A stretch of 46,334 nucleotides of DNA from positions 1-46,334 of IMG/VR virus record IMGVR_UViG_3300020045_000388; one strand, written 5' to 3'. The translations under genes were made by a program, and so were the position numbers. Origin of the DNA: a virus. Its lineage: Duplodnaviria; Caudoviricetes. Shown here one piece after another: positions 1-46,334 of this stretch (within the stretch, counting starts at the first letter, position 1; each line of letters opens with the position of its first letter). The notes under the pieces are model-generated. The model saw nothing but the letters and a program-made list of their open reading frames with translations, did not search any database and had not been told where the DNA came from.

Positions 1-1
1 C

Positions 2-139
2 AAGCTGTCATGGGGTAAACAGCTCACCTCACATGAGCATGTGAAGCTGCGCGACAAATTTACTAACAAGTCTCATGGGGGAAAGACTTGCTACTTGTTC
101 CGTTATTCTCTGGAGGATGATTTTAATGAAAATCCTTAA
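2..139 (+). CDS. 3' fragment of a hypothetical protein running in from the window edge
   Basis: Frame 2 is open from the edge (KLSWGKQ...DDFNENP) to TAA at 137-139 and overlaps the next start. Confidence 0.5.
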   Translation, partial: KLSWGKQLTSHEHVKLRDKFTNKSHGGKTCYLFRYSLEDDFNENP

Positions 140-464
140 TGTTTATTATGGCACCAATGCCTATGATTTTGATGCTCATCCCCATCACTATACTACTAAC
201 CCAGCCGCAGATGACAACACTGTGGAATATGCCCTAGAAGTAGCAGAGCAGCATTTACGAGATGGTAAATGTGTGTGGTATTGTGTTCTTGTGACAGAGC
301 TTAATACTCGCACCGGAATGGGGGAAACAAAAACATATTATGGAGGTGTAGCGGAGAAGTCTAAGATTATTCTTAATGCTAAGGCTAAACATGCCCCAAA
401 GCCTCCCTCAGCGCCTCTTAAATGGCCTGCTGATTTTATGAATGCTATTGAGGTTGTTGCATGA
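126..464 (+). CDS. Hypothetical protein
   Basis: ORF 75..464. GGAGG at 112-116 favours ATG 126. The stop overlaps the next ATG (ATGA). Confidence 0.7.
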   Translation: MKILNVYYGTNAYDFDAHPHHYTTNPAADDNTVEYALEVAEQHLRDGKCVWYCVLVTELNTRTGMGETKTYYGGVAEKSKIILNAKAKHAPKPPSAPLKWPADFMNAIEVVA

Positions 465-877
465 TTGTTCAAACATTTCTATCCAAACGTCCTGTTCCTG
501 TTGTGGTTCAGGCTTCTTACAAAACTCCGTGGTTTACCCCACAGGAAACCCAGCAGGCAATGGCACGGAAGATTACACCAGCAGAATTCCTGCGCCGTGA
601 TGAGCTTATCCGCCTTCGTGCTGCTCAATGTCCATACAAAGCAGGGGACACAGTGTTTCCTGTTAGAAAAGAGGACTATCAACAATATGGGGCGTTTGTT
701 GTCTCTGGTGTTCTTAATTCATACAAGGACACCGCAGTTGATTATGAATGGAGCAAGCAAGACAACCCATTAATTGTCACAATCAAGAGCCTGAAAGACA
801 TGAAAACTGTTATGTTCTGTTCTTCTTCATGGCTTGTTAAAACCAACATCCATCTCTCTATGGAAGAAGCTATATGA
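461..877 (+). CDS. Hypothetical protein
   Basis: 138-aa ORF, GAGG upstream, ATGA coupling at both ends. Confidence 0.75.
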   Translation: MIVQTFLSKRPVPVVVQASYKTPWFTPQETQQAMARKITPAEFLRRDELIRLRAAQCPYKAGDTVFPVRKEDYQQYGAFVVSGVLNSYKDTAVDYEWSKQDNPLIVTIKSLKDMKTVMFCSSSWLVKTNIHLSMEEAI

Positions 878-1560
878 AAGAGCTAACCATTGCTTTCTCT
901 CCATATGGTAATGCTGATTCTGTCTATCCCTTTGACGAGCTATTTGCTTATAAGCAGGACGCAGCACAGGTGGGGTTTGACGGCGCTGACGCCTTTCTTT
1001 TGTGGGGAGGAACTGACATTCATCCCTCTTATTACAACCAAAACCCTAACAAGTTTAGTGGTGCTCCCCCGTCTCCCTCTAACCGAGATCAATGGGAATG
1101 GAAGGCTATGCAATATTGCAAAGCTAAGGGCATTCCTATTATTGGTGTTTGTCGTGGGGCTCAGTTTCTTTGTGCTTTTGCGGGAGGTAAGCTCATTCAA
1201 CATTGTGACGGACACAATAATGGACACCACATGGTTTTAGATGTGTATGGTCATTATTACATGGCATCATCTAGCCACCACCAGATGTTAGATGTGCACG
1301 GCACTCAGCATGAGCTTGTTGCTTGGTCTGCACCAGCAAAGAGTTCTTTTTATTATGGAGAAACCAACGAAACACCAAAGCACATAGCAGACGGTCTATC
1401 AGCAGGCACGTTCCGAGAGCCTGAGGTAGTGTTCTTTAACAGCATTAATGCTCTTGCAATTCAGGGCCATCCCGAATGGATGCCTGCCCATGACGTTTTT
1501 GTGGATAAAACCATTAATTATGTCAATGAATATTTGTTTAGTGGTAAGGTTTGGAAATAA
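874..1560 (+). CDS. Class I glutamine amidotransferase-like protein (peptidase C26 / gamma-glutamyl hydrolase family)
   Basis: GGTDIHP, nucleophile elbow GVCRGAQ, SSHHQ, and catalytic QGHPE. Confidence 0.88.
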   Translation: MKELTIAFSPYGNADSVYPFDELFAYKQDAAQVGFDGADAFLLWGGTDIHPSYYNQNPNKFSGAPPSPSNRDQWEWKAMQYCKAKGIPIIGVCRGAQFLCAFAGGKLIQHCDGHNNGHHMVLDVYGHYYMASSSHHQMLDVHGTQHELVAWSAPAKSSFYYGETNETPKHIADGLSAGTFREPEVVFFNSINALAIQGHPEWMPAHDVFVDKTINYVNEYLFSGKVWK

Positions 1561-1578
1561 TTCCTTAAGGAGAAAATC

Positions 1579-2331
1579 ATGCGTTTAGGTACTGACCCAG
1601 AAATCTTGTTGCAAGACAGCAACGGCTCCCCTGTTTCCGTCATAGGCTTGATTAAGGCTGATAAATGGAATCCAATGCAAATCCCAGACATGGCTAAAGG
1701 CTTCACCTTACAAGAGGATAATGTTTCTCTTGAATATGGCATTCCTCCCGCCGCGTCCGCCGATGAGTATGTGCAATATATCCAGAGCGTCATGCAAAAG
1801 AGCTTGGAATATTTGCCCGGTCTTTCTTTCTCAAAGCTCTCTTGCACCATCTACCCTGAAGAACAGATGCAACATCCGTTGGCTTATGTCTTTGGATGCG
1901 AGCCTGATTTTGATGCGTGGACTGGTAAGGTTAACAAGAAGCCCGAGCCTCCTCACCCTTTGATGCGTTCTGCTGGTGGGCACATTCATGTGGAAACAAA
2001 GCGCGACCCTTTGGAAGTTGTCCGTAACATGGACTTGTTCTTAGGTGTTCCTTCTGTTCTTATGGACAAAGGTGAACAGCGTAAGCAGATGTATGGTGGT
2101 GCTGGTGCTCATCGTGTGAAGCCTTATGGCGTGGAATATCGCACCCTCTCAAACTTCTGGATTTTTGAGGAACGGCTCATTCGCTGGGTTTGGAACCAAA
2201 CAGAACGGTCTATCAACAGCCAGCACATCGACGTTATGGCAGAACAGGACTTGATTCTTGAGGCCATTAACAACAATAACAAAGCAGTTGCGCAGGCATT
2301 GGTTAACCAGTATAATTTGGAGGTGATTTAA
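1579..2331 (+). CDS. phiEco32-like COOH-NH2 ligase type 2
   Basis: GTDPE, EDNVSLE, FGCEPDF, RSAGGHIH and YGVEYRTLSNFW motifs. AAGGAG RBS. Confidence 0.88.
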   Translation: MRLGTDPEILLQDSNGSPVSVIGLIKADKWNPMQIPDMAKGFTLQEDNVSLEYGIPPAASADEYVQYIQSVMQKSLEYLPGLSFSKLSCTIYPEEQMQHPLAYVFGCEPDFDAWTGKVNKKPEPPHPLMRSAGGHIHVETKRDPLEVVRNMDLFLGVPSVLMDKGEQRKQMYGGAGAHRVKPYGVEYRTLSNFWIFEERLIRWVWNQTERSINSQHIDVMAEQDLILEAINNNNKAVAQALVNQYNLEVI

Positions 2332-2924
2332 TGCTATTCATTCCTGAAACAGCGGAAGACATTATCCGCTATTACAAAAATACGTTTGTGAAGTTTAAGG
2401 AGACAGGAGACACCCTGTTTTACATTAAACAGGTGAAGGATTCTGTTGTTCATGGTATTTCCCAAGACGGCACTCCCTTTGAACTTTATCTAAGCTCTGC
2501 TCATCCATATGAGGTGGACTATGTCTTGCCTCGTAAGAGCTATTTCCAATATGGCCCGCATGCCTGTTTGTTGCAGCGTGTCCCTGCTAAACAATATCAA
2601 CGAGGAATTTCACAAAACAACGTTTCTCTCAATGCCCTTCGTTCTAATGGGGGACAGGCGGATATGGGCCTTGATTTCTCCATTCTCATGGCCTTTGTGT
2701 CTAAACAGGTGTTTGTAAACCTCGACATGGCGGTAAATTCCACACACACCTCAGTGGTTTTGGCTCCTCGCTTTGCTTTTGTGCCTAGCACACGGAAAGT
2801 TTATGCAGATTTCTTGTGTGTTGGGCAGCTTTTGACAAAAAGAAAGCATCTCAAGTGCTTTCATAACGTCTTTCGTCCAGAGCTAGAAAAACTAGTCCTT
2901 GACACAGAGTATAAAGTGATGTAA
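2331..2924 (+). CDS. Hypothetical protein of the amidoligase cluster
   Basis: 197-aa ORF, TAATG-coupled, between two ligase genes. Confidence 0.75.
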   Translation: MLFIPETAEDIIRYYKNTFVKFKETGDTLFYIKQVKDSVVHGISQDGTPFELYLSSAHPYEVDYVLPRKSYFQYGPHACLLQRVPAKQYQRGISQNNVSLNALRSNGGQADMGLDFSILMAFVSKQVFVNLDMAVNSTHTSVVLAPRFAFVPSTRKVYADFLCVGQLLTKRKHLKCFHNVFRPELEKLVLDTEYKVM

Positions 2925-2925
2925 C

Positions 2926-3693
2926 ATGACTATTGCATACAAATACGGTCTATCAGACTCTCCTTTGAATAACTGCCCGGTGTTTACAGCTGGTGTGGAA
3001 TGTGAAATTGAGAGTGTTAAGAACCCAAATGAGGATTTTGCAGGGTTTTCAGTCACGGAAGACGGCAGTTTGCGCAATAATGGGGTAGAGTTTATCTCTG
3101 AACCGCTGCCTAAGACAGCTTTGCTGGAATGTTTTGACAATTTACATGCAGAAATCCTTTATTATAAGGAGGCAGAAGCCTTTAGCCCACGAACATCCAC
3201 CCATGTGCACATCAATTGTCGTTCTTTGGAACCTTCTCAGGTAAAAAATCTCGTTCTTTTGTATGCCCTGTATGAGGATTTCTTCTTTGCTATGTGTGAG
3301 CAGGGCCGACGAGACAACATTCATTGTGTACCACTGACAGAGACTTATTTGCCTGCTCTTTATGACAAAGACCTTACCATTTTGGTAGATCGGTGGCATA
3401 AATACACAGCCTTGAACATTCTTCCCTTAACTAAGCTGGGAACTGTGGAATTTCGACACTTGCAAGGCACCGCAGATACACAACTATTTCAACAATGGCT
3501 CACAACTTTGGAGAATCTCTGGACAATGGCTCAACGCGAGACAATTTCAGCAGAAACTTTAGCAGACGAAACACTGCTTAAGGCATGGTGGTGTCAACTC
3601 TTTAGCCACAGCCCTCGCATCATGGCACTCTCTCCCTCTTTCAATAACATCATTGCAAACAGTTTGCTTGATGTTAAAATGGCTTTTATCTAA
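2926..3693 (+). CDS. Putative amidoligase (COOH-NH2 ligase fold)
   Basis: GVECEIE, DGSL, EFIS, STHVHIN, KYTALN and TVEFRH motifs. Confidence 0.85.
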   Translation: MTIAYKYGLSDSPLNNCPVFTAGVECEIESVKNPNEDFAGFSVTEDGSLRNNGVEFISEPLPKTALLECFDNLHAEILYYKEAEAFSPRTSTHVHINCRSLEPSQVKNLVLLYALYEDFFFAMCEQGRRDNIHCVPLTETYLPALYDKDLTILVDRWHKYTALNILPLTKLGTVEFRHLQGTADTQLFQQWLTTLENLWTMAQRETISAETLADETLLKAWWCQLFSHSPRIMALSPSFNNIIANSLLDVKMAFI

Positions 3694-3752
3694 GGCGTTC
3701 CAGGCACGGAACGGGTCTATCAACGTCGTTTAATCGACAGAGGAGATATATT

Positions 3753-4988
3753 ATTTGTGGCATCGTCGGGGTAGTTATTAAGGCCAATAATGGTCTTACC
3801 AAGCGTATAGAAGATAGCTTCTATAATTTATTGTTTGTTGACACTTTGCGTGGCGACGACTCAACAGGCATCATTGCCGTGGAGAAAGACACAACCTTTC
3901 ACATCATGAAGGAGGCATCAGAAGCTGCATGGTTTATCCCACAAGCTCAGTATAGCAAAGTAGGTAAGGGTATGTGGACAACAGGAAAGGCCTTAATTGG
4001 ACACAACCGTAAAGGCACTATGGGCAAGGTTGAGGATGAGAACGCTCACCCTTTTGTTGTTGACGATGACTTTGCAATGGTGCATAATGGAACTCTCACT
4101 GGTCATCATAAGCTGGCTGCAACCACGGTAGACAGTGAAGCCCTTGCCATCGTTCTTGCCAAAGCCTTTAAGGAGGAGCATTACAAAGAAGCTTTGGAGG
4201 CTCTGTTGCCCGACGTTAATGGTGCATATGCTGTGTCTATCTACGATCAGCGACATAACAAGGTGCGTCTGTTGCGTAACAAGGAACGACCAATGGCCTA
4301 TGTGGAGACTTCTGACGCATGGTTTTTTGCTAGCGAGGGACTAATGCTACATTGGATTCTTGCTCGTAATGGCTACACTGCACAGGATGTGTCCTCTCTT
4401 AAAACTGTACCGGAAGACACCGTAGTTACCTTTGACTTAGACACCAACACTTGTCTTGAGGAGAAAATAACAATAAAAAAATATACGCCCCCTCTCGCCA
4501 TCACTATGGTGCAGGGTGGGGCTACCCGTACAGCGAAGAAGATTTCCACGGTTACGGAATTTGCTGAGCTATCTAAGACTGCTTTTAAACGTCTGCGTAA
4601 ATCGTTGATGGGTACAAAGCTGGAATGGTGGGTAGACGACTACATTGAGGCAGGGTTTCCTAAAACCTATGATGAAGGGGAGACGGTGTTCAACATCATG
4701 GGCACCGCTAGTAAGATTGATTTTCAGAATACTGTTTTGTCTACCGTAGATATTAACGAGCTTAGGAAAATTCCAGACGATTTGATTGATAGGCTGTGGT
4801 GTGGCGACGTAGTGGAGGTTTCTTACAACACAAGTACCCGTAGCCTGTCTGTCTATGTTACCAATGCTTACCCCTTGCCTGTGTCTTATAAAAAGGTTAA
4901 GAAGGCTCCTGTCCCCGTTGTAATTGATTCCGTCTACATCCAAAGGAAACTCGATGAACAAGAAAAAACTGTCAATTTTATGCACTAA
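3753..4988 (+). CDS. Class II (Ntn) glutamine amidotransferase with inferred AUU start
   Basis: Extending ORF 3831 upstream gives ATT-TGT-GGC-ATC-GTC-GGG = (M)CGIVG, then RGDDSTG, GHNR, HPF, HNGT and DSE. AGGAG lies 7 nt before the ATT. Confidence 0.88.
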   Translation: MCGIVGVVIKANNGLTKRIEDSFYNLLFVDTLRGDDSTGIIAVEKDTTFHIMKEASEAAWFIPQAQYSKVGKGMWTTGKALIGHNRKGTMGKVEDENAHPFVVDDDFAMVHNGTLTGHHKLAATTVDSEALAIVLAKAFKEEHYKEALEALLPDVNGAYAVSIYDQRHNKVRLLRNKERPMAYVETSDAWFFASEGLMLHWILARNGYTAQDVSSLKTVPEDTVVTFDLDTNTCLEEKITIKKYTPPLAITMVQGGATRTAKKISTVTEFAELSKTAFKRLRKSLMGTKLEWWVDDYIEAGFPKTYDEGETVFNIMGTASKIDFQNTVLSTVDINELRKIPDDLIDRLWCGDVVEVSYNTSTRSLSVYVTNAYPLPVSYKKVKKAPVPVVIDSVYIQRKLDEQEKTVNFMH

Positions 4989-5664
4989 TGGTACCCGCAA
5001 AAGCACCAGCCTCAAGGAAATTGCCAAAGGACTATCAACAATTCTAGGGCACAAAGTGCTACGCACAACCAAGCTGTCCTTTAGGCGTAAACAATTCAAG
5101 TATGGACAGGGAGTTGATAAGCTCACGCAATATCAGTGGTTTGTAGATCAAGGTATTCCTGCTTTGGAATTTACAACCGATATCCAAACAGCCCTAACAT
5201 GGTGTATGGAAGGAGGCACCGTTTTTGGACGTAAGTTCTTGAACAGCTCTTGCGGTAAGGGGATTGTTGTGTTTGATAAGGACACCGCGGGAGCATTATG
5301 GGGCTGCCCAGTCTACACCCTCTACAAGAAAAAGAAACGTGAATTTCGTGTTCATGTTTTCAAGGACCAAGTGGTAGCTGTTGTAGAAAAGAAACGTAAA
5401 AAGGAATGGGATGGAACACAAGACACCAAAATCAGGAACCTTGCCAACGGGTACGTCTTCGTTCAAGACGTGGTGGATGAACCGGCAGGCTTACGAGAGC
5501 TGGCGCTCCGAGCAGCTCAGATTAGTCCATCTGACTTTCGAGGAGTGGATGTTGGTTACAACGAAAAGAAAGACGAACTCTTTGTCATCGAAGTAAATTC
5601 AGCGCCGGGCATTCAGGGAAACAACATTGGTAAATATTTGGAGGCTATTGTCAATCATGTTTAA
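4954..5664 (+). CDS. ATP-grasp ligase (RimK-like)
   Basis: DKLTQY, GKGIV, EFRVHV, RNLANG, GVDV and IEVNSAPG motifs. AAGGA RBS before ATG 4954. Confidence 0.85.
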   Translation: MNKKKLSILCTNGTRKSTSLKEIAKGLSTILGHKVLRTTKLSFRRKQFKYGQGVDKLTQYQWFVDQGIPALEFTTDIQTALTWCMEGGTVFGRKFLNSSCGKGIVVFDKDTAGALWGCPVYTLYKKKKREFRVHVFKDQVVAVVEKKRKKEWDGTQDTKIRNLANGYVFVQDVVDEPAGLRELALRAAQISPSDFRGVDVGYNEKKDELFVIEVNSAPGIQGNNIGKYLEAIVNHV

Positions 5665-6355
5665 ATGTAACATCACACACACGAACAAATATTCTGAAAT
5701 GGGACAGCCAAACCCAATGAAATGGCGGCTCATGTTCAAGGAGGCAGACGGTTCTCTGTCTTCTCAAAGCGGTCTTATTGTTTGTAAAGACTTCTTTAAC
5801 GATGTAGTGGCATGGAAACAGACAAAGACAGCCTTTAAAATTTACAACTTTGACAATCAGGTGAAGTTTAATGACGAGGGAATGTATATCATCTTGTCTA
5901 ACATTGCTGACAAGGTAAAATTCACCGAGAACATTCTCAAGGGAATTAACCCTCAGCTACAGGAGGACCTAGGAGTTTCCATCAAGGTCTATCAGCAGGG
6001 TCGTGGACGTGTAGTTGTCTTGCTTCCTCATGAAGTGTGGCAAAGCACTTATCACATCAGCCTTGTGTCCATGCTCATTCGCCTGAGCAATTATGCAGCA
6101 ACATACACCTGCTGGGAGGATTTTTACGCACCGGATGCTCCAATGAACACTATTGAGCATGCCTTTTCTACACAGGCTAAAGAATTTACCCTAAAACATA
6201 GGCTCTCTTTGCCAAAAGAAGTGGCTGGTTGCTGGTATTTCTCTCGTTTTGGGTATACCTCTAAAAGTAAATATGACATAGAGAGCAACATTGTCCACAA
6301 TAACGGGGCTACTGACTGGGCTCGTGCCTATAACGAATTGAAGGAAGAAGAATGA
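5657..6355 (+). CDS. Hypothetical protein
   Basis: Long ORF with GGAGG upstream of ATG 5657, coupled to both neighbours. Confidence 0.75.
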   Translation: MFKCNITHTNKYSEMGQPNPMKWRLMFKEADGSLSSQSGLIVCKDFFNDVVAWKQTKTAFKIYNFDNQVKFNDEGMYIILSNIADKVKFTENILKGINPQLQEDLGVSIKVYQQGRGRVVVLLPHEVWQSTYHISLVSMLIRLSNYAATYTCWEDFYAPDAPMNTIEHAFSTQAKEFTLKHRLSLPKEVAGCWYFSRFGYTSKSKYDIESNIVHNNGATDWARAYNELKEEE

Positions 6356-6525
6356 AGTGCCAAAGCTGCGATAAAATTTTGTCTACACAAGAAGCCACCC
6401 GACGCTTCAAAGAAAGCAACACATTTGTCGATCTCTGTAATAAATGTTTAGCTACAATTGACGACACAATCGAGACAGTTGACAGCAAGAACTTGAATGA
6501 ACATGATTATGATGACGATTATTAA
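6352..6525 (+). CDS. Small zinc-finger protein (57 aa, not in the ORF track)
   Basis: MKCQSCDK...DLCNKC...DYDDDY: two CxxC pairs and an acidic tail. ATGA overlap and AAGGA RBS. Confidence 0.7.
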   Translation: MKCQSCDKILSTQEATRRFKESNTFVDLCNKCLATIDDTIETVDSKNLNEHDYDDDY

Positions 6526-6527
6526 AA

Positions 6528-7352
6528 ATGGGACGCTTTGTAAAACATGAGAGTTGTAGTCGCTGTGGAAGCAGGGACAACCTTGGCCGCTATTCAGATG
6601 GAAGCGCCTTCTGTTTTGGGTGTGGTTATTATGAACGCGGGTCTATCAGCCAATTTGTAAAGGAGAGAGAGCATGGGCAAAGTGAAAACGAAGATGATTA
6701 TGGACGAATTCCACGTGGGGACGGCGAAGGAGTACGACCACGCCTTCCCGATGATGCAAGCAACATTATTCGCGGAGCCGGTAGGGAATGGCTTGCAAAA
6801 TACAACATTACCGCCTTGGAAACACTTAGAGCTGGATGGAAATGGTCAGACAGCTGGGAACAACTTCTTTTCCCCTTCTATGACAGAGGCAAACAACTCT
6901 GCTGCCTCCAAGCCCGAAACTTTAATCCTCAACGCGCAAGCAAAGCCAAGTATTACAACCAAGGAGAGAAAAGCGAGAGCTGGACAATTTACAAACACAC
7001 AAGACCCATTAACGCAAGAGAAGCTGAAGAAAGCTTTAGCGGAGATGGAAGCTTTTTACAAGAACGACCCCGTTCCCTTCTAATTCTCACTGAGGATGCT
7101 GTTTCTAGCCTCGTAGTGGCCCGTACAAGCGACGCAATGCCCCTCCTTGGTACCCACATAGCCAAAGAGAAATTAATGGCTCTAAGGGGCTTCTATGACC
7201 AGCTTGTTGTTTGGCTCGACAGTGACAAATACCGTGAGGCTAGGCAAATTGCTGACCAAGCAAAATTGATAGGGTTTGATGCTCGTGCTGAGTTTACGTC
7301 GCTCGACCCCAAAGATTTGTCTAATGATGAAATTAAGGAGAGATTGAAATGA
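6528..7352 (+). CDS. DNA primase (Zn ribbon plus TOPRIM)
   Basis: CSRCGSRD...FCFGC zinc ribbon, QARN, KYY, and TOPRIM motifs LTED, LLGT and WLDSD. Confidence 0.88.
   Translation: MGRFVKHESCSRCGSRDNLGRYSDGSAFCFGCGYYERGSISQFVKEREHGQSENEDDYGRIPRGDGEGVRPRLPDDASNIIRGAGREWLAKYNITALETLRAGWKWSDSWEQLLFPFYDRGKQLCCLQARNFNPQRASKAKYYNQGEKSESWTIYKHTRPINAREAEESFSGDGSFLQERPRSLLILTEDAVSSLVVARTSDAMPLLGTHIAKEKLMALRGFYDQLVVWLDSDKYREARQIADQAKLIGFDARAEFTSLDPKDLSNDEIKERLK
6673..7083 (+). CDS. Candidate overprinted gene nested in the primase (+1 frame)
   Basis: 136-aa ORF with TAAAGGAG 7 nt before the ATG and a protein-like C-terminal helix (EKLKKALAEMEAFY). Confidence 0.5.
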   Translation: MGKVKTKMIMDEFHVGTAKEYDHAFPMMQATLFAEPVGNGLQNTTLPPWKHLELDGNGQTAGNNFFSPSMTEANNSAASKPETLILNAQAKPSITTKERKARAGQFTNTQDPLTQEKLKKALAEMEAFYKNDPVPF

Positions 7353-7570
7353 ACACACCACTACCAGAGCCTGCGGTCTTAAACACGCACATACCGACAG
7401 GCATAAAAATCTACGGCTACACCGAAGCCCAGATGCACGAGTACGGTGCTGCTGAATACAAGCGTGCGATTGAGGATGCTGCACAAGTGTGTGACGGCCT
7501 TCAAGATGTTCCAGCAACAGAAGCGCGGCACTGCGCACAGGACATCCGTTTACTTGGAGCCGCATCATGA
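7349..7570 (+). CDS. Hypothetical protein
   Basis: AAGGAG RBS, ATGA overlap, 73 aa. Confidence 0.65.
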   Translation: MNTPLPEPAVLNTHIPTGIKIYGYTEAQMHEYGAAEYKRAIEDAAQVCDGLQDVPATEARHCAQDIRLLGAAS

Positions 7571-7698
7571 GCGAAATCTGGATAAGCATGAGGGAGAAGA
7601 AACTGAGCGACACGCTAACGCTGATGACCGATACGCTGACACCATCGACGCAGCCCACAACATCAAGGAGCAGCCATAAAATATATTTTACAAAGGGC

Positions 7699-7728
7699 TT
7701 GACAAACAAGGGCAGAGTATGTTATACT
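7699..7728 (+). promoter_or_regulatory. Sigma70-type promoter upstream of the helicase
   Basis: TTGACA (7699-7704), 18-nt spacer ending in TGn, TATACT (7723-7728). Confidence 0.85.
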
Positions 7729-7735
7729 GAATATA

Positions 7736-7757
7736 TAAGATACTTATAAGTATCTTA
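7736..7757. repeat. Perfect 22-bp palindrome TAAGATACTTATAAGTATCTTA
   Basis: Self-complementary by inspection. It lies at the predicted transcription start in an AT-rich gap. Confidence 0.9.
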
Positions 7758-7787
7758 ATAAGTATTATTGTAATAAGGAGAATATAT

Positions 7788-9026
7788 ATTGTACCTGAAC
7801 TAAGTGTAATTAAGTGTTTGTTAGATTACAACACATGGGAAACTTACAAGGATTCTCTGTCTGTTAAAGACTTGTCCAAAGAAGTTCAACCCTTCTATTC
7901 TGCTCTTGATTCTTTTCATCAGCAGAACACTGCTAAAACCCCACTGTCTGTGGGTGACTTGTCTAACCTCGTGTTAGCAACGTCTCACAAGGATCGAGAC
8001 TATAACATAGGTGTCTTGGAACAGCTTGAAGGTCTATCAGCAAGGCCTGACACCACAGCAATCTTGATTCAATCCATCCTGTCTAACAAAGCTCTCAAGG
8101 AAATCTCCTTGGCTGCTTATGACGTAACTGAAGGCAGGCTGGACCCAGCAAAACTGAGAGAGATGTTCCAAGACTTTCTTGGACAGGAAGAAGCAGCTTC
8201 GCAAGAGGAAGCTGTAGAGTTTGTAACAGATGATTTAGAGGAGCTTGCTAGTGGAGCAATCACGACTCACGGACTACGCTGGAGACTTTCAACACTTAAC
8301 CAAGTGTTGGGAAGCTTACGTAAAGGGGATTTTGGATTTATCTTCGCAAGACCAGAGACTGGAAAGACTACTTTTCTTGCAAGTGAAACTACTTACATGG
8401 CAGAGCAGCTAGACGAGGATGCAGGACCTATTGTCTGGTTTAACAATGAGGAGCAAGGAAGTAAAGTAAAGCTGAGGTGCTATCAAGCTAGCCTAGGCCT
8501 CACCATGACAGAGCTTCTTGCGGACCTTCCAGGCAACCGGGAGGCCTACATGGAGAAAACTCATGGCAAGCTTAAACTATACGACAGTGGGAACATTCAT
8601 AAGAACACTGTGGAAAGTCTATGCCGCCGGTACAAACCGTCATTGATTATCTTTGACCAAATAGACAAGATTCATGGATTCACAAATGATCGTGAGGACC
8701 TCCGCCTAGGAAGCATCTACGTGTGGGCTAGAGAGCTTGCAAAGAAGTATGCCCCCGTCATTGGGGTGTGTCAGGCTGATGGCACTGGAGAGGGTGTTAA
8801 GTGGCTTACAATGGGACATGTTGCTAATGCTAAAACTGCCAAGCAAGCTGAGGCTGACTGGATTGTAGGCATCGGCAAGGTTCCTGACCAAGGTTATGAG
8901 AACATTCGCTACCTCCATGCCAGCAAGAACAAGCTGCTAGGGGACAGCGATTCCATAGGCGACCAACGCCACGGCAAGAGAGAAGTTTTAATCCGCCCGG
9001 AGAGGGCACGTTACGAGGATATCTGA
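7788..9026 (+). CDS. DnaB-like replicative helicase, probable AUU start
   Basis: Walker A ARPETGKT, NNEE, IIFDQIDK, CQA and KQAEAD. AAGGAG lies 7 nt before an in-frame ATT at 7788, whereas TTG 7818 has no RBS. Confidence 0.9.
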   Translation: MVPELSVIKCLLDYNTWETYKDSLSVKDLSKEVQPFYSALDSFHQQNTAKTPLSVGDLSNLVLATSHKDRDYNIGVLEQLEGLSARPDTTAILIQSILSNKALKEISLAAYDVTEGRLDPAKLREMFQDFLGQEEAASQEEAVEFVTDDLEELASGAITTHGLRWRLSTLNQVLGSLRKGDFGFIFARPETGKTTFLASETTYMAEQLDEDAGPIVWFNNEEQGSKVKLRCYQASLGLTMTELLADLPGNREAYMEKTHGKLKLYDSGNIHKNTVESLCRRYKPSLIIFDQIDKIHGFTNDREDLRLGSIYVWARELAKKYAPVIGVCQADGTGEGVKWLTMGHVANAKTAKQAEADWIVGIGKVPDQGYENIRYLHASKNKLLGDSDSIGDQRHGKREVLIRPERARYEDI

Positions 9027-9256
9027 TGCGTTTTCCGAAACATAGAAGTGACATGTTCATTGTCATGCGTGAGACTTATTACAACAGCGACATTGTGTAT
9101 GACCAGCTTAAGGACTCCACCCCAGTCGGCGTGTTTGTCAAATGGGAGGATGCAGACGACTTTCGAGGGGCCTGTGAGCAGGAATTTAAAGAGAAAGGGT
9201 TTGATGAAAAGGACTACTATTTCTCCGTTGTCTTGTCAACCTATTATGAGGGCTAA
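9026..9256 (+). CDS. Hypothetical protein
   Basis: TGATG-coupled 76-aa ORF with GAGG RBS. Confidence 0.65.
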   Translation: MRFPKHRSDMFIVMRETYYNSDIVYDQLKDSTPVGVFVKWEDADDFRGACEQEFKEKGFDEKDYYFSVVLSTYYEG

Positions 9257-9258
9257 AT

Positions 9259-9591
9259 ATGAGTACCTACACCCCTGACCATTGGGTCATTGTGAAACTA
9301 GAGGGAGAGAAAGTTACTGGAGGAGTCTTATACAAGGTATTAGCTGGTTGGTATGGAGGCTATGTTGGTTCTGATAGTTGGAAGCTCAATAGTGGGATTA
9401 CTAAAATAGTAGACAAAGGAGACTATTATGTCATTGAGGGTTATTCAGGTAGTCGTTATCTATGCTTCAAGGACTCAGAACGTATGGGCAGTTACACCGC
9501 TAGTATTTTTAAAGACCTTGGAGCCAGCTTAGAGGGGGAGGCTACACTTGAGGTTGTGCCCATAGAAGCTATTCTAGACATATTTAAATGA
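9259..9591 (+). CDS. Conserved-looking phage hypothetical protein
   Basis: YTPDHWVIV...GWYGGY.GSDSWKLNSGI pattern and GAGG RBS. Confidence 0.75.
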   Translation: MSTYTPDHWVIVKLEGEKVTGGVLYKVLAGWYGGYVGSDSWKLNSGITKIVDKGDYYVIEGYSGSRYLCFKDSERMGSYTASIFKDLGASLEGEATLEVVPIEAILDIFK

Positions 9592-9597
9592 GGGAAA

Positions 9598-9822
9598 ATG
9601 AATACAAACAAGCAAATTAGATTTCTTGCCATTGAGGCTGGACTTATCTCGACAGAATACAATGGTTTTGACCAGATTGAGTTAACAGGAGCACAACGAA
9701 AGTTTGCTGAGTCAATTATCCGTGAGTGCGCGAAACTCACATTAGATTTTAAAAATGACGAGCATTATAGTGGTTGGCTAGACTATCGTGACGAGATTAA
9801 GAAACATTTTGGAATGAAATGA
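9598..9822 (+). CDS. Hypothetical protein
   Basis: 74-aa ORF ending IKKHFG, with ATGA overlap into the polymerase gene. Confidence 0.65.
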   Translation: MNTNKQIRFLAIEAGLISTEYNGFDQIELTGAQRKFAESIIRECAKLTLDFKNDEHYSGWLDYRDEIKKHFGMK

Positions 9823-10949
9823 ACATTCTCTCCTTGGACACCGAAACGTCCATTTTCAACAAAGGGAATTGTTATGATAAACGGAACAATCTTGTCTGCT
9901 ATAGCTTTGCTACTGACACTGGGACTAATGGTGCTGTACAATGGCCCGAGCAGGGACCCCAGTTGGTTCGATTATTGGACGCTGCAAATCTTGTTGTGGG
10001 TTTCAATTTTAAGTTTGATCTTCATTGGTTCATAAAAGAAGGCGTTTATGAACTAAGAAATAAACAGGTATGGGACGTACAAATTGCAGAATTCATCCTG
10101 TCCAATCAAACTCTACGCTTTCCCTCTCTTAACGAGACATGTGAGAAATATGGCATTCCCTTAAAGACGGACATTGTTAAGGAGGAATACTGGAACAAGG
10201 GGATAGACACAGCGGACATACCATGGACCATCCTATCTGAGTATGCCGAGCATGATGCTGTAATCACGCTGCAATGCTATCATGAGCAGAGAAAGCTTAT
10301 GACACCAGCACAGGTAAAGCTGTGCTACCTGATGTGCCAAGACCTTCAAATCCTACAAGAGATGGAAATGAACGGCCTTCCTTTCGATGAACAACTTTGT
10401 GACACTAGATCACTGGAGGTAGATGACCAAATATCTGCGTACAAGACTGCCCTCGCCAATATCTATCCTAATATTCCCATTAACTTTGGTAGTAATGACC
10501 ATCTGTCTGCCTTTCTTTATGGCGGTGTGGTTAAAGAAGAGGGTAAAGAGCATGTCGGATTCTTCAAAACAGGGGAGCGTAAGGGACAGCCCAAATACAA
10601 AAACATAATCATTGAGCACATCCTGCCTAGGCTGTATGAACCTCTAAAGGGTTCGGAGATGCAGAAGGAAGGAATCTTTGCTACAGATGAGGGAACTCTC
10701 CGCAAGCTCAAGGGTAAGAAGGGGGTGATACAACAAATCCTAGAGCTGTCTAAGCTGGAGAAGCTTAATGGAACCTATTACAAGGGACTGGTTAAGCTTC
10801 GCAAAGAAATGAATTGGGAAGAAGGAATTTTACATGGACAATTCAACCAAACCACTGCTCAAACCGGAAGGCTTAGTAGCTCCCGCCCCAACCTGCAAAA
10901 CTTCAGCTCCGACCTGCAAGACATCTTCATCAGCACCTATGTGGACTGA
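9819..10949 (+). CDS. Family A DNA polymerase, N-terminal subunit (3'-5' exonuclease, thumb, start of palm)
   Basis: ExoI LDTET, ExoII FNFKFDL, ExoIII YAEHD, and TGRLSSSRPNLQN near the C-terminus. Confidence 0.92.
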   Translation: MNILSLDTETSIFNKGNCYDKRNNLVCYSFATDTGTNGAVQWPEQGPQLVRLLDAANLVVGFNFKFDLHWFIKEGVYELRNKQVWDVQIAEFILSNQTLRFPSLNETCEKYGIPLKTDIVKEEYWNKGIDTADIPWTILSEYAEHDAVITLQCYHEQRKLMTPAQVKLCYLMCQDLQILQEMEMNGLPFDEQLCDTRSLEVDDQISAYKTALANIYPNIPINFGSNDHLSAFLYGGVVKEEGKEHVGFFKTGERKGQPKYKNIIIEHILPRLYEPLKGSEMQKEGIFATDEGTLRKLKGKKGVIQQILELSKLEKLNGTYYKGLVKLRKEMNWEEGILHGQFNQTTAQTGRLSSSRPNLQNFSSDLQDIFISTYVD

Positions 10950-11088
10950 TCTTGTCTACCGCCTACGGAAACGTGCTGAGATTCGACGGCAGATTCCTAG
11001 GGGAGAGCCAGACCGTATTGCAGATTTATTAGAAGAAGCAGCGAAAGCTCTAGAAAGTGTAAATGAACAAAGAACTAGAACATCTTGA
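10939..11088 (+). CDS. Small hypothetical protein between the polymerase halves
   Basis: MWTDLVYRLRKRAEIRRQIPRGEPDRIADLLEEAAKALE, the internal ATG of ORF 10834. Confidence 0.6.
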   Translation: MWTDLVYRLRKRAEIRRQIPRGEPDRIADLLEEAAKALESVNEQRTRTS

Positions 11089-11251
11089 ATATAACGACAG
11101 CATTGTTAATTTTATTAGCATTATTAATCAGCATGGGGCACAGAAGGTTTTACATGATGTGCAGGCCTATTATCCGGGCTTCTTTGATGAAATTAAAATC
11201 CAAATCAATCGCTTCCCTGTTAAACCAGTGGCGGCGCTCCTAAGGAAATAG
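11063..11251 (+). CDS. Small hypothetical protein between the polymerase halves
   Basis: 62-aa ORF overlapping the previous gene. Confidence 0.55.
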   Translation: MNKELEHLEYNDSIVNFISIINQHGAQKVLHDVQAYYPGFFDEIKIQINRFPVKPVAALLRK

Positions 11252-11311
11252 TCGCTTGAGTACAAGCTCCGTGGAAAACACTGTAGTAAATACAGAGGAG
11301 GATGCCCTACC

Positions 11312-12047
11312 ATGCTGATTCAATGTGACGCGAGTCAGTTGGAATAGCTACGATTGGCGTACTATTTTACAACTAGCAAATGACCAAGTAGGGATTGATG
11401 AAATTATAAGTGGAGAAGACACCCATGCAAAGAATCAAACTGCTTTTGACCTTCCTTCTAGGCTCATTGCTAAGATTTTCCTCTTTAGAACCATCTTCCG
11501 AGGTAGTGGCTGGAGTTTTGCTAATGATCCTGATTTCATGCATGTATCTAGCTCGTCCAAGTTTTGGGACGGGATGAATGAGAAATTTTACAAGAAGTAT
11601 AAAGGCATTGATGAATGTCACAGCAAATGGAAGGACATTGTTGTAGCGGGAAGGCCTATAGAAGGCCCTATGGGACGTTCTTGGACAATCCCCATGGGTA
11701 GGGACTATAAAGGGGAACTAAAGGTTCCTTGGACCACTCTCTCAAACTACCCTGTTCAGGGCACAGGAGCAGACGTAATGATGATGGCTAGGATTATGGC
11801 TTACAAACGTATTAAACAAGCTAAAATAGATTGCCTGTTTCGTTCCACTGTCCATGATTCTATTTGTGTAGATACACATGCTTCCAATGCACAGGCTCTA
11901 GCCAATCTCTTTGCTCAAGTCTTTGATGATTTACCTATGGAAATCTACAAAGTATTTGGGTATGAGTGGGTAGTGCCTATGGCATGTGAGACTAAGGGTG
12001 GCCCCAACATGAAAGACCAAAAGAAAGTTTTACGAAACGATAAATAA
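11312..12047 (+). CDS. Family A DNA polymerase, C-terminal catalytic subunit; frame broken by a 10-nt insert at 11345-11354
   Basis: GGAGG RBS, then ATG gives MLIQCDASQLE*. WRTILQLA resumes 10 nt later. Motif B RLIAKIFLF, NYPVQGTGAD and motif C TVHDS are intact. Confidence 0.88.
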
Positions 12048-12050
12048 TAC

Positions 12051-12080
12051 TTGACAAGACAGCCTAAAGTATGGTATACT
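12051..12080 (+). promoter_or_regulatory. Sigma70-type promoter, twin of the 7699 promoter
   Basis: TTGACA (12051-56), 18-nt spacer with TGn, TATACT (12075-80). It shares AGTATGNTATACTGAA with the first promoter. Confidence 0.85.
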
Positions 12081-12086
12081 GAAGGT

Positions 12087-12551
12087 ATGAACACATTAAA
12101 ATTAACACAGAGACTTCTACGAAACTCAACACTCGATCCCGAAACAGGTTGTTGGAATTGGGATAATAGTAAGAGTAGATGGGGATATGGACATATCAAT
12201 GTAGCTGGAAAGATAAAACTAGCACATCGCGTTTCTTATGCCACATTAAATGGCGCTATCCCAGATGGCCTGTGTGTTTTGCACAGGTGTGATAATCCTG
12301 CTTGTATTAACCCAGAACATTTATTTTTAGGAACTAATGCAGATAATGTAGCAGATAAGGTAAAGAAAAACAGACAGAGTTTAATAGGACAGGGAAAAGG
12401 AGAGAAACACACTATGTCGAAGTTGACAAACAAAGATGTATTGAATATCCGTGCTTCCTCTTTGTCCCAAAATAAGTTAGCGGCTATGTATCATACAACG
12501 CAGTCTAACATTAGTTTAATCAGAAGTCGTGCTCATTGGGCACATATTTAA
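12087..12551 (+). CDS. HNH homing endonuclease
   Basis: GCWNW, GYG, AHRVSY, and VLHRCDNPACINPEHLFLGTNADN. Confidence 0.9.
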   Translation: MNTLKLTQRLLRNSTLDPETGCWNWDNSKSRWGYGHINVAGKIKLAHRVSYATLNGAIPDGLCVLHRCDNPACINPEHLFLGTNADNVADKVKKNRQSLIGQGKGEKHTMSKLTNKDVLNIRASSLSQNKLAAMYHTTQSNISLIRSRAHWAHI

Positions 12552-12564
12552 GGAAATAGTATTT

Positions 12565-13122
12565 ATGAACGTAACCATTCTCTCGGTAGAAGTTAAAACA
12601 ATTCCGACGAATAAAGGGAGCTACCAAAAAGCAGAGGTAGCTTATAAGAATAATTCTTTTCAGGGTAAAGTAGAGGGTAAAGCCGTGATGAGCTTTGGTG
12701 CTACAGCAGGTGCCTTCAAGACTCTCTCACAGGCACAGAGCGGAGAGACTTATGAGGTGGAGGTTGTCAAGAATGCTGCTGGCTATAATGATTGGACCTC
12801 CCTGACACCGGCAGGTCTATCAACAGCCCCAGGAGCAGCTCCTGCTGCGACAACCAACAAACCATCTACAGCAACCCCAGTACGAAGCACCTATGAAACG
12901 CCTGAAGAACGTGCAGCTAAGCAAGTTTACATTATCCGTCAGTCTAGTCTTAGTGCTGCTGTCTCTACTCTGTCTGTGGGTGCTAAAGTCCTTAAGCCCG
13001 ACGACGTTATCACTCTTGCTACCAAGTATGTAAACTTTGTTATGGGTGTTAAGGACAAGGGTGCTAGTGGGTTTGAAGACATCCCTGACTTTGCTGATGA
13101 AGAGTTTCCAAGTCCTAATTAA
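12565..13122 (+). CDS. Putative single-stranded DNA-binding protein
   Basis: Beta-rich N-terminus, Ala/Pro/Thr linker and acidic aromatic tail (FEDIPDFADEEF). It lies between the polymerase and exonuclease genes. Function is inferred. Confidence 0.55.
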   Translation: MNVTILSVEVKTIPTNKGSYQKAEVAYKNNSFQGKVEGKAVMSFGATAGAFKTLSQAQSGETYEVEVVKNAAGYNDWTSLTPAGLSTAPGAAPAATTNKPSTATPVRSTYETPEERAAKQVYIIRQSSLSAAVSTLSVGAKVLKPDDVITLATKYVNFVMGVKDKGASGFEDIPDFADEEFPSPN

Positions 13123-13351
13123 AATCTTCCTAGAGAGTTGTCTAATTGTGGGTTTGTTTGCTGGAGGGGTTTGGACAGGCAATAACTATGCTGAGCTTGT
13201 AGCCCCCCTTCCTGAACAAACCAACCTATGCTATGACACTCCTAAATATGAAGCGTGGGTTGCTCACAAAAATGGGTTCTCTCGTTGCTTCTTTGAACAG
13301 CGCTCCTATCCTCATAGGGTGAGGGCGTCTCACATAGAAAGGGAAGAATGA
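13097..13351 (+). CDS. Small membrane-anchored hypothetical protein
   Basis: N-terminal hydrophobic stretch and ATGA overlap with the exonuclease. The start is uncertain. Confidence 0.55.
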   Translation: MKSFQVLIKIFLESCLIVGLFAGGVWTGNNYAELVAPLPEQTNLCYDTPKYEAWVAHKNGFSRCFFEQRSYPHRVRASHIEREE

Positions 13352-14058
13352 TTGTTTTAGTAGATGGAGACATAGTATGCTACCGCTCCGCTGCCTCTTG
13401 TGAACCAAGCAAGGCTAGGGACTGGGTAGAGCCCCTAGAGGTGGCTATAATGCGCGTAGACGACCTTATGCGTCGCATCCTAGAGGAGACACAGGCTACC
13501 TCCTACAAAGCCTTCCTGACAGGCTCTGACAACTTCCGTATGGAACATAACCCAGAATACAAGGCCAACAGAAAGGATGTGGTACGGCCTCGGTGGTTGC
13601 AAGATTGTCGTGAACATTTGGTTATGGAATGGAAGGCCTCTGTTCAGGATGGACAGGAAGCTGATGATGCTATGGGCATTGCTCAATGCGAGGCCGAGCT
13701 AGGATCAACGATCATAGCGAGTATTGACAAAGACCTTCTTTGCATTCCGGGGAAACATTACAACTTTGTAACAGGAGAGTTTCGTGAGCAATCTGCTATT
13801 GATGCTTGTCGTCATTTCTATTGGCAGCTTATTATGGGGGATCGGGGTGATAATGTTTTTGGCTACGATGGCAAAGCCCGACAGACAGTTCCCAAATTTA
13901 TGGAACTCATTATGGCTGAGCTGTCTAGCTATGATAGGGAGTCAGACATGTTTGATTTTGTTAAGTCTCTATATGCGGACGACGACAGGCTTCTAATGAA
14001 TGGGCGCTGTTTATGGATTAGGCATGCGGAAGGAGAGGTATGGAAATTCCCCCACTAA
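13348..14058 (+). CDS. 5'-3' exonuclease (T7 gp6 / PolI 5' nuclease-like)
   Basis: VDGDIVCY, NFR...YKANR, EADD, SIDKDL and GDRGDN motifs. Confidence 0.92.
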   Translation: MIVLVDGDIVCYRSAASCEPSKARDWVEPLEVAIMRVDDLMRRILEETQATSYKAFLTGSDNFRMEHNPEYKANRKDVVRPRWLQDCREHLVMEWKASVQDGQEADDAMGIAQCEAELGSTIIASIDKDLLCIPGKHYNFVTGEFREQSAIDACRHFYWQLIMGDRGDNVFGYDGKARQTVPKFMELIMAELSSYDRESDMFDFVKSLYADDDRLLMNGRCLWIRHAEGEVWKFPH

Positions 14059-14222
14059 AAGATTTCTATCATGCAGTGCGAGTAATCTATGCTCTCTGTA
14101 AAGAGACCGACTGGATATATGATGAAGTAGTTACAGAGTTTATTAAACATCAAAAAAACAATCCAACCGGCAGTTTAAACGATCAGGTACAGTCGGCATT
14201 CATGGCCGCTGCTCATAAATGA
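14040..14222 (+). CDS. Hypothetical protein
   Basis: AGGAGAGG RBS, 60 aa, ATGA overlap. Confidence 0.6.
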   Translation: MEIPPLKDFYHAVRVIYALCKETDWIYDEVVTEFIKHQKNNPTGSLNDQVQSAFMAAAHK

Positions 14223-14578
14223 CCAAATGGAGTCCTGCTCGTAAAAAAGCCTTCATTGTTTCTGTTTTACGGAGCGGTACCCAGCGTTACCCTCCTAAAT
14301 ATGAAACTTTGAACGAGGCTAAAACAGAAAAGAAAATAAACAACAAGAGTGGGAGACTTGCCCAGCATTTTCAATGCGCTGCTTGTAAGAAGGACTTCCC
14401 TGCAAAGGATGTTCAATGTGATCATGTCCTTCCAGTTGTAGACCCCAAGCAGGGGTTTGTCTCATGGGATGTTTACATCGAACGTCTCTATTGTGAGAAA
14501 GAGAATTTCCAAATCCTCTGTCGTGACTGCCATCATTCCAAAACACAGAAAGAAAAGAAAACACGTGCTAATAAATAA
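14219..14578 (+). CDS. HNH endonuclease
   Basis: CAAC...CDHVLPV...NFQILCRDCHHSKT. Confidence 0.85.
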   Translation: MTKWSPARKKAFIVSVLRSGTQRYPPKYETLNEAKTEKKINNKSGRLAQHFQCAACKKDFPAKDVQCDHVLPVVDPKQGFVSWDVYIERLYCEKENFQILCRDCHHSKTQKEKKTRANK

Positions 14579-14750
14579 ATCAGTGGAGCTAGAGAATGGC
14601 TCTGTACAATTTAATGGAGAACTTAGTCAGCAAGAGCTTGACCTCGTTCTCACAATGGGTCTTAATTATCTTCTTGCTAAAGGCGCTGTACCGTTTACCA
14701 GCAAGCAGAAGGAAGACGTTCATCAAAATCAAAGTGGGTTTGAGCAATGA
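14565..14750 (+). CDS. Hypothetical protein
   Basis: GTG start inside ORF 14457 (MLINKSVELENG...). It fills the gap between genes. Confidence 0.6.
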   Translation: MLINKSVELENGSVQFNGELSQQELDLVLTMGLNYLLAKGAVPFTSKQKEDVHQNQSGFEQ

Positions 14751-14953
14751 AATGTTTCCTTAAATGTTTAGGAAGTCTCCTCTTCTTACCTCCTTTTATA
14801 CTCCTATGGATGTGGATTGTGTTCCTTCTTATTGTACTTGCTCCTGTAAGAGGTATGATATGGATTGCTGGATGTTCTGATCCAAGTGAGTCTTTTATAG
14901 GGCTATGGGTAGACGTAAGTTTAGATTTTTTAGAATGGTATCAACAGCTATGA
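14747..14953 (+). CDS. Small membrane protein
   Basis: Long hydrophobic segment and ATGA overlaps at both ends. Confidence 0.6.
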   Translation: MKCFLKCLGSLLFLPPFILLWMWIVFLLIVLAPVRGMIWIAGCSDPSESFIGLWVDVSLDFLEWYQQL

Positions 14954-15714
14954 GTAAAATCTTAGTATTACCTGACGTGCAGGCGAAACCGGGGACAGAC
15001 TTCGCCTACCTGAATAAGATAGGCCGATATATGGTGGATAAGAAGCCTGACACCGTTGTGTGCCTAGGGGACTTCACTGACATGCCTTCTCTATCTTCCT
15101 ATGACCAAGGTAAGAAGAGCTTTGAAGGACGACGTTATTTAGCAGATATTGAGGCTGCTAAGGATGCTATGTGTGCTTTCTTATCCCCTATGTGGGAGTT
15201 TAATGCTAAGGCTAAGAAAAACAAGGAGAAGCAATATCACCCTCGGATGGTGCTCACACTCGGAAACCACGAGAATCGAATCAATCGAGCTGTCAATGAT
15301 GACCCAAAACTAGAAGGAGTCTTAAGTGTCGATCATTTGGGATATGAGGGATTTGGATGGGAGGTGGTTCCCTTCCTTGACGTTATCGTTATTGATGGTG
15401 TGGCCTTTTCTCACTACTTTGTCACGGGACTCATGGGCCGTCCTGTCACGTCAGCTGCGGCCTGTCTTACAAAGAAACACCAATCGGTCATACAGGGCCA
15501 TCAACAGGGTCTTCAAATCGCCACTGGTTACAAGGCTGATGGAAGCCTTCTGACAAGCGTTATAGCAGGCAGCTGCTATGAACATAATGAAGACTATATG
15601 AGCTGGCAAAGCAATAACCATTGGCGGGGCTTTCTCATGCTGCATGACGTACAGGATGGAGCCTTTGATTTGATGCCTGTAAGTTTGTCTTATATTAACA
15701 AGAAATATTCATGA
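14950..15714 (+). CDS. Calcineurin-like metallophosphoesterase
   Basis: LPDVQ, LGDFTD, LGNHE, FSH and QGHQQ motifs. Confidence 0.88.
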   Translation: MSKILVLPDVQAKPGTDFAYLNKIGRYMVDKKPDTVVCLGDFTDMPSLSSYDQGKKSFEGRRYLADIEAAKDAMCAFLSPMWEFNAKAKKNKEKQYHPRMVLTLGNHENRINRAVNDDPKLEGVLSVDHLGYEGFGWEVVPFLDVIVIDGVAFSHYFVTGLMGRPVTSAAACLTKKHQSVIQGHQQGLQIATGYKADGSLLTSVIAGSCYEHNEDYMSWQSNNHWRGFLMLHDVQDGAFDLMPVSLSYINKKYS

Positions 15715-16361
15715 AAGTTGTTCCACAGAAAGTAGACCTTATTAACCACATGGGGAACGACCTGTCTGTTGTCAATGCAGCCCGTGTTAGTTTTGGTAAG
15801 GTTGTTACAGAGCTTACAGAGAAAGATGTTAGGCTCATAAACTATCTTGCTAAACACAACCATTGGACTCCGTTTGCTCACACATCAATCACCCTACGCA
15901 TTAAATGTCCCATCTTCGTCGCACGTCAATTAGGCAAACATCAAGTTGGTTTGGTATGGAATGAAGTCTCTCGTAGGTATGTAGATGAAGAGCCGGAATG
16001 GTTTCTTCCTACGAGCTGGCGCTCTAGTCCAGAAACTAACATCAAGCAAGGTAGTGGACAAGCACTCGTTGAATATGACAACACAAAAATACGGAGGATT
16101 GTTAGTGCTTGCTTAGAAACTTATCTGCACATGATTGACATAGGGGTGGCTCCTGAACAGGCTCGTATGCTCTTGCCTCAGAACATGATGACAAAGTTTA
16201 TCTGGACAGGTTCTCTTGCTGCTTTTGCGAGAGTTTGTAAGCTTCGTCTTGATCCACATACCCAGAAAGAAACACAAGATGTTGCGAAAGAGATCAGCAC
16301 AATTCTTGAATCCCTTTATCCCCACAGCTACAAAGCTCTTATGGGAGAAACAAATGATTAA
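15711..16361 (+). CDS. thyX: FAD-dependent thymidylate synthase
   Basis: VNAARVSF, HWTPFAH, ARQLGKH, NEVSRRY, EQARMLLP and TQKE motifs. Confidence 0.93.
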   Translation: MKVVPQKVDLINHMGNDLSVVNAARVSFGKVVTELTEKDVRLINYLAKHNHWTPFAHTSITLRIKCPIFVARQLGKHQVGLVWNEVSRRYVDEEPEWFLPTSWRSSPETNIKQGSGQALVEYDNTKIRRIVSACLETYLHMIDIGVAPEQARMLLPQNMMTKFIWTGSLAAFARVCKLRLDPHTQKETQDVAKEISTILESLYPHSYKALMGETND

Positions 16362-16626
16362 CGAAAAAGACATTAAAGACTACAAAGACAACGAGCATGT
16401 TCAGCCTGACCCGGTGAACCATCCAAAACATTACACATCACACCCTTCTGGCATTGAGGCCATTCAAATCACAGAGCACATGTCTTTCCTTATGGGCAAC
16501 GCTATGAAATATCTCTGGCGTGCTGATTTGAAGAATGGTTTAGAAGACCTTAAAAAAGCAGCATGGTACATCAACCGTGAAATAGAAAAACGAACAGAAG
16601 AAAACACAATCCATGACTTTAAATGA
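16354..16626 (+). CDS. DUF3310 / T7 gp1.7-like protein (putative nucleotide kinase)
   Basis: DPVNHPKHYT...GNAMKYLWRA..KNGLEDLKKAAWY. Confidence 0.82.
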   Translation: MINEKDIKDYKDNEHVQPDPVNHPKHYTSHPSGIEAIQITEHMSFLMGNAMKYLWRADLKNGLEDLKKAAWYINREIEKRTEENTIHDFK

Positions 16627-16927
16627 CTACCAACAACAGGCTATGGCCTTTCGTCTTCCTACGGCAGACTCTCTATATGCTCTGCTTAACCTTTGCAGTG
16701 AGGTGGGAGAGCTTCAAGGCCTCATTGCCAAAACTATTCGGGACGGCGTAGACGAAGAAAACTATCCAACCCTTCTGAAGAAAGAGCTAGGAGATATTCT
16801 GTGGTGTCTCTCTGCTGTCTGCTTAGACAATGGCTATCTCTTGGAAGACATTGCTAAAACTAACATTGCCAAACTTGCTAAACGTAAGGAAGCAGGGACC
16901 ATTGGTGGTATTGGTGACAACCGTTGA
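16613..16927 (+). CDS. MazG-like NTP pyrophosphohydrolase
   Basis: LCSEVGE, KELGDILW and NIAKLAKR motifs. Confidence 0.88.
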   Translation: MTLNDYQQQAMAFRLPTADSLYALLNLCSEVGELQGLIAKTIRDGVDEENYPTLLKKELGDILWCLSAVCLDNGYLLEDIAKTNIAKLAKRKEAGTIGGIGDNR

Positions 16928-16928
16928 C

Positions 16929-17075
16929 ATGGAAGAACTCAAACAACTAATCATCCACAACCTTGATATTGAAGAACTGATGGACATTCTCGGAATGGAC
17001 ATAGCAGACTTAGTAGAAAAGCTAGAGGATGAAATCAATGAGAATTTTGACGAGCTAATGAAGGCTGTACAATGA
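16929..17075 (+). CDS. Small acidic hypothetical protein
   Basis: MEELKQLII...FDELMKAVQ, with ATGA overlap. Confidence 0.65.
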   Translation: MEELKQLIIHNLDIEELMDILGMDIADLVEKLEDEINENFDELMKAVQ

Positions 17076-17245
17076 AAGACAACAACCATTCTCCCACAGA
17101 GTCTACAGAGAAGAAGCATTACAAAAAGAGCTACCTTGTTCGCCTCTTAGAGGAGAAGGAGGCTTCCCAAGAGATTGAGCGATGTATTGCCTACGATCAG
17201 GAGGATTTGAATTATGAAACCTACCCCAGCAGAAAACCTGATTAG
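17072..17245 (+). CDS. Small hypothetical protein (57 aa, not in the track)
   Basis: MKDNNHSP...YPSRKPD*, read manually and coupled to the previous gene. Confidence 0.55.
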   Translation: MKDNNHSPTESTEKKHYKKSYLVRLLEEKEASQEIERCIAYDQEDLNYETYPSRKPD

Positions 17246-17387
17246 CCCTTACATCTGTAAGAAACATCGACAATGGATGAAGAAGGGGGTTTGTATCATT
17301 TGTGAAAACGAACGAACACAAGCCCTATATAATTATAAACAAGAACGGGGAATTAAAGAAGTTCCCATTAAGGTTTTAAAGTTGTGA
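17214..17387 (+). CDS. Small protein with CxxH and CxxC motifs (57 aa, not in the track)
   Basis: AGGAGG RBS, then MKPTP...CKKH...CIIC. Its TGA overlaps the RNR GTG. Confidence 0.6.
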   Translation: MKPTPAENLISPYICKKHRQWMKKGVCIICENERTQALYNYKQERGIKEVPIKVLKL

Positions 17388-19060
17388 GTATTTTTAGAAA
17401 CGCATTCGCGGAGAACATTTTCAAACTGAAGTATGCCAAGTTTCCCGGAGAGACATGGGAACAGCGTGCTGCTGACATTGTAGAGGATGTGTGTGGAACA
17501 CAATGGGGTAAGAGTCAGGCCCTTATGTGTAAAGAAGACCGTGACCAGCTAGAGCAATATATCCGAGAGATGAAGATGATTCCGGGTGGTCGGTATATTT
17601 GGTATAGCGGACGCGGACATTCCTATTTCAATAACTGCTTTTTGCTACGAGCAGAAGAGGACACACGAGAGGAATGGGCTGCTGTCATGCAGCGCTCTGT
17701 AAGCTGTTTAATGACAGGAGGAGGCATTGGTATTGACTACAGCATTCTGCGTGCTAAGGGCAGCTCTCTGAGCCGTACAGGGGGCATTGCTAGTGGTCCT
17801 CTTCCTTTGATGCAGATGGTTAACGAAGCGGGGCGAGGTGTGATGCAAGGAGGCTCACGACGTTCTGCTATCTATGCCTCTCTCAATTGGAAACATGCAG
17901 ACATTCAGGACTTCCTCACCATTAAGAACTGGGACGAGCTTACACGACAACAGAAAGCCATTAATTTTAATTATGCTGCTCCGCTCGACATGACTAACAT
18001 TTCTGTTAATTATGACGATGCAAGTCTAGGAGGTTATACAAAAGACGTTAATGGCAACGTAATTGCAAGTGAACTTGCAACCAACCCCGTCTTCATGCAG
18101 AATGTCCGACAGGCAATGGAAACGGGTGAGCCCGGTTTCTCTTTCAACTTTGGAGACAAACAGAATGAAACCCTACGTAACGCTTGTACAGAAGTTACAA
18201 GCGAGGATGATTCAGATGTATGCAACCTTGGTTCTATTAACCTTGGTAACATCACTTCTCTTGAGGAATTCAAATCGGTGGTATCACTGGCATCTAAATT
18301 CCTTGTCTGTGGAACCCTTCGCGCCGACCTTCCATATGAAAAAGTCTATAAAGTTAGGGAAAAGAACCGTAGGCTTGGTTTGGGACTTATGGGCATTCAC
18401 GAGTGGCTCCTCAAGCGAGGACACAACTACGAAGTCGTCCCAGAACTCCACGAATGGTTGAAGGTCTATCAACAGGAAAGTGAAAGGGCAGCAAATGAAC
18501 ATTGCGACAGGTTCTATATTTCTCGACCCGTGGCTTACCGAGCAATTGCACCAACAGGAAGTATTGGAATTTTGGCGTCTACTTCAACAGGTGTTGAGCC
18601 GCTTTTTGCAGTTGCCTACAAGCGACGTTTCTTATCTGAAGGAACTAAATGGAAGTATCAATATGTTGTTGATGGAACAGCTGCAACTCTCATTAAAGAC
18701 TTTGGAGTCGATCCCAGTAAAATAGAAAGTGCTATTGACCTAAGCGAGAATTATGAACAACGAATTAAATTCCAAGCGGACATACAAGATTACGTTGACA
18801 TGTCCATCTCATCCACTATTAACCTACCTAGTTGGGGAACAGCGGGAAACTCTCCTGCCACTGTTTCTAAATTCACTAAAACTCTCGCTAAATACGCCCC
18901 ACGGCTACGTGGCTTTACCTGTTACCCAGATGGAAGTCGAGGAGGTCAACCCCTAACCTCTGTGCCATATGAGGAAGCTCTTAAGCACAAGGATGTTGTC
19001 TACGAAGAAGCTCTAGACATTTGTGACATCAGTGGTAAAGGAGGTAGCTGTGGTGTTTAA
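17384..19060 (+). CDS. nrdJ: Ribonucleotide reductase, probably class II (adenosylcobalamin-dependent)
   Basis: NNCFL, GGSRRSA, NACTE, CNLGSINL, RRLGLG, APTGS and C-terminal Cys pair. No small (R2) subunit gene is in the window. Confidence 0.85.
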   Translation: MSIFRNAFAENIFKLKYAKFPGETWEQRAADIVEDVCGTQWGKSQALMCKEDRDQLEQYIREMKMIPGGRYIWYSGRGHSYFNNCFLLRAEEDTREEWAAVMQRSVSCLMTGGGIGIDYSILRAKGSSLSRTGGIASGPLPLMQMVNEAGRGVMQGGSRRSAIYASLNWKHADIQDFLTIKNWDELTRQQKAINFNYAAPLDMTNISVNYDDASLGGYTKDVNGNVIASELATNPVFMQNVRQAMETGEPGFSFNFGDKQNETLRNACTEVTSEDDSDVCNLGSINLGNITSLEEFKSVVSLASKFLVCGTLRADLPYEKVYKVREKNRRLGLGLMGIHEWLLKRGHNYEVVPELHEWLKVYQQESERAANEHCDRFYISRPVAYRAIAPTGSIGILASTSTGVEPLFAVAYKRRFLSEGTKWKYQYVVDGTAATLIKDFGVDPSKIESAIDLSENYEQRIKFQADIQDYVDMSISSTINLPSWGTAGNSPATVSKFTKTLAKYAPRLRGFTCYPDGSRGGQPLTSVPYEEALKHKDVVYEEALDICDISGKGGSCGV

Positions 19061-19071
19061 TAAAGGAAACT

Positions 19072-19230
19072 ATGTTTAGTCTTGTTCTTGATTTTCTAAC
19101 CGGTATGGCCGTTGGCATCGAATGGATGGGTTTTGATCCAGACGATGAAGAAGGGGTTGCATGGGCACTTGTGTTCCATCTGTTAATCCTTCGTGTTTCG
19201 TTTGTTAAATATGTAGACGAAGAAGCCTAA
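19072..19230 (+). CDS. Small hydrophobic protein (52 aa, not in the track)
   Basis: AAAGGA RBS, then MFSLVLDFLTG...VDEEA*. Confidence 0.6.
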   Translation: MFSLVLDFLTGMAVGIEWMGFDPDDEEGVAWALVFHLLILRVSFVKYVDEEA

Positions 19231-19242
19231 TAAATTATAGGC

Positions 19243-19286
19243 AAAAGAAAGCCGCTAGTCCTGTGAAGGATATAGCGGCTTTTTTG
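19243..19286. terminator. Bidirectional rho-independent terminator between the two arms
   Basis: A-run, AGCCGCTA...TAGCGGCT stem and T-run at the point where the arms converge. Confidence 0.85.
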
Positions 19287-19290
19287 CGTC

Positions 19291-19707
19291 TTAGTTTTCT
19301 AAGAACTGTGCTTTCTCTGTCATACGTCTTCCAATGATTTCCTTGGGAATCCTCCACCTGTCAAACTCAGCAGCAGCTTTGTCAAACATTCGTAGGTTGA
19401 TAAAGCGCAGCATTGTAGAACGACGGAAGGCATTAACCCCCACATTGAAGATGAAAGAAGCAAGAGCGTCATATTGCTTTTGTGTTAGAGGAACCAACAC
19501 ATATTTGTCTAACGCTTGCTCCACTTCGTCTAGGTCGTCCTTAAGAGCGGCTGCAACTTGGCCATCTGTCCACGCAAGAAACTCATGAACCTCAGGGCCT
19601 GTATGCCCAACACCAATTGTCCAAATGCCTTTAGTGTCTTTGTAGGCCTTGTTCCTCTTACCCTCTCTGGCTGTTAGACGGGCAATGCCATCATCAGAAA
19701 CCTTCAT
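19291..19707 (-). CDS. Endolysin (GH24 phage lysozyme)
   Basis: E-x8-D-x5-T triad (EGKRNKAYKDTKGIWT), QYDALASFIFNVG and RRMTE. Confidence 0.92.
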   Translation of the reverse strand: MKVSDDGIARLTAREGKRNKAYKDTKGIWTIGVGHTGPEVHEFLAWTDGQVAAALKDDLDEVEQALDKYVLVPLTQKQYDALASFIFNVGVNAFRRSTMLRFINLRMFDKAAAEFDRWRIPKEIIGRRMTEKAQFLEN

Positions 19708-22700
19708 TGATTAAACTCCGTAGAAATAAGTTTTTGCATACGAGCAGCATTCAGGATTTCTTGTGGACTTCCTTCCTTCTTCAAGATGCGCTCTGACTTG
19801 GTTGTAAACTCCTTCACTACCTCTGCTTCAGCCTGTGCATCAGAAATCTCCTTACCAGTAAGTTGGTTGTATAGGGTGCTACGTGCATTTGCAGTTTTAA
19901 GGTCTCCTCTGCGTACAGCGTCATAGTATTGTCCCACTAAGGCTCCACTCTTCTGTTTGAGAACTTGATCAGCATGTTCTGTAGCATAAGCCACTTCAGA
20001 TTCCACCACTTCCTTCTGACTACGCAATCCCCATCGTCTAGCCGCAATTTCCTCTGGAGTACGGGCATATTTACCCTCTCTCGCAGCAAGGTCAGTAGTT
20101 TTCATAAACACTTTCTTGCCGTCAGGGCGTTCAATAAACGTATGGTCTTTCATGAACGGGGCCGTCTCAAGAAGGCCCTGGAGACCTGTGGGAATACTCT
20201 TCATACCAGACTGAGCCCATTTCTGGGTGTTGGTGGGATCAAGTACAGCAGACCCCAAGGCTCCTACTTGTTTAGCAATATCTACAGCAGGTCCTACAGG
20301 GCTTTGAGCCATAGCCCCCATACCAGGAGCAGCTACACGAGAAGTAAGACCAAGGCCGGTGTTTTCAGACAAAGCACCATACACGGCGCTCTTCCCTAGG
20401 GTTTCCATCATCCACAACTTGGGATCAGACAATAGAGGACTCTTCTGCATTTCAGCCCACATTCCTGTAGGAGCAAGGTTGTCCTTTAGGAACATGAAAA
20501 GCTTGTAGGTGTCGTCCATATAAGGAAGTCCCATAGCACCTGCAACAGCTCCTTGTAGGGCCAGAGAGACTATTAAAGGAGCAGGATTCTTGTTCTTAAA
20601 TGCCTCATGGCCCATGTAAGCATACTGATTGTAGAAGCTCATGGGATAGGTTTGCAAAGTGTTCAGGAAATTACCAGCACCTCCAAGTTTACTAAACACC
20701 ATAGGACGTTCGGTTTCTCGGTAGTCCACCATACTCTTGTTAACATACTCCTCAGCTTTCTGGAACATTTTATTGTGGTCAGAAAACTTACCCGAATCTT
20801 TCAACATTTGAGCATAGGTCATGAAGGCCATACTACGCACCATCACCTCAGGAGCAGTCATGGTTTTACCAAGAAGCTCCCCCACTCGTGCCACTCCACC
20901 AAAACTACCTGCAAGCGGCCCCTCATCATAAATAGAACGTGAAGTTACCCCATTGTTTTCTGCATACTGAAAAGCCTCTTTGAAGAATCTGTTAGGTAAT
21001 AGAGAAGTGTATTCTCCCCCTAAAGCTTTAATGTAATGAGAGGCAGTCATGGCGATGCCCGTAGGAACCCCAACAGCCAAAGCTATAGCTGGGTTGCCTT
21101 TGAATCCCTTAGTGTGTAAGTCTGCAAGATAAGGCAAAACATTACTAGTTTGAATCATGTTAGCCATTGAGTAGCCAGCAGACGCCCCTAGTTTCTGTAG
21201 AATGAATAAGCTTTTAATACTACCAACAGCTTCATTGACTACCTTTGGAGAAACTCCTAAACCCTCACGGAACGAGTCTTCCAACTGCCGCATGGCTTTA
21301 GACTCACCATGGCCAATGGCATTCTTGAAATATTCCCTAATGTATTTAACATTGTTAGGCTGTTGGCCTTGTAACCTCTCATCTGAAATGATGCCTTTGA
21401 GGGAGTCAGCAGCTTTTTGCATCTCTGACCAGCGATAGGCATTCTTAGCATATTGGATTTGTTCTTGGAACATTGCCAAGGCCTCTTTTGGGCCTTCAAA
21501 TCCAGGACGCTCTCCAACAAAGCCCTTGATTCCGGCCTTATGTTCAAAATGCTTAGACTGTGCTAGGACAGCTTCTGCCTCAGTAGTGGATTGCTCTTCA
21601 ATAGCCTTACGAATCTTTTCCACCGCAGGATCGTTCCTTCCAAGCAAGTCCAACATAGTTGTGTACATGCTCTGGAGATCGGTCTTACCCGTAGCAGAAG
21701 AGACTACATGATCTTTCTTAGGGTCCACCACCAAGGCTGGGAACTTCTTAAGCAGGGCTTTTGTTTGCTGTTCCAAACCAAGTTTAGAATTGGCAGCAAG
21801 ATACCAAACAAGGTTTCCCTTAGCATCATGTATAGGACGACGGAAGTCTCCCCTCCAACGTGAAGCCATATAAGCCTCATTGGGAGAAATAGGTTCCTGA
21901 TTCTTAGCAGCCCTCGCAGCATTCTGAGCAGCCAACGTATCGTCAAACATGTTACGCATATTCACATAGGCGTCCAACTGTTTCACTGTGAGCATAGACT
22001 CCAGCAAATCAGAATCAAACCTACGGCCCTGTCTAGCCTCGTCCATCATAATGTCAGAGAGAGTTTTGAGGTCGGCCTTAGGCAGGACACGCAGGGCATG
22101 TTCAGCTGGGAATACAAACTGACGAATGGCCTGTTCACTACTCTTAATACCATTTTGAATGATTTCAGAAGCAGCTTTAATGGCAGCAGAACCTGTCTTC
22201 ATAGCGGCAGAGGTTGCTCCGCTTTGCATGTAGGTCCACAGCTTCCCATCCCGTCCCTCAGACAAGGCTTTTTCTACCACATCGGCAGCTACAGGATTGG
22301 GAGGAATGCGAGTAACCTCTTCTCTAGAAGACATGTTGTCTAGTTGTGCTTCTTCTTGCTTACCAAAATAAACACCGCCGCCTTGTTTACGGGTACGGGT
22401 GTTGAAAGGAACAGGCTTTTGCTTATTGGTTAGAGCTGTCTCAACATTCTCACGAACTTTAGCAACCTTTTCTTGTGCCTTCTCAAGAGCTTTAATTTCT
22501 GTAACAAGAGCTGTTGCACGAGTAGTACCAGCAGCAACTTGCTCCTTCAAATCAGAAACAAACTTCTCTTGTTTAGCAAGCTCCTTCTCTGCCTTCTTAA
22601 CAAAGGGATGCTCTTCTAGCTGACGTGCAACCTGCTCTTTAAAGTTCTGTGTGTCAAAGCCTTCTTGACGAGAGCCGATATCAAACAAACCTTTCTGACT

Positions 22701-23786
22701 TTCATCTACCTGACGAAGATATTGATCGTAAGCCACATCAACCTGCTCATCCTTAGGCATTCTAAACCCCGTTCCCTTGCTAGGCATATCTGGAGTTTCG
22801 GGTTCTGCTAAGTTCTTTAAAACTTCTAAAAACTCAGGCTTAGTTAGAGCCCGTTCAGCACTTTTAGCACTTCCGGGTGGATTTACCTCCACAGGCTCTC
22901 CCTTAATGTTCTTAAAAGGAGTTTCTGTTATAGGAGCATTTTCTTCGGGAACACGAAGGTCAGTGTAGGCCCTGTGCATGTTAGTTTCTGGAGCAAACAG
23001 ATCAGCTTGGATTTCTCCTCTTCCCTGTTCAACAGGAGGCTTAGGAGCCTCAGCAACAGGCTTAGCCGCTTCTCTTGCCATCTGTGCTTCTTGTAGAGCC
23101 TTCACCGTGGGGTTGTCAGAAGTTTTCGGACCCTTGCTGCCCATAGCAGCTCCCATACCACCACCAATCAAACCAGCAACAGCTGCATCAGAGAGGGTGG
23201 GCTCAAAAGCAGCCTTGCCCTTTTCAGTGTCAGCCATAGCCTGAATAGCTAATTTAGTGGTATACTCTTGTCCAGCACCAGCGGCGGCACCTGTGAGGCC
23301 ACGCACAGCCATAGAGCCCTGTTTCCAGCCCGGAATAGCAATCCCTACAATGTTACCTAAGGCATCCACACCACCGGCTTTGAGAGCTTGTTCAGTAGTT
23401 TCCCCTGACTGCAGCATTGTATCTACCGTAGTCGCTGGACTGAGGCCAGCACCGACAACCTGCATAGGCAGGGTTGCAAGAGCACCTGCAAGCTTCTGTC
23501 CTGTGGAGAATTCTGCTCCCTCTGGGTTGGACCATTGTTGGCGCTGTTTATTACGTTTGGCCAGTTCATCAGCAATTCTAATGGCTTCCTTGTCATCTCC
23601 AAACAAAGCAGCTCCGCTACCAGCTAGGGTAGACAAAGCTGTATCAGCCATGCTACCTACACCAGCAAAGGCAGATTTAAGAGCACCGCTGTAAGTCCCT
23701 TCAGGAGCTTTAGAGGGTTCCCCAAATAGCCCTAACGGATCAGCATTCGTTTCTTCTTCTCCAAAAAGGCCTAGGGGATCATTCAT
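19704..23786 (-). CDS. Large internal virion / DNA ejection protein
   Basis: 1360-aa helical, Ala/Gly-rich ORF with a repeated DPLGLFGE N-terminus, last in the structural operon. Confidence 0.7.
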   Translation of the reverse strand: MNDPLGLFGEEETNADPLGLFGEPSKAPEGTYSGALKSAFAGVGSMADTALSTLAGSGAALFGDDKEAIRIADELAKRNKQRQQWSNPEGAEFSTGQKLAGALATLPMQVVGAGLSPATTVDTMLQSGETTEQALKAGGVDALGNIVGIAIPGWKQGSMAVRGLTGAAAGAGQEYTTKLAIQAMADTEKGKAAFEPTLSDAAVAGLIGGGMGAAMGSKGPKTSDNPTVKALQEAQMAREAAKPVAEAPKPPVEQGRGEIQADLFAPETNMHRAYTDLRVPEENAPITETPFKNIKGEPVEVNPPGSAKSAERALTKPEFLEVLKNLAEPETPDMPSKGTGFRMPKDEQVDVAYDQYLRQVDESQKGLFDIGSRQEGFDTQNFKEQVARQLEEHPFVKKAEKELAKQEKFVSDLKEQVAAGTTRATALVTEIKALEKAQEKVAKVRENVETALTNKQKPVPFNTRTRKQGGGVYFGKQEEAQLDNMSSREEVTRIPPNPVAADVVEKALSEGRDGKLWTYMQSGATSAAMKTGSAAIKAASEIIQNGIKSSEQAIRQFVFPAEHALRVLPKADLKTLSDIMMDEARQGRRFDSDLLESMLTVKQLDAYVNMRNMFDDTLAAQNAARAAKNQEPISPNEAYMASRWRGDFRRPIHDAKGNLVWYLAANSKLGLEQQTKALLKKFPALVVDPKKDHVVSSATGKTDLQSMYTTMLDLLGRNDPAVEKIRKAIEEQSTTEAEAVLAQSKHFEHKAGIKGFVGERPGFEGPKEALAMFQEQIQYAKNAYRWSEMQKAADSLKGIISDERLQGQQPNNVKYIREYFKNAIGHGESKAMRQLEDSFREGLGVSPKVVNEAVGSIKSLFILQKLGASAGYSMANMIQTSNVLPYLADLHTKGFKGNPAIALAVGVPTGIAMTASHYIKALGGEYTSLLPNRFFKEAFQYAENNGVTSRSIYDEGPLAGSFGGVARVGELLGKTMTAPEVMVRSMAFMTYAQMLKDSGKFSDHNKMFQKAEEYVNKSMVDYRETERPMVFSKLGGAGNFLNTLQTYPMSFYNQYAYMGHEAFKNKNPAPLIVSLALQGAVAGAMGLPYMDDTYKLFMFLKDNLAPTGMWAEMQKSPLLSDPKLWMMETLGKSAVYGALSENTGLGLTSRVAAPGMGAMAQSPVGPAVDIAKQVGALGSAVLDPTNTQKWAQSGMKSIPTGLQGLLETAPFMKDHTFIERPDGKKVFMKTTDLAAREGKYARTPEEIAARRWGLRSQKEVVESEVAYATEHADQVLKQKSGALVGQYYDAVRRGDLKTANARSTLYNQLTGKEISDAQAEAEVVKEFTTKSERILKKEGSPQEILNAARMQKLISTEFNQ

Positions 23787-24730
23787 TGTAAATCAACTCC
23801 AAATTTCTGTTTATATGCTTGCTTAATTTTATCAGCAGGAACACCTGGATACATCTTAGAAACTTCAGCAAGTGAGTGGGAAGGTTTAGCAGCAGGGGTG
23901 GTACTAGAGCCCAAAGCAGGAGGAAGATTCCTAGTTGGGAGACCTGTCTGTGCACCAAGATTTAGTTTACCCTCAGCCTGTGCATTTTTAAGTTGCATAG
24001 CCAGTTGTTCATACTGCCTTGCCATGGTAGAGAGACGTTCTACTTCCTTAGGATCAGGCTCAAACATAGCAGCACCATGTAAGGCTACAGCTGCTTTCTC
24101 TGCTGTCATTTTACCACTTCTTACTAACTCTTCAATAGAGGCAGTGCCTTTAGTTTTTGCAGCGGCCATGTTAGCGCGAGAATCTGTTCCATACCTAGAA
24201 GCAGCAGCACTAGAATCAGCTGAATATTTAGAAGCACGGCTTTGTTCTTTCTGACGGTCCATAGCAGCATCTGCAAGAGCCTTGGCTGCACGAGCAGCGC
24301 TGGAAAAATCTAGGATTTTACGAGCCTCTTGCATACGCTGTGGGTCACCACTTCGGATTTCTCCTTCAGCCCATTTATCAGCCATGTCGAGGTCTTGTTG
24401 TGTAGCTTTTAAGGCAAACTCACGCATCTTGTCATCTAGTTGTAAAGGCTCTGTGGCAGCGGAGATACGAGAAGTCACACCCGACAGTGTGTTAGCATGT
24501 TCTTGATTAACATTCCCTAAACGTCGTTGTTCAATTAGCTGTGGGTTTTGTTCAGCATCAAAAAGATTCTTAAGAGTTCCCTCTTGTGTTTTATTTTGAG
24601 CTTGCTGTACTTCTTGTTGTGCATATTGGCGAGCAAGGTCTTGGTTAGCAGCAGCTTGGGAATACACTGAAGGATCACCATAACCATAAGTAGCTTGCAA
24701 GTCAGCAAGTGTTGGAAGATTCATTGGCAT
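23783..24730 (-). CDS. Internal virion / ejection protein
   Basis: Gln/Ala-rich coiled-coil ORF at the expected position. Confidence 0.65.
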   Translation of the reverse strand: MPMNLPTLADLQATYGYGDPSVYSQAAANQDLARQYAQQEVQQAQNKTQEGTLKNLFDAEQNPQLIEQRRLGNVNQEHANTLSGVTSRISAATEPLQLDDKMREFALKATQQDLDMADKWAEGEIRSGDPQRMQEARKILDFSSAARAAKALADAAMDRQKEQSRASKYSADSSAAASRYGTDSRANMAAAKTKGTASIEELVRSGKMTAEKAAVALHGAAMFEPDPKEVERLSTMARQYEQLAMQLKNAQAEGKLNLGAQTGLPTRNLPPALGSSTTPAAKPSHSLAEVSKMYPGVPADKIKQAYKQKFGVDLQ

Positions 24731-24739
24731 TGTTTTTCC

Positions 24740-25879
24740 TTAAGAGAACAAACTAGATAGGCCTTCACCAGCCCATTTGTTAAAGCCACTGGATTCCCCA
24801 ACCCCAATTAGTTTATTAAGCATCTGGGCTTTAGCAGCCTGTTGCGCTTGATTTGCTGCTAGGGCTTGATTGTTACCTGCATTTACAGCACCGCCCAGAG
24901 TAGTCATACTGTTGGCAACCTGTGGAGCCATTGCTGCAAGACGTGCTTGAAGCTCAACAGCGCGAGGACCATATTGACTATTACGTCCAGAAGCAGCATC
25001 CTTACGAGCTAGCTGTTGTGCAAGTTGTTGTGCGTAGGCACTGTTAGGGCTGTACATGTCTCTCAAACCAGCCATCTGAGATTGAATAGCTAGATTGGAC
25101 TGGGAAGCATTTTGTTGCAGCTGCTTGGCTTGCTTCATCCCCTGATAACCCGCAAACAAGCCTCCCAGTCCTTGTAAAGCTCCTCCCATGTTAAAGCCCC
25201 CTTGAGAAGGGGAGGCTGGCGCAGGAGTTCCACCAGAAAGACCCGCAACCTTTCCCCCTGCCATACCGCCTAATACACCTCCGATAGGACCGCCAATTCC
25301 ATAGCCAACTGCTTGACCTAGTGTTCCTAGCCCATACCCCAAAGCACTCTTGCCCAAAGAGGCCATTGGGTCAGTGCTAGTAGAAGCACGAACCCCTGCT
25401 TGGGCGAGAGCACCCAGTTTTCCAGGAATAGCATTAGCAGCAATTTGGGCTAGAGGCCTGTCTCTGGCTAAGTCTATTCCAATATTAGCCACTTTTCCAA
25501 AAGGAGTCATTCCTAGTAAACCCCTCATAGTTTTTCCAAAAGGACTGTCTACAAAATTGGACATTGTATAGTCTTGTGGCATAGAATAAGGTTCGGTAAG
25601 ACCAAAGCGACTAGCATCAGGAGGTGTATAGCCAAACAAATCATTTAAGTTAAAGTCTGATCCCCCATAGTCCGCTTCATTGGCCCCCATAAAACCATAA
25701 GAACTTTCTGATGGAGACAGACCTATACCAGAGAAATCTAGGGAAGGAGCACTAGACAAACTATAGTCATAGTTACTGGATGCCCAATTATCCCCACTAG
25801 AATCTGCTCCATAATTACCGCCAGTATCTCCACCTACTCCCTCAGCGGCGCCACCTTCTGTATCCGAACCATAGCTCAT
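24740..25879 (-). CDS. DNA pilot / ejection-like protein
   Basis: Acidic Gly/Ser N-terminus, Gly-rich hydrophobic core and Q/A-rich C-terminus. AAGGAGG RBS. Confidence 0.65.
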   Translation of the reverse strand: MSYGSDTEGGAAEGVGGDTGGNYGADSSGDNWASSNYDYSLSSAPSLDFSGIGLSPSESSYGFMGANEADYGGSDFNLNDLFGYTPPDASRFGLTEPYSMPQDYTMSNFVDSPFGKTMRGLLGMTPFGKVANIGIDLARDRPLAQIAANAIPGKLGALAQAGVRASTSTDPMASLGKSALGYGLGTLGQAVGYGIGGPIGGVLGGMAGGKVAGLSGGTPAPASPSQGGFNMGGALQGLGGLFAGYQGMKQAKQLQQNASQSNLAIQSQMAGLRDMYSPNSAYAQQLAQQLARKDAASGRNSQYGPRAVELQARLAAMAPQVANSMTTLGGAVNAGNNQALAANQAQQAAKAQMLNKLIGVGESSGFNKWAGEGLSSLFS

Positions 25880-25903
25880 AGAGCCTCCTTAAAATTGAAA
25901 CCA

Positions 25904-26959
25904 TTAAGCAGAGACCCAAATAGTCCCATTATAAAAAACTGGCACAACTACTGTGCCTCCGCCTGTTAAAGCCGTGTTATACACAGGTGCTAACGCATCT
26001 GTCACATAAGCTCGTCTTCCTATTGTTCCAGCAGGAAGGGTGGCTACTGTATACCCAGTTAAATACTTATTCTCCCATCTACCTGAAGAAGAAACATATT
26101 GTAATGTCTGTCCATCAGCCAGAGAAGAAATGTTTACGTCTCCCTCGAAATCCCCCAACCTGCCTCCAAAAGAAGGACGGATGAACATGCTTCCTACAGT
26201 TGAAGAAACATGAACAACAGCCGCCATAACTACTTTGGGATTGGGAGCTACTGGAATTGTTTTAGTGAGCTTACCAGCTACTGCGGGGTCTAGATATAAC
26301 AACTGACCATCTACCCAAGCTTCTGCTCCCCCTGTGGTGTCTAGCCCACGTACAAGACCATATGTAGTGATATATCCCCAGCCATTTAAAGCAATGTTTT
26401 CTGTGGCAACTCCTATAACATACAAAGCAGTGGTAGGAGTAAGGCCCGTAGCAGGGGCACCTGTTAATGCACCAGAAGCTCCAATAGAGCCTGTAAACAT
26501 CACCACCTGTCCTTCTGTTATAGCTGACGTAGCTTTAACACGAGTATATTGCTCTTCCCCTATTTGCTGTGTAGTCACTCCATTAGCCATAACCATGCTG
26601 AGGGTTTGATTCCCATCAGCAGAGTCATAGAACAGAGTACCAGCAGTTGTAGTGGGAACTCCTGTAGGTGTAGTATCAAAAGTTATGTAATTAACATCTG
26701 TGATAACACCGTTAGAAAGGTTTGTAACGTCTGTAGCTTCTGTAGCAGAGATGTGGTAGGCCCCAGTTCCTAGAATGCTCTGCAAAGAGCTATGAAGCCT
26801 TGTAGCAAGGTCTGCTAAATTAGACCCAGCAAAGTTAATCTGACTCCATGAAATAGCCCCAGCAGTTGTGATGAAATCATAAAGAGAGCGGTACCAATCC
26901 ATCCATGCGAAACTTCCCGGCTCCGACTTTGTGGGAGGAGGAGGAGGTTTAATAGCCAT
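25904..26959 (-). CDS. Tail fibre / needle-like virion protein
   Basis: Thr/Gly/Val-rich beta-type composition, downstream of the tail hub gene. Confidence 0.55.
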   Translation of the reverse strand: MAIKPPPPPTKSEPGSFAWMDWYRSLYDFITTAGAISWSQINFAGSNLADLATRLHSSLQSILGTGAYHISATEATDVTNLSNGVITDVNYITFDTTPTGVPTTTAGTLFYDSADGNQTLSMVMANGVTTQQIGEEQYTRVKATSAITEGQVVMFTGSIGASGALTGAPATGLTPTTALYVIGVATENIALNGWGYITTYGLVRGLDTTGGAEAWVDGQLLYLDPAVAGKLTKTIPVAPNPKVVMAAVVHVSSTVGSMFIRPSFGGRLGDFEGDVNISSLADGQTLQYVSSSGRWENKYLTGYTVATLPAGTIGRRAYVTDALAPVYNTALTGGGTVVVPVFYNGTIWVSA

Positions 26960-28416
26960 TACTGCTGTCCTTTATTTATATCTACTTCCAGTCCCATAAA
27001 CCTAATTAGATGTGGAGAGCTGTAGCGTAAACGAAATGCACGTCTTCGGAAGCTTCCTAGTTGTCCCATGACAGGAAAATCATAGTTGAATGTTAGGGTA
27101 CGAGCTGTGCTCCATGTCGTGTAATCATCATCGGACCACTCAATAGAGATTGTGTTGTCTACCCCTGTGCTATCTGGTACATCCCCAATAATTGCGAGGC
27201 GGTGCATGAACTTCCTGTTAATTGTGTCGAAGTCTTGCTTCTCTGTGACAATCTCACAACGAAAAGCTGTTCCTGCATCTGTAAAAACATTCTCACTCAT
27301 TGTGTAGATGTTTGTTCCACCTGAATGCAAGATGTAAGGCTTACCAGCAGGACCGTCAGCAGCAAAGGTTCCAACAAAGCCTGTAGCCCCAGTAGCTCCA
27401 GAAGTCCACTCACTCCACATTTGTGTATCAAGGCTATATACCAAGGTACGGGTAGACAGGCAGATAACATAGAGCTTCTGACTAGCCACTCTAATGGAAA
27501 AGGCTGTTGCATCCACAAGAGACGCTCCTTCTGTAAACAAAGCATTGCGTACAGCAGGAATGGAAATTTCTTTCTCTTTGAAGCCCTCACAGGACCAGAC
27601 AGTAAAACCCCCGGAGGCTGTCTGCCCTACCATGAATACCTCTTTGTCTGTGGGTACTACAGTGCCAGGAGCAGCACAGCCATATTGCTGCACAGCAGAG
27701 GTGTGTCGTCCTAGGGGACTTCCAGTAGCTTCAGCAGCATCATAAAGAAATTCAATGCTGTTGGAACCAATGGCATAGATGTAGTTGTTGTTCTTAGACA
27801 GAGCTACAATTTTATCTGGATACATCTCAGCCGAGAAATATTCCCCCGCAGTCCACAAAAGAGGATCATTCAGATTACTATTGTGAACATCCTGTGTGTC
27901 TGCCTTAGCAAGAAAGATGTAGCCATCCAGGAAAATAGGAAAGGGCACATGGGGAGTGGGGAAGTCTACAGAAACAATTTCAGTAGAAGTCGTGGAGTCT
28001 GTAAACACATACCCCTTTGTACCATCCACTAGAACAAGAGTGGTAGCTGCTACATCAGAAACATGTTCAGCAAAACCAACAAGGCCTGTAGTAGTTGTCA
28101 GAGTTAGTACACTAACCCCATTAACATAAACCTTGTCTGCCACAACAGAGAACAAATAATGAACTCCGTTAAACAGCCAATTGTACAGCCCACGTGCTTC
28201 GCCTGTATTCACTGTGTAAGCAGTAGAGAGTCCAGGGCGGCTCTTAAGGACAAACTGCTTTCCTTCTGTAGAAGGGCTCCCCAACATCTCCACCATCATG
28301 TTAACAAGCCTTGCGTCCTTTTCAGGAGTGAGGCCACTACGTTGCTGTGGGTTAGTGGCAAAACCTATCCGTTTAGTGGAGTAGGTATTAAGAGTGGGGT
28401 TTTGTGTGTAGGCCAT
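26959..28416 (-). CDS. Tail hub / packaged DNA stabilisation protein (P22 gp10-like)
   Basis: SRPGL, LDGYIF, SNLNDP..W, AEMYPD, YGCAAPGT, WSDD and LGSFRRR patterns. TAATG coupling gives the start at 28416. Confidence 0.75.
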   Translation of the reverse strand: MAYTQNPTLNTYSTKRIGFATNPQQRSGLTPEKDARLVNMMVEMLGSPSTEGKQFVLKSRPGLSTAYTVNTGEARGLYNWLFNGVHYLFSVVADKVYVNGVSVLTLTTTTGLVGFAEHVSDVAATTLVLVDGTKGYVFTDSTTSTEIVSVDFPTPHVPFPIFLDGYIFLAKADTQDVHNSNLNDPLLWTAGEYFSAEMYPDKIVALSKNNNYIYAIGSNSIEFLYDAAEATGSPLGRHTSAVQQYGCAAPGTVVPTDKEVFMVGQTASGGFTVWSCEGFKEKEISIPAVRNALFTEGASLVDATAFSIRVASQKLYVICLSTRTLVYSLDTQMWSEWTSGATGATGFVGTFAADGPAGKPYILHSGGTNIYTMSENVFTDAGTAFRCEIVTEKQDFDTINRKFMHRLAIIGDVPDSTGVDNTISIEWSDDDYTTWSTARTLTFNYDFPVMGQLGSFRRRAFRLRYSSPHLIRFMGLEVDINKGQQ

Positions 28417-29123
28417 TAGTGTTTCCCTGCCCAATCAGGCATTAAATACAAAGAACCCTCTTCCGTCCCATAAGCAAGAGCTTGTTGATGGAAGAATTCA
28501 GCTTCTTTCATCATGGCTGCTCTGTCTTGAATTGGTACACCATATTCAGGAGCAAGCCGCCAAGCCAGTCCATAAATCAAAGCTTCTGTCCAATAGGGAG
28601 GGAAGTCAAAATCATCGGTAGCCGTGTTCATGTCCTCAAAGGGACGCTGATAAACCAGTGTGATAATGGTTGTAGAATCGTCTGGAATAGGCCAGAGATT
28701 TACCACACCATAGGTAGACAGGGGCTGATAATACAGATTGATTGGTACCCCTGACGAGATGGTCAAAGGAAGTAGATTAAAGTTGTAATTGGTGTAAACA
28801 TTCATAGGAACATTCACACTGTTTGTTTGGTTGCGGTAGGCCTGTAACACCTTCAAGGGCATTGGTGTGTTTAGAGTTTGGCTATTACCAATGTTGTACA
28901 CAGAGGTGCCAGAAACCACCGTGAAGGTGTATTTCTTAATAGCCCAAACTGGCATACCATCTGCCTGAAACCCTTTAACCATAGCATTAAGAGTTTCAGC
29001 AGCATTAGTAATTTCGTAGGTAGCAGGGGAGCTACCACCCGACAAAACAGCCAGTTTACGAAGAGCCCCATTAATAACCTCATCCCGCTGTAGGGACCAA
29101 ACTGTTGTGCCGGATGTAGCCAT
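28416..29123 (-). CDS. Head-to-tail adaptor (P22 gp4-like)
   Basis: MATSGT..., INGALRKL, LNAMV, WPIPD and YGLAWRLAPEYG patterns. Confidence 0.75.
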   Translation of the reverse strand: MATSGTTVWSLQRDEVINGALRKLAVLSGGSSPATYEITNAAETLNAMVKGFQADGMPVWAIKKYTFTVVSGTSVYNIGNSQTLNTPMPLKVLQAYRNQTNSVNVPMNVYTNYNFNLLPLTISSGVPINLYYQPLSTYGVVNLWPIPDDSTTIITLVYQRPFEDMNTATDDFDFPPYWTEALIYGLAWRLAPEYGVPIQDRAAMMKEAEFFHQQALAYGTEEGSLYLMPDWAGKH

Positions 29124-29125
29124 AT

Positions 29126-29497
29126 TTATTTCCTGTTAAAATTTGCAACGATGCGTGAGCCAAATAGAAAGCCGAAAGCAATGTTTGCTGCTTCTAGAGC
29201 AATGGCCTGCACCTCTGGTGTTACTTGTAAGAAGAGAGTACTCAGGCCTGTAGCAATGACGCTGAGAGCCCCCAGATAGCGCGCAGAAGCCCTTAAATCC
29301 ACAACCCACTGGCTAGGTAGCCCAATAGGTGTATCGAGTATTGCAAGGGCTTTAATCTTCTCTATCTCATTACCATCTAGTTTGATTTGCTCGTCCACAG
29401 AAGTAGCACGAACACCACCAAACCACCTAGCTGCTGCTTGTTTAAGACCCTCTACTCCAACAGGAAGGAGGGCACCTATAATGCTTTCAAGTAACAT
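29126..29497 (-). CDS. Putative holin / membrane protein
   Basis: Hydrophobic segments and a C-terminal GFLFGSR ending typical of 3TM holin-like proteins. Confidence 0.55.
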   Translation of the reverse strand: MLLESIIGALLPVGVEGLKQAAARWFGGVRATSVDEQIKLDGNEIEKIKALAILDTPIGLPSQWVVDLRASARYLGALSVIATGLSTLFLQVTPEVQAIALEAANIAFGFLFGSRIVANFNRK

Positions 29498-29552
29498 AAA
29501 ATTCCTAAAGTTGTGTTATTATGACTACTGGTGACATGGACACGTTATTTGA

Positions 29553-29696
29553 TCAGTCCAGATACCAGAACCAGTCGGCCCGCTGCCCCTTAGTAGAAAC
29601 TAGTGGAAAGTGAGCTGCGTTTAAAGAGACTTTGAAGCGTTGGATTGCCATTGGCGTGGCTATTGTTGCGGCGGCGGTGCTTGTGGGTTCGGGCAT
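29553..29696 (-). pseudogene. Chimeric gene remnant after the tailspike
   Basis: Short ORF MPEPTSTAAATIATP-MAIQRFKVSLNAAHFPLVSTKGQRA looks like two truncated N-termini fused. Confidence 0.35.
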
Positions 29697-29698
29697 TT

Positions 29699-31360
29699 TT
29701 AAATTCCACCTGTTGTCGGTATCTCTGTCGGAAATCTCCATGTGGTCAAGTCCCACCATGAGATATTTGGATATACTGCTCTGTTTGGATAGACTGAAAA
29801 GTTACCTGCGCCATCCGTGCTAACAGTTACAGGAACGTATTTATTTGCAACTCCATCAAATGCTTGCATAGAAGAAAAAAACACTAAACTGTCAGGACAC
29901 ATTCCGGCAGGAACTGTCATAAAAATATCATTTGTTGAAGCTGCTGATGATATGCGTCCATACCCTTGCGTTACACCACTTTTAACAACTAGGCCAGTAG
30001 CCTGTCCGAATGAACTTGCCCAGCCATTAACCAATGCCGGGACTACATCGTTTACTTTTAAAGTGCCAACGTACTGACCAACGGTGCTTGACGACTGAAC
30101 ATTGATGACGGATTTTGAATCAACAACACCGCCTGCATTTGCCGCGTTGATTGTTCCAAACGTAAACTTTGTTAATGCCGATCCAATACTAACGGCTCCA
30201 GACGTAAAATCTATAATTCTGGCCGTGCCAATCACTACATCGTTGGGATGTGTGCCGGGCACGTTTGCGGTTGTTGAAATTCCGACGCCAACACCGTTTT
30301 TAAGTGTCAAGGTGTTTGCCGCCAGGCCATACACAGGCCCCCTGACGTCAAGCCCGTTTGAACCATTCAGCGTCGTGATGTTCCCCAATACAACACCAGT
30401 AGCCGGGAATGTGGATGCAGCGTTTACTAAAACATTCGTCCCAGTGAGCGGATTTGTTGACGAATTAAAGACAGTAATATTATTTACTGTTACTTGGCTT
30501 AACTCTGCGGTCTCTGATTCCACTCTTACTGCGGCATATCCCCTGGATGTCAGATTGTATGAAATAATGTCGGAGACATTAACCCTTGCAACAGGCCCAT
30601 AATCATTCGATTTGATGTACACATTACTGTTATCGCACTCAATGCCAACCAGTTTTCCGCACTGAAAATCAGAGACTTTCAATACAACACCAAACCATCC
30701 ACCAATCCCGACAATGTTATCGGCTGATCCGTATTGAAGAGATTCGAGCAGCACCGCATGGAATGCTGCCTGCACGTCGGTGTAATCACCCAAGCGAATC
30801 ATTCCGACAATGTTTTTAAAGTGGTTATTTTTGTTAAGCACTCCTAGCTGTGCTGCATTGTGTGCAACAAAGGCGTTATTGCCAGCACCTGCTGTGTATG
30901 TGTTGGTGTAAGTAATTCCGCAGTCAACACCAAAGTTTTCACATCGCACATGGTTGCCGTCTACCATGAGCGACCCAAGCAGAATTGATCCCCCGGTCAG
31001 TGCTGTAAATCCCGCGTTATAGCCTGGCATTTGCTGGCCCAAGATGACTATTTTTTCTCGTGTAATCCCCTTATCACCAATTCTGTATGATTTGCTTCCT
31101 AGCAAAATTGGCAGTCCCGAAGCTACAGCCAAATCCCATGCCGCTGAATCGCTTGTCACGCCGTCACCCACTGCCCCGTAGGACTCAAGTGAGCGTCCAA
31201 AAAAGTAATCAAAGCGCTGTAATTCGGCTTGTACAGTCGTAGCCACCGCCCCCGTGCCAGCAGGTGTGTATACCGCAGTGCCCTCATAGGTCGCATCATT
31301 AACATCATTCAGCCAAGCACTGTCAATTGTCGTTCCAGAAACAAAAGTTTTTGAGGTCAT
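29699..31360 (-). CDS. Tailspike / receptor-binding protein with a pectate-lyase-like beta-helix
   Basis: Anchor GTTIDSAWLNDVN, AGTGAVATTVQ, YGAVGDGVTSDSAA, then Asn/Gly/Val-rich repeats. Confidence 0.8.
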   Translation of the reverse strand: MTSKTFVSGTTIDSAWLNDVNDATYEGTAVYTPAGTGAVATTVQAELQRFDYFFGRSLESYGAVGDGVTSDSAAWDLAVASGLPILLGSKSYRIGDKGITREKIVILGQQMPGYNAGFTALTGGSILLGSLMVDGNHVRCENFGVDCGITYTNTYTAGAGNNAFVAHNAAQLGVLNKNNHFKNIVGMIRLGDYTDVQAAFHAVLLESLQYGSADNIVGIGGWFGVVLKVSDFQCGKLVGIECDNSNVYIKSNDYGPVARVNVSDIISYNLTSRGYAAVRVESETAELSQVTVNNITVFNSSTNPLTGTNVLVNAASTFPATGVVLGNITTLNGSNGLDVRGPVYGLAANTLTLKNGVGVGISTTANVPGTHPNDVVIGTARIIDFTSGAVSIGSALTKFTFGTINAANAGGVVDSKSVINVQSSSTVGQYVGTLKVNDVVPALVNGWASSFGQATGLVVKSGVTQGYGRISSAASTNDIFMTVPAGMCPDSLVFFSSMQAFDGVANKYVPVTVSTDGAGNFSVYPNRAVYPNISWWDLTTWRFPTEIPTTGGI

Positions 31361-31599
31361 TATTTATCCACTTTCGTGTCCAATTTATTTTCAATTCGTT
31401 GTAAGAAGCCAAGAATCTCAGAACGAAACTCTTTGAAATCATCCTTACGTGTATAATTCTGTGCAACATAATCCTTAAGAGTAATCATGTCAATGCGTAG
31501 GTCTTTAACAGCAGCCCAAAGTTCACGAGCAAACCACCCTAGAACTCCTACCCCTGCTAGCAACATATAATTTAAGAATTCTAGAGTAGGCATAATCAT
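31360..31599 (-). CDS. Small single-TM coiled-coil protein (holin/antiholin-like)
   Basis: N-terminal transmembrane segment, then YTRKDDF...RIENKLD. Confidence 0.6.
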   Translation of the reverse strand: MIMPTLEFLNYMLLAGVGVLGWFARELWAAVKDLRIDMITLKDYVAQNYTRKDDFKEFRSEILGFLQRIENKLDTKVDK

Positions 31600-31958
31600 G
31601 AAAGGAATTTAAGTTTATAAATGGTAGATAGGTATAAACCAACCACCTCGTCAATTATGTTCTGCAAAGGAGAGTCTGTCTTATCACAAATATCATACCG
31701 TCCTGCTTCAATATCCTTAAGTTGGTCTTCCAAGAAAGAAACAATATCAGCTGTCTTCTTAGCAGACTGCAAAGAGATGCTGCCTAGCAGACCATAACGG
31801 CCTTGATATGCTTCTGCAAAGGAGTCCGCTAGGACGACAATACCGTGGTAAAATGTATCAAGAGTCATGTGTTTAGCATAGCTCTTTGTGGACAGGTGTG
31901 TAACGTGTGCAAAGTCTCGTGCAAGGAACAACGTGCCTATTAGAATGTTCGGAGTCAT
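31596..31958 (-). CDS. Ferritin/Dps-like four-helix protein (DUF5856-like)
   Basis: H..HL..KSYAKH..L..FY, D..AEAYQGRYG, LQNIIDE and YKLKFL patterns. Confidence 0.7.
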   Translation of the reverse strand: MTPNILIGTLFLARDFAHVTHLSTKSYAKHMTLDTFYHGIVVLADSFAEAYQGRYGLLGSISLQSAKKTADIVSFLEDQLKDIEAGRYDICDKTDSPLQNIIDEVVGLYLSTIYKLKFLS

Positions 31959-32297
31959 TTAGTATACCAATAAAGGGTTTTCATCATTAGGGTTTGCTGT
32001 GGGGTCTGCTATGTCTGCACGAGCACAATCTGCTGTTCCTATGTCCGCCATTCCGAACCTCCCCCATACAGAGCAGATGTAGCCAAGGAAGGTGTCTTCT
32101 GCTGGATAGGGACGAGAGAAGGGAACTGAAATTTTCTCTTTCTGTACACGTAGGAAATCACTTTCATGACGAAGCTCATAATCTTCTTGACAGACGAGTA
32201 AACCATCCCACCGTTTCTTAAGGTCTAAAGCCTTAAACTTCCGGCCACAAGAATCACAAAGAGCGTTGTAATTCCCAAGAATCAGGTTATTCCGCAT
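31959..32297 (-). CDS. Conserved phage Zn-binding hypothetical protein
   Basis: CDSCGRKF...WDGLLVC..DYE.RH. Confidence 0.7.
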   Translation of the reverse strand: MRNNLILGNYNALCDSCGRKFKALDLKKRWDGLLVCQEDYELRHESDFLRVQKEKISVPFSRPYPAEDTFLGYICSVWGRFGMADIGTADCARADIADPTANPNDENPLLVY

Positions 32298-32739
32298 AGT
32301 GATTCCTTTTCTTTATGTTTTCTATGGCTGGTAAATGCTGTAGATTGGTTTCTACATGCAGGCCTGAGACATGTTTTCCTTTTAAAGGAACAATGTGGTC
32401 TACATGCCACCCTTTGGGACAAGTAAGATAAATTTGTTTGATCTTTTCTAGGTTTGCCCAAGGGGGAACTTGACCATGTTTACGCATTCTATATAGTTTG
32501 GCTCTATGTGCATCATAGGCTTTGTTATTAATTCTCCAAGTCCTAGTAGCTTGTAAAGCTTTCTCTGGATTAAGAACATAAGCTGCTTTCCTAATCTCAG
32601 CTGCCTGTTCGGGATGAGCCTTAAGCCACACCGTATTGGAGGCATTTCTACAAGATTTGCACTGTCGCCTGGGACGACCATCAGAATGTAGATAGAATAG
32701 AGAGATTTCTTTGTCCTCTCCACATTTAGTACATATCAT
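32287..32739 (-). CDS. HNH endonuclease
   Basis: CTKC...CKSC and HVDHIVPLKG..VSGLHVETNLQ.....N..K.N. Confidence 0.88.
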   Translation of the reverse strand: MICTKCGEDKEISLFYLHSDGRPRRQCKSCRNASNTVWLKAHPEQAAEIRKAAYVLNPEKALQATRTWRINNKAYDAHRAKLYRMRKHGQVPPWANLEKIKQIYLTCPKGWHVDHIVPLKGKHVSGLHVETNLQHLPAIENIKKRNHYAE

Positions 32740-32778
32740 AATGCGTTCCAGTTGCCGGGAATTAAATGATTTCTCATA

Positions 32779-33039
32779 TTAAATTCCTGCTTGTTGTTTG
32801 GCTTCTAGTTCATAAGGACTGTTGTCATAGCCATAGATTAACAAATACCAAAACACTTTAATAGTCCACATGAAAGCTCCGTCTCTTTCTATTTGCCTAA
32901 GGTGGACTTGCTCATGTTCCCATAAAGCTAAATTGTTTTGCTTCTCAGGAAGACAATACACAACTTTCCATGGCGTTGTTACAGCCCATGCTCCTGACAG
33001 CTTTAAGAATAGTAGTATTATTCCTGTGGCGGGTTGCAT
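32779..33039 (-). CDS. Small protein with an HExxH motif
   Basis: HEQVH..Q and Y..SPYELEA, a minimal zincin-like pattern. Confidence 0.65.
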   Translation of the reverse strand: MQPATGIILLFLKLSGAWAVTTPWKVVYCLPEKQNNLALWEHEQVHLRQIERDGAFMWTIKVFWYLLIYGYDNSPYELEAKQQAGI

Positions 33040-33407
33040 GTCTGTAGTCCCAAACGTGTCATAGCAGCCAAAGGTTCCTGATCACTCACATCCACCATGC
33101 TCATGATCTGCATGATTTGCTCAACAGGCGGCGACACAGCACCAGAGGCTTCAGCCAGTGCCACGAATGCTGCCGGGTCATACGGATCAGTTGACCAGAC
33201 ACCTTCTACATCGTGGCTGAATGGCATGATCTTAGCGAAGTCATCACCAATGAGGCCAGTCGAAATCCAGTGAGTAGCAGGCTCTGCGCCAGTAGGAGAT
33301 AAGCCTGTTGTCCACATACCAGAGGCGGCAGGGCCGAATGAGTCGGCTAGAGCGCGGACTGTCGGGGCTATGGTGGCGGGGACGATCATGCAGCGGTGGA
33401 CATTCAT
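33018..33407 (-). CDS. Hypothetical protein (tail-fibre associated)
   Basis: MNVHRCMIVPA...GLSPTGAEPATHWISTG, with ATGA overlap at 33407. Confidence 0.65.
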   Translation of the reverse strand: MNVHRCMIVPATIAPTVRALADSFGPAASGMWTTGLSPTGAEPATHWISTGLIGDDFAKIMPFSHDVEGVWSTDPYDPAAFVALAEASGAVSPPVEQIMQIMSMVDVSDQEPLAAMTRLGLQTCNPPQE

Positions 33408-33583
33408 GCCCAATCTCCCCAATCAAGAGCATCTGCTTTACCTAGAAGCACCCGCAAAGCAGCTTTAATACGTAGCATCAAGAAAGTATTTTCCGCAGAT
33501 TTCAAACGAATTGGGTGCCATGTTTTTCCATCCGAAGAACCTTGTACCTCTTTGGAAGATGTTATTAAGTCTTGTATCTTCAT
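33404..33583 (-). CDS. Small hypothetical protein (59 aa, not in the track)
   Basis: GGAG RBS, then MKIQDLI...RIKAALRVLLGKADALDW. Confidence 0.6.
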   Translation of the reverse strand: MKIQDLITSSKEVQGSSDGKTWHPIRLKSAENTFLMLRIKAALRVLLGKADALDWGDWA

Positions 33584-34084
33584 TTAGTATGCTCCCCTTG
33601 CAAATTCGCCGTGATATTGCATTGCTGCAACTTGGTAAGCCGCGCCTGCCAATTCAGCAGTAGCGTGATACTTGAGGCTTATGAACTTGCCACCCGCTTT
33701 AATCCTCGCGTGCCATTTGTTAATCCGCTTGTTCAAGTACACACCTTTAAACCCACTTGTGTTATTGCATTGTGTTTCCCGGTTCATGTTATTTTGTGAA
33801 CGGGTCGCCTCACGAAGGTTTGACGGATCATTGTTGCTCGGATTCCCGTCAACGTGATCTACCTCATTTGGATAGAACCCATTAACCATTGCGAAAATGA
33901 TACGGTGTGCTAGATACAAAGTTCCACCAAACCCAATGAGGACATACCCGTCACGTCTTGTTTTTCCCGCAGGTTTCCCAATAACAACCTTTTTTGCGAC
34001 CTTTTTCTTCCAATAGAGAACGCCATCTACCAGAGAAAACACCTCATTGACTGTCTCAATAGGCATATTTGGCTTAGTACGCAT
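33584..34084 (-). CDS. HNH-AP2 homing endonuclease
   Basis: AHRIIF...VDHVDGNPSNNDPSNLREAT..QN and an AP2 domain NTSGFKGV...KWHARI...A..AY..AA...HGEFA. Confidence 0.9.
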   Translation of the reverse strand: MRTKPNMPIETVNEVFSLVDGVLYWKKKVAKKVVIGKPAGKTRRDGYVLIGFGGTLYLAHRIIFAMVNGFYPNEVDHVDGNPSNNDPSNLREATRSQNNMNRETQCNNTSGFKGVYLNKRINKWHARIKAGGKFISLKYHATAELAGAAYQVAAMQYHGEFARGAY

Positions 34085-35783
34085 TTGTTTTCCCATTTAC
34101 GTAATTCTCGGCAGAAACAATCTGCGCATCAGTGCTTTGTGCGCCACGAATGATCAGGCTGTAGAGGTGACCGTTGAATGGTAGGGTTGTGCCCCCGCGT
34201 GAGCCGATGTAGAGGGGATAGTTGCCGTAGTTTCCGGTGCCTTGCGGAGTAGCTACAACTGTTTGTACACCACTAACCCTTAGAACGCTTACCTGGGCCG
34301 ATATGCTTGAGTACGCCGTTAATACTTTCGTTACAGCTCCTGCAATTGCTGCTGATGTATTTTCTATTACTGTTGTTCCACCAGAACTGTATGAGAAAGC
34401 CCCGCTAGTGACTCTAGGGGCAAACAGTGCAAACACCCCAACATTTACAGCAGCAGATGCACTTAACTCAGCACACACCGCTGTCGCAGCATCACTCAGC
34501 TTCCGCACCCCCGCCACCACCGTCATCTTATCCGTAGCTGTGAAATCAATGCTGGCTGTGGCAAGTGCGTCATCGACGCCGTCGAATTTGAGGTAGGGCT
34601 TGAAGCCTACGGTGTCATAGTCTGTTGCGGTGTTGACGCGCTGGTATCTGGTGGCAGTGGAGCCGGTTCCTAGTTGTGCATCAGTAACAAACAGTGTTCC
34701 AGTTACAGTCTCGTCCCTGTGCACATAGACACCGACAGAAACGCAACCGGCAGGCGTTGTAAATGGGATTGTAATGGTTGTGTAGGTATCAGCATTGATT
34801 AAATTATAGTATGAAGTTGCCGGTGCTATTTCTGACGAGCCTGTAAGGTTATAGACACTATACTTAGCCTGAGTACAAGTTCCGCGTCTGGCCTTAAACG
34901 TAAAAACATAGTTTGTTAGCGGCAATACCGTAACTGCCTGTCTAATATACCCAACCCCCAAAATAGTTAGCTCATTTGCTGTTGCTGTGGTTGCACCCTT
35001 CAACCACACAGCATCACTAAAATCCTCAGTCTTCGTCAGCAGATTCACCCTTGCACTCAGCACAGGCCGCTTGGTAGAAGTTGCTTGAGTGGCATGGTTG
35101 CCGGGGAGTTCTTTGACGGAGATGTTGTCTATTTCAAAATATGACCCAGAATCTTGCACTACTGACCACATTACGTATTGCGTAACCTGTTGTGCAGTAA
35201 AGACAAAGGAGTCAGTTCTGCTATTGGCTGCGCTAGGGCTTGATGCAATCGTTGAAAATCCTGCACCGTTACCTATAGCGAGATTTGCACCCCTGCCACT
35301 GGTATTTGTTACCAAAGTCCCTGTTACTCTGTAAGTCTTACCGATAACGCAAGTTACTGCTGAAAAAGCTCGACAGCTCTGAGCGGTGTCCGTGGACGTA
35401 ATTCTCAACGCTGCGTTGACAATCGACAGTGTACCAGCAGTTGTGCCCCACCCACTTAACCCATTACTGAAATCACCGTTAGTCACCAACTCAGGTCCCA
35501 GCACCAACCCCTTACTCTTATCCAGCATCAACCCCACTGGCTGCTCAACCGCTGTCACAGGCGTAGTGCCTACGCTGTCTTGGAACATGGTGCTGAAGTC
35601 GCTGGGGTCATACCAGACGCCTTGTTCTCCATTAATAAATAAAGAGGGAGGAGCCCCATAGGGGTCCAAAACAACCCCAGTGCTGAAGCTAGTGGAGGGG
35701 TTTGTAACAACCCCATATTTAGTAATAAAAGGAGGAGTTGTAGCAGGCCAGCTACCATAGCTAGTGTCTACAGAAGTAGTCAT
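34074..35783 (-). CDS. Virion fibre protein with carbohydrate-binding / lectin-like modules
   Basis: WYDPSD..TMFQD, GPELVTNGDFS, NLLTKTEDFS, FDGVDD and a LamG-like C-terminus. Confidence 0.7.
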   Translation of the reverse strand: MTTSVDTSYGSWPATTPPFITKYGVVTNPSTSFSTGVVLDPYGAPPSLFINGEQGVWYDPSDFSTMFQDSVGTTPVTAVEQPVGLMLDKSKGLVLGPELVTNGDFSNGLSGWGTTAGTLSIVNAALRITSTDTAQSCRAFSAVTCVIGKTYRVTGTLVTNTSGRGANLAIGNGAGFSTIASSPSAANSRTDSFVFTAQQVTQYVMWSVVQDSGSYFEIDNISVKELPGNHATQATSTKRPVLSARVNLLTKTEDFSDAVWLKGATTATANELTILGVGYIRQAVTVLPLTNYVFTFKARRGTCTQAKYSVYNLTGSSEIAPATSYYNLINADTYTTITIPFTTPAGCVSVGVYVHRDETVTGTLFVTDAQLGTGSTATRYQRVNTATDYDTVGFKPYLKFDGVDDALATASIDFTATDKMTVVAGVRKLSDAATAVCAELSASAAVNVGVFALFAPRVTSGAFSYSSGGTTVIENTSAAIAGAVTKVLTAYSSISAQVSVLRVSGVQTVVATPQGTGNYGNYPLYIGSRGGTTLPFNGHLYSLIIRGAQSTDAQIVSAENYVNGKTNAY

Positions 35784-35784
35784 C

Positions 35785-36147
35785 TTAAACTCCCATGAAA
35801 ACTTCGACAGTGGCTCCTGTACCACTAATAGCAGTTACACTAGCACGCATATATTTCCATGGAGCAATGGTTGTCAGGCCGTCAGTTGCCGTAGAGGTGC
35901 CTGACAGAGTAATTGTACCAACTGTAATCCAGTTGGATTTTGTTCCCAGCCATGTGGCCTCTTCATTAGAAGCTTGAATTAGAACAGTTGCTGTAACAGC
36001 ACCAGTTCCTGTGACAATGCCTTGAAAAGAGGCATAGGGAGAATCTTTATAAATAGGGGTGCCATTTGTAGGCACAGCGGTTGTGATACCAGCAGCGGGA
36101 GTAAGATTGAAAACTCGACCGCTCTTAACCCAAACATTCATAGACAT
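35785..36147 (-). CDS. Virion structural protein
   Basis: AAGGA RBS before ATG 36147. Thr/Gly/Ala-rich beta-sandwich-like sequence. Confidence 0.7.
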   Translation of the reverse strand: MSMNVWVKSGRVFNLTPAAGITTAVPTNGTPIYKDSPYASFQGIVTGTGAVTATVLIQASNEEATWLGTKSNWITVGTITLSGTSTATDGLTTIAPWKYMRASVTAISGTGATVEVFMGV

Positions 36148-36180
36148 AATTTTTCCTTTTACCAAGTACGGAGTATAACC

Positions 36181-36216
36181 GAGAAAGAGAGAGAGGAAGG
36201 CAGAGACGCCTTCCTC
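36181..36216 (-). terminator. Probable attenuating terminator after the head genes
   Basis: 9-bp stem GAGGAAGGC/GCCTTCCTC followed on the - strand by a U/C tract rather than pure U. Confidence 0.6.
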
Positions 36217-36235
36217 AGGAGCTTTTAAAAGCGAC

Positions 36236-36697
36236 CTATCGAACGTAATAAATAGACAAGTACATCTCACCTGAAGTGGGTGTACCCGTAGTAGCCAAAC
36301 CAGCGGCCCAGACTTGAATGTCTGAACCAAGAGGAATGCTGTAGTTTTGCATAATACCGATAATAGGTGTAAGTGTAGAACTCACCCCAGCAGCACCAAA
36401 GGCAGCAGAGTTTGCAGCCATGAGCTGTGCACCACCAGAAGCGGTACCCAGTGCTAAAGTGGCAGCAGAAACAGAGCCCCCAGCAAGCTGAGTTTTAACC
36501 CACAAGTCCATACGCAGAATAGAAGCATCTGCGGGAAGAACAGCGACCAAAGTGTTTGTAGCCGTAGTTACAGTGAAATTGGCAGCAGAGAGCTTAACAA
36601 CCTTTACAACAACATCTTTAATATTGCTTGTAGCAGTGGGAGCATTAACAGCCGGGTCGCCTAGAGCAACCTGACCAGCGACGAATTGAATTGCCAT
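36236..36697 (-). CDS. Head decoration / minor capsid-like protein
   Basis: Ala/Thr/Gly-rich 153-aa ORF downstream of the capsid gene. Confidence 0.6.
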   Translation of the reverse strand: MAIQFVAGQVALGDPAVNAPTATSNIKDVVVKVVKLSAANFTVTTATNTLVAVLPADASILRMDLWVKTQLAGGSVSAATLALGTASGGAQLMAANSAAFGAAGVSSTLTPIIGIMQNYSIPLGSDIQVWAAGLATTGTPTSGEMYLSIYYVR

Positions 36698-36700
36698 GTT

Positions 36701-37153
36701 TTATTCCTTAAGAGGTTTACCAATTTTTAAATCAATCTTAGCTTGCTTAAGAGCAAGATAAAGCATGAGTTGAGTGGCATAATCTGTTTCAGTCATTTGT
36801 CTCCAATGTTTCTTGGTAGTCTCTTGAAACTGTACAGCTAAATCTGCCTGTGTCGTCTTTACTTTCATATAAGGTAACACCTCTTTTAAAAAGAAGGCTG
36901 CCCTACGTCCATTTAGTTGCCACTTCATTGTATCACTACAATTCTCTCTCTTATCCCTACGAACAGCAAACTCAGCCCCATCAGGCCAAAGTCGTTTTAA
37001 TTCCGTAGTCATGTAAGGGTCAGTGCTTTGAACTGAGACACGTAAGATATAATTAGTATCTCGCTCTCTATCCTTTCTCTTCTGAGCCATTACGAATATA
37101 CTGCCTTCACCATCGATGATTCCAGCAGTCCATGCTTTATCTGTTTCTAACAT
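36701..37153 (-). CDS. Free-standing LAGLIDADG homing endonuclease
   Basis: AWTAGIIDGEGSI and L..VLPYMKVK..QA.LA..FQ. Confidence 0.88.
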   Translation of the reverse strand: MLETDKAWTAGIIDGEGSIFVMAQKRKDRERDTNYILRVSVQSTDPYMTTELKRLWPDGAEFAVRRDKRENCSDTMKWQLNGRRAAFFLKEVLPYMKVKTTQADLAVQFQETTKKHWRQMTETDYATQLMLYLALKQAKIDLKIGKPLKE

Positions 37154-37196
37154 ATAGTTCCTTACTTCAAATTCAGGGATTGATTAGTTTGGTTGG

Positions 37197-38105
37197 TTAG
37201 GCTCCCGCGGAACCGTAAATTCCTCTAGGATCGGTCCAGCCAAAGGAATAACGAGCGGTGGCCTTGAACTTAGCGTTCTCAGTGTCCCAGTCGTTATCCA
37301 TGTCAAACTGATCAGCACGACGTTCAAAATACTTCATGCCATGTTGGACATTAGTACGAATGAACCAAGCATCAGTATCAGTGAGGTAGTGGTTGGTAAC
37401 AATCTTTGGAATGCTTCCCAGAGTTTTGATGGCATTCAAATCGTTGTTGTCAGTGCCAACACGACCATCAGTACCAAGAATACGCTTTGCTTCAAAGATC
37501 AGCTGACGAGGGATGATGAGCGATTCAGGACGAACAGCAATCAGCAAACCAGCATCATTGGTGAAACCAGCAATATCAATACATGCCTGCTCCAGAGCTG
37601 CTTCAGACAAGTCAGAGGCGGTGGAGATGGTGTTTGACCACGTACCGCCCTTGAGGTTGACGTGAGAAGCAGAAACCATAACCACGCCGTCACCACCAGT
37701 GTAGCCAGCTGTGAAAGCACGGTTATACACGTTAGCAGCAATAACTTCTTTAGTCTGACGCATAGAGAAAGCCAAGCCTTGAGCTTTGCGCTGACCCACC
37801 ACATCATACTGGTCGTCTTCCATCATCTCACGGGTAATCACAAAGCCGAGAGCAAACACGGCATGTTGATAACGTGTGATGAAAGCTTGACGCTCACTGT
37901 CATATGAAATTGCAGAACCTTCGGGCTTGTTTACGGCAAGACCAAAAGAGCTGATACCCACGTCCTCTTCAAACGCTTTGCTGGAGGTATGTTTGTCGAA
38001 AAGCTTGTCATACTCGGTTTCATATTCTGCGTACGACTTCCCGTACCAAGCATTGACACCGGGCCACAAGGCCTTGGCAAAAGAGCCACTATTGATAATA
38101 GACAT
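37197..38105 (-). CDS. Major capsid protein
   Basis: LWPGVNAWYG, SSKAFEE, KPEG.AI.YD, GDGV...S.SH, P..LIIP..L and RYSFGWTDPRG. Strongly biased codon usage. Confidence 0.88.
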   Translation of the reverse strand: MSIINSGSFAKALWPGVNAWYGKSYAEYETEYDKLFDKHTSSKAFEEDVGISSFGLAVNKPEGSAISYDSERQAFITRYQHAVFALGFVITREMMEDDQYDVVGQRKAQGLAFSMRQTKEVIAANVYNRAFTAGYTGGDGVVMVSASHVNLKGGTWSNTISTASDLSEAALEQACIDIAGFTNDAGLLIAVRPESLIIPRQLIFEAKRILGTDGRVGTDNNDLNAIKTLGSIPKIVTNHYLTDTDAWFIRTNVQHGMKYFERRADQFDMDNDWDTENAKFKATARYSFGWTDPRGIYGSAGA

Positions 38106-38127
38106 ATCAGTCTTCCTTTCTTAAAAA

Positions 38128-38751
38128 TTAGACGCCGGTCGTACCGAGCGAACCATACAACGAACTATTCAGCGTAACATAGTAGCTGAAATAAGTGTCG
38201 CCGGGGACGTTATCAGGACGAGACGGGAAACCAACAATCTTGAGAGGAAGAGTGGAGGTCGTTGCCAAGCCAGTAGAGTCCAGCTGCATGCCCGACGAAC
38301 CAGAGGTTGTCGAACCAGCAGTCGTAGTAAACTGACCATTGAGGCCCACATTGGCTGTAATAGTAGCAGCGGCCACCGAAGTACCTGCATACTGAACTTC
38401 ATACACCAATTGAGGATCATCAGCAACAAGCACATAACGGTCCGTAGATGCCCGACGATACACAGGAGTGTTCAGATCGGAGACAGCAGGAACATTAGTA
38501 ACTTCATTACCAACACCAGAAAACAAAATACCCACAACCACACCAACAGGGATGTCCGTTGCGCCACAGCGGGTAACCGTAGGAGCGCCGGAAGCTGCAC
38601 GAGCATCACCAGCAATCTTTACAGCATCACCAACCATAACCACAGTGGAATCACCAGAGGCCATAAAATACAAATTGGCTTTGCCCGAATAGGGCGCACC
38701 AGAAATAGTTTTAACAGGACGGAACCCGTTAATACGCGAAACACTTGCCAT
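38128..38751 (-). CDS. Capsid-associated (decoration/cement) protein
   Basis: GFRPV, GDAVK and VADDP.LVYEVQ. Immediately upstream of the capsid gene. Confidence 0.7.
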   Translation of the reverse strand: MASVSRINGFRPVKTISGAPYSGKANLYFMASGDSTVVMVGDAVKIAGDARAASGAPTVTRCGATDIPVGVVVGILFSGVGNEVTNVPAVSDLNTPVYRRASTDRYVLVADDPQLVYEVQYAGTSVAAATITANVGLNGQFTTTAGSTTSGSSGMQLDSTGLATTSTLPLKIVGFPSRPDNVPGDTYFSYYVTLNSSLYGSLGTTGV

Positions 38752-38803
38752 TAGTTATTCTCCAAATAAGCAAAGAAATAATTTCCTAATGGCACAAATT
38801 GGA

Positions 38804-39214
38804 TTAACTACGAGTAATTTCGAGTTTACCATAAGTACCATCAAGAGCTTTAGCTTTGGTGGAGTTTTCAAGTTCGTCAACACGAAGCTGTTTGGCTGCT
38901 TGATCCTCTTCGTACCATTCTTTTTTGATACGAACAACAAACGCCTTTTGGCCCTGTCCAACAGAAACTTGGCTAAGAGAGCCTTCCGAAGAAGACTTAT
39001 TAACCTTTTTATCCCCCACCTTCACGGAATCATCTTTCACCAGCTCATAGCCAGCTTCCATGAATTCCTGCACCCTGTCTCCAGAGTCGTTAATAATCCG
39101 ATACACGTAGTTGGGGTCTTTCCCAGCCACTGTCAACACGTTACGGGTACCAATAGGGGTACGTTTAACGCGGCTCTCTGGAGCTTTTGCGATTGCTTCT
39201 TTAATGTCACTCAT
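38804..39214 (-). CDS. Conserved head-module hypothetical protein
   Basis: Y.YRIIND..DR......GYE.V and RIKKEWYEEDQ. Confidence 0.7.
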   Translation of the reverse strand: MSDIKEAIAKAPESRVKRTPIGTRNVLTVAGKDPNYVYRIINDSGDRVQEFMEAGYELVKDDSVKVGDKKVNKSSSEGSLSQVSVGQGQKAFVVRIKKEWYEEDQAAKQLRVDELENSTKAKALDGTYGKLEITRS

Positions 39215-39216
39215 AA

Positions 39217-40008
39217 TTACTCTCCTCTAACGGATTTTAAATCTTTAATGTAATCGGCCTCAGTCATTACACCGGACCGTACAAAACGTTGCATCACTCG
39301 ACGCTCATCATCGGAAAGAACAAACGAACCGCCTGTCTTGCCACCTTTGTTAGAACTACCCTCTACAGCACCCGGCTTGTCTCTATTGACGTTGCGGAAC
39401 TTGTTGGGGAATACGTCTTTTACCTGTTTCTCAATCTCTTTGAGAACATTGTCGGGTTTCATGCCAGCAGCCGCTAAGTTTCGGCCAATGCCATCTGCCC
39501 ATGTTTTCATATTGGTATCACTTTCATACCATTTATTTCGAGCTGTCCAGCTTACAAACTCTGGTGCTGGTTCAGGGGAACTAGAATATTCCTCTTGCAC
39601 ATTGGTTTGTTTAAGCTTGGTTTGTTCATCTCGAACCAGATCAATCTGGTCATCAATGCGCACAACTGTAGCAGCATCGCCTTCTTCCAAAGCTGTACGC
39701 TTTTGGTCTTTAAGGCTTTGCAAGGCACGGGCATATTCTGTTTCTCGTACAGAATTGTGATGACGTTTCATGTCATCCAAAGCACGTTTCAGTTCTTTAA
39801 TGTTGCGATTTTGATCGTCAATTTTATGGAAGAGTTCTCCCCTATCGAGGAACTCCTTAGCGGGACGCCATTGACTTTTATCACCTTCCCACTCATCTTC
39901 TGGAACCCATCCAGAATCCATTGCCCGTTGTTCTATTTCCGTGGGCTCATGTTTTGCATCTTCTGCGGGGGCCTGAATATCCAGACCCGGTTTGATTTCT
40001 TCAGCCAT
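39217..40008 (-). CDS. Scaffolding protein
   Basis: Charged coiled coil, GWVPEDEW, N.WY and C-terminal LSDDE...M...GVMTEADY. It lies between portal and capsid. Confidence 0.72.
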   Translation of the reverse strand: MAEEIKPGLDIQAPAEDAKHEPTEIEQRAMDSGWVPEDEWEGDKSQWRPAKEFLDRGELFHKIDDQNRNIKELKRALDDMKRHHNSVRETEYARALQSLKDQKRTALEEGDAATVVRIDDQIDLVRDEQTKLKQTNVQEEYSSSPEPAPEFVSWTARNKWYESDTNMKTWADGIGRNLAAAGMKPDNVLKEIEKQVKDVFPNKFRNVNRDKPGAVEGSSNKGGKTGGSFVLSDDERRVMQRFVRSGVMTEADYIKDLKSVRGE

Positions 40009-40018
40009 CTAAAGCTCC

Positions 40019-40345
40019 TTATTCTTCGTGAAACACACAAATGACATCCTCGTCATTGAGTGCGACAAACTCTTCTTGAGTAGCAGGATCGGTAATAAAT
40101 TTACCGGAAAACCGTGCATATGCAATGCGATCTCCAACCGTAATGGGAGACTCAGTACCAAAGTCTCGAAAGGCCGTGGAACCAATGGAAATAACAGTTC
40201 CCGTATCTACACCAGCTTGGGCGCGTTTACGATCTTCTGTTTCTGCAAGTTGCAATCCTAGAGTACGCAATCGAATATAATCGACAGAGGTTTCCTCTAG
40301 GAGGTCCTGCTTAATGAGGATTCGGTGTAGAACAACCTTAATCAT
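40019..40345 (-). CDS. GroES-like co-chaperonin
   Basis: IKVVLHRILIK, GTVISIG, VGDRIAYARFSG and LNDEDVICV. Confidence 0.82.
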   Translation of the reverse strand: MIKVVLHRILIKQDLLEETSVDYIRLRTLGLQLAETEDRKRAQAGVDTGTVISIGSTAFRDFGTESPITVGDRIAYARFSGKFITDPATQEEFVALNDEDVICVFHEE

Positions 40346-40551
40346 TCTGCTACCTCCTGTTCATCATACTCAATGTTAACCATATCCTTGTAGGCCTTGA
40401 TTGCCCCGACATACTCACGGTCTTGAACGGGGTTCGCCCCTGCTTGATCGCTCAAGATTTCTTGTAGGTCAAAGATGCGTTGGTTTAGTTGACTGAAAAC
40501 TACCTGTGTTACCGGGTGCCGCTTCCAGTCTGTGAAATCACTTCGATTCAT
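40342..40551 (-). CDS. Hypothetical protein
   Basis: F..WK.HPVTQ pattern with ATGA overlaps. Confidence 0.7.
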   Translation of the reverse strand: MNRSDFTDWKRHPVTQVVFSQLNQRIFDLQEILSDQAGANPVQDREYVGAIKAYKDMVNIEYDEQEVAE

Positions 40552-42602
40552 TTCTTAATGGGTCCTTTAGTGGCTTGTTGTTTTTTAACGGCAGCCATTT
40601 CTTTAGCGTTGTTCATTTTCTGGTTGTGTGCACCTTGTTTCTGCACAATGCCTTGGATGAATTTGGCCTTGTCTTGCGCTGTCCGTATGTTTTCTGTATG
40701 TGTAGCAATAGCCAATTGCACACTAGCTAACATCTCTTTGTTCCTCATTTCCATATCAGCAGCTTGAGCTTTCATAGCTTGCTGGAACTGTTGGTCTCTT
40801 GCCGCGAGTTCGGATTTGAAGGCACTTTCTTGTTGTTTGATTTGACTTGCTTGTCCCATTGCTTGAATCTTTGCTTGGCTTTCGAGAAGCTTAGGATCAG
40901 GCTGTGGTTCAGGCATTTGTCCGGTTTGTGCAACATCTTGTCGCAGAAGTTCCTCGTAATTGGGTTGCTCTTGAGCTTCCAAAACACGGAGACCGACTTT
41001 AAGAGGGTCTAGGATGCCAAGAGGCAAGAGCTCCATAAGCCCCTGAGCCTTAAGCAGCTTCTCTGTTTGAGACACTGCTGTGGGATCAGCCCCCGGATAG
41101 ATGTTATGGCTGGACATCTTAAAGTCATCAGGACCAACTTCCATATCCACAACATCCACATAAGTCTGTGGGTTAAGATAGAGTTCGTTGAGCCTAGCCA
41201 ATTTCTTAAACTCTTCTGACAAACTACGGTAGATACGTTTGTAAACAGCAGTGAACACTTTCATCCCCTGCTCAACTGTGGCCATTGTCGTTGTGGCCGG
41301 GGTGTTCTGCCCTGGCATCTTACCTGTGAAGATTTCGGCAATGGAAGCGAGCTCTTTTCCGCTCGTGATCAGCGAGCCCATGAGCTGGAACAAGACATTA
41401 GAAGGTTCCTTACTAGGCATAGGAACAATTTGTTTCTTCAGGTCATCTCCTGTAGAATTAACTACTTTCCATTCTCCGGGCTGGAAGCGGGTCTCTCCCA
41501 TTCTGAGGCGGAGTCCTTTTCCAAGGAAGCCAGATTGTAAGTTATTTAGGGTGCCTGCGTCAACAAGCTGATTGATTAGGGTGTTAACGCTCTCGTTAAT
41601 AGGACCAAGCAAAACACCAAAGCCAATATCATAGAAACTCCCGTCAGGGTTCGGAATAAAACCGAATTTCGTATAGTATTGAATTGCGTCAATCTTTTTA
41701 ATCTTACCCTCATCATCCAGTTTAATAGTAGTGTCATCAAACCTCGCAGCTATACGTAAGACTTTGTGGCTTTCTTTATGGAAAGTCACAATGTAAGGTT
41801 CTTTATACCCATCCTCATCTAAATCAAGGTAGGTGTGCTGCTCGATAATAGTATAGGGAGTTGTACTGTCTACTGAAGCAGGAAGGTTTTTAATATCCCC
41901 CACCGTGCCCTCAGGTTGAGGAGCACTGCCTAAATCAATATCAAGCCACATGCCTGTTTGCTGTCGCTCTTTAACCTTGCGTGGAGAAACCTCTAAAATC
42001 TCAGAAATTCGCTCAGAATCCCGTAGAGTTTTTGTCCAGTAGTTTACCACAAGATTCTTAGGCATGATGATGGAAGAGCAATTGCGCTCATTCAACCCAT
42101 CCCAATAAGTCTTCTTGAACATAGTGCCCACAATAGGCAGCATGATGAGAAGCTTGTCCATCTCTTCTTCCCAGCCATCCATCTCTTGTAAGAGTTGGTA
42201 GGACATATAAGTAGAAACAGCTTCTGCTACCTTGCTTTTAGCGCCATCTGGGTCCTTACCAATCGCCTTAGCCTTAACCACCTTCCCATCAGAAGGGAGT
42301 AGGCTAGGATAAGCACGAGCAGCAAACTGGAGGGCAGCAGTAGACAGAATTGGATATTTAATATTAGAAGCTTTAGGCCACGGCCAAGTTTTTGGCTCCA
42401 CTGCCTGACGAGCAAGTTTAGTCCACTCATCGACATTCTTTTCCCAATCCTTTCGAGACTCCAGATCAAGTTCAAACCCTTGAAAAGCTTCTGCCCCAAT
42501 GTCTCGAAGTTGCTGACGACCCTTTTCATCCTTGTCTAGGTGATCTGCAATGTTAACACTCTCTAGCATTGCTGCTAAAGGCTTTTCTTCTTGTTCATCC
42601 AT
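40548..42602 (-). CDS. Portal protein (P22-like with a C-terminal Gln-rich barrel)
   Basis: 684 aa directly after TerL, with PWPKASN, QFAARAY, GTMFKKTY, NQLVDAGTL and a coiled-coil tail. Confidence 0.88.
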   Translation of the reverse strand: MDEQEEKPLAAMLESVNIADHLDKDEKGRQQLRDIGAEAFQGFELDLESRKDWEKNVDEWTKLARQAVEPKTWPWPKASNIKYPILSTAALQFAARAYPSLLPSDGKVVKAKAIGKDPDGAKSKVAEAVSTYMSYQLLQEMDGWEEEMDKLLIMLPIVGTMFKKTYWDGLNERNCSSIIMPKNLVVNYWTKTLRDSERISEILEVSPRKVKERQQTGMWLDIDLGSAPQPEGTVGDIKNLPASVDSTTPYTIIEQHTYLDLDEDGYKEPYIVTFHKESHKVLRIAARFDDTTIKLDDEGKIKKIDAIQYYTKFGFIPNPDGSFYDIGFGVLLGPINESVNTLINQLVDAGTLNNLQSGFLGKGLRLRMGETRFQPGEWKVVNSTGDDLKKQIVPMPSKEPSNVLFQLMGSLITSGKELASIAEIFTGKMPGQNTPATTTMATVEQGMKVFTAVYKRIYRSLSEEFKKLARLNELYLNPQTYVDVVDMEVGPDDFKMSSHNIYPGADPTAVSQTEKLLKAQGLMELLPLGILDPLKVGLRVLEAQEQPNYEELLRQDVAQTGQMPEPQPDPKLLESQAKIQAMGQASQIKQQESAFKSELAARDQQFQQAMKAQAADMEMRNKEMLASVQLAIATHTENIRTAQDKAKFIQGIVQKQGAHNQKMNNAKEMAAVKKQQATKGPIKK

Positions 42603-43967
42603 TTAATATCCTGTATGGGACGAGCGCCCTTGGTGTGTAAGTTCTGAGCCCTCAAGAGACTCGGCATATTCATCCTCTTCTGCTTCCTCTTTAGTAGGGG
42701 CTTCTAGAAGATTGTCCAGCATAAGTCCTAAATAAGCAAAAGCATCCACTTGGTCATCATGTTTTCCCCGTGGAAAAGACAGACATTCATTCTCAAAGAT
42801 GGGGTACCAGTCCCCTTCCTTATCAAACTTAAGACCATGTGCTCGTGTTCGTGCCTGAATACTCCGGGCACGTGTTGTTTTATCTTTTCCGCCATGCTTC
42901 AAGAGCAAAAGACTGATGAAAGTGTTGGTCTTAATCATCTCTTCTCGTAAGAAGGGACCAATTGACTTGGAAACCTGCATGTCTTCTACACCAAATGCTA
43001 CAGGATCATACAAACGCTGTAGGGCTAAGAAAGTATCGACAATCTCACGACCATCCATACGCTCTCTGATGACATTCTTGACATGTATAATCTTTTCTTC
43101 GTCTACTCCAGCTACAACAAACACTGAAAAGTCAGCTTTCTCTGTTTCAGAGATAGCCAAGTCAGCTGTGATGTAGTAATTAAGCCTTTTTTTCCTGTCT
43201 TCTTCGTTGATGTGCTGAAAGTCTCCTCGTTTAAAGAAGGAAACACTCTCATCAATGGGTTCATTGAGGTATTCTTGACTGTAAATATCTGTAGTGCCAT
43301 CTTTAACAGCATCCTCATACAGCATTTTAAAGTCTTCTTTGCTCTTTTTAGAAGGCCAGAGGAGCTTAGAGAAGTCAGAATTGTGTGCACGGTATTTAAC
43401 CGCTTTCCACATCATCTTTCTTTTGGAGTATTGCTTAAGGTCTTCAAGGACAGTTTGCTTGTCTGAGGGATTGGGCATTAAACGCTCTAGAAGGCTGTCA
43501 GCGTGCAATATGGTACCCACCATCCGGACAATGCCAGAATCGCTCCTACAGGGCAGTAGGGCTCCTTTAAACCACCTTCGCATCTTCTCCCTACGTTCTT
43601 TGTTCATGACAAGCTCGTCATTCTCAAAGTCGTCAATCATAATGATGTCCGGGCGAGAGCCATTCCAAATCAATCCACGAAGCTTCTGTTCCGCTCCCTT
43701 GGCAATTATTCGGAACCTATGTCCCCCCGTACACTCAACTATTATGTCCGTTTCAGTGTCTTTAATAAACTGAACGAGCCCTTTTTCATTTCGTTTAATT
43801 CCAAACAAGTCAATCAGCTCTTGGTTGTCCTGAAGCTCTTGTTTGAATGTTCCTAAGAACAGAGCTGCCTGTGCTTCCGTGTCGGAGACAAGCAGCATAA
43901 ATTTTCTTTCCTTGAATAACAAGGTTGCTAGGCCGTAGCCTAATGTCACTGCCGTAGATTTAGCGTG
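42603..43967 (-). CDS. terL: Terminase large subunit, exon 2
   Basis: HAKST (second half of Walker A), RG...RPDIIMIDDFE (Walker B), VGTILH, SQEYLN, ADLA, and FPRGKHDDQVDA. Confidence 0.92.
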   Translation of the reverse strand, partial: HAKSTAVTLGYGLATLLFKERKFMLLVSDTEAQAALFLGTFKQELQDNQELIDLFGIKRNEKGLVQFIKDTETDIIVECTGGHRFRIIAKGAEQKLRGLIWNGSRPDIIMIDDFENDELVMNKERREKMRRWFKGALLPCRSDSGIVRMVGTILHADSLLERLMPNPSDKQTVLEDLKQYSKRKMMWKAVKYRAHNSDFSKLLWPSKKSKEDFKMLYEDAVKDGTTDIYSQEYLNEPIDESVSFFKRGDFQHINEEDRKKRLNYYITADLAISETEKADFSVFVVAGVDEEKIIHVKNVIRERMDGREIVDTFLALQRLYDPVAFGVEDMQVSKSIGPFLREEMIKTNTFISLLLLKHGGKDKTTRARSIQARTRAHGLKFDKEGDWYPIFENECLSFPRGKHDDQVDAFAYLGLMLDNLLEAPTKEEAEEDEYAESLEGSELTHQGRSSHTGY

Positions 43968-44639
43968 CATTGTGTTGCAGGTAATTCGTTTTTAATTACC
44001 TTCTGCATGTTACCATGCAGAGCAGACTATATCTTCATTAACTAAGTGAATTAATTTCCATGATTTTATCTGCAAGGTCTTTTCGGATACCTTGAGTTTC
44101 TTCTGAAACTCTCTGCCCCGTAAGACCAATAGTAGATTCAAAATCTAGAGCCAAAGAAGCCACATCGTTTTTATGAACTAAGTAGGGCATCATACAACGT
44201 AGAGCATGTGCTGCCTGCTTGGTAGAAAGGGTCCAAACATACTGTTTCTTCCTGTTACCAATAGCTTCTTGCTTCACTCTAACATTGCCCCCAAAGATTT
44301 TCTGTAGTTTCAGAAGAGGTTCAAGTTTAACCTGACCCACTCCAATTCTCAGATAATATCCAAGGTACTTATCCCCACCTCTAGATTGGATTTTAACCCA
44401 ACCCTCTCCATCAAAAAATCCAGCAGCCCACGCAAATTCATGCGATATTGACATAATAATTCCTATTTAAGTTAAGATTCCCGTTTCGAGTCCACTAGGA
44501 CCCTACGCCTTTCGGCTAGTCGTTACACCTTCCTCAACAATGAGGCTTGGCTCGGTATTGTCCCAAAGGAGGTTCACCGAATTAGAGAATTTTTAGAGGG
44601 GCCACGCATCGTATTTATATCGCGCCCGATTGGTAGTTA
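43968..44639 (-). mobile_element. Group I self-splicing intron (672 nt) in terL
   Basis: Exon 1 ends in U and the intron ends in G. IGS GCGUG-GCCCCUC pairs with exon 1 GAGGGGU (P1) and exon 2 CACGC (P10). P7 elements ACGACUAG and AAGAUAUAGUCU and P9 hairpins are present. Splicing restores APRG-HAKST. Confidence 0.92.
44038..44454 (-). CDS. Intron-encoded LAGLIDADG homing endonuclease
   Basis: AWAAGFFDGEGWV, L..LQKIFGG and MPYLVHK. It lies between the two P7 strands. Confidence 0.9.
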   Translation of the reverse strand: MSISHEFAWAAGFFDGEGWVKIQSRGGDKYLGYYLRIGVGQVKLEPLLKLQKIFGGNVRVKQEAIGNRKKQYVWTLSTKQAAHALRCMMPYLVHKNDVASLALDFESTIGLTGQRVSEETQGIRKDLADKIMEINSLS

Positions 44640-44789
44640 ACCCCTCGGCGCTGCCATTGCTACAAACCTGTCAGGCCCGCAGCAGAGTTCCCACAATTCC
44701 TTATGGAAAGGAGGAGAAGCAGCACGTCCATCAAAACGTGAGGACAAAACAGAACCCACGAAGCCTTCGACAACTTCTGCGGTGAGCAT
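44640..44789 (-). CDS. terL: Terminase large subunit, exon 1 (50 codons, not in the track)
   Basis: MLTAEVVEGFVGSVLSSRFD...PPFHKELWELCC...VAMAAPRG, TAATG-coupled to the upstream HNH gene. Confidence 0.9.
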
Positions 44790-45091
44790 TACTTTCGCTT
44801 GCTTTCCCGACGACTGGTTTGGCTTTTCATGGAGCCATCCTTGTTACGGGAGAAGCTCTTGTTCGTGCTCTCAGAAACCACACGGCTATTGGCCTTGGTG
44901 TTGGCCCCACCTTTAGATAGTGGTTTAATATGGTCAATATTGGTACCATCCCCAATGTGTGTAGTACCAGCAGCATTAGAGGCACGACGAAGAGTTGTCC
45001 TCTCGCTACGGGCTTTGATTTGTTCTGGGCGACTAGCATACTTCTCGTATTCCGTCTTGTAATCCCTTTTCCCGTTCTTCATATACGGCAT
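44789..45091 (-). CDS. Small HNH endonuclease next to the terminase
   Basis: RDYKTEY...IDHIKPLSKGG.N...N.RV.S...N.S. Confidence 0.85.
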   Translation of the reverse strand: MPYMKNGKRDYKTEYEKYASRPEQIKARSERTTLRRASNAAGTTHIGDGTNIDHIKPLSKGGANTKANSRVVSESTNKSFSRNKDGSMKSQTSRRESKRK

Positions 45092-45543
45092 TTTAAATAC
45101 TCCACTAGTTTGGTAAATTCTTCCAATGTTCCGTTCTTTTTGAGATCATTAGCTCTCCAAGAAATTACTTGAACATTTCCTTTCACATAACCACGACTGC
45201 TATCTATCCTGTCTAAAGAAGGATTGTTCGGGTTAGTCCCTTGCCCTTTATGTCCCTGTCTAATAAATAGAGGGATGCCAAAAACAGGACAGAGTTCTGG
45301 AATTTGAATGTCCTCTACATCCAGATTAAATTCCCATTCCATTTTCTTAGCACGGCTCCGGGCCATGTGGAGGAGATAAGCTGCTGGATTTTTAGTACGC
45401 CATTCGTAATTATAAACATCGTATTTTGTTCGACCCTCCGCTAGGCCTTCCTGTCGTCTACTAAACATGTAGTCACGTGCACATTTTTTGCACTGTGGTG
45501 CCTTGGTTTCAAGGGTCGTACCACACTTACATTTAAGTCGCAT
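45079..45543 (-). CDS. HNH-like endonuclease
   Basis: CPVFGIP...PSLDRIDSSRGYVKGNVQVISWRAN..K and N-terminal Cys pairs. Confidence 0.82.
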   Translation of the reverse strand: MRLKCKCGTTLETKAPQCKKCARDYMFSRRQEGLAEGRTKYDVYNYEWRTKNPAAYLLHMARSRAKKMEWEFNLDVEDIQIPELCPVFGIPLFIRQGHKGQGTNPNNPSLDRIDSSRGYVKGNVQVISWRANDLKKNGTLEEFTKLVEYLKCRI

Positions 45544-45567
45544 TTATTTCCTTAGGTTTCTAGTATT

Positions 45568-45643
45568 TGGCGGCCGGGGATGGATTCGAACCACCAACAT
45601 GAGCGTTTGGAGTGCCCTGTTCTGCCCTTGGAACTACCCGGCC
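45568..45643 (-). tRNA. tRNA-Trp (CCA)
   Basis: Acceptor stem GGCCGGG/CCCGGCC, D-stem GUUC/GAAC, anticodon loop CUCCAAA, T-arm GGUGG-UUCGAAU-CCAUC, discriminator G and encoded CCA. 76 nt. Confidence 0.93.
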
Positions 45644-46216
45644 TTATTTAGCTTCAACATCAGAGATGTCTTCAACAACCTCTAAGGTTTCTTTATGTTC
45701 TATTTTATCTGTCACAAAAGCAGCAAATTTCTCTGCAAGCTTTAACAGCTTGTCATCATTCTGCTCCCCTTGTGTAGAGGGCTGTGTGGCCTTTTCCAAA
45801 GCTTTCTGCCTGTCCATGAGGTCAGTAGAAACCTTGTGTGCATCACGAATACCCACCTGCTTACGAATCATGTGACCCGTCTTCTGGTCGTAAATCCAAT
45901 CACCGTTGATAAGTCTGTCTTCGACAGCAGTGAGACTGGCATCAACAATCTTCTTTAAACGTCCAGACATCTGAATGTTCTCTTGAAGCTTAACATCCTC
46001 AACAAGGTTCTTCCACCATTCTGTCGTCTTCCACACGCGAAGGGTAACTTCTGGGATGGACAATAAACGACTGGTGAGTGCTAAATTTCCTAGCAATAGG
46101 TAGCTGGTTACCGCTTCCATCTTCTGCTTGTCGCTCCACTGGAAATTGCTTCCAGCAACAACAGAACGATTCTTTGGTTTTCTATCCCGACTACTCAGGG
46201 TGTCTGTTAAAGCCAT
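45644..46216 (-). CDS. terS: Terminase small subunit
   Basis: HTH-like segment (GNLALTSRLLSIPEVTLRVWK..EWW), position upstream of terL, and GGAGG RBS. Confidence 0.72.
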   Translation of the reverse strand: MALTDTLSSRDRKPKNRSVVAGSNFQWSDKQKMEAVTSYLLLGNLALTSRLLSIPEVTLRVWKTTEWWKNLVEDVKLQENIQMSGRLKKIVDASLTAVEDRLINGDWIYDQKTGHMIRKQVGIRDAHKVSTDLMDRQKALEKATQPSTQGEQNDDKLLKLAEKFAAFVTDKIEHKETLEVVEDISDVEAK

Positions 46217-46334
46217 TTGGCCTCCGAATAAAAGAGTTTACAAACTCAAACAATTTCTCCACAGAAAAGCTCTGCTTGGTAGGTTTGCCCTGTAGGGCTT
46301 GTGAACAAGAATTTAACTCCTGTTCTTCCTTCAC

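Follow-up and report, generated by a model that had tools for sequence, protein, structure and literature searches.

What does a nine-letter word repeated nine times on a single strand of a phage genome do? The word GGTCTATCA raises this question in the window analysed here, a stretch of 46,334 nucleotides from a LUZ24/phiEco32-type podovirus. The first-pass annotation had read it as a directional cis-signal independent of reading frame and had suggested a codon-preserving null as a check. An exact search of both strands returned the nine copies that it had listed (Table 1), all on the + strand and none on the − strand, with four in codon phase 0, two in phase 1, two in phase 2 and one between genes; past position 18471, the remaining 27 kb contain no exact copy on either strand. 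GGTCTATCA is the top-ranking 9-mer of the window by frequency. None of 100 dinucleotide shuffles reached nine copies (mean 0.26, maximum 2), Markov models of orders 1 to 5 predict 0.11–0.54 copies, and 2000 synonymous-codon shuffles gave at most four, with a floor of one because the intergenic copy is fixed. As the commonest 9-mer of any sort never exceeded seven copies across 300 of these codon shuffles, the choice of the motif after the fact is covered as well.

Some of the initial description had to be amended. Of the (R)CAG tail, the purine follows all nine copies, but the full RCAG is present after just five. The clustering at the left end stands as an early-arm bias; this “left end”, however, is a contig edge and not the genome terminus, since a relative assembles to 49,366 nt, so that about 2–3 kb, probably including the termini, are absent from the window. 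The list of copies was also incomplete, having overlooked one-mismatch variants (two of GGACTATCA and one of GGACGATCA). The leftmost GGACTATCA variant is likely to be of the same site class as GGTCTATCA, and the late-arm GGACGATCA may be a chance occurrence. A boxA-like word, CTTTAACAGC, was considered and dropped, its copies being scattered.

Table 1. Word copies and packaging-end features of the window.
Feature	Position	Strand	Comment
GGACTATCA variant	673..681	+	kept in relative L017
GGTCTATCA copy	1393..1401	+	glutamine amidotransferase gene, phase 0; kept in L017
GGTCTATCA copy	2207..2215	+	COOH-NH2 ligase gene, phase 1; kept in L017
GGTCTATCA copy	2947..2955	+	amidoligase gene, phase 0; lost in L017
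GGTCTATCA copy	3714..3722	+	intergenic
GGACTATCA variant	5029..5037	+	homologous site in L017 is GGTCTATCA
GGTCTATCA copy	5986..5994	+	phase 2; lost in L017
GGTCTATCA copy	6640..6648	+	primase gene, phase 1; kept in L017
GGTCTATCA copy	8031..8039	+	helicase gene, phase 0; kept in L017
GGTCTATCA copy	12814..12822	+	phase 0; kept in L017
GGTCTATCA copy	18463..18471	+	ribonucleotide reductase gene, phase 2
GGACGATCA variant	33380..33388	+	late arm, antisense
Terminase large subunit (TerL), main exon	42603..43970	−	
Rfam group I intron match in terL	44003..44682	−	overlaps exon 1, boundaries approximate
LAGLIDADG ORF	44038–44454		within the terL group I intron match
TerL, exon 1	44637..44789	−	matches the TerL N-terminus in G001 and G006, whose TerL is uninterrupted
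HNH protein (phrog_4590), 100 aa, Cys-free, minimal	44789..45091	−	candidate site-specific nickase; stop codon overlaps terL start
Terminase small subunit (TerS), probable	45644..46216	−	from position and conservation; no family match

The directional character of the word is borne out by its relatives, in which it is conserved and polarised while individual positions turn over. They carry GGTCTATCA or one of the dialects GGTCGATCA, GGACTATCA (the main dialect of G011) and GGTCGGTCA on one strand, which is the early strand only in 13/13 loci; from these sequences, the family consensus would be GG[T/A]C[T/G][A/G]TCA. Spacing is regular across relatives, with intervals that widen away from the left end, and it is more even than random in the window (P = 0.0009, two GGAC copies included), in all seven relatives tested (P 0.005–0.024) and in phage tf (P = 0.003), with no significant regularity in LUZ24 (P = 0.24). 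Many relatives have a single bottom-strand copy, and in G036 polarity is reversed, the word being mostly antisense to the early genes. Polarity is two-way in G031 because two related early arms (paralogous, about 45–90% identical) are joined head to head; this genome is probably a chimera and was excluded from our panels.

None of the mechanisms first put forward (Chi, translocase or ejection site, primase, antitermination, RNA site) proved to be the best fit. That list lacked programmed single-strand nicks, the best-fitting mechanism. A Chi-like site taming host RecBCD/AddAB at the entering end would agree with the polarity, the density at the left end and the tandem triplets that open the early arm of relatives L006, L008, L010 and L012, and Methylophilus luteus has 116 copies of GGTCTATCA against 32 of the reversed control (in 200 kb, 13 observed vs 3.4 or 7.5 expected). 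The M. luteus copies are, however, on mixed strands (6+/7− in 200 kb, and likewise along a 2-Mb contig), Pusillimonas shows no enrichment (37 vs 42) and Polaromonas little (16 vs 11): the three betaproteobacterial genomes inspected for host skew, which need not include the true host, hold no polarised enrichment. A scan of bacterial genomes for the tandem pattern places such copies in many different phyla, and the 80 of 120 loci listed do not concentrate in any one taxon. Words akin to ours are carried by Salmonella, Vibrio, Pseudomonas and Erwinia phages; enteric Chi, GCTGGTGG, is unrelated. We regard a Chi function as highly improbable.

We give as little credit to a single-element phage promoter, an antitermination site or an RNA-binding site on early transcripts. 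The word is nearly always sense to the early genes, and the lone bottom-strand copies are sense to a late gene, but no partner element was found within 45 nt in 103 word contexts, and antisense copies are the rule in G036 and occur in the late arm of QDWS535 and others. Its place in the ligase gene varies among relatives (196, 222, 240, 628 or 685 nt), and it does not keep the fixed, sense position upstream of genes that a promoter would have. The window proteins scanned against PHROGs and Pfam include no sigma factor match, and sigma-70-like promoters lie elsewhere, at 7699 and 12051. Least credible of all is recognition of the word by the phage primase as an extended site. The T7 primase site begins with GGTC, like the window word, and the window has T7-type genes for primase and helicase; yet the dialects alter GTC itself (GGAC), the primase is found in 7/7 motif-negative genomes, and T7-type sites should run across the whole lagging-strand template, whereas 27 kb of the window are devoid of the word on both strands.

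For about 50 years it has been known that phage DNA can carry programmed nicks, whose function is still open (PMC11780129; bioRxiv 10.64898/2026.09.21.753257). The virion DNA of tf has 14 nicks, on the top strand only and 11 of them in the left half, at the motif TACT/RTGMC (PMC3517423); in Rembedalsseter, 13/13 copies of WACTRTGAC are nicked (PMC11780129), and reads of P1-14Or01 and Ab22 pile up at GTACTATGAC (PMC3634792, PMC4482731). The window has much in common with these LUZ24-like phages: an asymmetric 9-mer over-represented on one strand (9/0), concentrated in the early, left half in all frames and whatever the gene position, with the same regular, widening spacing and the core C-K-R-T-S-A; a convergent two-arm genome with an amide-ligase cassette; and a homologous small HNH gene, a trait of nick-proven phages that was defined in the present analysis and is unpublished. 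The word itself differs, GG[T/A]CTATCA (5′ half GG[T/A]C, 3′ half TCA) not matching the published consensus TACTRTGMC / WACTRTGAC, and the core alone is common. The packaging module is unrelated, hosts are probably betaproteobacterial, some relatives of the window add the tandem triplets and lone bottom-strand copy described above, and nicks are physically proven in tf and Rembedalsseter, whereas the window is known from sequence alone. The nicks of T5/BF23 and of phiKMV-like phages are likewise one-strand, sequence-linked and obscure in function (PMC3517423, PMC10644984), but their words are unrelated to ours; T5 nicking maps to the late genes sciA and sciB (PMC3517423).

A published survey had confined WACTRTGAC to one Pseudomonas cluster. 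Our de novo word statistic picks out these nick motifs for tf, LUZ24 and Rembedalsseter, and GGTCTATCA heads its ranking for the window. Polarised words with the common core form a graded series (copies per strand in brackets): TACTGTGAC in Bjorn (12/0), CTACTGTGA in 7-11 (14/1), CTACGGTGA in LAh_8 (7/2), TACTATCA in Vibrio phage 275E43-1 (8/1) and ICP2 (6/0), GCTATCAT in Pecta (11/0), GGACTATCA in G011 (5/0), GGTCTATCA in the window, GGTCGATCA in QDWS535 (11/0) and GGTCGGTCA in G013 (6/0). TACTATCA is a bridging form, and 275E43-1 and Pecta bridge the window word and the published consensus. One has to keep in mind that likeness among 9-mers is weak evidence on its own. Taking polarity, spacing and this series as a whole, the word is probably the site of programmed top-strand nicks in the packaged genome; by alignment with TACT/RTGAC, the nick would fall at GGTCT/ATCA.

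Which enzyme would cut it? Among the 71 window proteins, the HNH protein alone is found in 22/22 motif-positive and 0/7 motif-negative genomes, in a panel where 7 of the positives and 4 of the negatives had been picked by an HNH match being present or absent. Kin share both the gene and the word, which weakens this count. Six genomes with the word and no HNH match (G002, G008, G021, G026, G027, G036) were excluded because the genome end carrying terS and HNH is absent, and G007, with HNH and six early-strand copies, also stands outside the count. The amide-ligase cassette, too, occurs in 20–21/22 positives and in only 2/7 negatives. The HNH gene is not sufficient for the word, since it is also present in 13/13 “unclear” genomes, where the word is weak, absent or unrelated, and none of the listed dialects occurs in about 30 of 50 HNH loci that have long flanking sequence upstream. 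Pecta, chosen as an expected negative, turned out to carry both gene and word. In tf, LUZ24 and Rembedalsseter, HNH is encoded in a frame that their annotations overlook (HMM E-values 2.5e-24, 9.4e-23 and 6.8e-21, respectively); between tf and LUZ24, this frame is identical at 78/93 residues vs 35/89 for the annotated one, with differences of 15/8/44 by codon position.

The sequence type of HNH tracks the word dialect. In 20 new loci found by HNH, the early strand of the 16 “W-helix” loci carries 56 GG[T/A]CGGTCA and 2 GG[T/A]C[T/G]ATCA, that of the 4 “Y-helix” loci 0 and 10. Identity to the window HNH is 60–76% in four distant genomes of the same dialect vs 39–44% in four others, a gap absent for TerL, capsid, helicase, polymerase, portal and TerS. 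These comparisons bear on the possibility that the word is a nick site for another cutter (terminase, resolvase or host enzyme), with HNH merely co-inherited, e.g., in terminal-repeat processing. Such a reading would account for the HNH loci lacking a clear word and for the overlap of HNH with the terL start, and dialect parsimony does not favour HNH, with four changes on its tree as on seven other gene trees. We nevertheless find it unlikely: TerL homologues occur in only 15/22 positives and in 5/7 negatives, TerS in 11/22 positives, other proteins lack the identity gap, and the same dialect is shared across two packaging modules (G013/G017 vs G019/ctOsX528).

In the HNH protein, residues D53, H54, N68 and N77, a D-H...N...N catalytic motif, are invariant in 52 homologues. 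Its Pfam HNH match (E 0.0009) is below the curated cut-off, a PDB sequence search gave HNH matches only at E 0.56–0.67, and Foldseek no match at E ≤ 0.001, the top rows being HNH domains at E > 0.4; the best VIA rows are weak, namely the Gme HNH nickase 4H9D (Z 4.8, rmsd 7.7, 82 aligned) and GVE2 HNH 5H0O (Z 4.4). Small HNH proteins adjoining terminase are known strand-specific nickases (PMC3592412); N.phiGamma, HK97 gp74 and GVE2 HNH share small size and this location with ours, but have CxxC zinc sites, recognise 3–7 bp and belong to cos phages. The window protein has no cysteine, its associated 9-mer is spread through the early arm, and terminase adjacency does not extend to tf and LUZ24, where the gene sits in the early arm. 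Binding of the word without cutting, e.g., to organise or protect first-entering DNA, would draw on identical co-occurrence and co-variation data, on the strongly basic character of the protein and on the GGTCGGTCA group, which partly has GH in place of DH. The invariance of the catalytic H and N in the 52 close homologues and the physical nicking of homologous words in tf and Rembedalsseter make it very unlikely.

Judging from these sequence features, the phage's own HNH protein is the likely cutter of the word, and a nick word cut by HNH is, as a whole, the explanation we hold probable. The window word would then add a new dialect to a nicking system that is known but unexplained, and HNH offers a candidate nickase open to testing; the HNH–word association and the candidate are new here, the virion nick motifs themselves being already known. 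HNH would likely cut late in infection. As to purpose, we tentatively propose, at somewhat less than even chances, that the nicks let the DNA swivel, easing twist and bending in its densely nicked left part while it is packaged or ejected, and that they are resealed after entry. We see as evenly balanced the broader idea that an overlooked family of zinc-free HNH nickases of about 100 residues writes a graded nick ruler, with modular specificity, in many podovirus virions; it would cover Bruynoghevirus, Zobellviridae, Grimontviridae and the betaproteobacterial clade of the window. The N-terminal helix of HNH would set the 3′ half (TGAC vs TCA, A vs G) and its C-terminal tail the 5′ half (TAC vs GG[T/A]C), so that the nick code could be read from the protein. 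The candidate would take nicked genomes well past one Pseudomonas cluster and provide natural nickases, about 100 residues long and recognising about 9 bp, with several specificities. In the literature covered, four exact word-family 9-mers gave no hit, and no paper names the gene of a nickase in LUZ24-like phages. With a small named candidate in the culturable tf, LUZ24 and QDWS535, a clean nick-less mutant is possible, and ideas on packaging, ejection, recombination and anti-defence are therefore directly testable.

Sequencing runs were also inspected for breaks at the word. In run X4, a related strain assembled as two contigs, which stop about 10–20 nt beyond the copies at 1393 and 5986 on the 3′ side, the inner contig having a depth of 10.3 vs 22.4; as contig depth cannot rank regions, this break is not counted as nick evidence. 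Run X5 gave a single unbroken contig of 49,366 nt, and X3, with its low depth, a fragmented assembly. Contig ends lie within 30 nt of the motif in 3 of 51 cases vs 0.5–1.5 expected.

The word under study, the polarised 9-mer GGTCTATCA, ranks first by count among the window's 9-mers (n = 9), and an exact search recovered all nine + strand copies reported in the first-pass annotation. Their independence of reading frame, also claimed there, holds (four copies in phase 0, two each in phases 1 and 2, one intergenic), and so does their enrichment: Markov models of orders 1-5 predict 0.11-0.54 copies, 2000 synonymous-codon shuffles gave at most 4, none of 100 dinucleotide shuffles reached nine, and in a control considering any 9-mer, none exceeded 7 copies in 300 shuffles. 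Two further sites, at 673 and 5029, carry the variant GGACTATCA and add to the series; once these variants, added post hoc, are included, the first nine sites are 654-1391 nt apart and more evenly spaced than random (CV 0.29, P = 0.0009), later gaps widening to about 5 kb. The distribution and orientation of the word contradict two options raised earlier, namely a primase site, which we consider extremely improbable, and a promoter, antitermination or RNA-binding site, to which we give very little credence.

The window takes up the entire record (G000) and is a podovirus genome with two convergent arms; among named phages, Alcaligenes phage QDWS535 stands closest to it (TerL 59%). Since the assembly of a related strain is 49,366 nt long, 2-3 kb are missing from the window, probably including the termini. 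As expected of the directional signal first proposed, the word is conserved in related phages: GGTCTATCA lies on the early-sense strand in 13/13 IMG/VR loci that a search with the COOH-NH2 ligase retrieved, with no copy on their opposite strand, and QDWS535 carries GGTCGATCA eleven times and GGTCTATCA five times, all early-sense. Because the offset of the site from the ligase gene start differs by genome (196, 222, 240, 628 or 685 nt), its position turns over while its density is kept. A relative that is 74-80% identical in nucleotide sequence keeps five of the nine exact sites and has lost two; one more falls in gapped alignment and one is unaligned, and the variant at 5029 is GGTCTATCA there. 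Among helicase relatives, the variant forms, or dialects, go by clade and are GGTCGATCA, GGACGATCA, GGACTATCA and GGTCGGTCA, with GGTCGATAA in genome G014; no dialect was seen in the MEP401-like ones (35% GC). No second conserved element was found within 45 nt of the word in 103 contexts.

The word has a known counterpart in the LUZ24-like Pseudomonas phages. In tf, 14 ligase-sealable nicks lie at TACT/RTGMC, on the top strand only and 11 of them in the left half (Glukhov et al., PMC3517423); the accessible text of that article gives their function as unknown and leaves the nickase gene unnamed. In Rembedalsseter, WACTRTGAC is nicked at 13/13 copies and, according to the accessible part of the report, is enriched in 60 related phages and not beyond that cluster (Dougherty et al., PMC11780129). 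An excess of reads was described at the LUZ24-type word (Essoh et al., PMC3634792, PMC4482731). The over-representation statistic used on the window, applied to LUZ24, returned GTACTATGAC (7/0). The tf sites are evenly spaced, as in the window (P = 0.003), whereas even spacing is not significant in LUZ24 (P = 0.24). The window word shares with TACTRTGMC and WACTRTGAC a common core, C-K-R-T-S-A, but the consensus differs, and we therefore did not assign it to the LUZ24-type motif by sequence. Virion-DNA nicking is already known as a phenomenon; in the literature searched, outside subscription journals and supplements, we found neither the window's dialect family nor a name for this nickase, and the interest of the finding lies mainly in the candidate enzyme.

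This candidate is a small HNH protein encoded between the probable terS and terL, its stop codon overlapping the terL start. Residues D53, H54, N68 and N77 are invariant across 52 homologues, and the window protein contains no cysteine; a structure search with its AlphaFold model (pLDDT 75) placed HNH domains in the top rows, none of them significant. An HMM of the clade homologues detected an ORF in tf (E 2.5e-24) and in LUZ24 (E 9.4e-23). In the public records of tf, LUZ24 and Rembedalsseter this conserved HNH goes unannotated, an overlapping ORF in a different frame being called instead. Between tf and LUZ24, 78/93 positions are identical in the HNH frame vs 35/89 in the annotated one, with differences of 15/8/44 by codon position. 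The tf protein matched 251 phage records and that of the window 32.

Coordinates of the features in the window and in related loci
Feature	Coordinates	Strand	Remarks
+ arm		+	amide-ligase cassette, replication genes
arm		-	virion genes, packaging genes
Candidate nickase HNH	44789-45091	-	100-aa ORF, phrog_4590
HNH, tf	L173:16129-16416		
HNH, LUZ24	L098:15622-15933		
HNH, Rembedalsseter	16811-17101		
Amide-ligase cassette	874-5664		two amidotransferases, COOH-NH2 ligase, amidoligase, ATP-grasp
DNA polymerase A	9819-12047		two ORFs, small ORF between; split also in QDWS535, MEP401
Near-consensus sigma-70 promoters	7698-7736; 12050-12088		similar pair; each directly before or inside inserted genes
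Group I intron (Rfam RF00028)	44003-44682	-	with LAGLIDADG ORF; interrupts terL
tRNA-Trp(CCA) gene	45568-45643	-	immediately downstream of probable terS
Tandem word triplets	L006:4477-4511; L008:7112-7146		period 13 nt
Tandem word triplets	L010:950-989; L012:7370-7409		18 then 13 nt

We compared gene and word in 17 named phages, 12 picked by HNH match and the other five because a negative was expected. Related words with strand polarity were found in Bjorn, Rembedalsseter, Salmonella 7-11 (CTACTGTGA, 14/1), LAh_8 (CTACGGTGA, 7/2) and Vibrio 275E43-1 (TACTATCA, 8/1, a form that bridges the word of tf and that of the window). The word of TM27A (GCGCACTCA, 9/0) fits more loosely, and that of ICP2 (TACTATCA, 6/0) is weak by the statistic. 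Pecta, an expected negative, carries GCTATCAT (11/0) along with the gene (E 1e-11); PA11, Phriendly, ParKuw1 and CRP-235 have neither. The gene is present, and a clear word was not found, in CW02, MN03, VP41s3 and ctwe8250, while Synechococcus phage MinM2 (L219-L222) combines the HNH family with a very strong unrelated word, TGAACCGGA (21/5). Among the 71 window proteins, only HNH occurs in 22/22 motif-positive and 0/7 motif-negative genomes, in a panel without fragments lacking the terminase end and with 7 of the positives and 4 of the negatives selected through the HNH gene; it also occurs in 13/13 unclear genomes. The runners-up, the amide-ligase genes, reach 20-21 of 22 positives and 2/7 negatives. 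Among genomes gathered before HNH was noticed, 15/15 positives carry it and three lack both.

Protein type and dialect also co-vary. From the HNH tree and alignment, the 'RGETGVG' helix pairs with TGA(C) words and the 'Y..S.PEQ' helix with TCA words, whereas at the 5' half TAC/TGC accompanies glycine-rich tails and GG[T/A]C the remaining ones; both protein and word are hybrid in 275E43-1, and MN03 has a tf-type helix, yet no clear TGAC word was found there. The window's HNH is 60-76% identical to that of four distant same-dialect genomes and 39-44% identical to that of four others, a gap absent in TerL, capsid, helicase, polymerase, portal and TerS and only partial in the ligase; dialect parsimony counts did not set any gene apart from the rest. 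In 20 new loci picked by eye from 50 HNH-found loci with long upstream flanks, the early strand of the 16 W-helix loci holds GG[T/A]CGGTCA 56 times and GG[T/A]C[T/G]ATCA twice, vs zero and ten times in the four Y-helix loci; the remaining loci are mostly of other HNH subtypes, without any listed word. Part of this co-variation can be explained by shared ancestry.

A Chi-like site, also among the earlier options, draws some support from Methylophilus luteus (G043), where GGTCTATCA shows a moderate excess (2-4 times the Markov expectation), though without strand skew; skewed enrichment was found neither there nor in Pusillimonas and Polaromonas, bacteria that may not be the phage's host, and we regard this reading as very unlikely. 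Under the nick-site reading that we favour, HNH would be translated together with terL and, late in infection, would introduce nicks at GGTCT/ATCA into the top strand. The density of predicted nicks is highest at the left end, which in tf is the end remaining attached to heads (PMC3517423). They might act as swivels easing twist and bending in packaging or ejection, an idea raised before for tf (PMC3517423) and for terminase-adjacent HNHs (PMC3592412). One has to keep in mind that T5 mutants without nicks are viable (PMC11780129), and the benefit may therefore be conditional.

Several minor observations were made along the way. The tandem triplets lie near the early-arm start, apparently inside the first gene. 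A single instance of the word, often read as G-L-S-T, sits on the bottom strand in the longest late gene (1300-1700 aa) of each of G001, G003, G004, G005, G007, G008, G012, G016, G020, G021, G027 and ctOsX528, and not in the window. G036 (L171-L172) shows the opposite of all other relatives, with GGTCGATCA predominantly antisense relative to its early genes (6 vs 1). The early arm of G014 has a second strong repeat, palindromic and TATAGATAC-N-TCTATA-like (8 copies), and CCTAAYRTTAGG-like palindromes occur in QDWS535, G003 and G009; these palindromes are possibly operator sites. Finally, the terL break point falls within an A-P-R-G / H-A-K-S motif, and TerL is uninterrupted (505 aa) in G001 and G006.

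Follow-up and report, generated by a model that had tools for sequence, protein, structure and literature searches.

How can an uncultured phage make its DNA polymerase when the catalytic motif of the only polymerase gene in its assembly is broken by ten surplus nucleotides that open with an in-frame stop codon? From comparisons with related genes, we consider it probable, at roughly three chances in four, that ribosomes hop over the 10-nt gap, an uncommon mode of decoding, to yield a 241-aa protein and that the gap is the leftover of a homing-endonuclease cassette.

A split polymerase gene with a 10-nt coding gap

The DNA analysed here (the window) is an entire phage assembly of 46,334 bp that encodes capsid, portal, terminase, primase, helicase and amidoligase proteins; a cluster for glutamine amidotransferase, a phiEco32-like COOH-NH2 ligase, amidoligase and ATP-grasp proteins occupies 874-5664 (+). 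The family A DNA polymerase is divided between two genes. Its N-terminal half (9819..10949, +; 3'-5' exonuclease and thumb; Pfam DNA_pol_A_exo1 and DNA_pol_A) terminates just 5' of motif A. Beyond it, the ORF list gives a 62-aa frame (11063..11251, +) with the C-terminus ...AALLRK, which matched no Pfam or PHROG family and whose stop, in many intact relatives, overlaps the polymerase start (TAATG). The two-gene layout is ordinary in this group, and the cultured phages QDWS535 and MEP401 share the split and have intact starts. The spring-water phage L126 (MW202697.1) has, between its two polymerase genes, a gene (2261-2467) whose annotation is R67 dihydrofolate reductase.

The C-terminal gene opens at ATG 11312, from which frame 0 reads MLIQCDASQLE and stops. 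These eleven codons (11312..11344, +) include the catalytic Asp6 and end in GAA (11342-44), the candidate take-off codon. The 10-nt coding gap that follows (11345..11354, +) begins with UAG (11345-47) and ends with the predicted landing triplet GAU (11352-54). The remaining 230 codons of the C-subunit (11355..12047, +; Pfam DNA_pol_A), with motifs B and C, restart at UGG (11355-57). All of these positions agree with an earlier note on this DNA, which had proposed that excising the 10 nt restores a canonical motif A, DASQLEWR. Among 20 deletion positions tried, only 11345 and the equivalent 11346 do so, and 11 plus 230 codons give the 241-aa subunit it had described. It was also correct that the GTG-initiated ORF at 11325 lacks the catalytic Asp and that the window holds no other polymerase: tblastn with an intact relative returned no second motif A, and the ORF at 9819-10949 is the other half of the same split polymerase, not a second one. 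Motif A of Klenow (IVSADYSQIELR) aligns without gaps to window codons 1-11 through the intact relative L001, and the intact relative aligns gap-free to motif A of both Klenow and Taq.

The rest of the gene appears undecayed, as had been claimed, with 230 codons after the gap and a dN/dS of 0.15 against L001, the nearest intact relative. Across the family, taking pairs for which dS is measurable, the median dN/dS is 0.13 for 18 carrier pairs and 0.14 for 129 intact ones. These values suggest that the polymerase gene is alive despite the gap. We regard this evidence as supportive, not conclusive, because the cassette moves and dN/dS may reflect the time before it arrived.

The gap is real and recurrent

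The 10-nt insert opening with TAG is real and recurs; it reflects more than chance and is no assembly slip. The earlier note had suggested searching related polymerase genes for inserts at the same Glu-Trp junction, and the relative L020, at 67% aa identity, carries one of 10 nt exactly there, identical at 8 of the 10 bases. Three other studies supplied contigs, in runs X1, X2 and X4 (depths 4, 9 and 66), that span the gap with no deletion listed; this evidence consists of contigs of relatives rather than raw reads, and the X1 contig has a depth below 5. The same runs also contain relatives that diverge from the window in the gap region. The X2 and X4 contigs have 6 extra bases in the leader (11252..11311) with no gap change listed, and a contig of run X3, guessed to be RNA, ends within the gap at 11349. 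At the protein level only, the predicted proteins P0002, P0008, P0119, P0123 and P0129 open with the same out-of-frame S-Y-D/E, and P0129, judged from its protein alone, would combine a GAG take-off with a Glu landing codon. A scan of viral contigs for further 10-nt gaps returned the L020 contig only. No cultured gap carrier was found among phage-collection matches, in which the start was read in 4 of 25; QDWS535 and MEP401 are intact.

A family of 1-10-nt gaps

To place the 10-nt gap among its relatives, we examined 235 sequences drawn from protein and pattern scans plus five named records. An N-terminal match was present in 219 (absent from 16) and a start in 210 (absent from 9 more), which reduce to 127 distinct gene starts. 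Gaps of 1-10 nt within codons 9-13 occur in 36 of these, and 91 are intact. The gaps measure 1 nt (7 carriers), 2 nt (8), 4 nt (1), 5 nt (1), 6 nt (8), 7 nt (6), 8 nt (3) and 10 nt (2). The take-off codon, for which this analysis took the final codon still in agreement with the consensus protein, is Gln9, Leu10, Glu11 or Arg13, and Lys9 in L126, whose +1 gap lies in an A run and may be a sequence error.

Two regularities emerge at the codon level. First, in the 21 distinct gap types the first gap codon is a stop in 11 (UAG 9, UGA 1, UAA 1), one of AGG, AGA and AUA in 6 (2 each) and another codon in 4 (UUG 2, AGC 1, CAU 1); in the phage genes none of AGA, AGG and AUA is rare, at 23%, 15% and 16% of their amino acid. 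Second, where the gap has at least 4 nt, its final triplet agrees with the take-off codon in two or all three bases in 16 of 17 types, a level reached by 19% of 289 other triplets. The pairing score is our own, and the counts throughout this family are phylogenetically non-independent. Some cases are textbook-like (CUU-UAA-CUU, CUU-UAG-CUU, CUU-UAG-CUA and CAA-AGG-U-CAA). Because these signals are codon-level and in-frame, they point to the ribosome rather than to RNA cutting.

Among the frame-restoring triplets of the window (AAU, AGC, UAC and GAU), GAU alone has two bases in common with GAA; the landing triplet of L020 is GUA, likewise after GAA. The near-match noted earlier between GAA and GAU thus stands at two of three positions, but the pair is imperfect and not a same-tRNA pair. 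Under normal wobble no single tRNA would read both GAA and GAU, which counts against the hop. The common +2 type (CUU-UAG) has its better-pairing triplet at +1, in the wrong frame, and is not well explained. Tandem duplication alone could also produce the likeness between landing and take-off codons.

Out-of-frame N-termini in P0011, P0014, P0034, P0044, P0065, P0083, P0089, P0094, P0105 and P0110 suggest gap types outside our DNA set. A pattern scan for a UAG+1 gap after codon 8, hinted at by six proteins, gave no matches, and one locus (L237) was set aside as off target. The start region of L118 has the Shine-Dalgarno (SD) sequence and leader of the +1 class and a CUU codon but no gap, and is a possible revertant.

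A strong Shine-Dalgarno sequence and a 5' hairpin

Carriers are further distinguished by what lies upstream of the gap. In the window a strong SD sequence, GAGGAGG (11295..11301, +), sits 10 nt 5' of the ATG with a duplex energy of -12.0 kcal/mol. Duplexes of -8 kcal/mol or stronger occur in 34 of 36 carriers vs 6 of 90 intact genes, calculated with a generic anti-SD motif.

The conserved structure is predicted to be a 5' hairpin in which the leader and first codons pair with codons 7-11. In the window it would join 11310-11321 to 11332-11342 (11310..11342, +; -12.2 kcal/mol), its 3' side reaching the first base of the take-off codon. Alone, the window's hairpin is not significant (z -1.43; 21 of 200 shuffles as good), and in the ensemble of a longer stretch a rival fold dominates that also pairs codons 1-6 with codons 9-12. 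The same register is found, with two-sided changes, in all five Glu11 carriers; it was derived from the window and L020, and the independent carriers L192, L193 and L198 keep 9, 9 and 10 of its 11 pairs. Intact genes placed in this register have a median of 6 pairs, with at least 8 in 9 of 90.

Folding energies across the family agree with this prediction. In 29 of 36 carriers the gene's own leader gives a more stable fold than swapped-in ones (mean -2.9 kcal/mol), and the same comparison in 36 sampled intact genes was not significant. Folding through the take-off codon yields -10 kcal/mol or better in 32 of 36 carriers; the corresponding counts in 90 intact genes are 4, 6 and 9 when folded to codons 9, 10 and 11, and 38 at codon 13. 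The energy gain runs up to codon 9, 10, 11 or 12-13, tracking the take-off codon. Among Gln9 and Leu10 carriers, fixed-register covariation is only partly clean, because registers shift between classes: all three leader pairs are present in 14 of 27 vs 3 of 90.

The 8-bp stem originally proposed around GAA-UAG does form on paper (8 of 8 pairs, three of them G-U, -8.3 kcal/mol), but its ensemble pair probability is 0.000 and L020 keeps 6 of 8 pairs, so we rejected it as the operative structure. A possible 4-bp mini hairpin within and beyond the gap (GCUA/UGGC; 11347..11358, +) is weak at -2.5 kcal/mol. Its tetraloop contains the two bases that differ in L020, and its pair probability is 0.6-0.8 in L020 and below 0.15 in the window. 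By extension of a proposal made for T4 (Wills et al. 2024), we infer that the 5' hairpin drives the forward hop; it could instead serve solely in initiation control.

Link to homing endonucleases

What is new here is the finding, in ten carriers, of orphan copies of the polymerase start codons, mostly with an endonuclease gene between the copy and the gene itself. Such copies lie upstream in 10 of 32 carriers and in none of 79 intact genes, comprise the first 6-10 codons and are 214-569 nt from the new start. In seven of the ten, an ORF of 160-180 codons separates the orphan from the new start; when tested, all seven ORFs matched PHROG endonucleases (phrog_3322/1035 in five, HNH phrog_374 in two), and none had a Pfam match above cut-off. 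The 3' end of the nuclease ORF encodes the SD sequence, and the nuclease stop overlaps the new polymerase start. When fragments in further carriers are counted too, 13 of the 36 carriers have endonuclease homology upstream, as does 1 of the 90 intact genes, the exception being L133; of the 13, seven are query loci that match one another and one has its match 409 nt away. The other 23 carriers, and the window, have no nuclease adjoining the gap.

Traces of such a cassette may nevertheless persist in the window. The 60-nt leader (11252..11311, +) is absent from coupled intact relatives and is probably a remnant of a mobile cassette's 3' end; one of its frames reads ...TEEDALPC*, which by eye resembles the end of the HNH gene in L193, ...PEEVTSLC*. 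Three other Glu11 carriers with a 7-nt gap (L192, L193 and L198) abut HNH phrog_374, whole or partial, and the gap ends in UACGAC in L192 and L193 vs UACGAU in the window. Given this neighbouring family and the similar gap ends, the window's cassette likely descends from the phrog_374-linked family.

The gap state is scattered on the polymerase tree, with 25 changes in 122 rows, 17 of them forced by strong branches, against a shuffled mean of 29; the tree was built by a quick method, and 5 of 127 rows were dropped as shorter than 120 aa. Identical proteins carry different cassettes (L037 and L199; L104 and L121). By analogy with T4, we infer that the gap would protect DNA against the nuclease. 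The earlier note had ended on the idea that replication is gated by the insert; such a purpose is unsupported, and the comparative evidence points instead to a homing-endonuclease cassette, which that reading had overlooked.

Two nucleases elsewhere in the window were considered and rejected as partners of the gap. A free-standing HNH endonuclease gene directly follows the polymerase C gene (12051-12551, +), but by eye similar ORFs follow intact genes too. A phrog_3322 endonuclease (45079-45543, -; 35-40% identity), which belongs to nuclease family 1 of the relatives, lies 33 kb away; a tRNA-Trp(CCA) gene (45568-45643, -) directly precedes it.

Other mobile elements were noticed along the way. 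In L133 (1-700), a family-1-like nuclease sits between the polymerase halves and abuts an intact start with no orphan copy; insertion of this kind may be how the polymerase gene first became split. A group I intron in the window (Rfam RF00028, 61 bits; 44003-44682, -) contains a 138-aa nuclease ORF (44038-44454) and lies just upstream of a 455-codon terminase large-subunit ORF (42603-43970), and the intron probably belongs to the terminase gene. Two further shared sites of interruption lie in the polymerase C gene, at codon 56 in L023, L030, L031, L037, L074, L089, L092, L136 and L212, and at codon 150-152 in L026, L027, L028, L226 and L229. These interruptions, often followed by an HNH ORF and found in carriers and intact genes alike, are likely introns.

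Ribosomal bypassing and its alternatives

We therefore favour, at the probability given at the outset, a hop over the gap together with an origin in a homing cassette. The ribosome would initiate at AUG 11312 and stall once UAG occupies its A site, with peptidyl-tRNA-Glu paired to GAA. Having by then left the ribosome, the leader and first codons would zip up with codons 7-11 and push the ribosome forward; the tRNA would re-pair, at two of three positions, on GAU ten bases downstream, and decoding would restart at UGG. The initiation SD sequence may also re-engage the ribosome across the looped-out hairpin and so set the hop length. As to origin, an HNH-type endonuclease gene would have inserted after codons 6-10, which remain as the orphan. 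The 3' end of the cassette would supply a new SD sequence and a fresh copy of the first codons, and would add a few bases 2-3 codons further on, spoiling its own target and leaving the protein unchanged. The nuclease could later decay or disappear, as in the window, and the cassette move between lineages by recombination. The hop from GAA over UAG to GAU and UGG was the central suggestion of the earlier note; it is now the best reading, backed by the gap family, whereas of what was attached to it the stem is not conserved, the micro-intron is very unlikely and the gating is unsupported.

The foremost competitor, although improbable, is a plain +1 frameshift at GAA-UAG that gives ...QLE-SYD-WR... 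in a polymerase tolerating three extra residues. The +1 frame is open across the gap, and 7 sequences repeat S-Y-D/E/V, with Y-D present in L192 and L193 as well; common ancestry of the gap plus the landing constraint would also account for the shared Y-D. Re-pairing on AAU would match GAA at one position, extra sense codons occur in 0 of 91 intact starts, and the spacing equals that of Klenow and Taq. Genuine +1 cases (CUU-UGA) do exist in the family, and the database proteins P0003, P0070 and P0104 read SQLQLEWR. A DNA scan for L-x-L, however, returned no codon but UAG or UAA at the middle position (2 of its 3 matches on target), so the QLQLE of these three, which are known as proteins only, may be a gene call with TAG read as Q.

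Somewhat less probable again is that the hop or shift regulates polymerase level through release-factor or tRNA supply, the link to nucleases being incidental. Just 1 of the window's 49 long ORFs terminates in UAG, decoding after the gap would resume at UGG and the phage has a tRNA-Trp gene, the majority of carriers have no adjacent nuclease, and prfB-like CUU-UGA sites occur. Set against this are the orphan copies with nuclease genes, found in carriers only, near-identical phages that lack any gap, and an A-site codon that varies freely between types.

We give marginally less weight still to a dead or crippled gene, whose carriers would rely on the polymerase of a co-infecting phage during the spread of a selfish nuclease cassette. 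Because this cassette moves from lineage to lineage, downstream conservation could be older, and both cultured relatives are intact. Yet an ORF of at least 200 codons is unbroken in 27 of 36 carriers vs 78 of 91 intact genes, gaps persist after nuclease loss, depth reaches 66 in X4, and a dead gene would not retain landing triplets, an SD sequence and a covarying hairpin.

Excision of the 10 nt from RNA as a micro-intron, which the earlier note had offered as an option, or skipping by RNA polymerase, would give a perfect motif. It is very unlikely, since 1- and 2-nt gaps occupy the same motif; moreover the gaps share no ends, their signals are codon-level and in-frame, and Rfam yielded no group I or II intron core at the gap, its only matches in the window being the group I intron at 44003-44682 and a tRNA. 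Least probable is complementation between an 11-residue peptide that provides the Asp and the product of the GTG ORF at 11325: the polymerase is already split and this ORF is open for 240 codons, but 11325 has no SD sequence by eye, and in L192, L193, L198 and most +2 carriers a downstream-frame stop lies just upstream with no later start. TAG reassignment was rejected, as the 10-nt offset would stay and TAA or TGA closes 48 of the 49 long ORFs.

Implications

The gaps affect how these genes are annotated. Out-of-frame N-termini without the catalytic Asp occur in 21 of the best 119 non-self database proteins, and the GenBank CDS of MW202697.1 begins downstream of motif A.

More broadly, and with expectations short of even odds for the whole, the family would represent a minimal, tunable module in which an SD sequence and one start-codon hairpin produce a hop of 1, 2, 4, 5, 6, 7, 8 or 10 nt. 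On the same joint reading, hopping would proceed on ordinary bacterial ribosomes at high efficiency, with two-of-three landing and no nascent-peptide signal; unrelated homing endonucleases would invade a catalytic motif without introns or inteins; and a single allelic series would include natural in-frame stop hops and both frameshifting and bypassing. Events near the ribosome exit site are described as the main unsolved problem of bypassing in the available text of Wills et al. 2024 (bioRxiv 10.1101/2024.12.09.627546), which proposes exit-site mRNA pairing as the force behind forward bypassing in T4. With its 21 natural variants, a 60-nt cassette would allow hopping driven by such pairing to be tested directly in an E. 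coli reporter. The same series would test whether natural stop hops exist; the 6-nt class of the relatives, if hopped, would be natural in-frame examples.

Comparison with known systems

T4 gene 60 and yeast mitochondrial byps are established cases of programmed bypassing, and Hau3 has partial support, according to the portions available of three accounts (bioRxiv 10.1101/2022.08.31.505936, PMC5009743, PMC10732093). Our literature search, which covered mostly papers outside subscription and their main texts, found no account of bypassing in a PolA gene. The word 'polymerase' has 0 occurrences in the accessible text of Manning and Atkins (bioRxiv 10.1101/2022.08.31.505936), and a listing in their supplementary tables is conceivable.

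Hau3, a Streptomyces phage, has a 10-nt bypass in its terminase gene, for which an SD sequence and structure 5' of the gap are proposed stimulators and for which a UAA variant gave a junction peptide detected by MS in E. coli (Antonov et al. 2023, PMC10732093, as far as available). The gap length and the blocking of a conserved essential gene are alike, but Hau3 has a hungry UUA codon and a proposed regulatory role, against UAG at the gap start here, and that account, in the part available, draws no link to a nuclease. In synthetic stop hops, a stop sits between matched codons and 9 nt yield one residue (Weiss et al. 1987, per the available part of PMC5009743); the same part of that review states that a natural in-frame stop hop was not known (Atkins et al. 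2016). The relatives' 6-nt class (CUU-UAG-CUU, CUU-UAA-CUU and CUU-UAG-CUA) has this form, whereas the window's own gap is out of frame. In prfB, the gene for release factor 2, a +1 frameshift occurs at a CUU-UGA shift site with an internal SD sequence just before it. CUU-UGA is found in six distinct relatives, unlike prfB with no internal SD sequence just before the shift codon, and the window has GAA-UAG.

The closest parallel is T4 gene 60, whose bypass sits in a MobA homing-endonuclease element (Manning and Atkins 2022, bioRxiv 10.1101/2022.08.31.505936, citing Bonocora 2011). According to the accessible text of that study, the T4 insert protects from MobA nicking and often outlasts the nuclease, and take-off and landing pairs in the T4 family are all wobble-compatible. 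To judge from these partial accounts, both systems, here in some relatives though not beside the window's gap, place a free-standing nuclease in a conserved motif of an essential gene, with an element that contributes a new start as well as a homologous copy of host codons, then a non-coding gap that is retained where the nuclease is gone. Both have a stop or AGG in the A site, similar take-off and landing codons and a 5' stem-loop, here predicted, behind the take-off.

The differences are equally clear. The target here is PolA motif A rather than the large subunit of topoisomerase II, the gaps are 1-10 nt rather than about 50, and take-off is at codons 9-13. Landing is often mismatched (two of three for GAA/GAU in the window and GAA/GUA in L020), although it is exact or wobble in several other gap types. 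Neither the window nor L020 has a UUCG take-off loop, and the window has no mini-SD 5-7 nt before landing, the nearest GGA (11341-43) ending 8 nt before 11352. The T4 nascent-peptide signal lies 25-30 residues from the P site (PMC5009743, in the part available); with 11 residues before take-off here, there is no room for one. Two nuclease families are involved here, phrog_374 and phrog_3322/1035. The analogy to T4 gene 60 drawn in the earlier note holds for the gap, the A-site stop and a predicted 5' stem-loop, and fails for the target gene, the matched landing, the mini-SD and the nascent peptide. By this comparison, the system appears to work like the T4 gene 60/MobA design in miniature, as a variant of it rather than a member.
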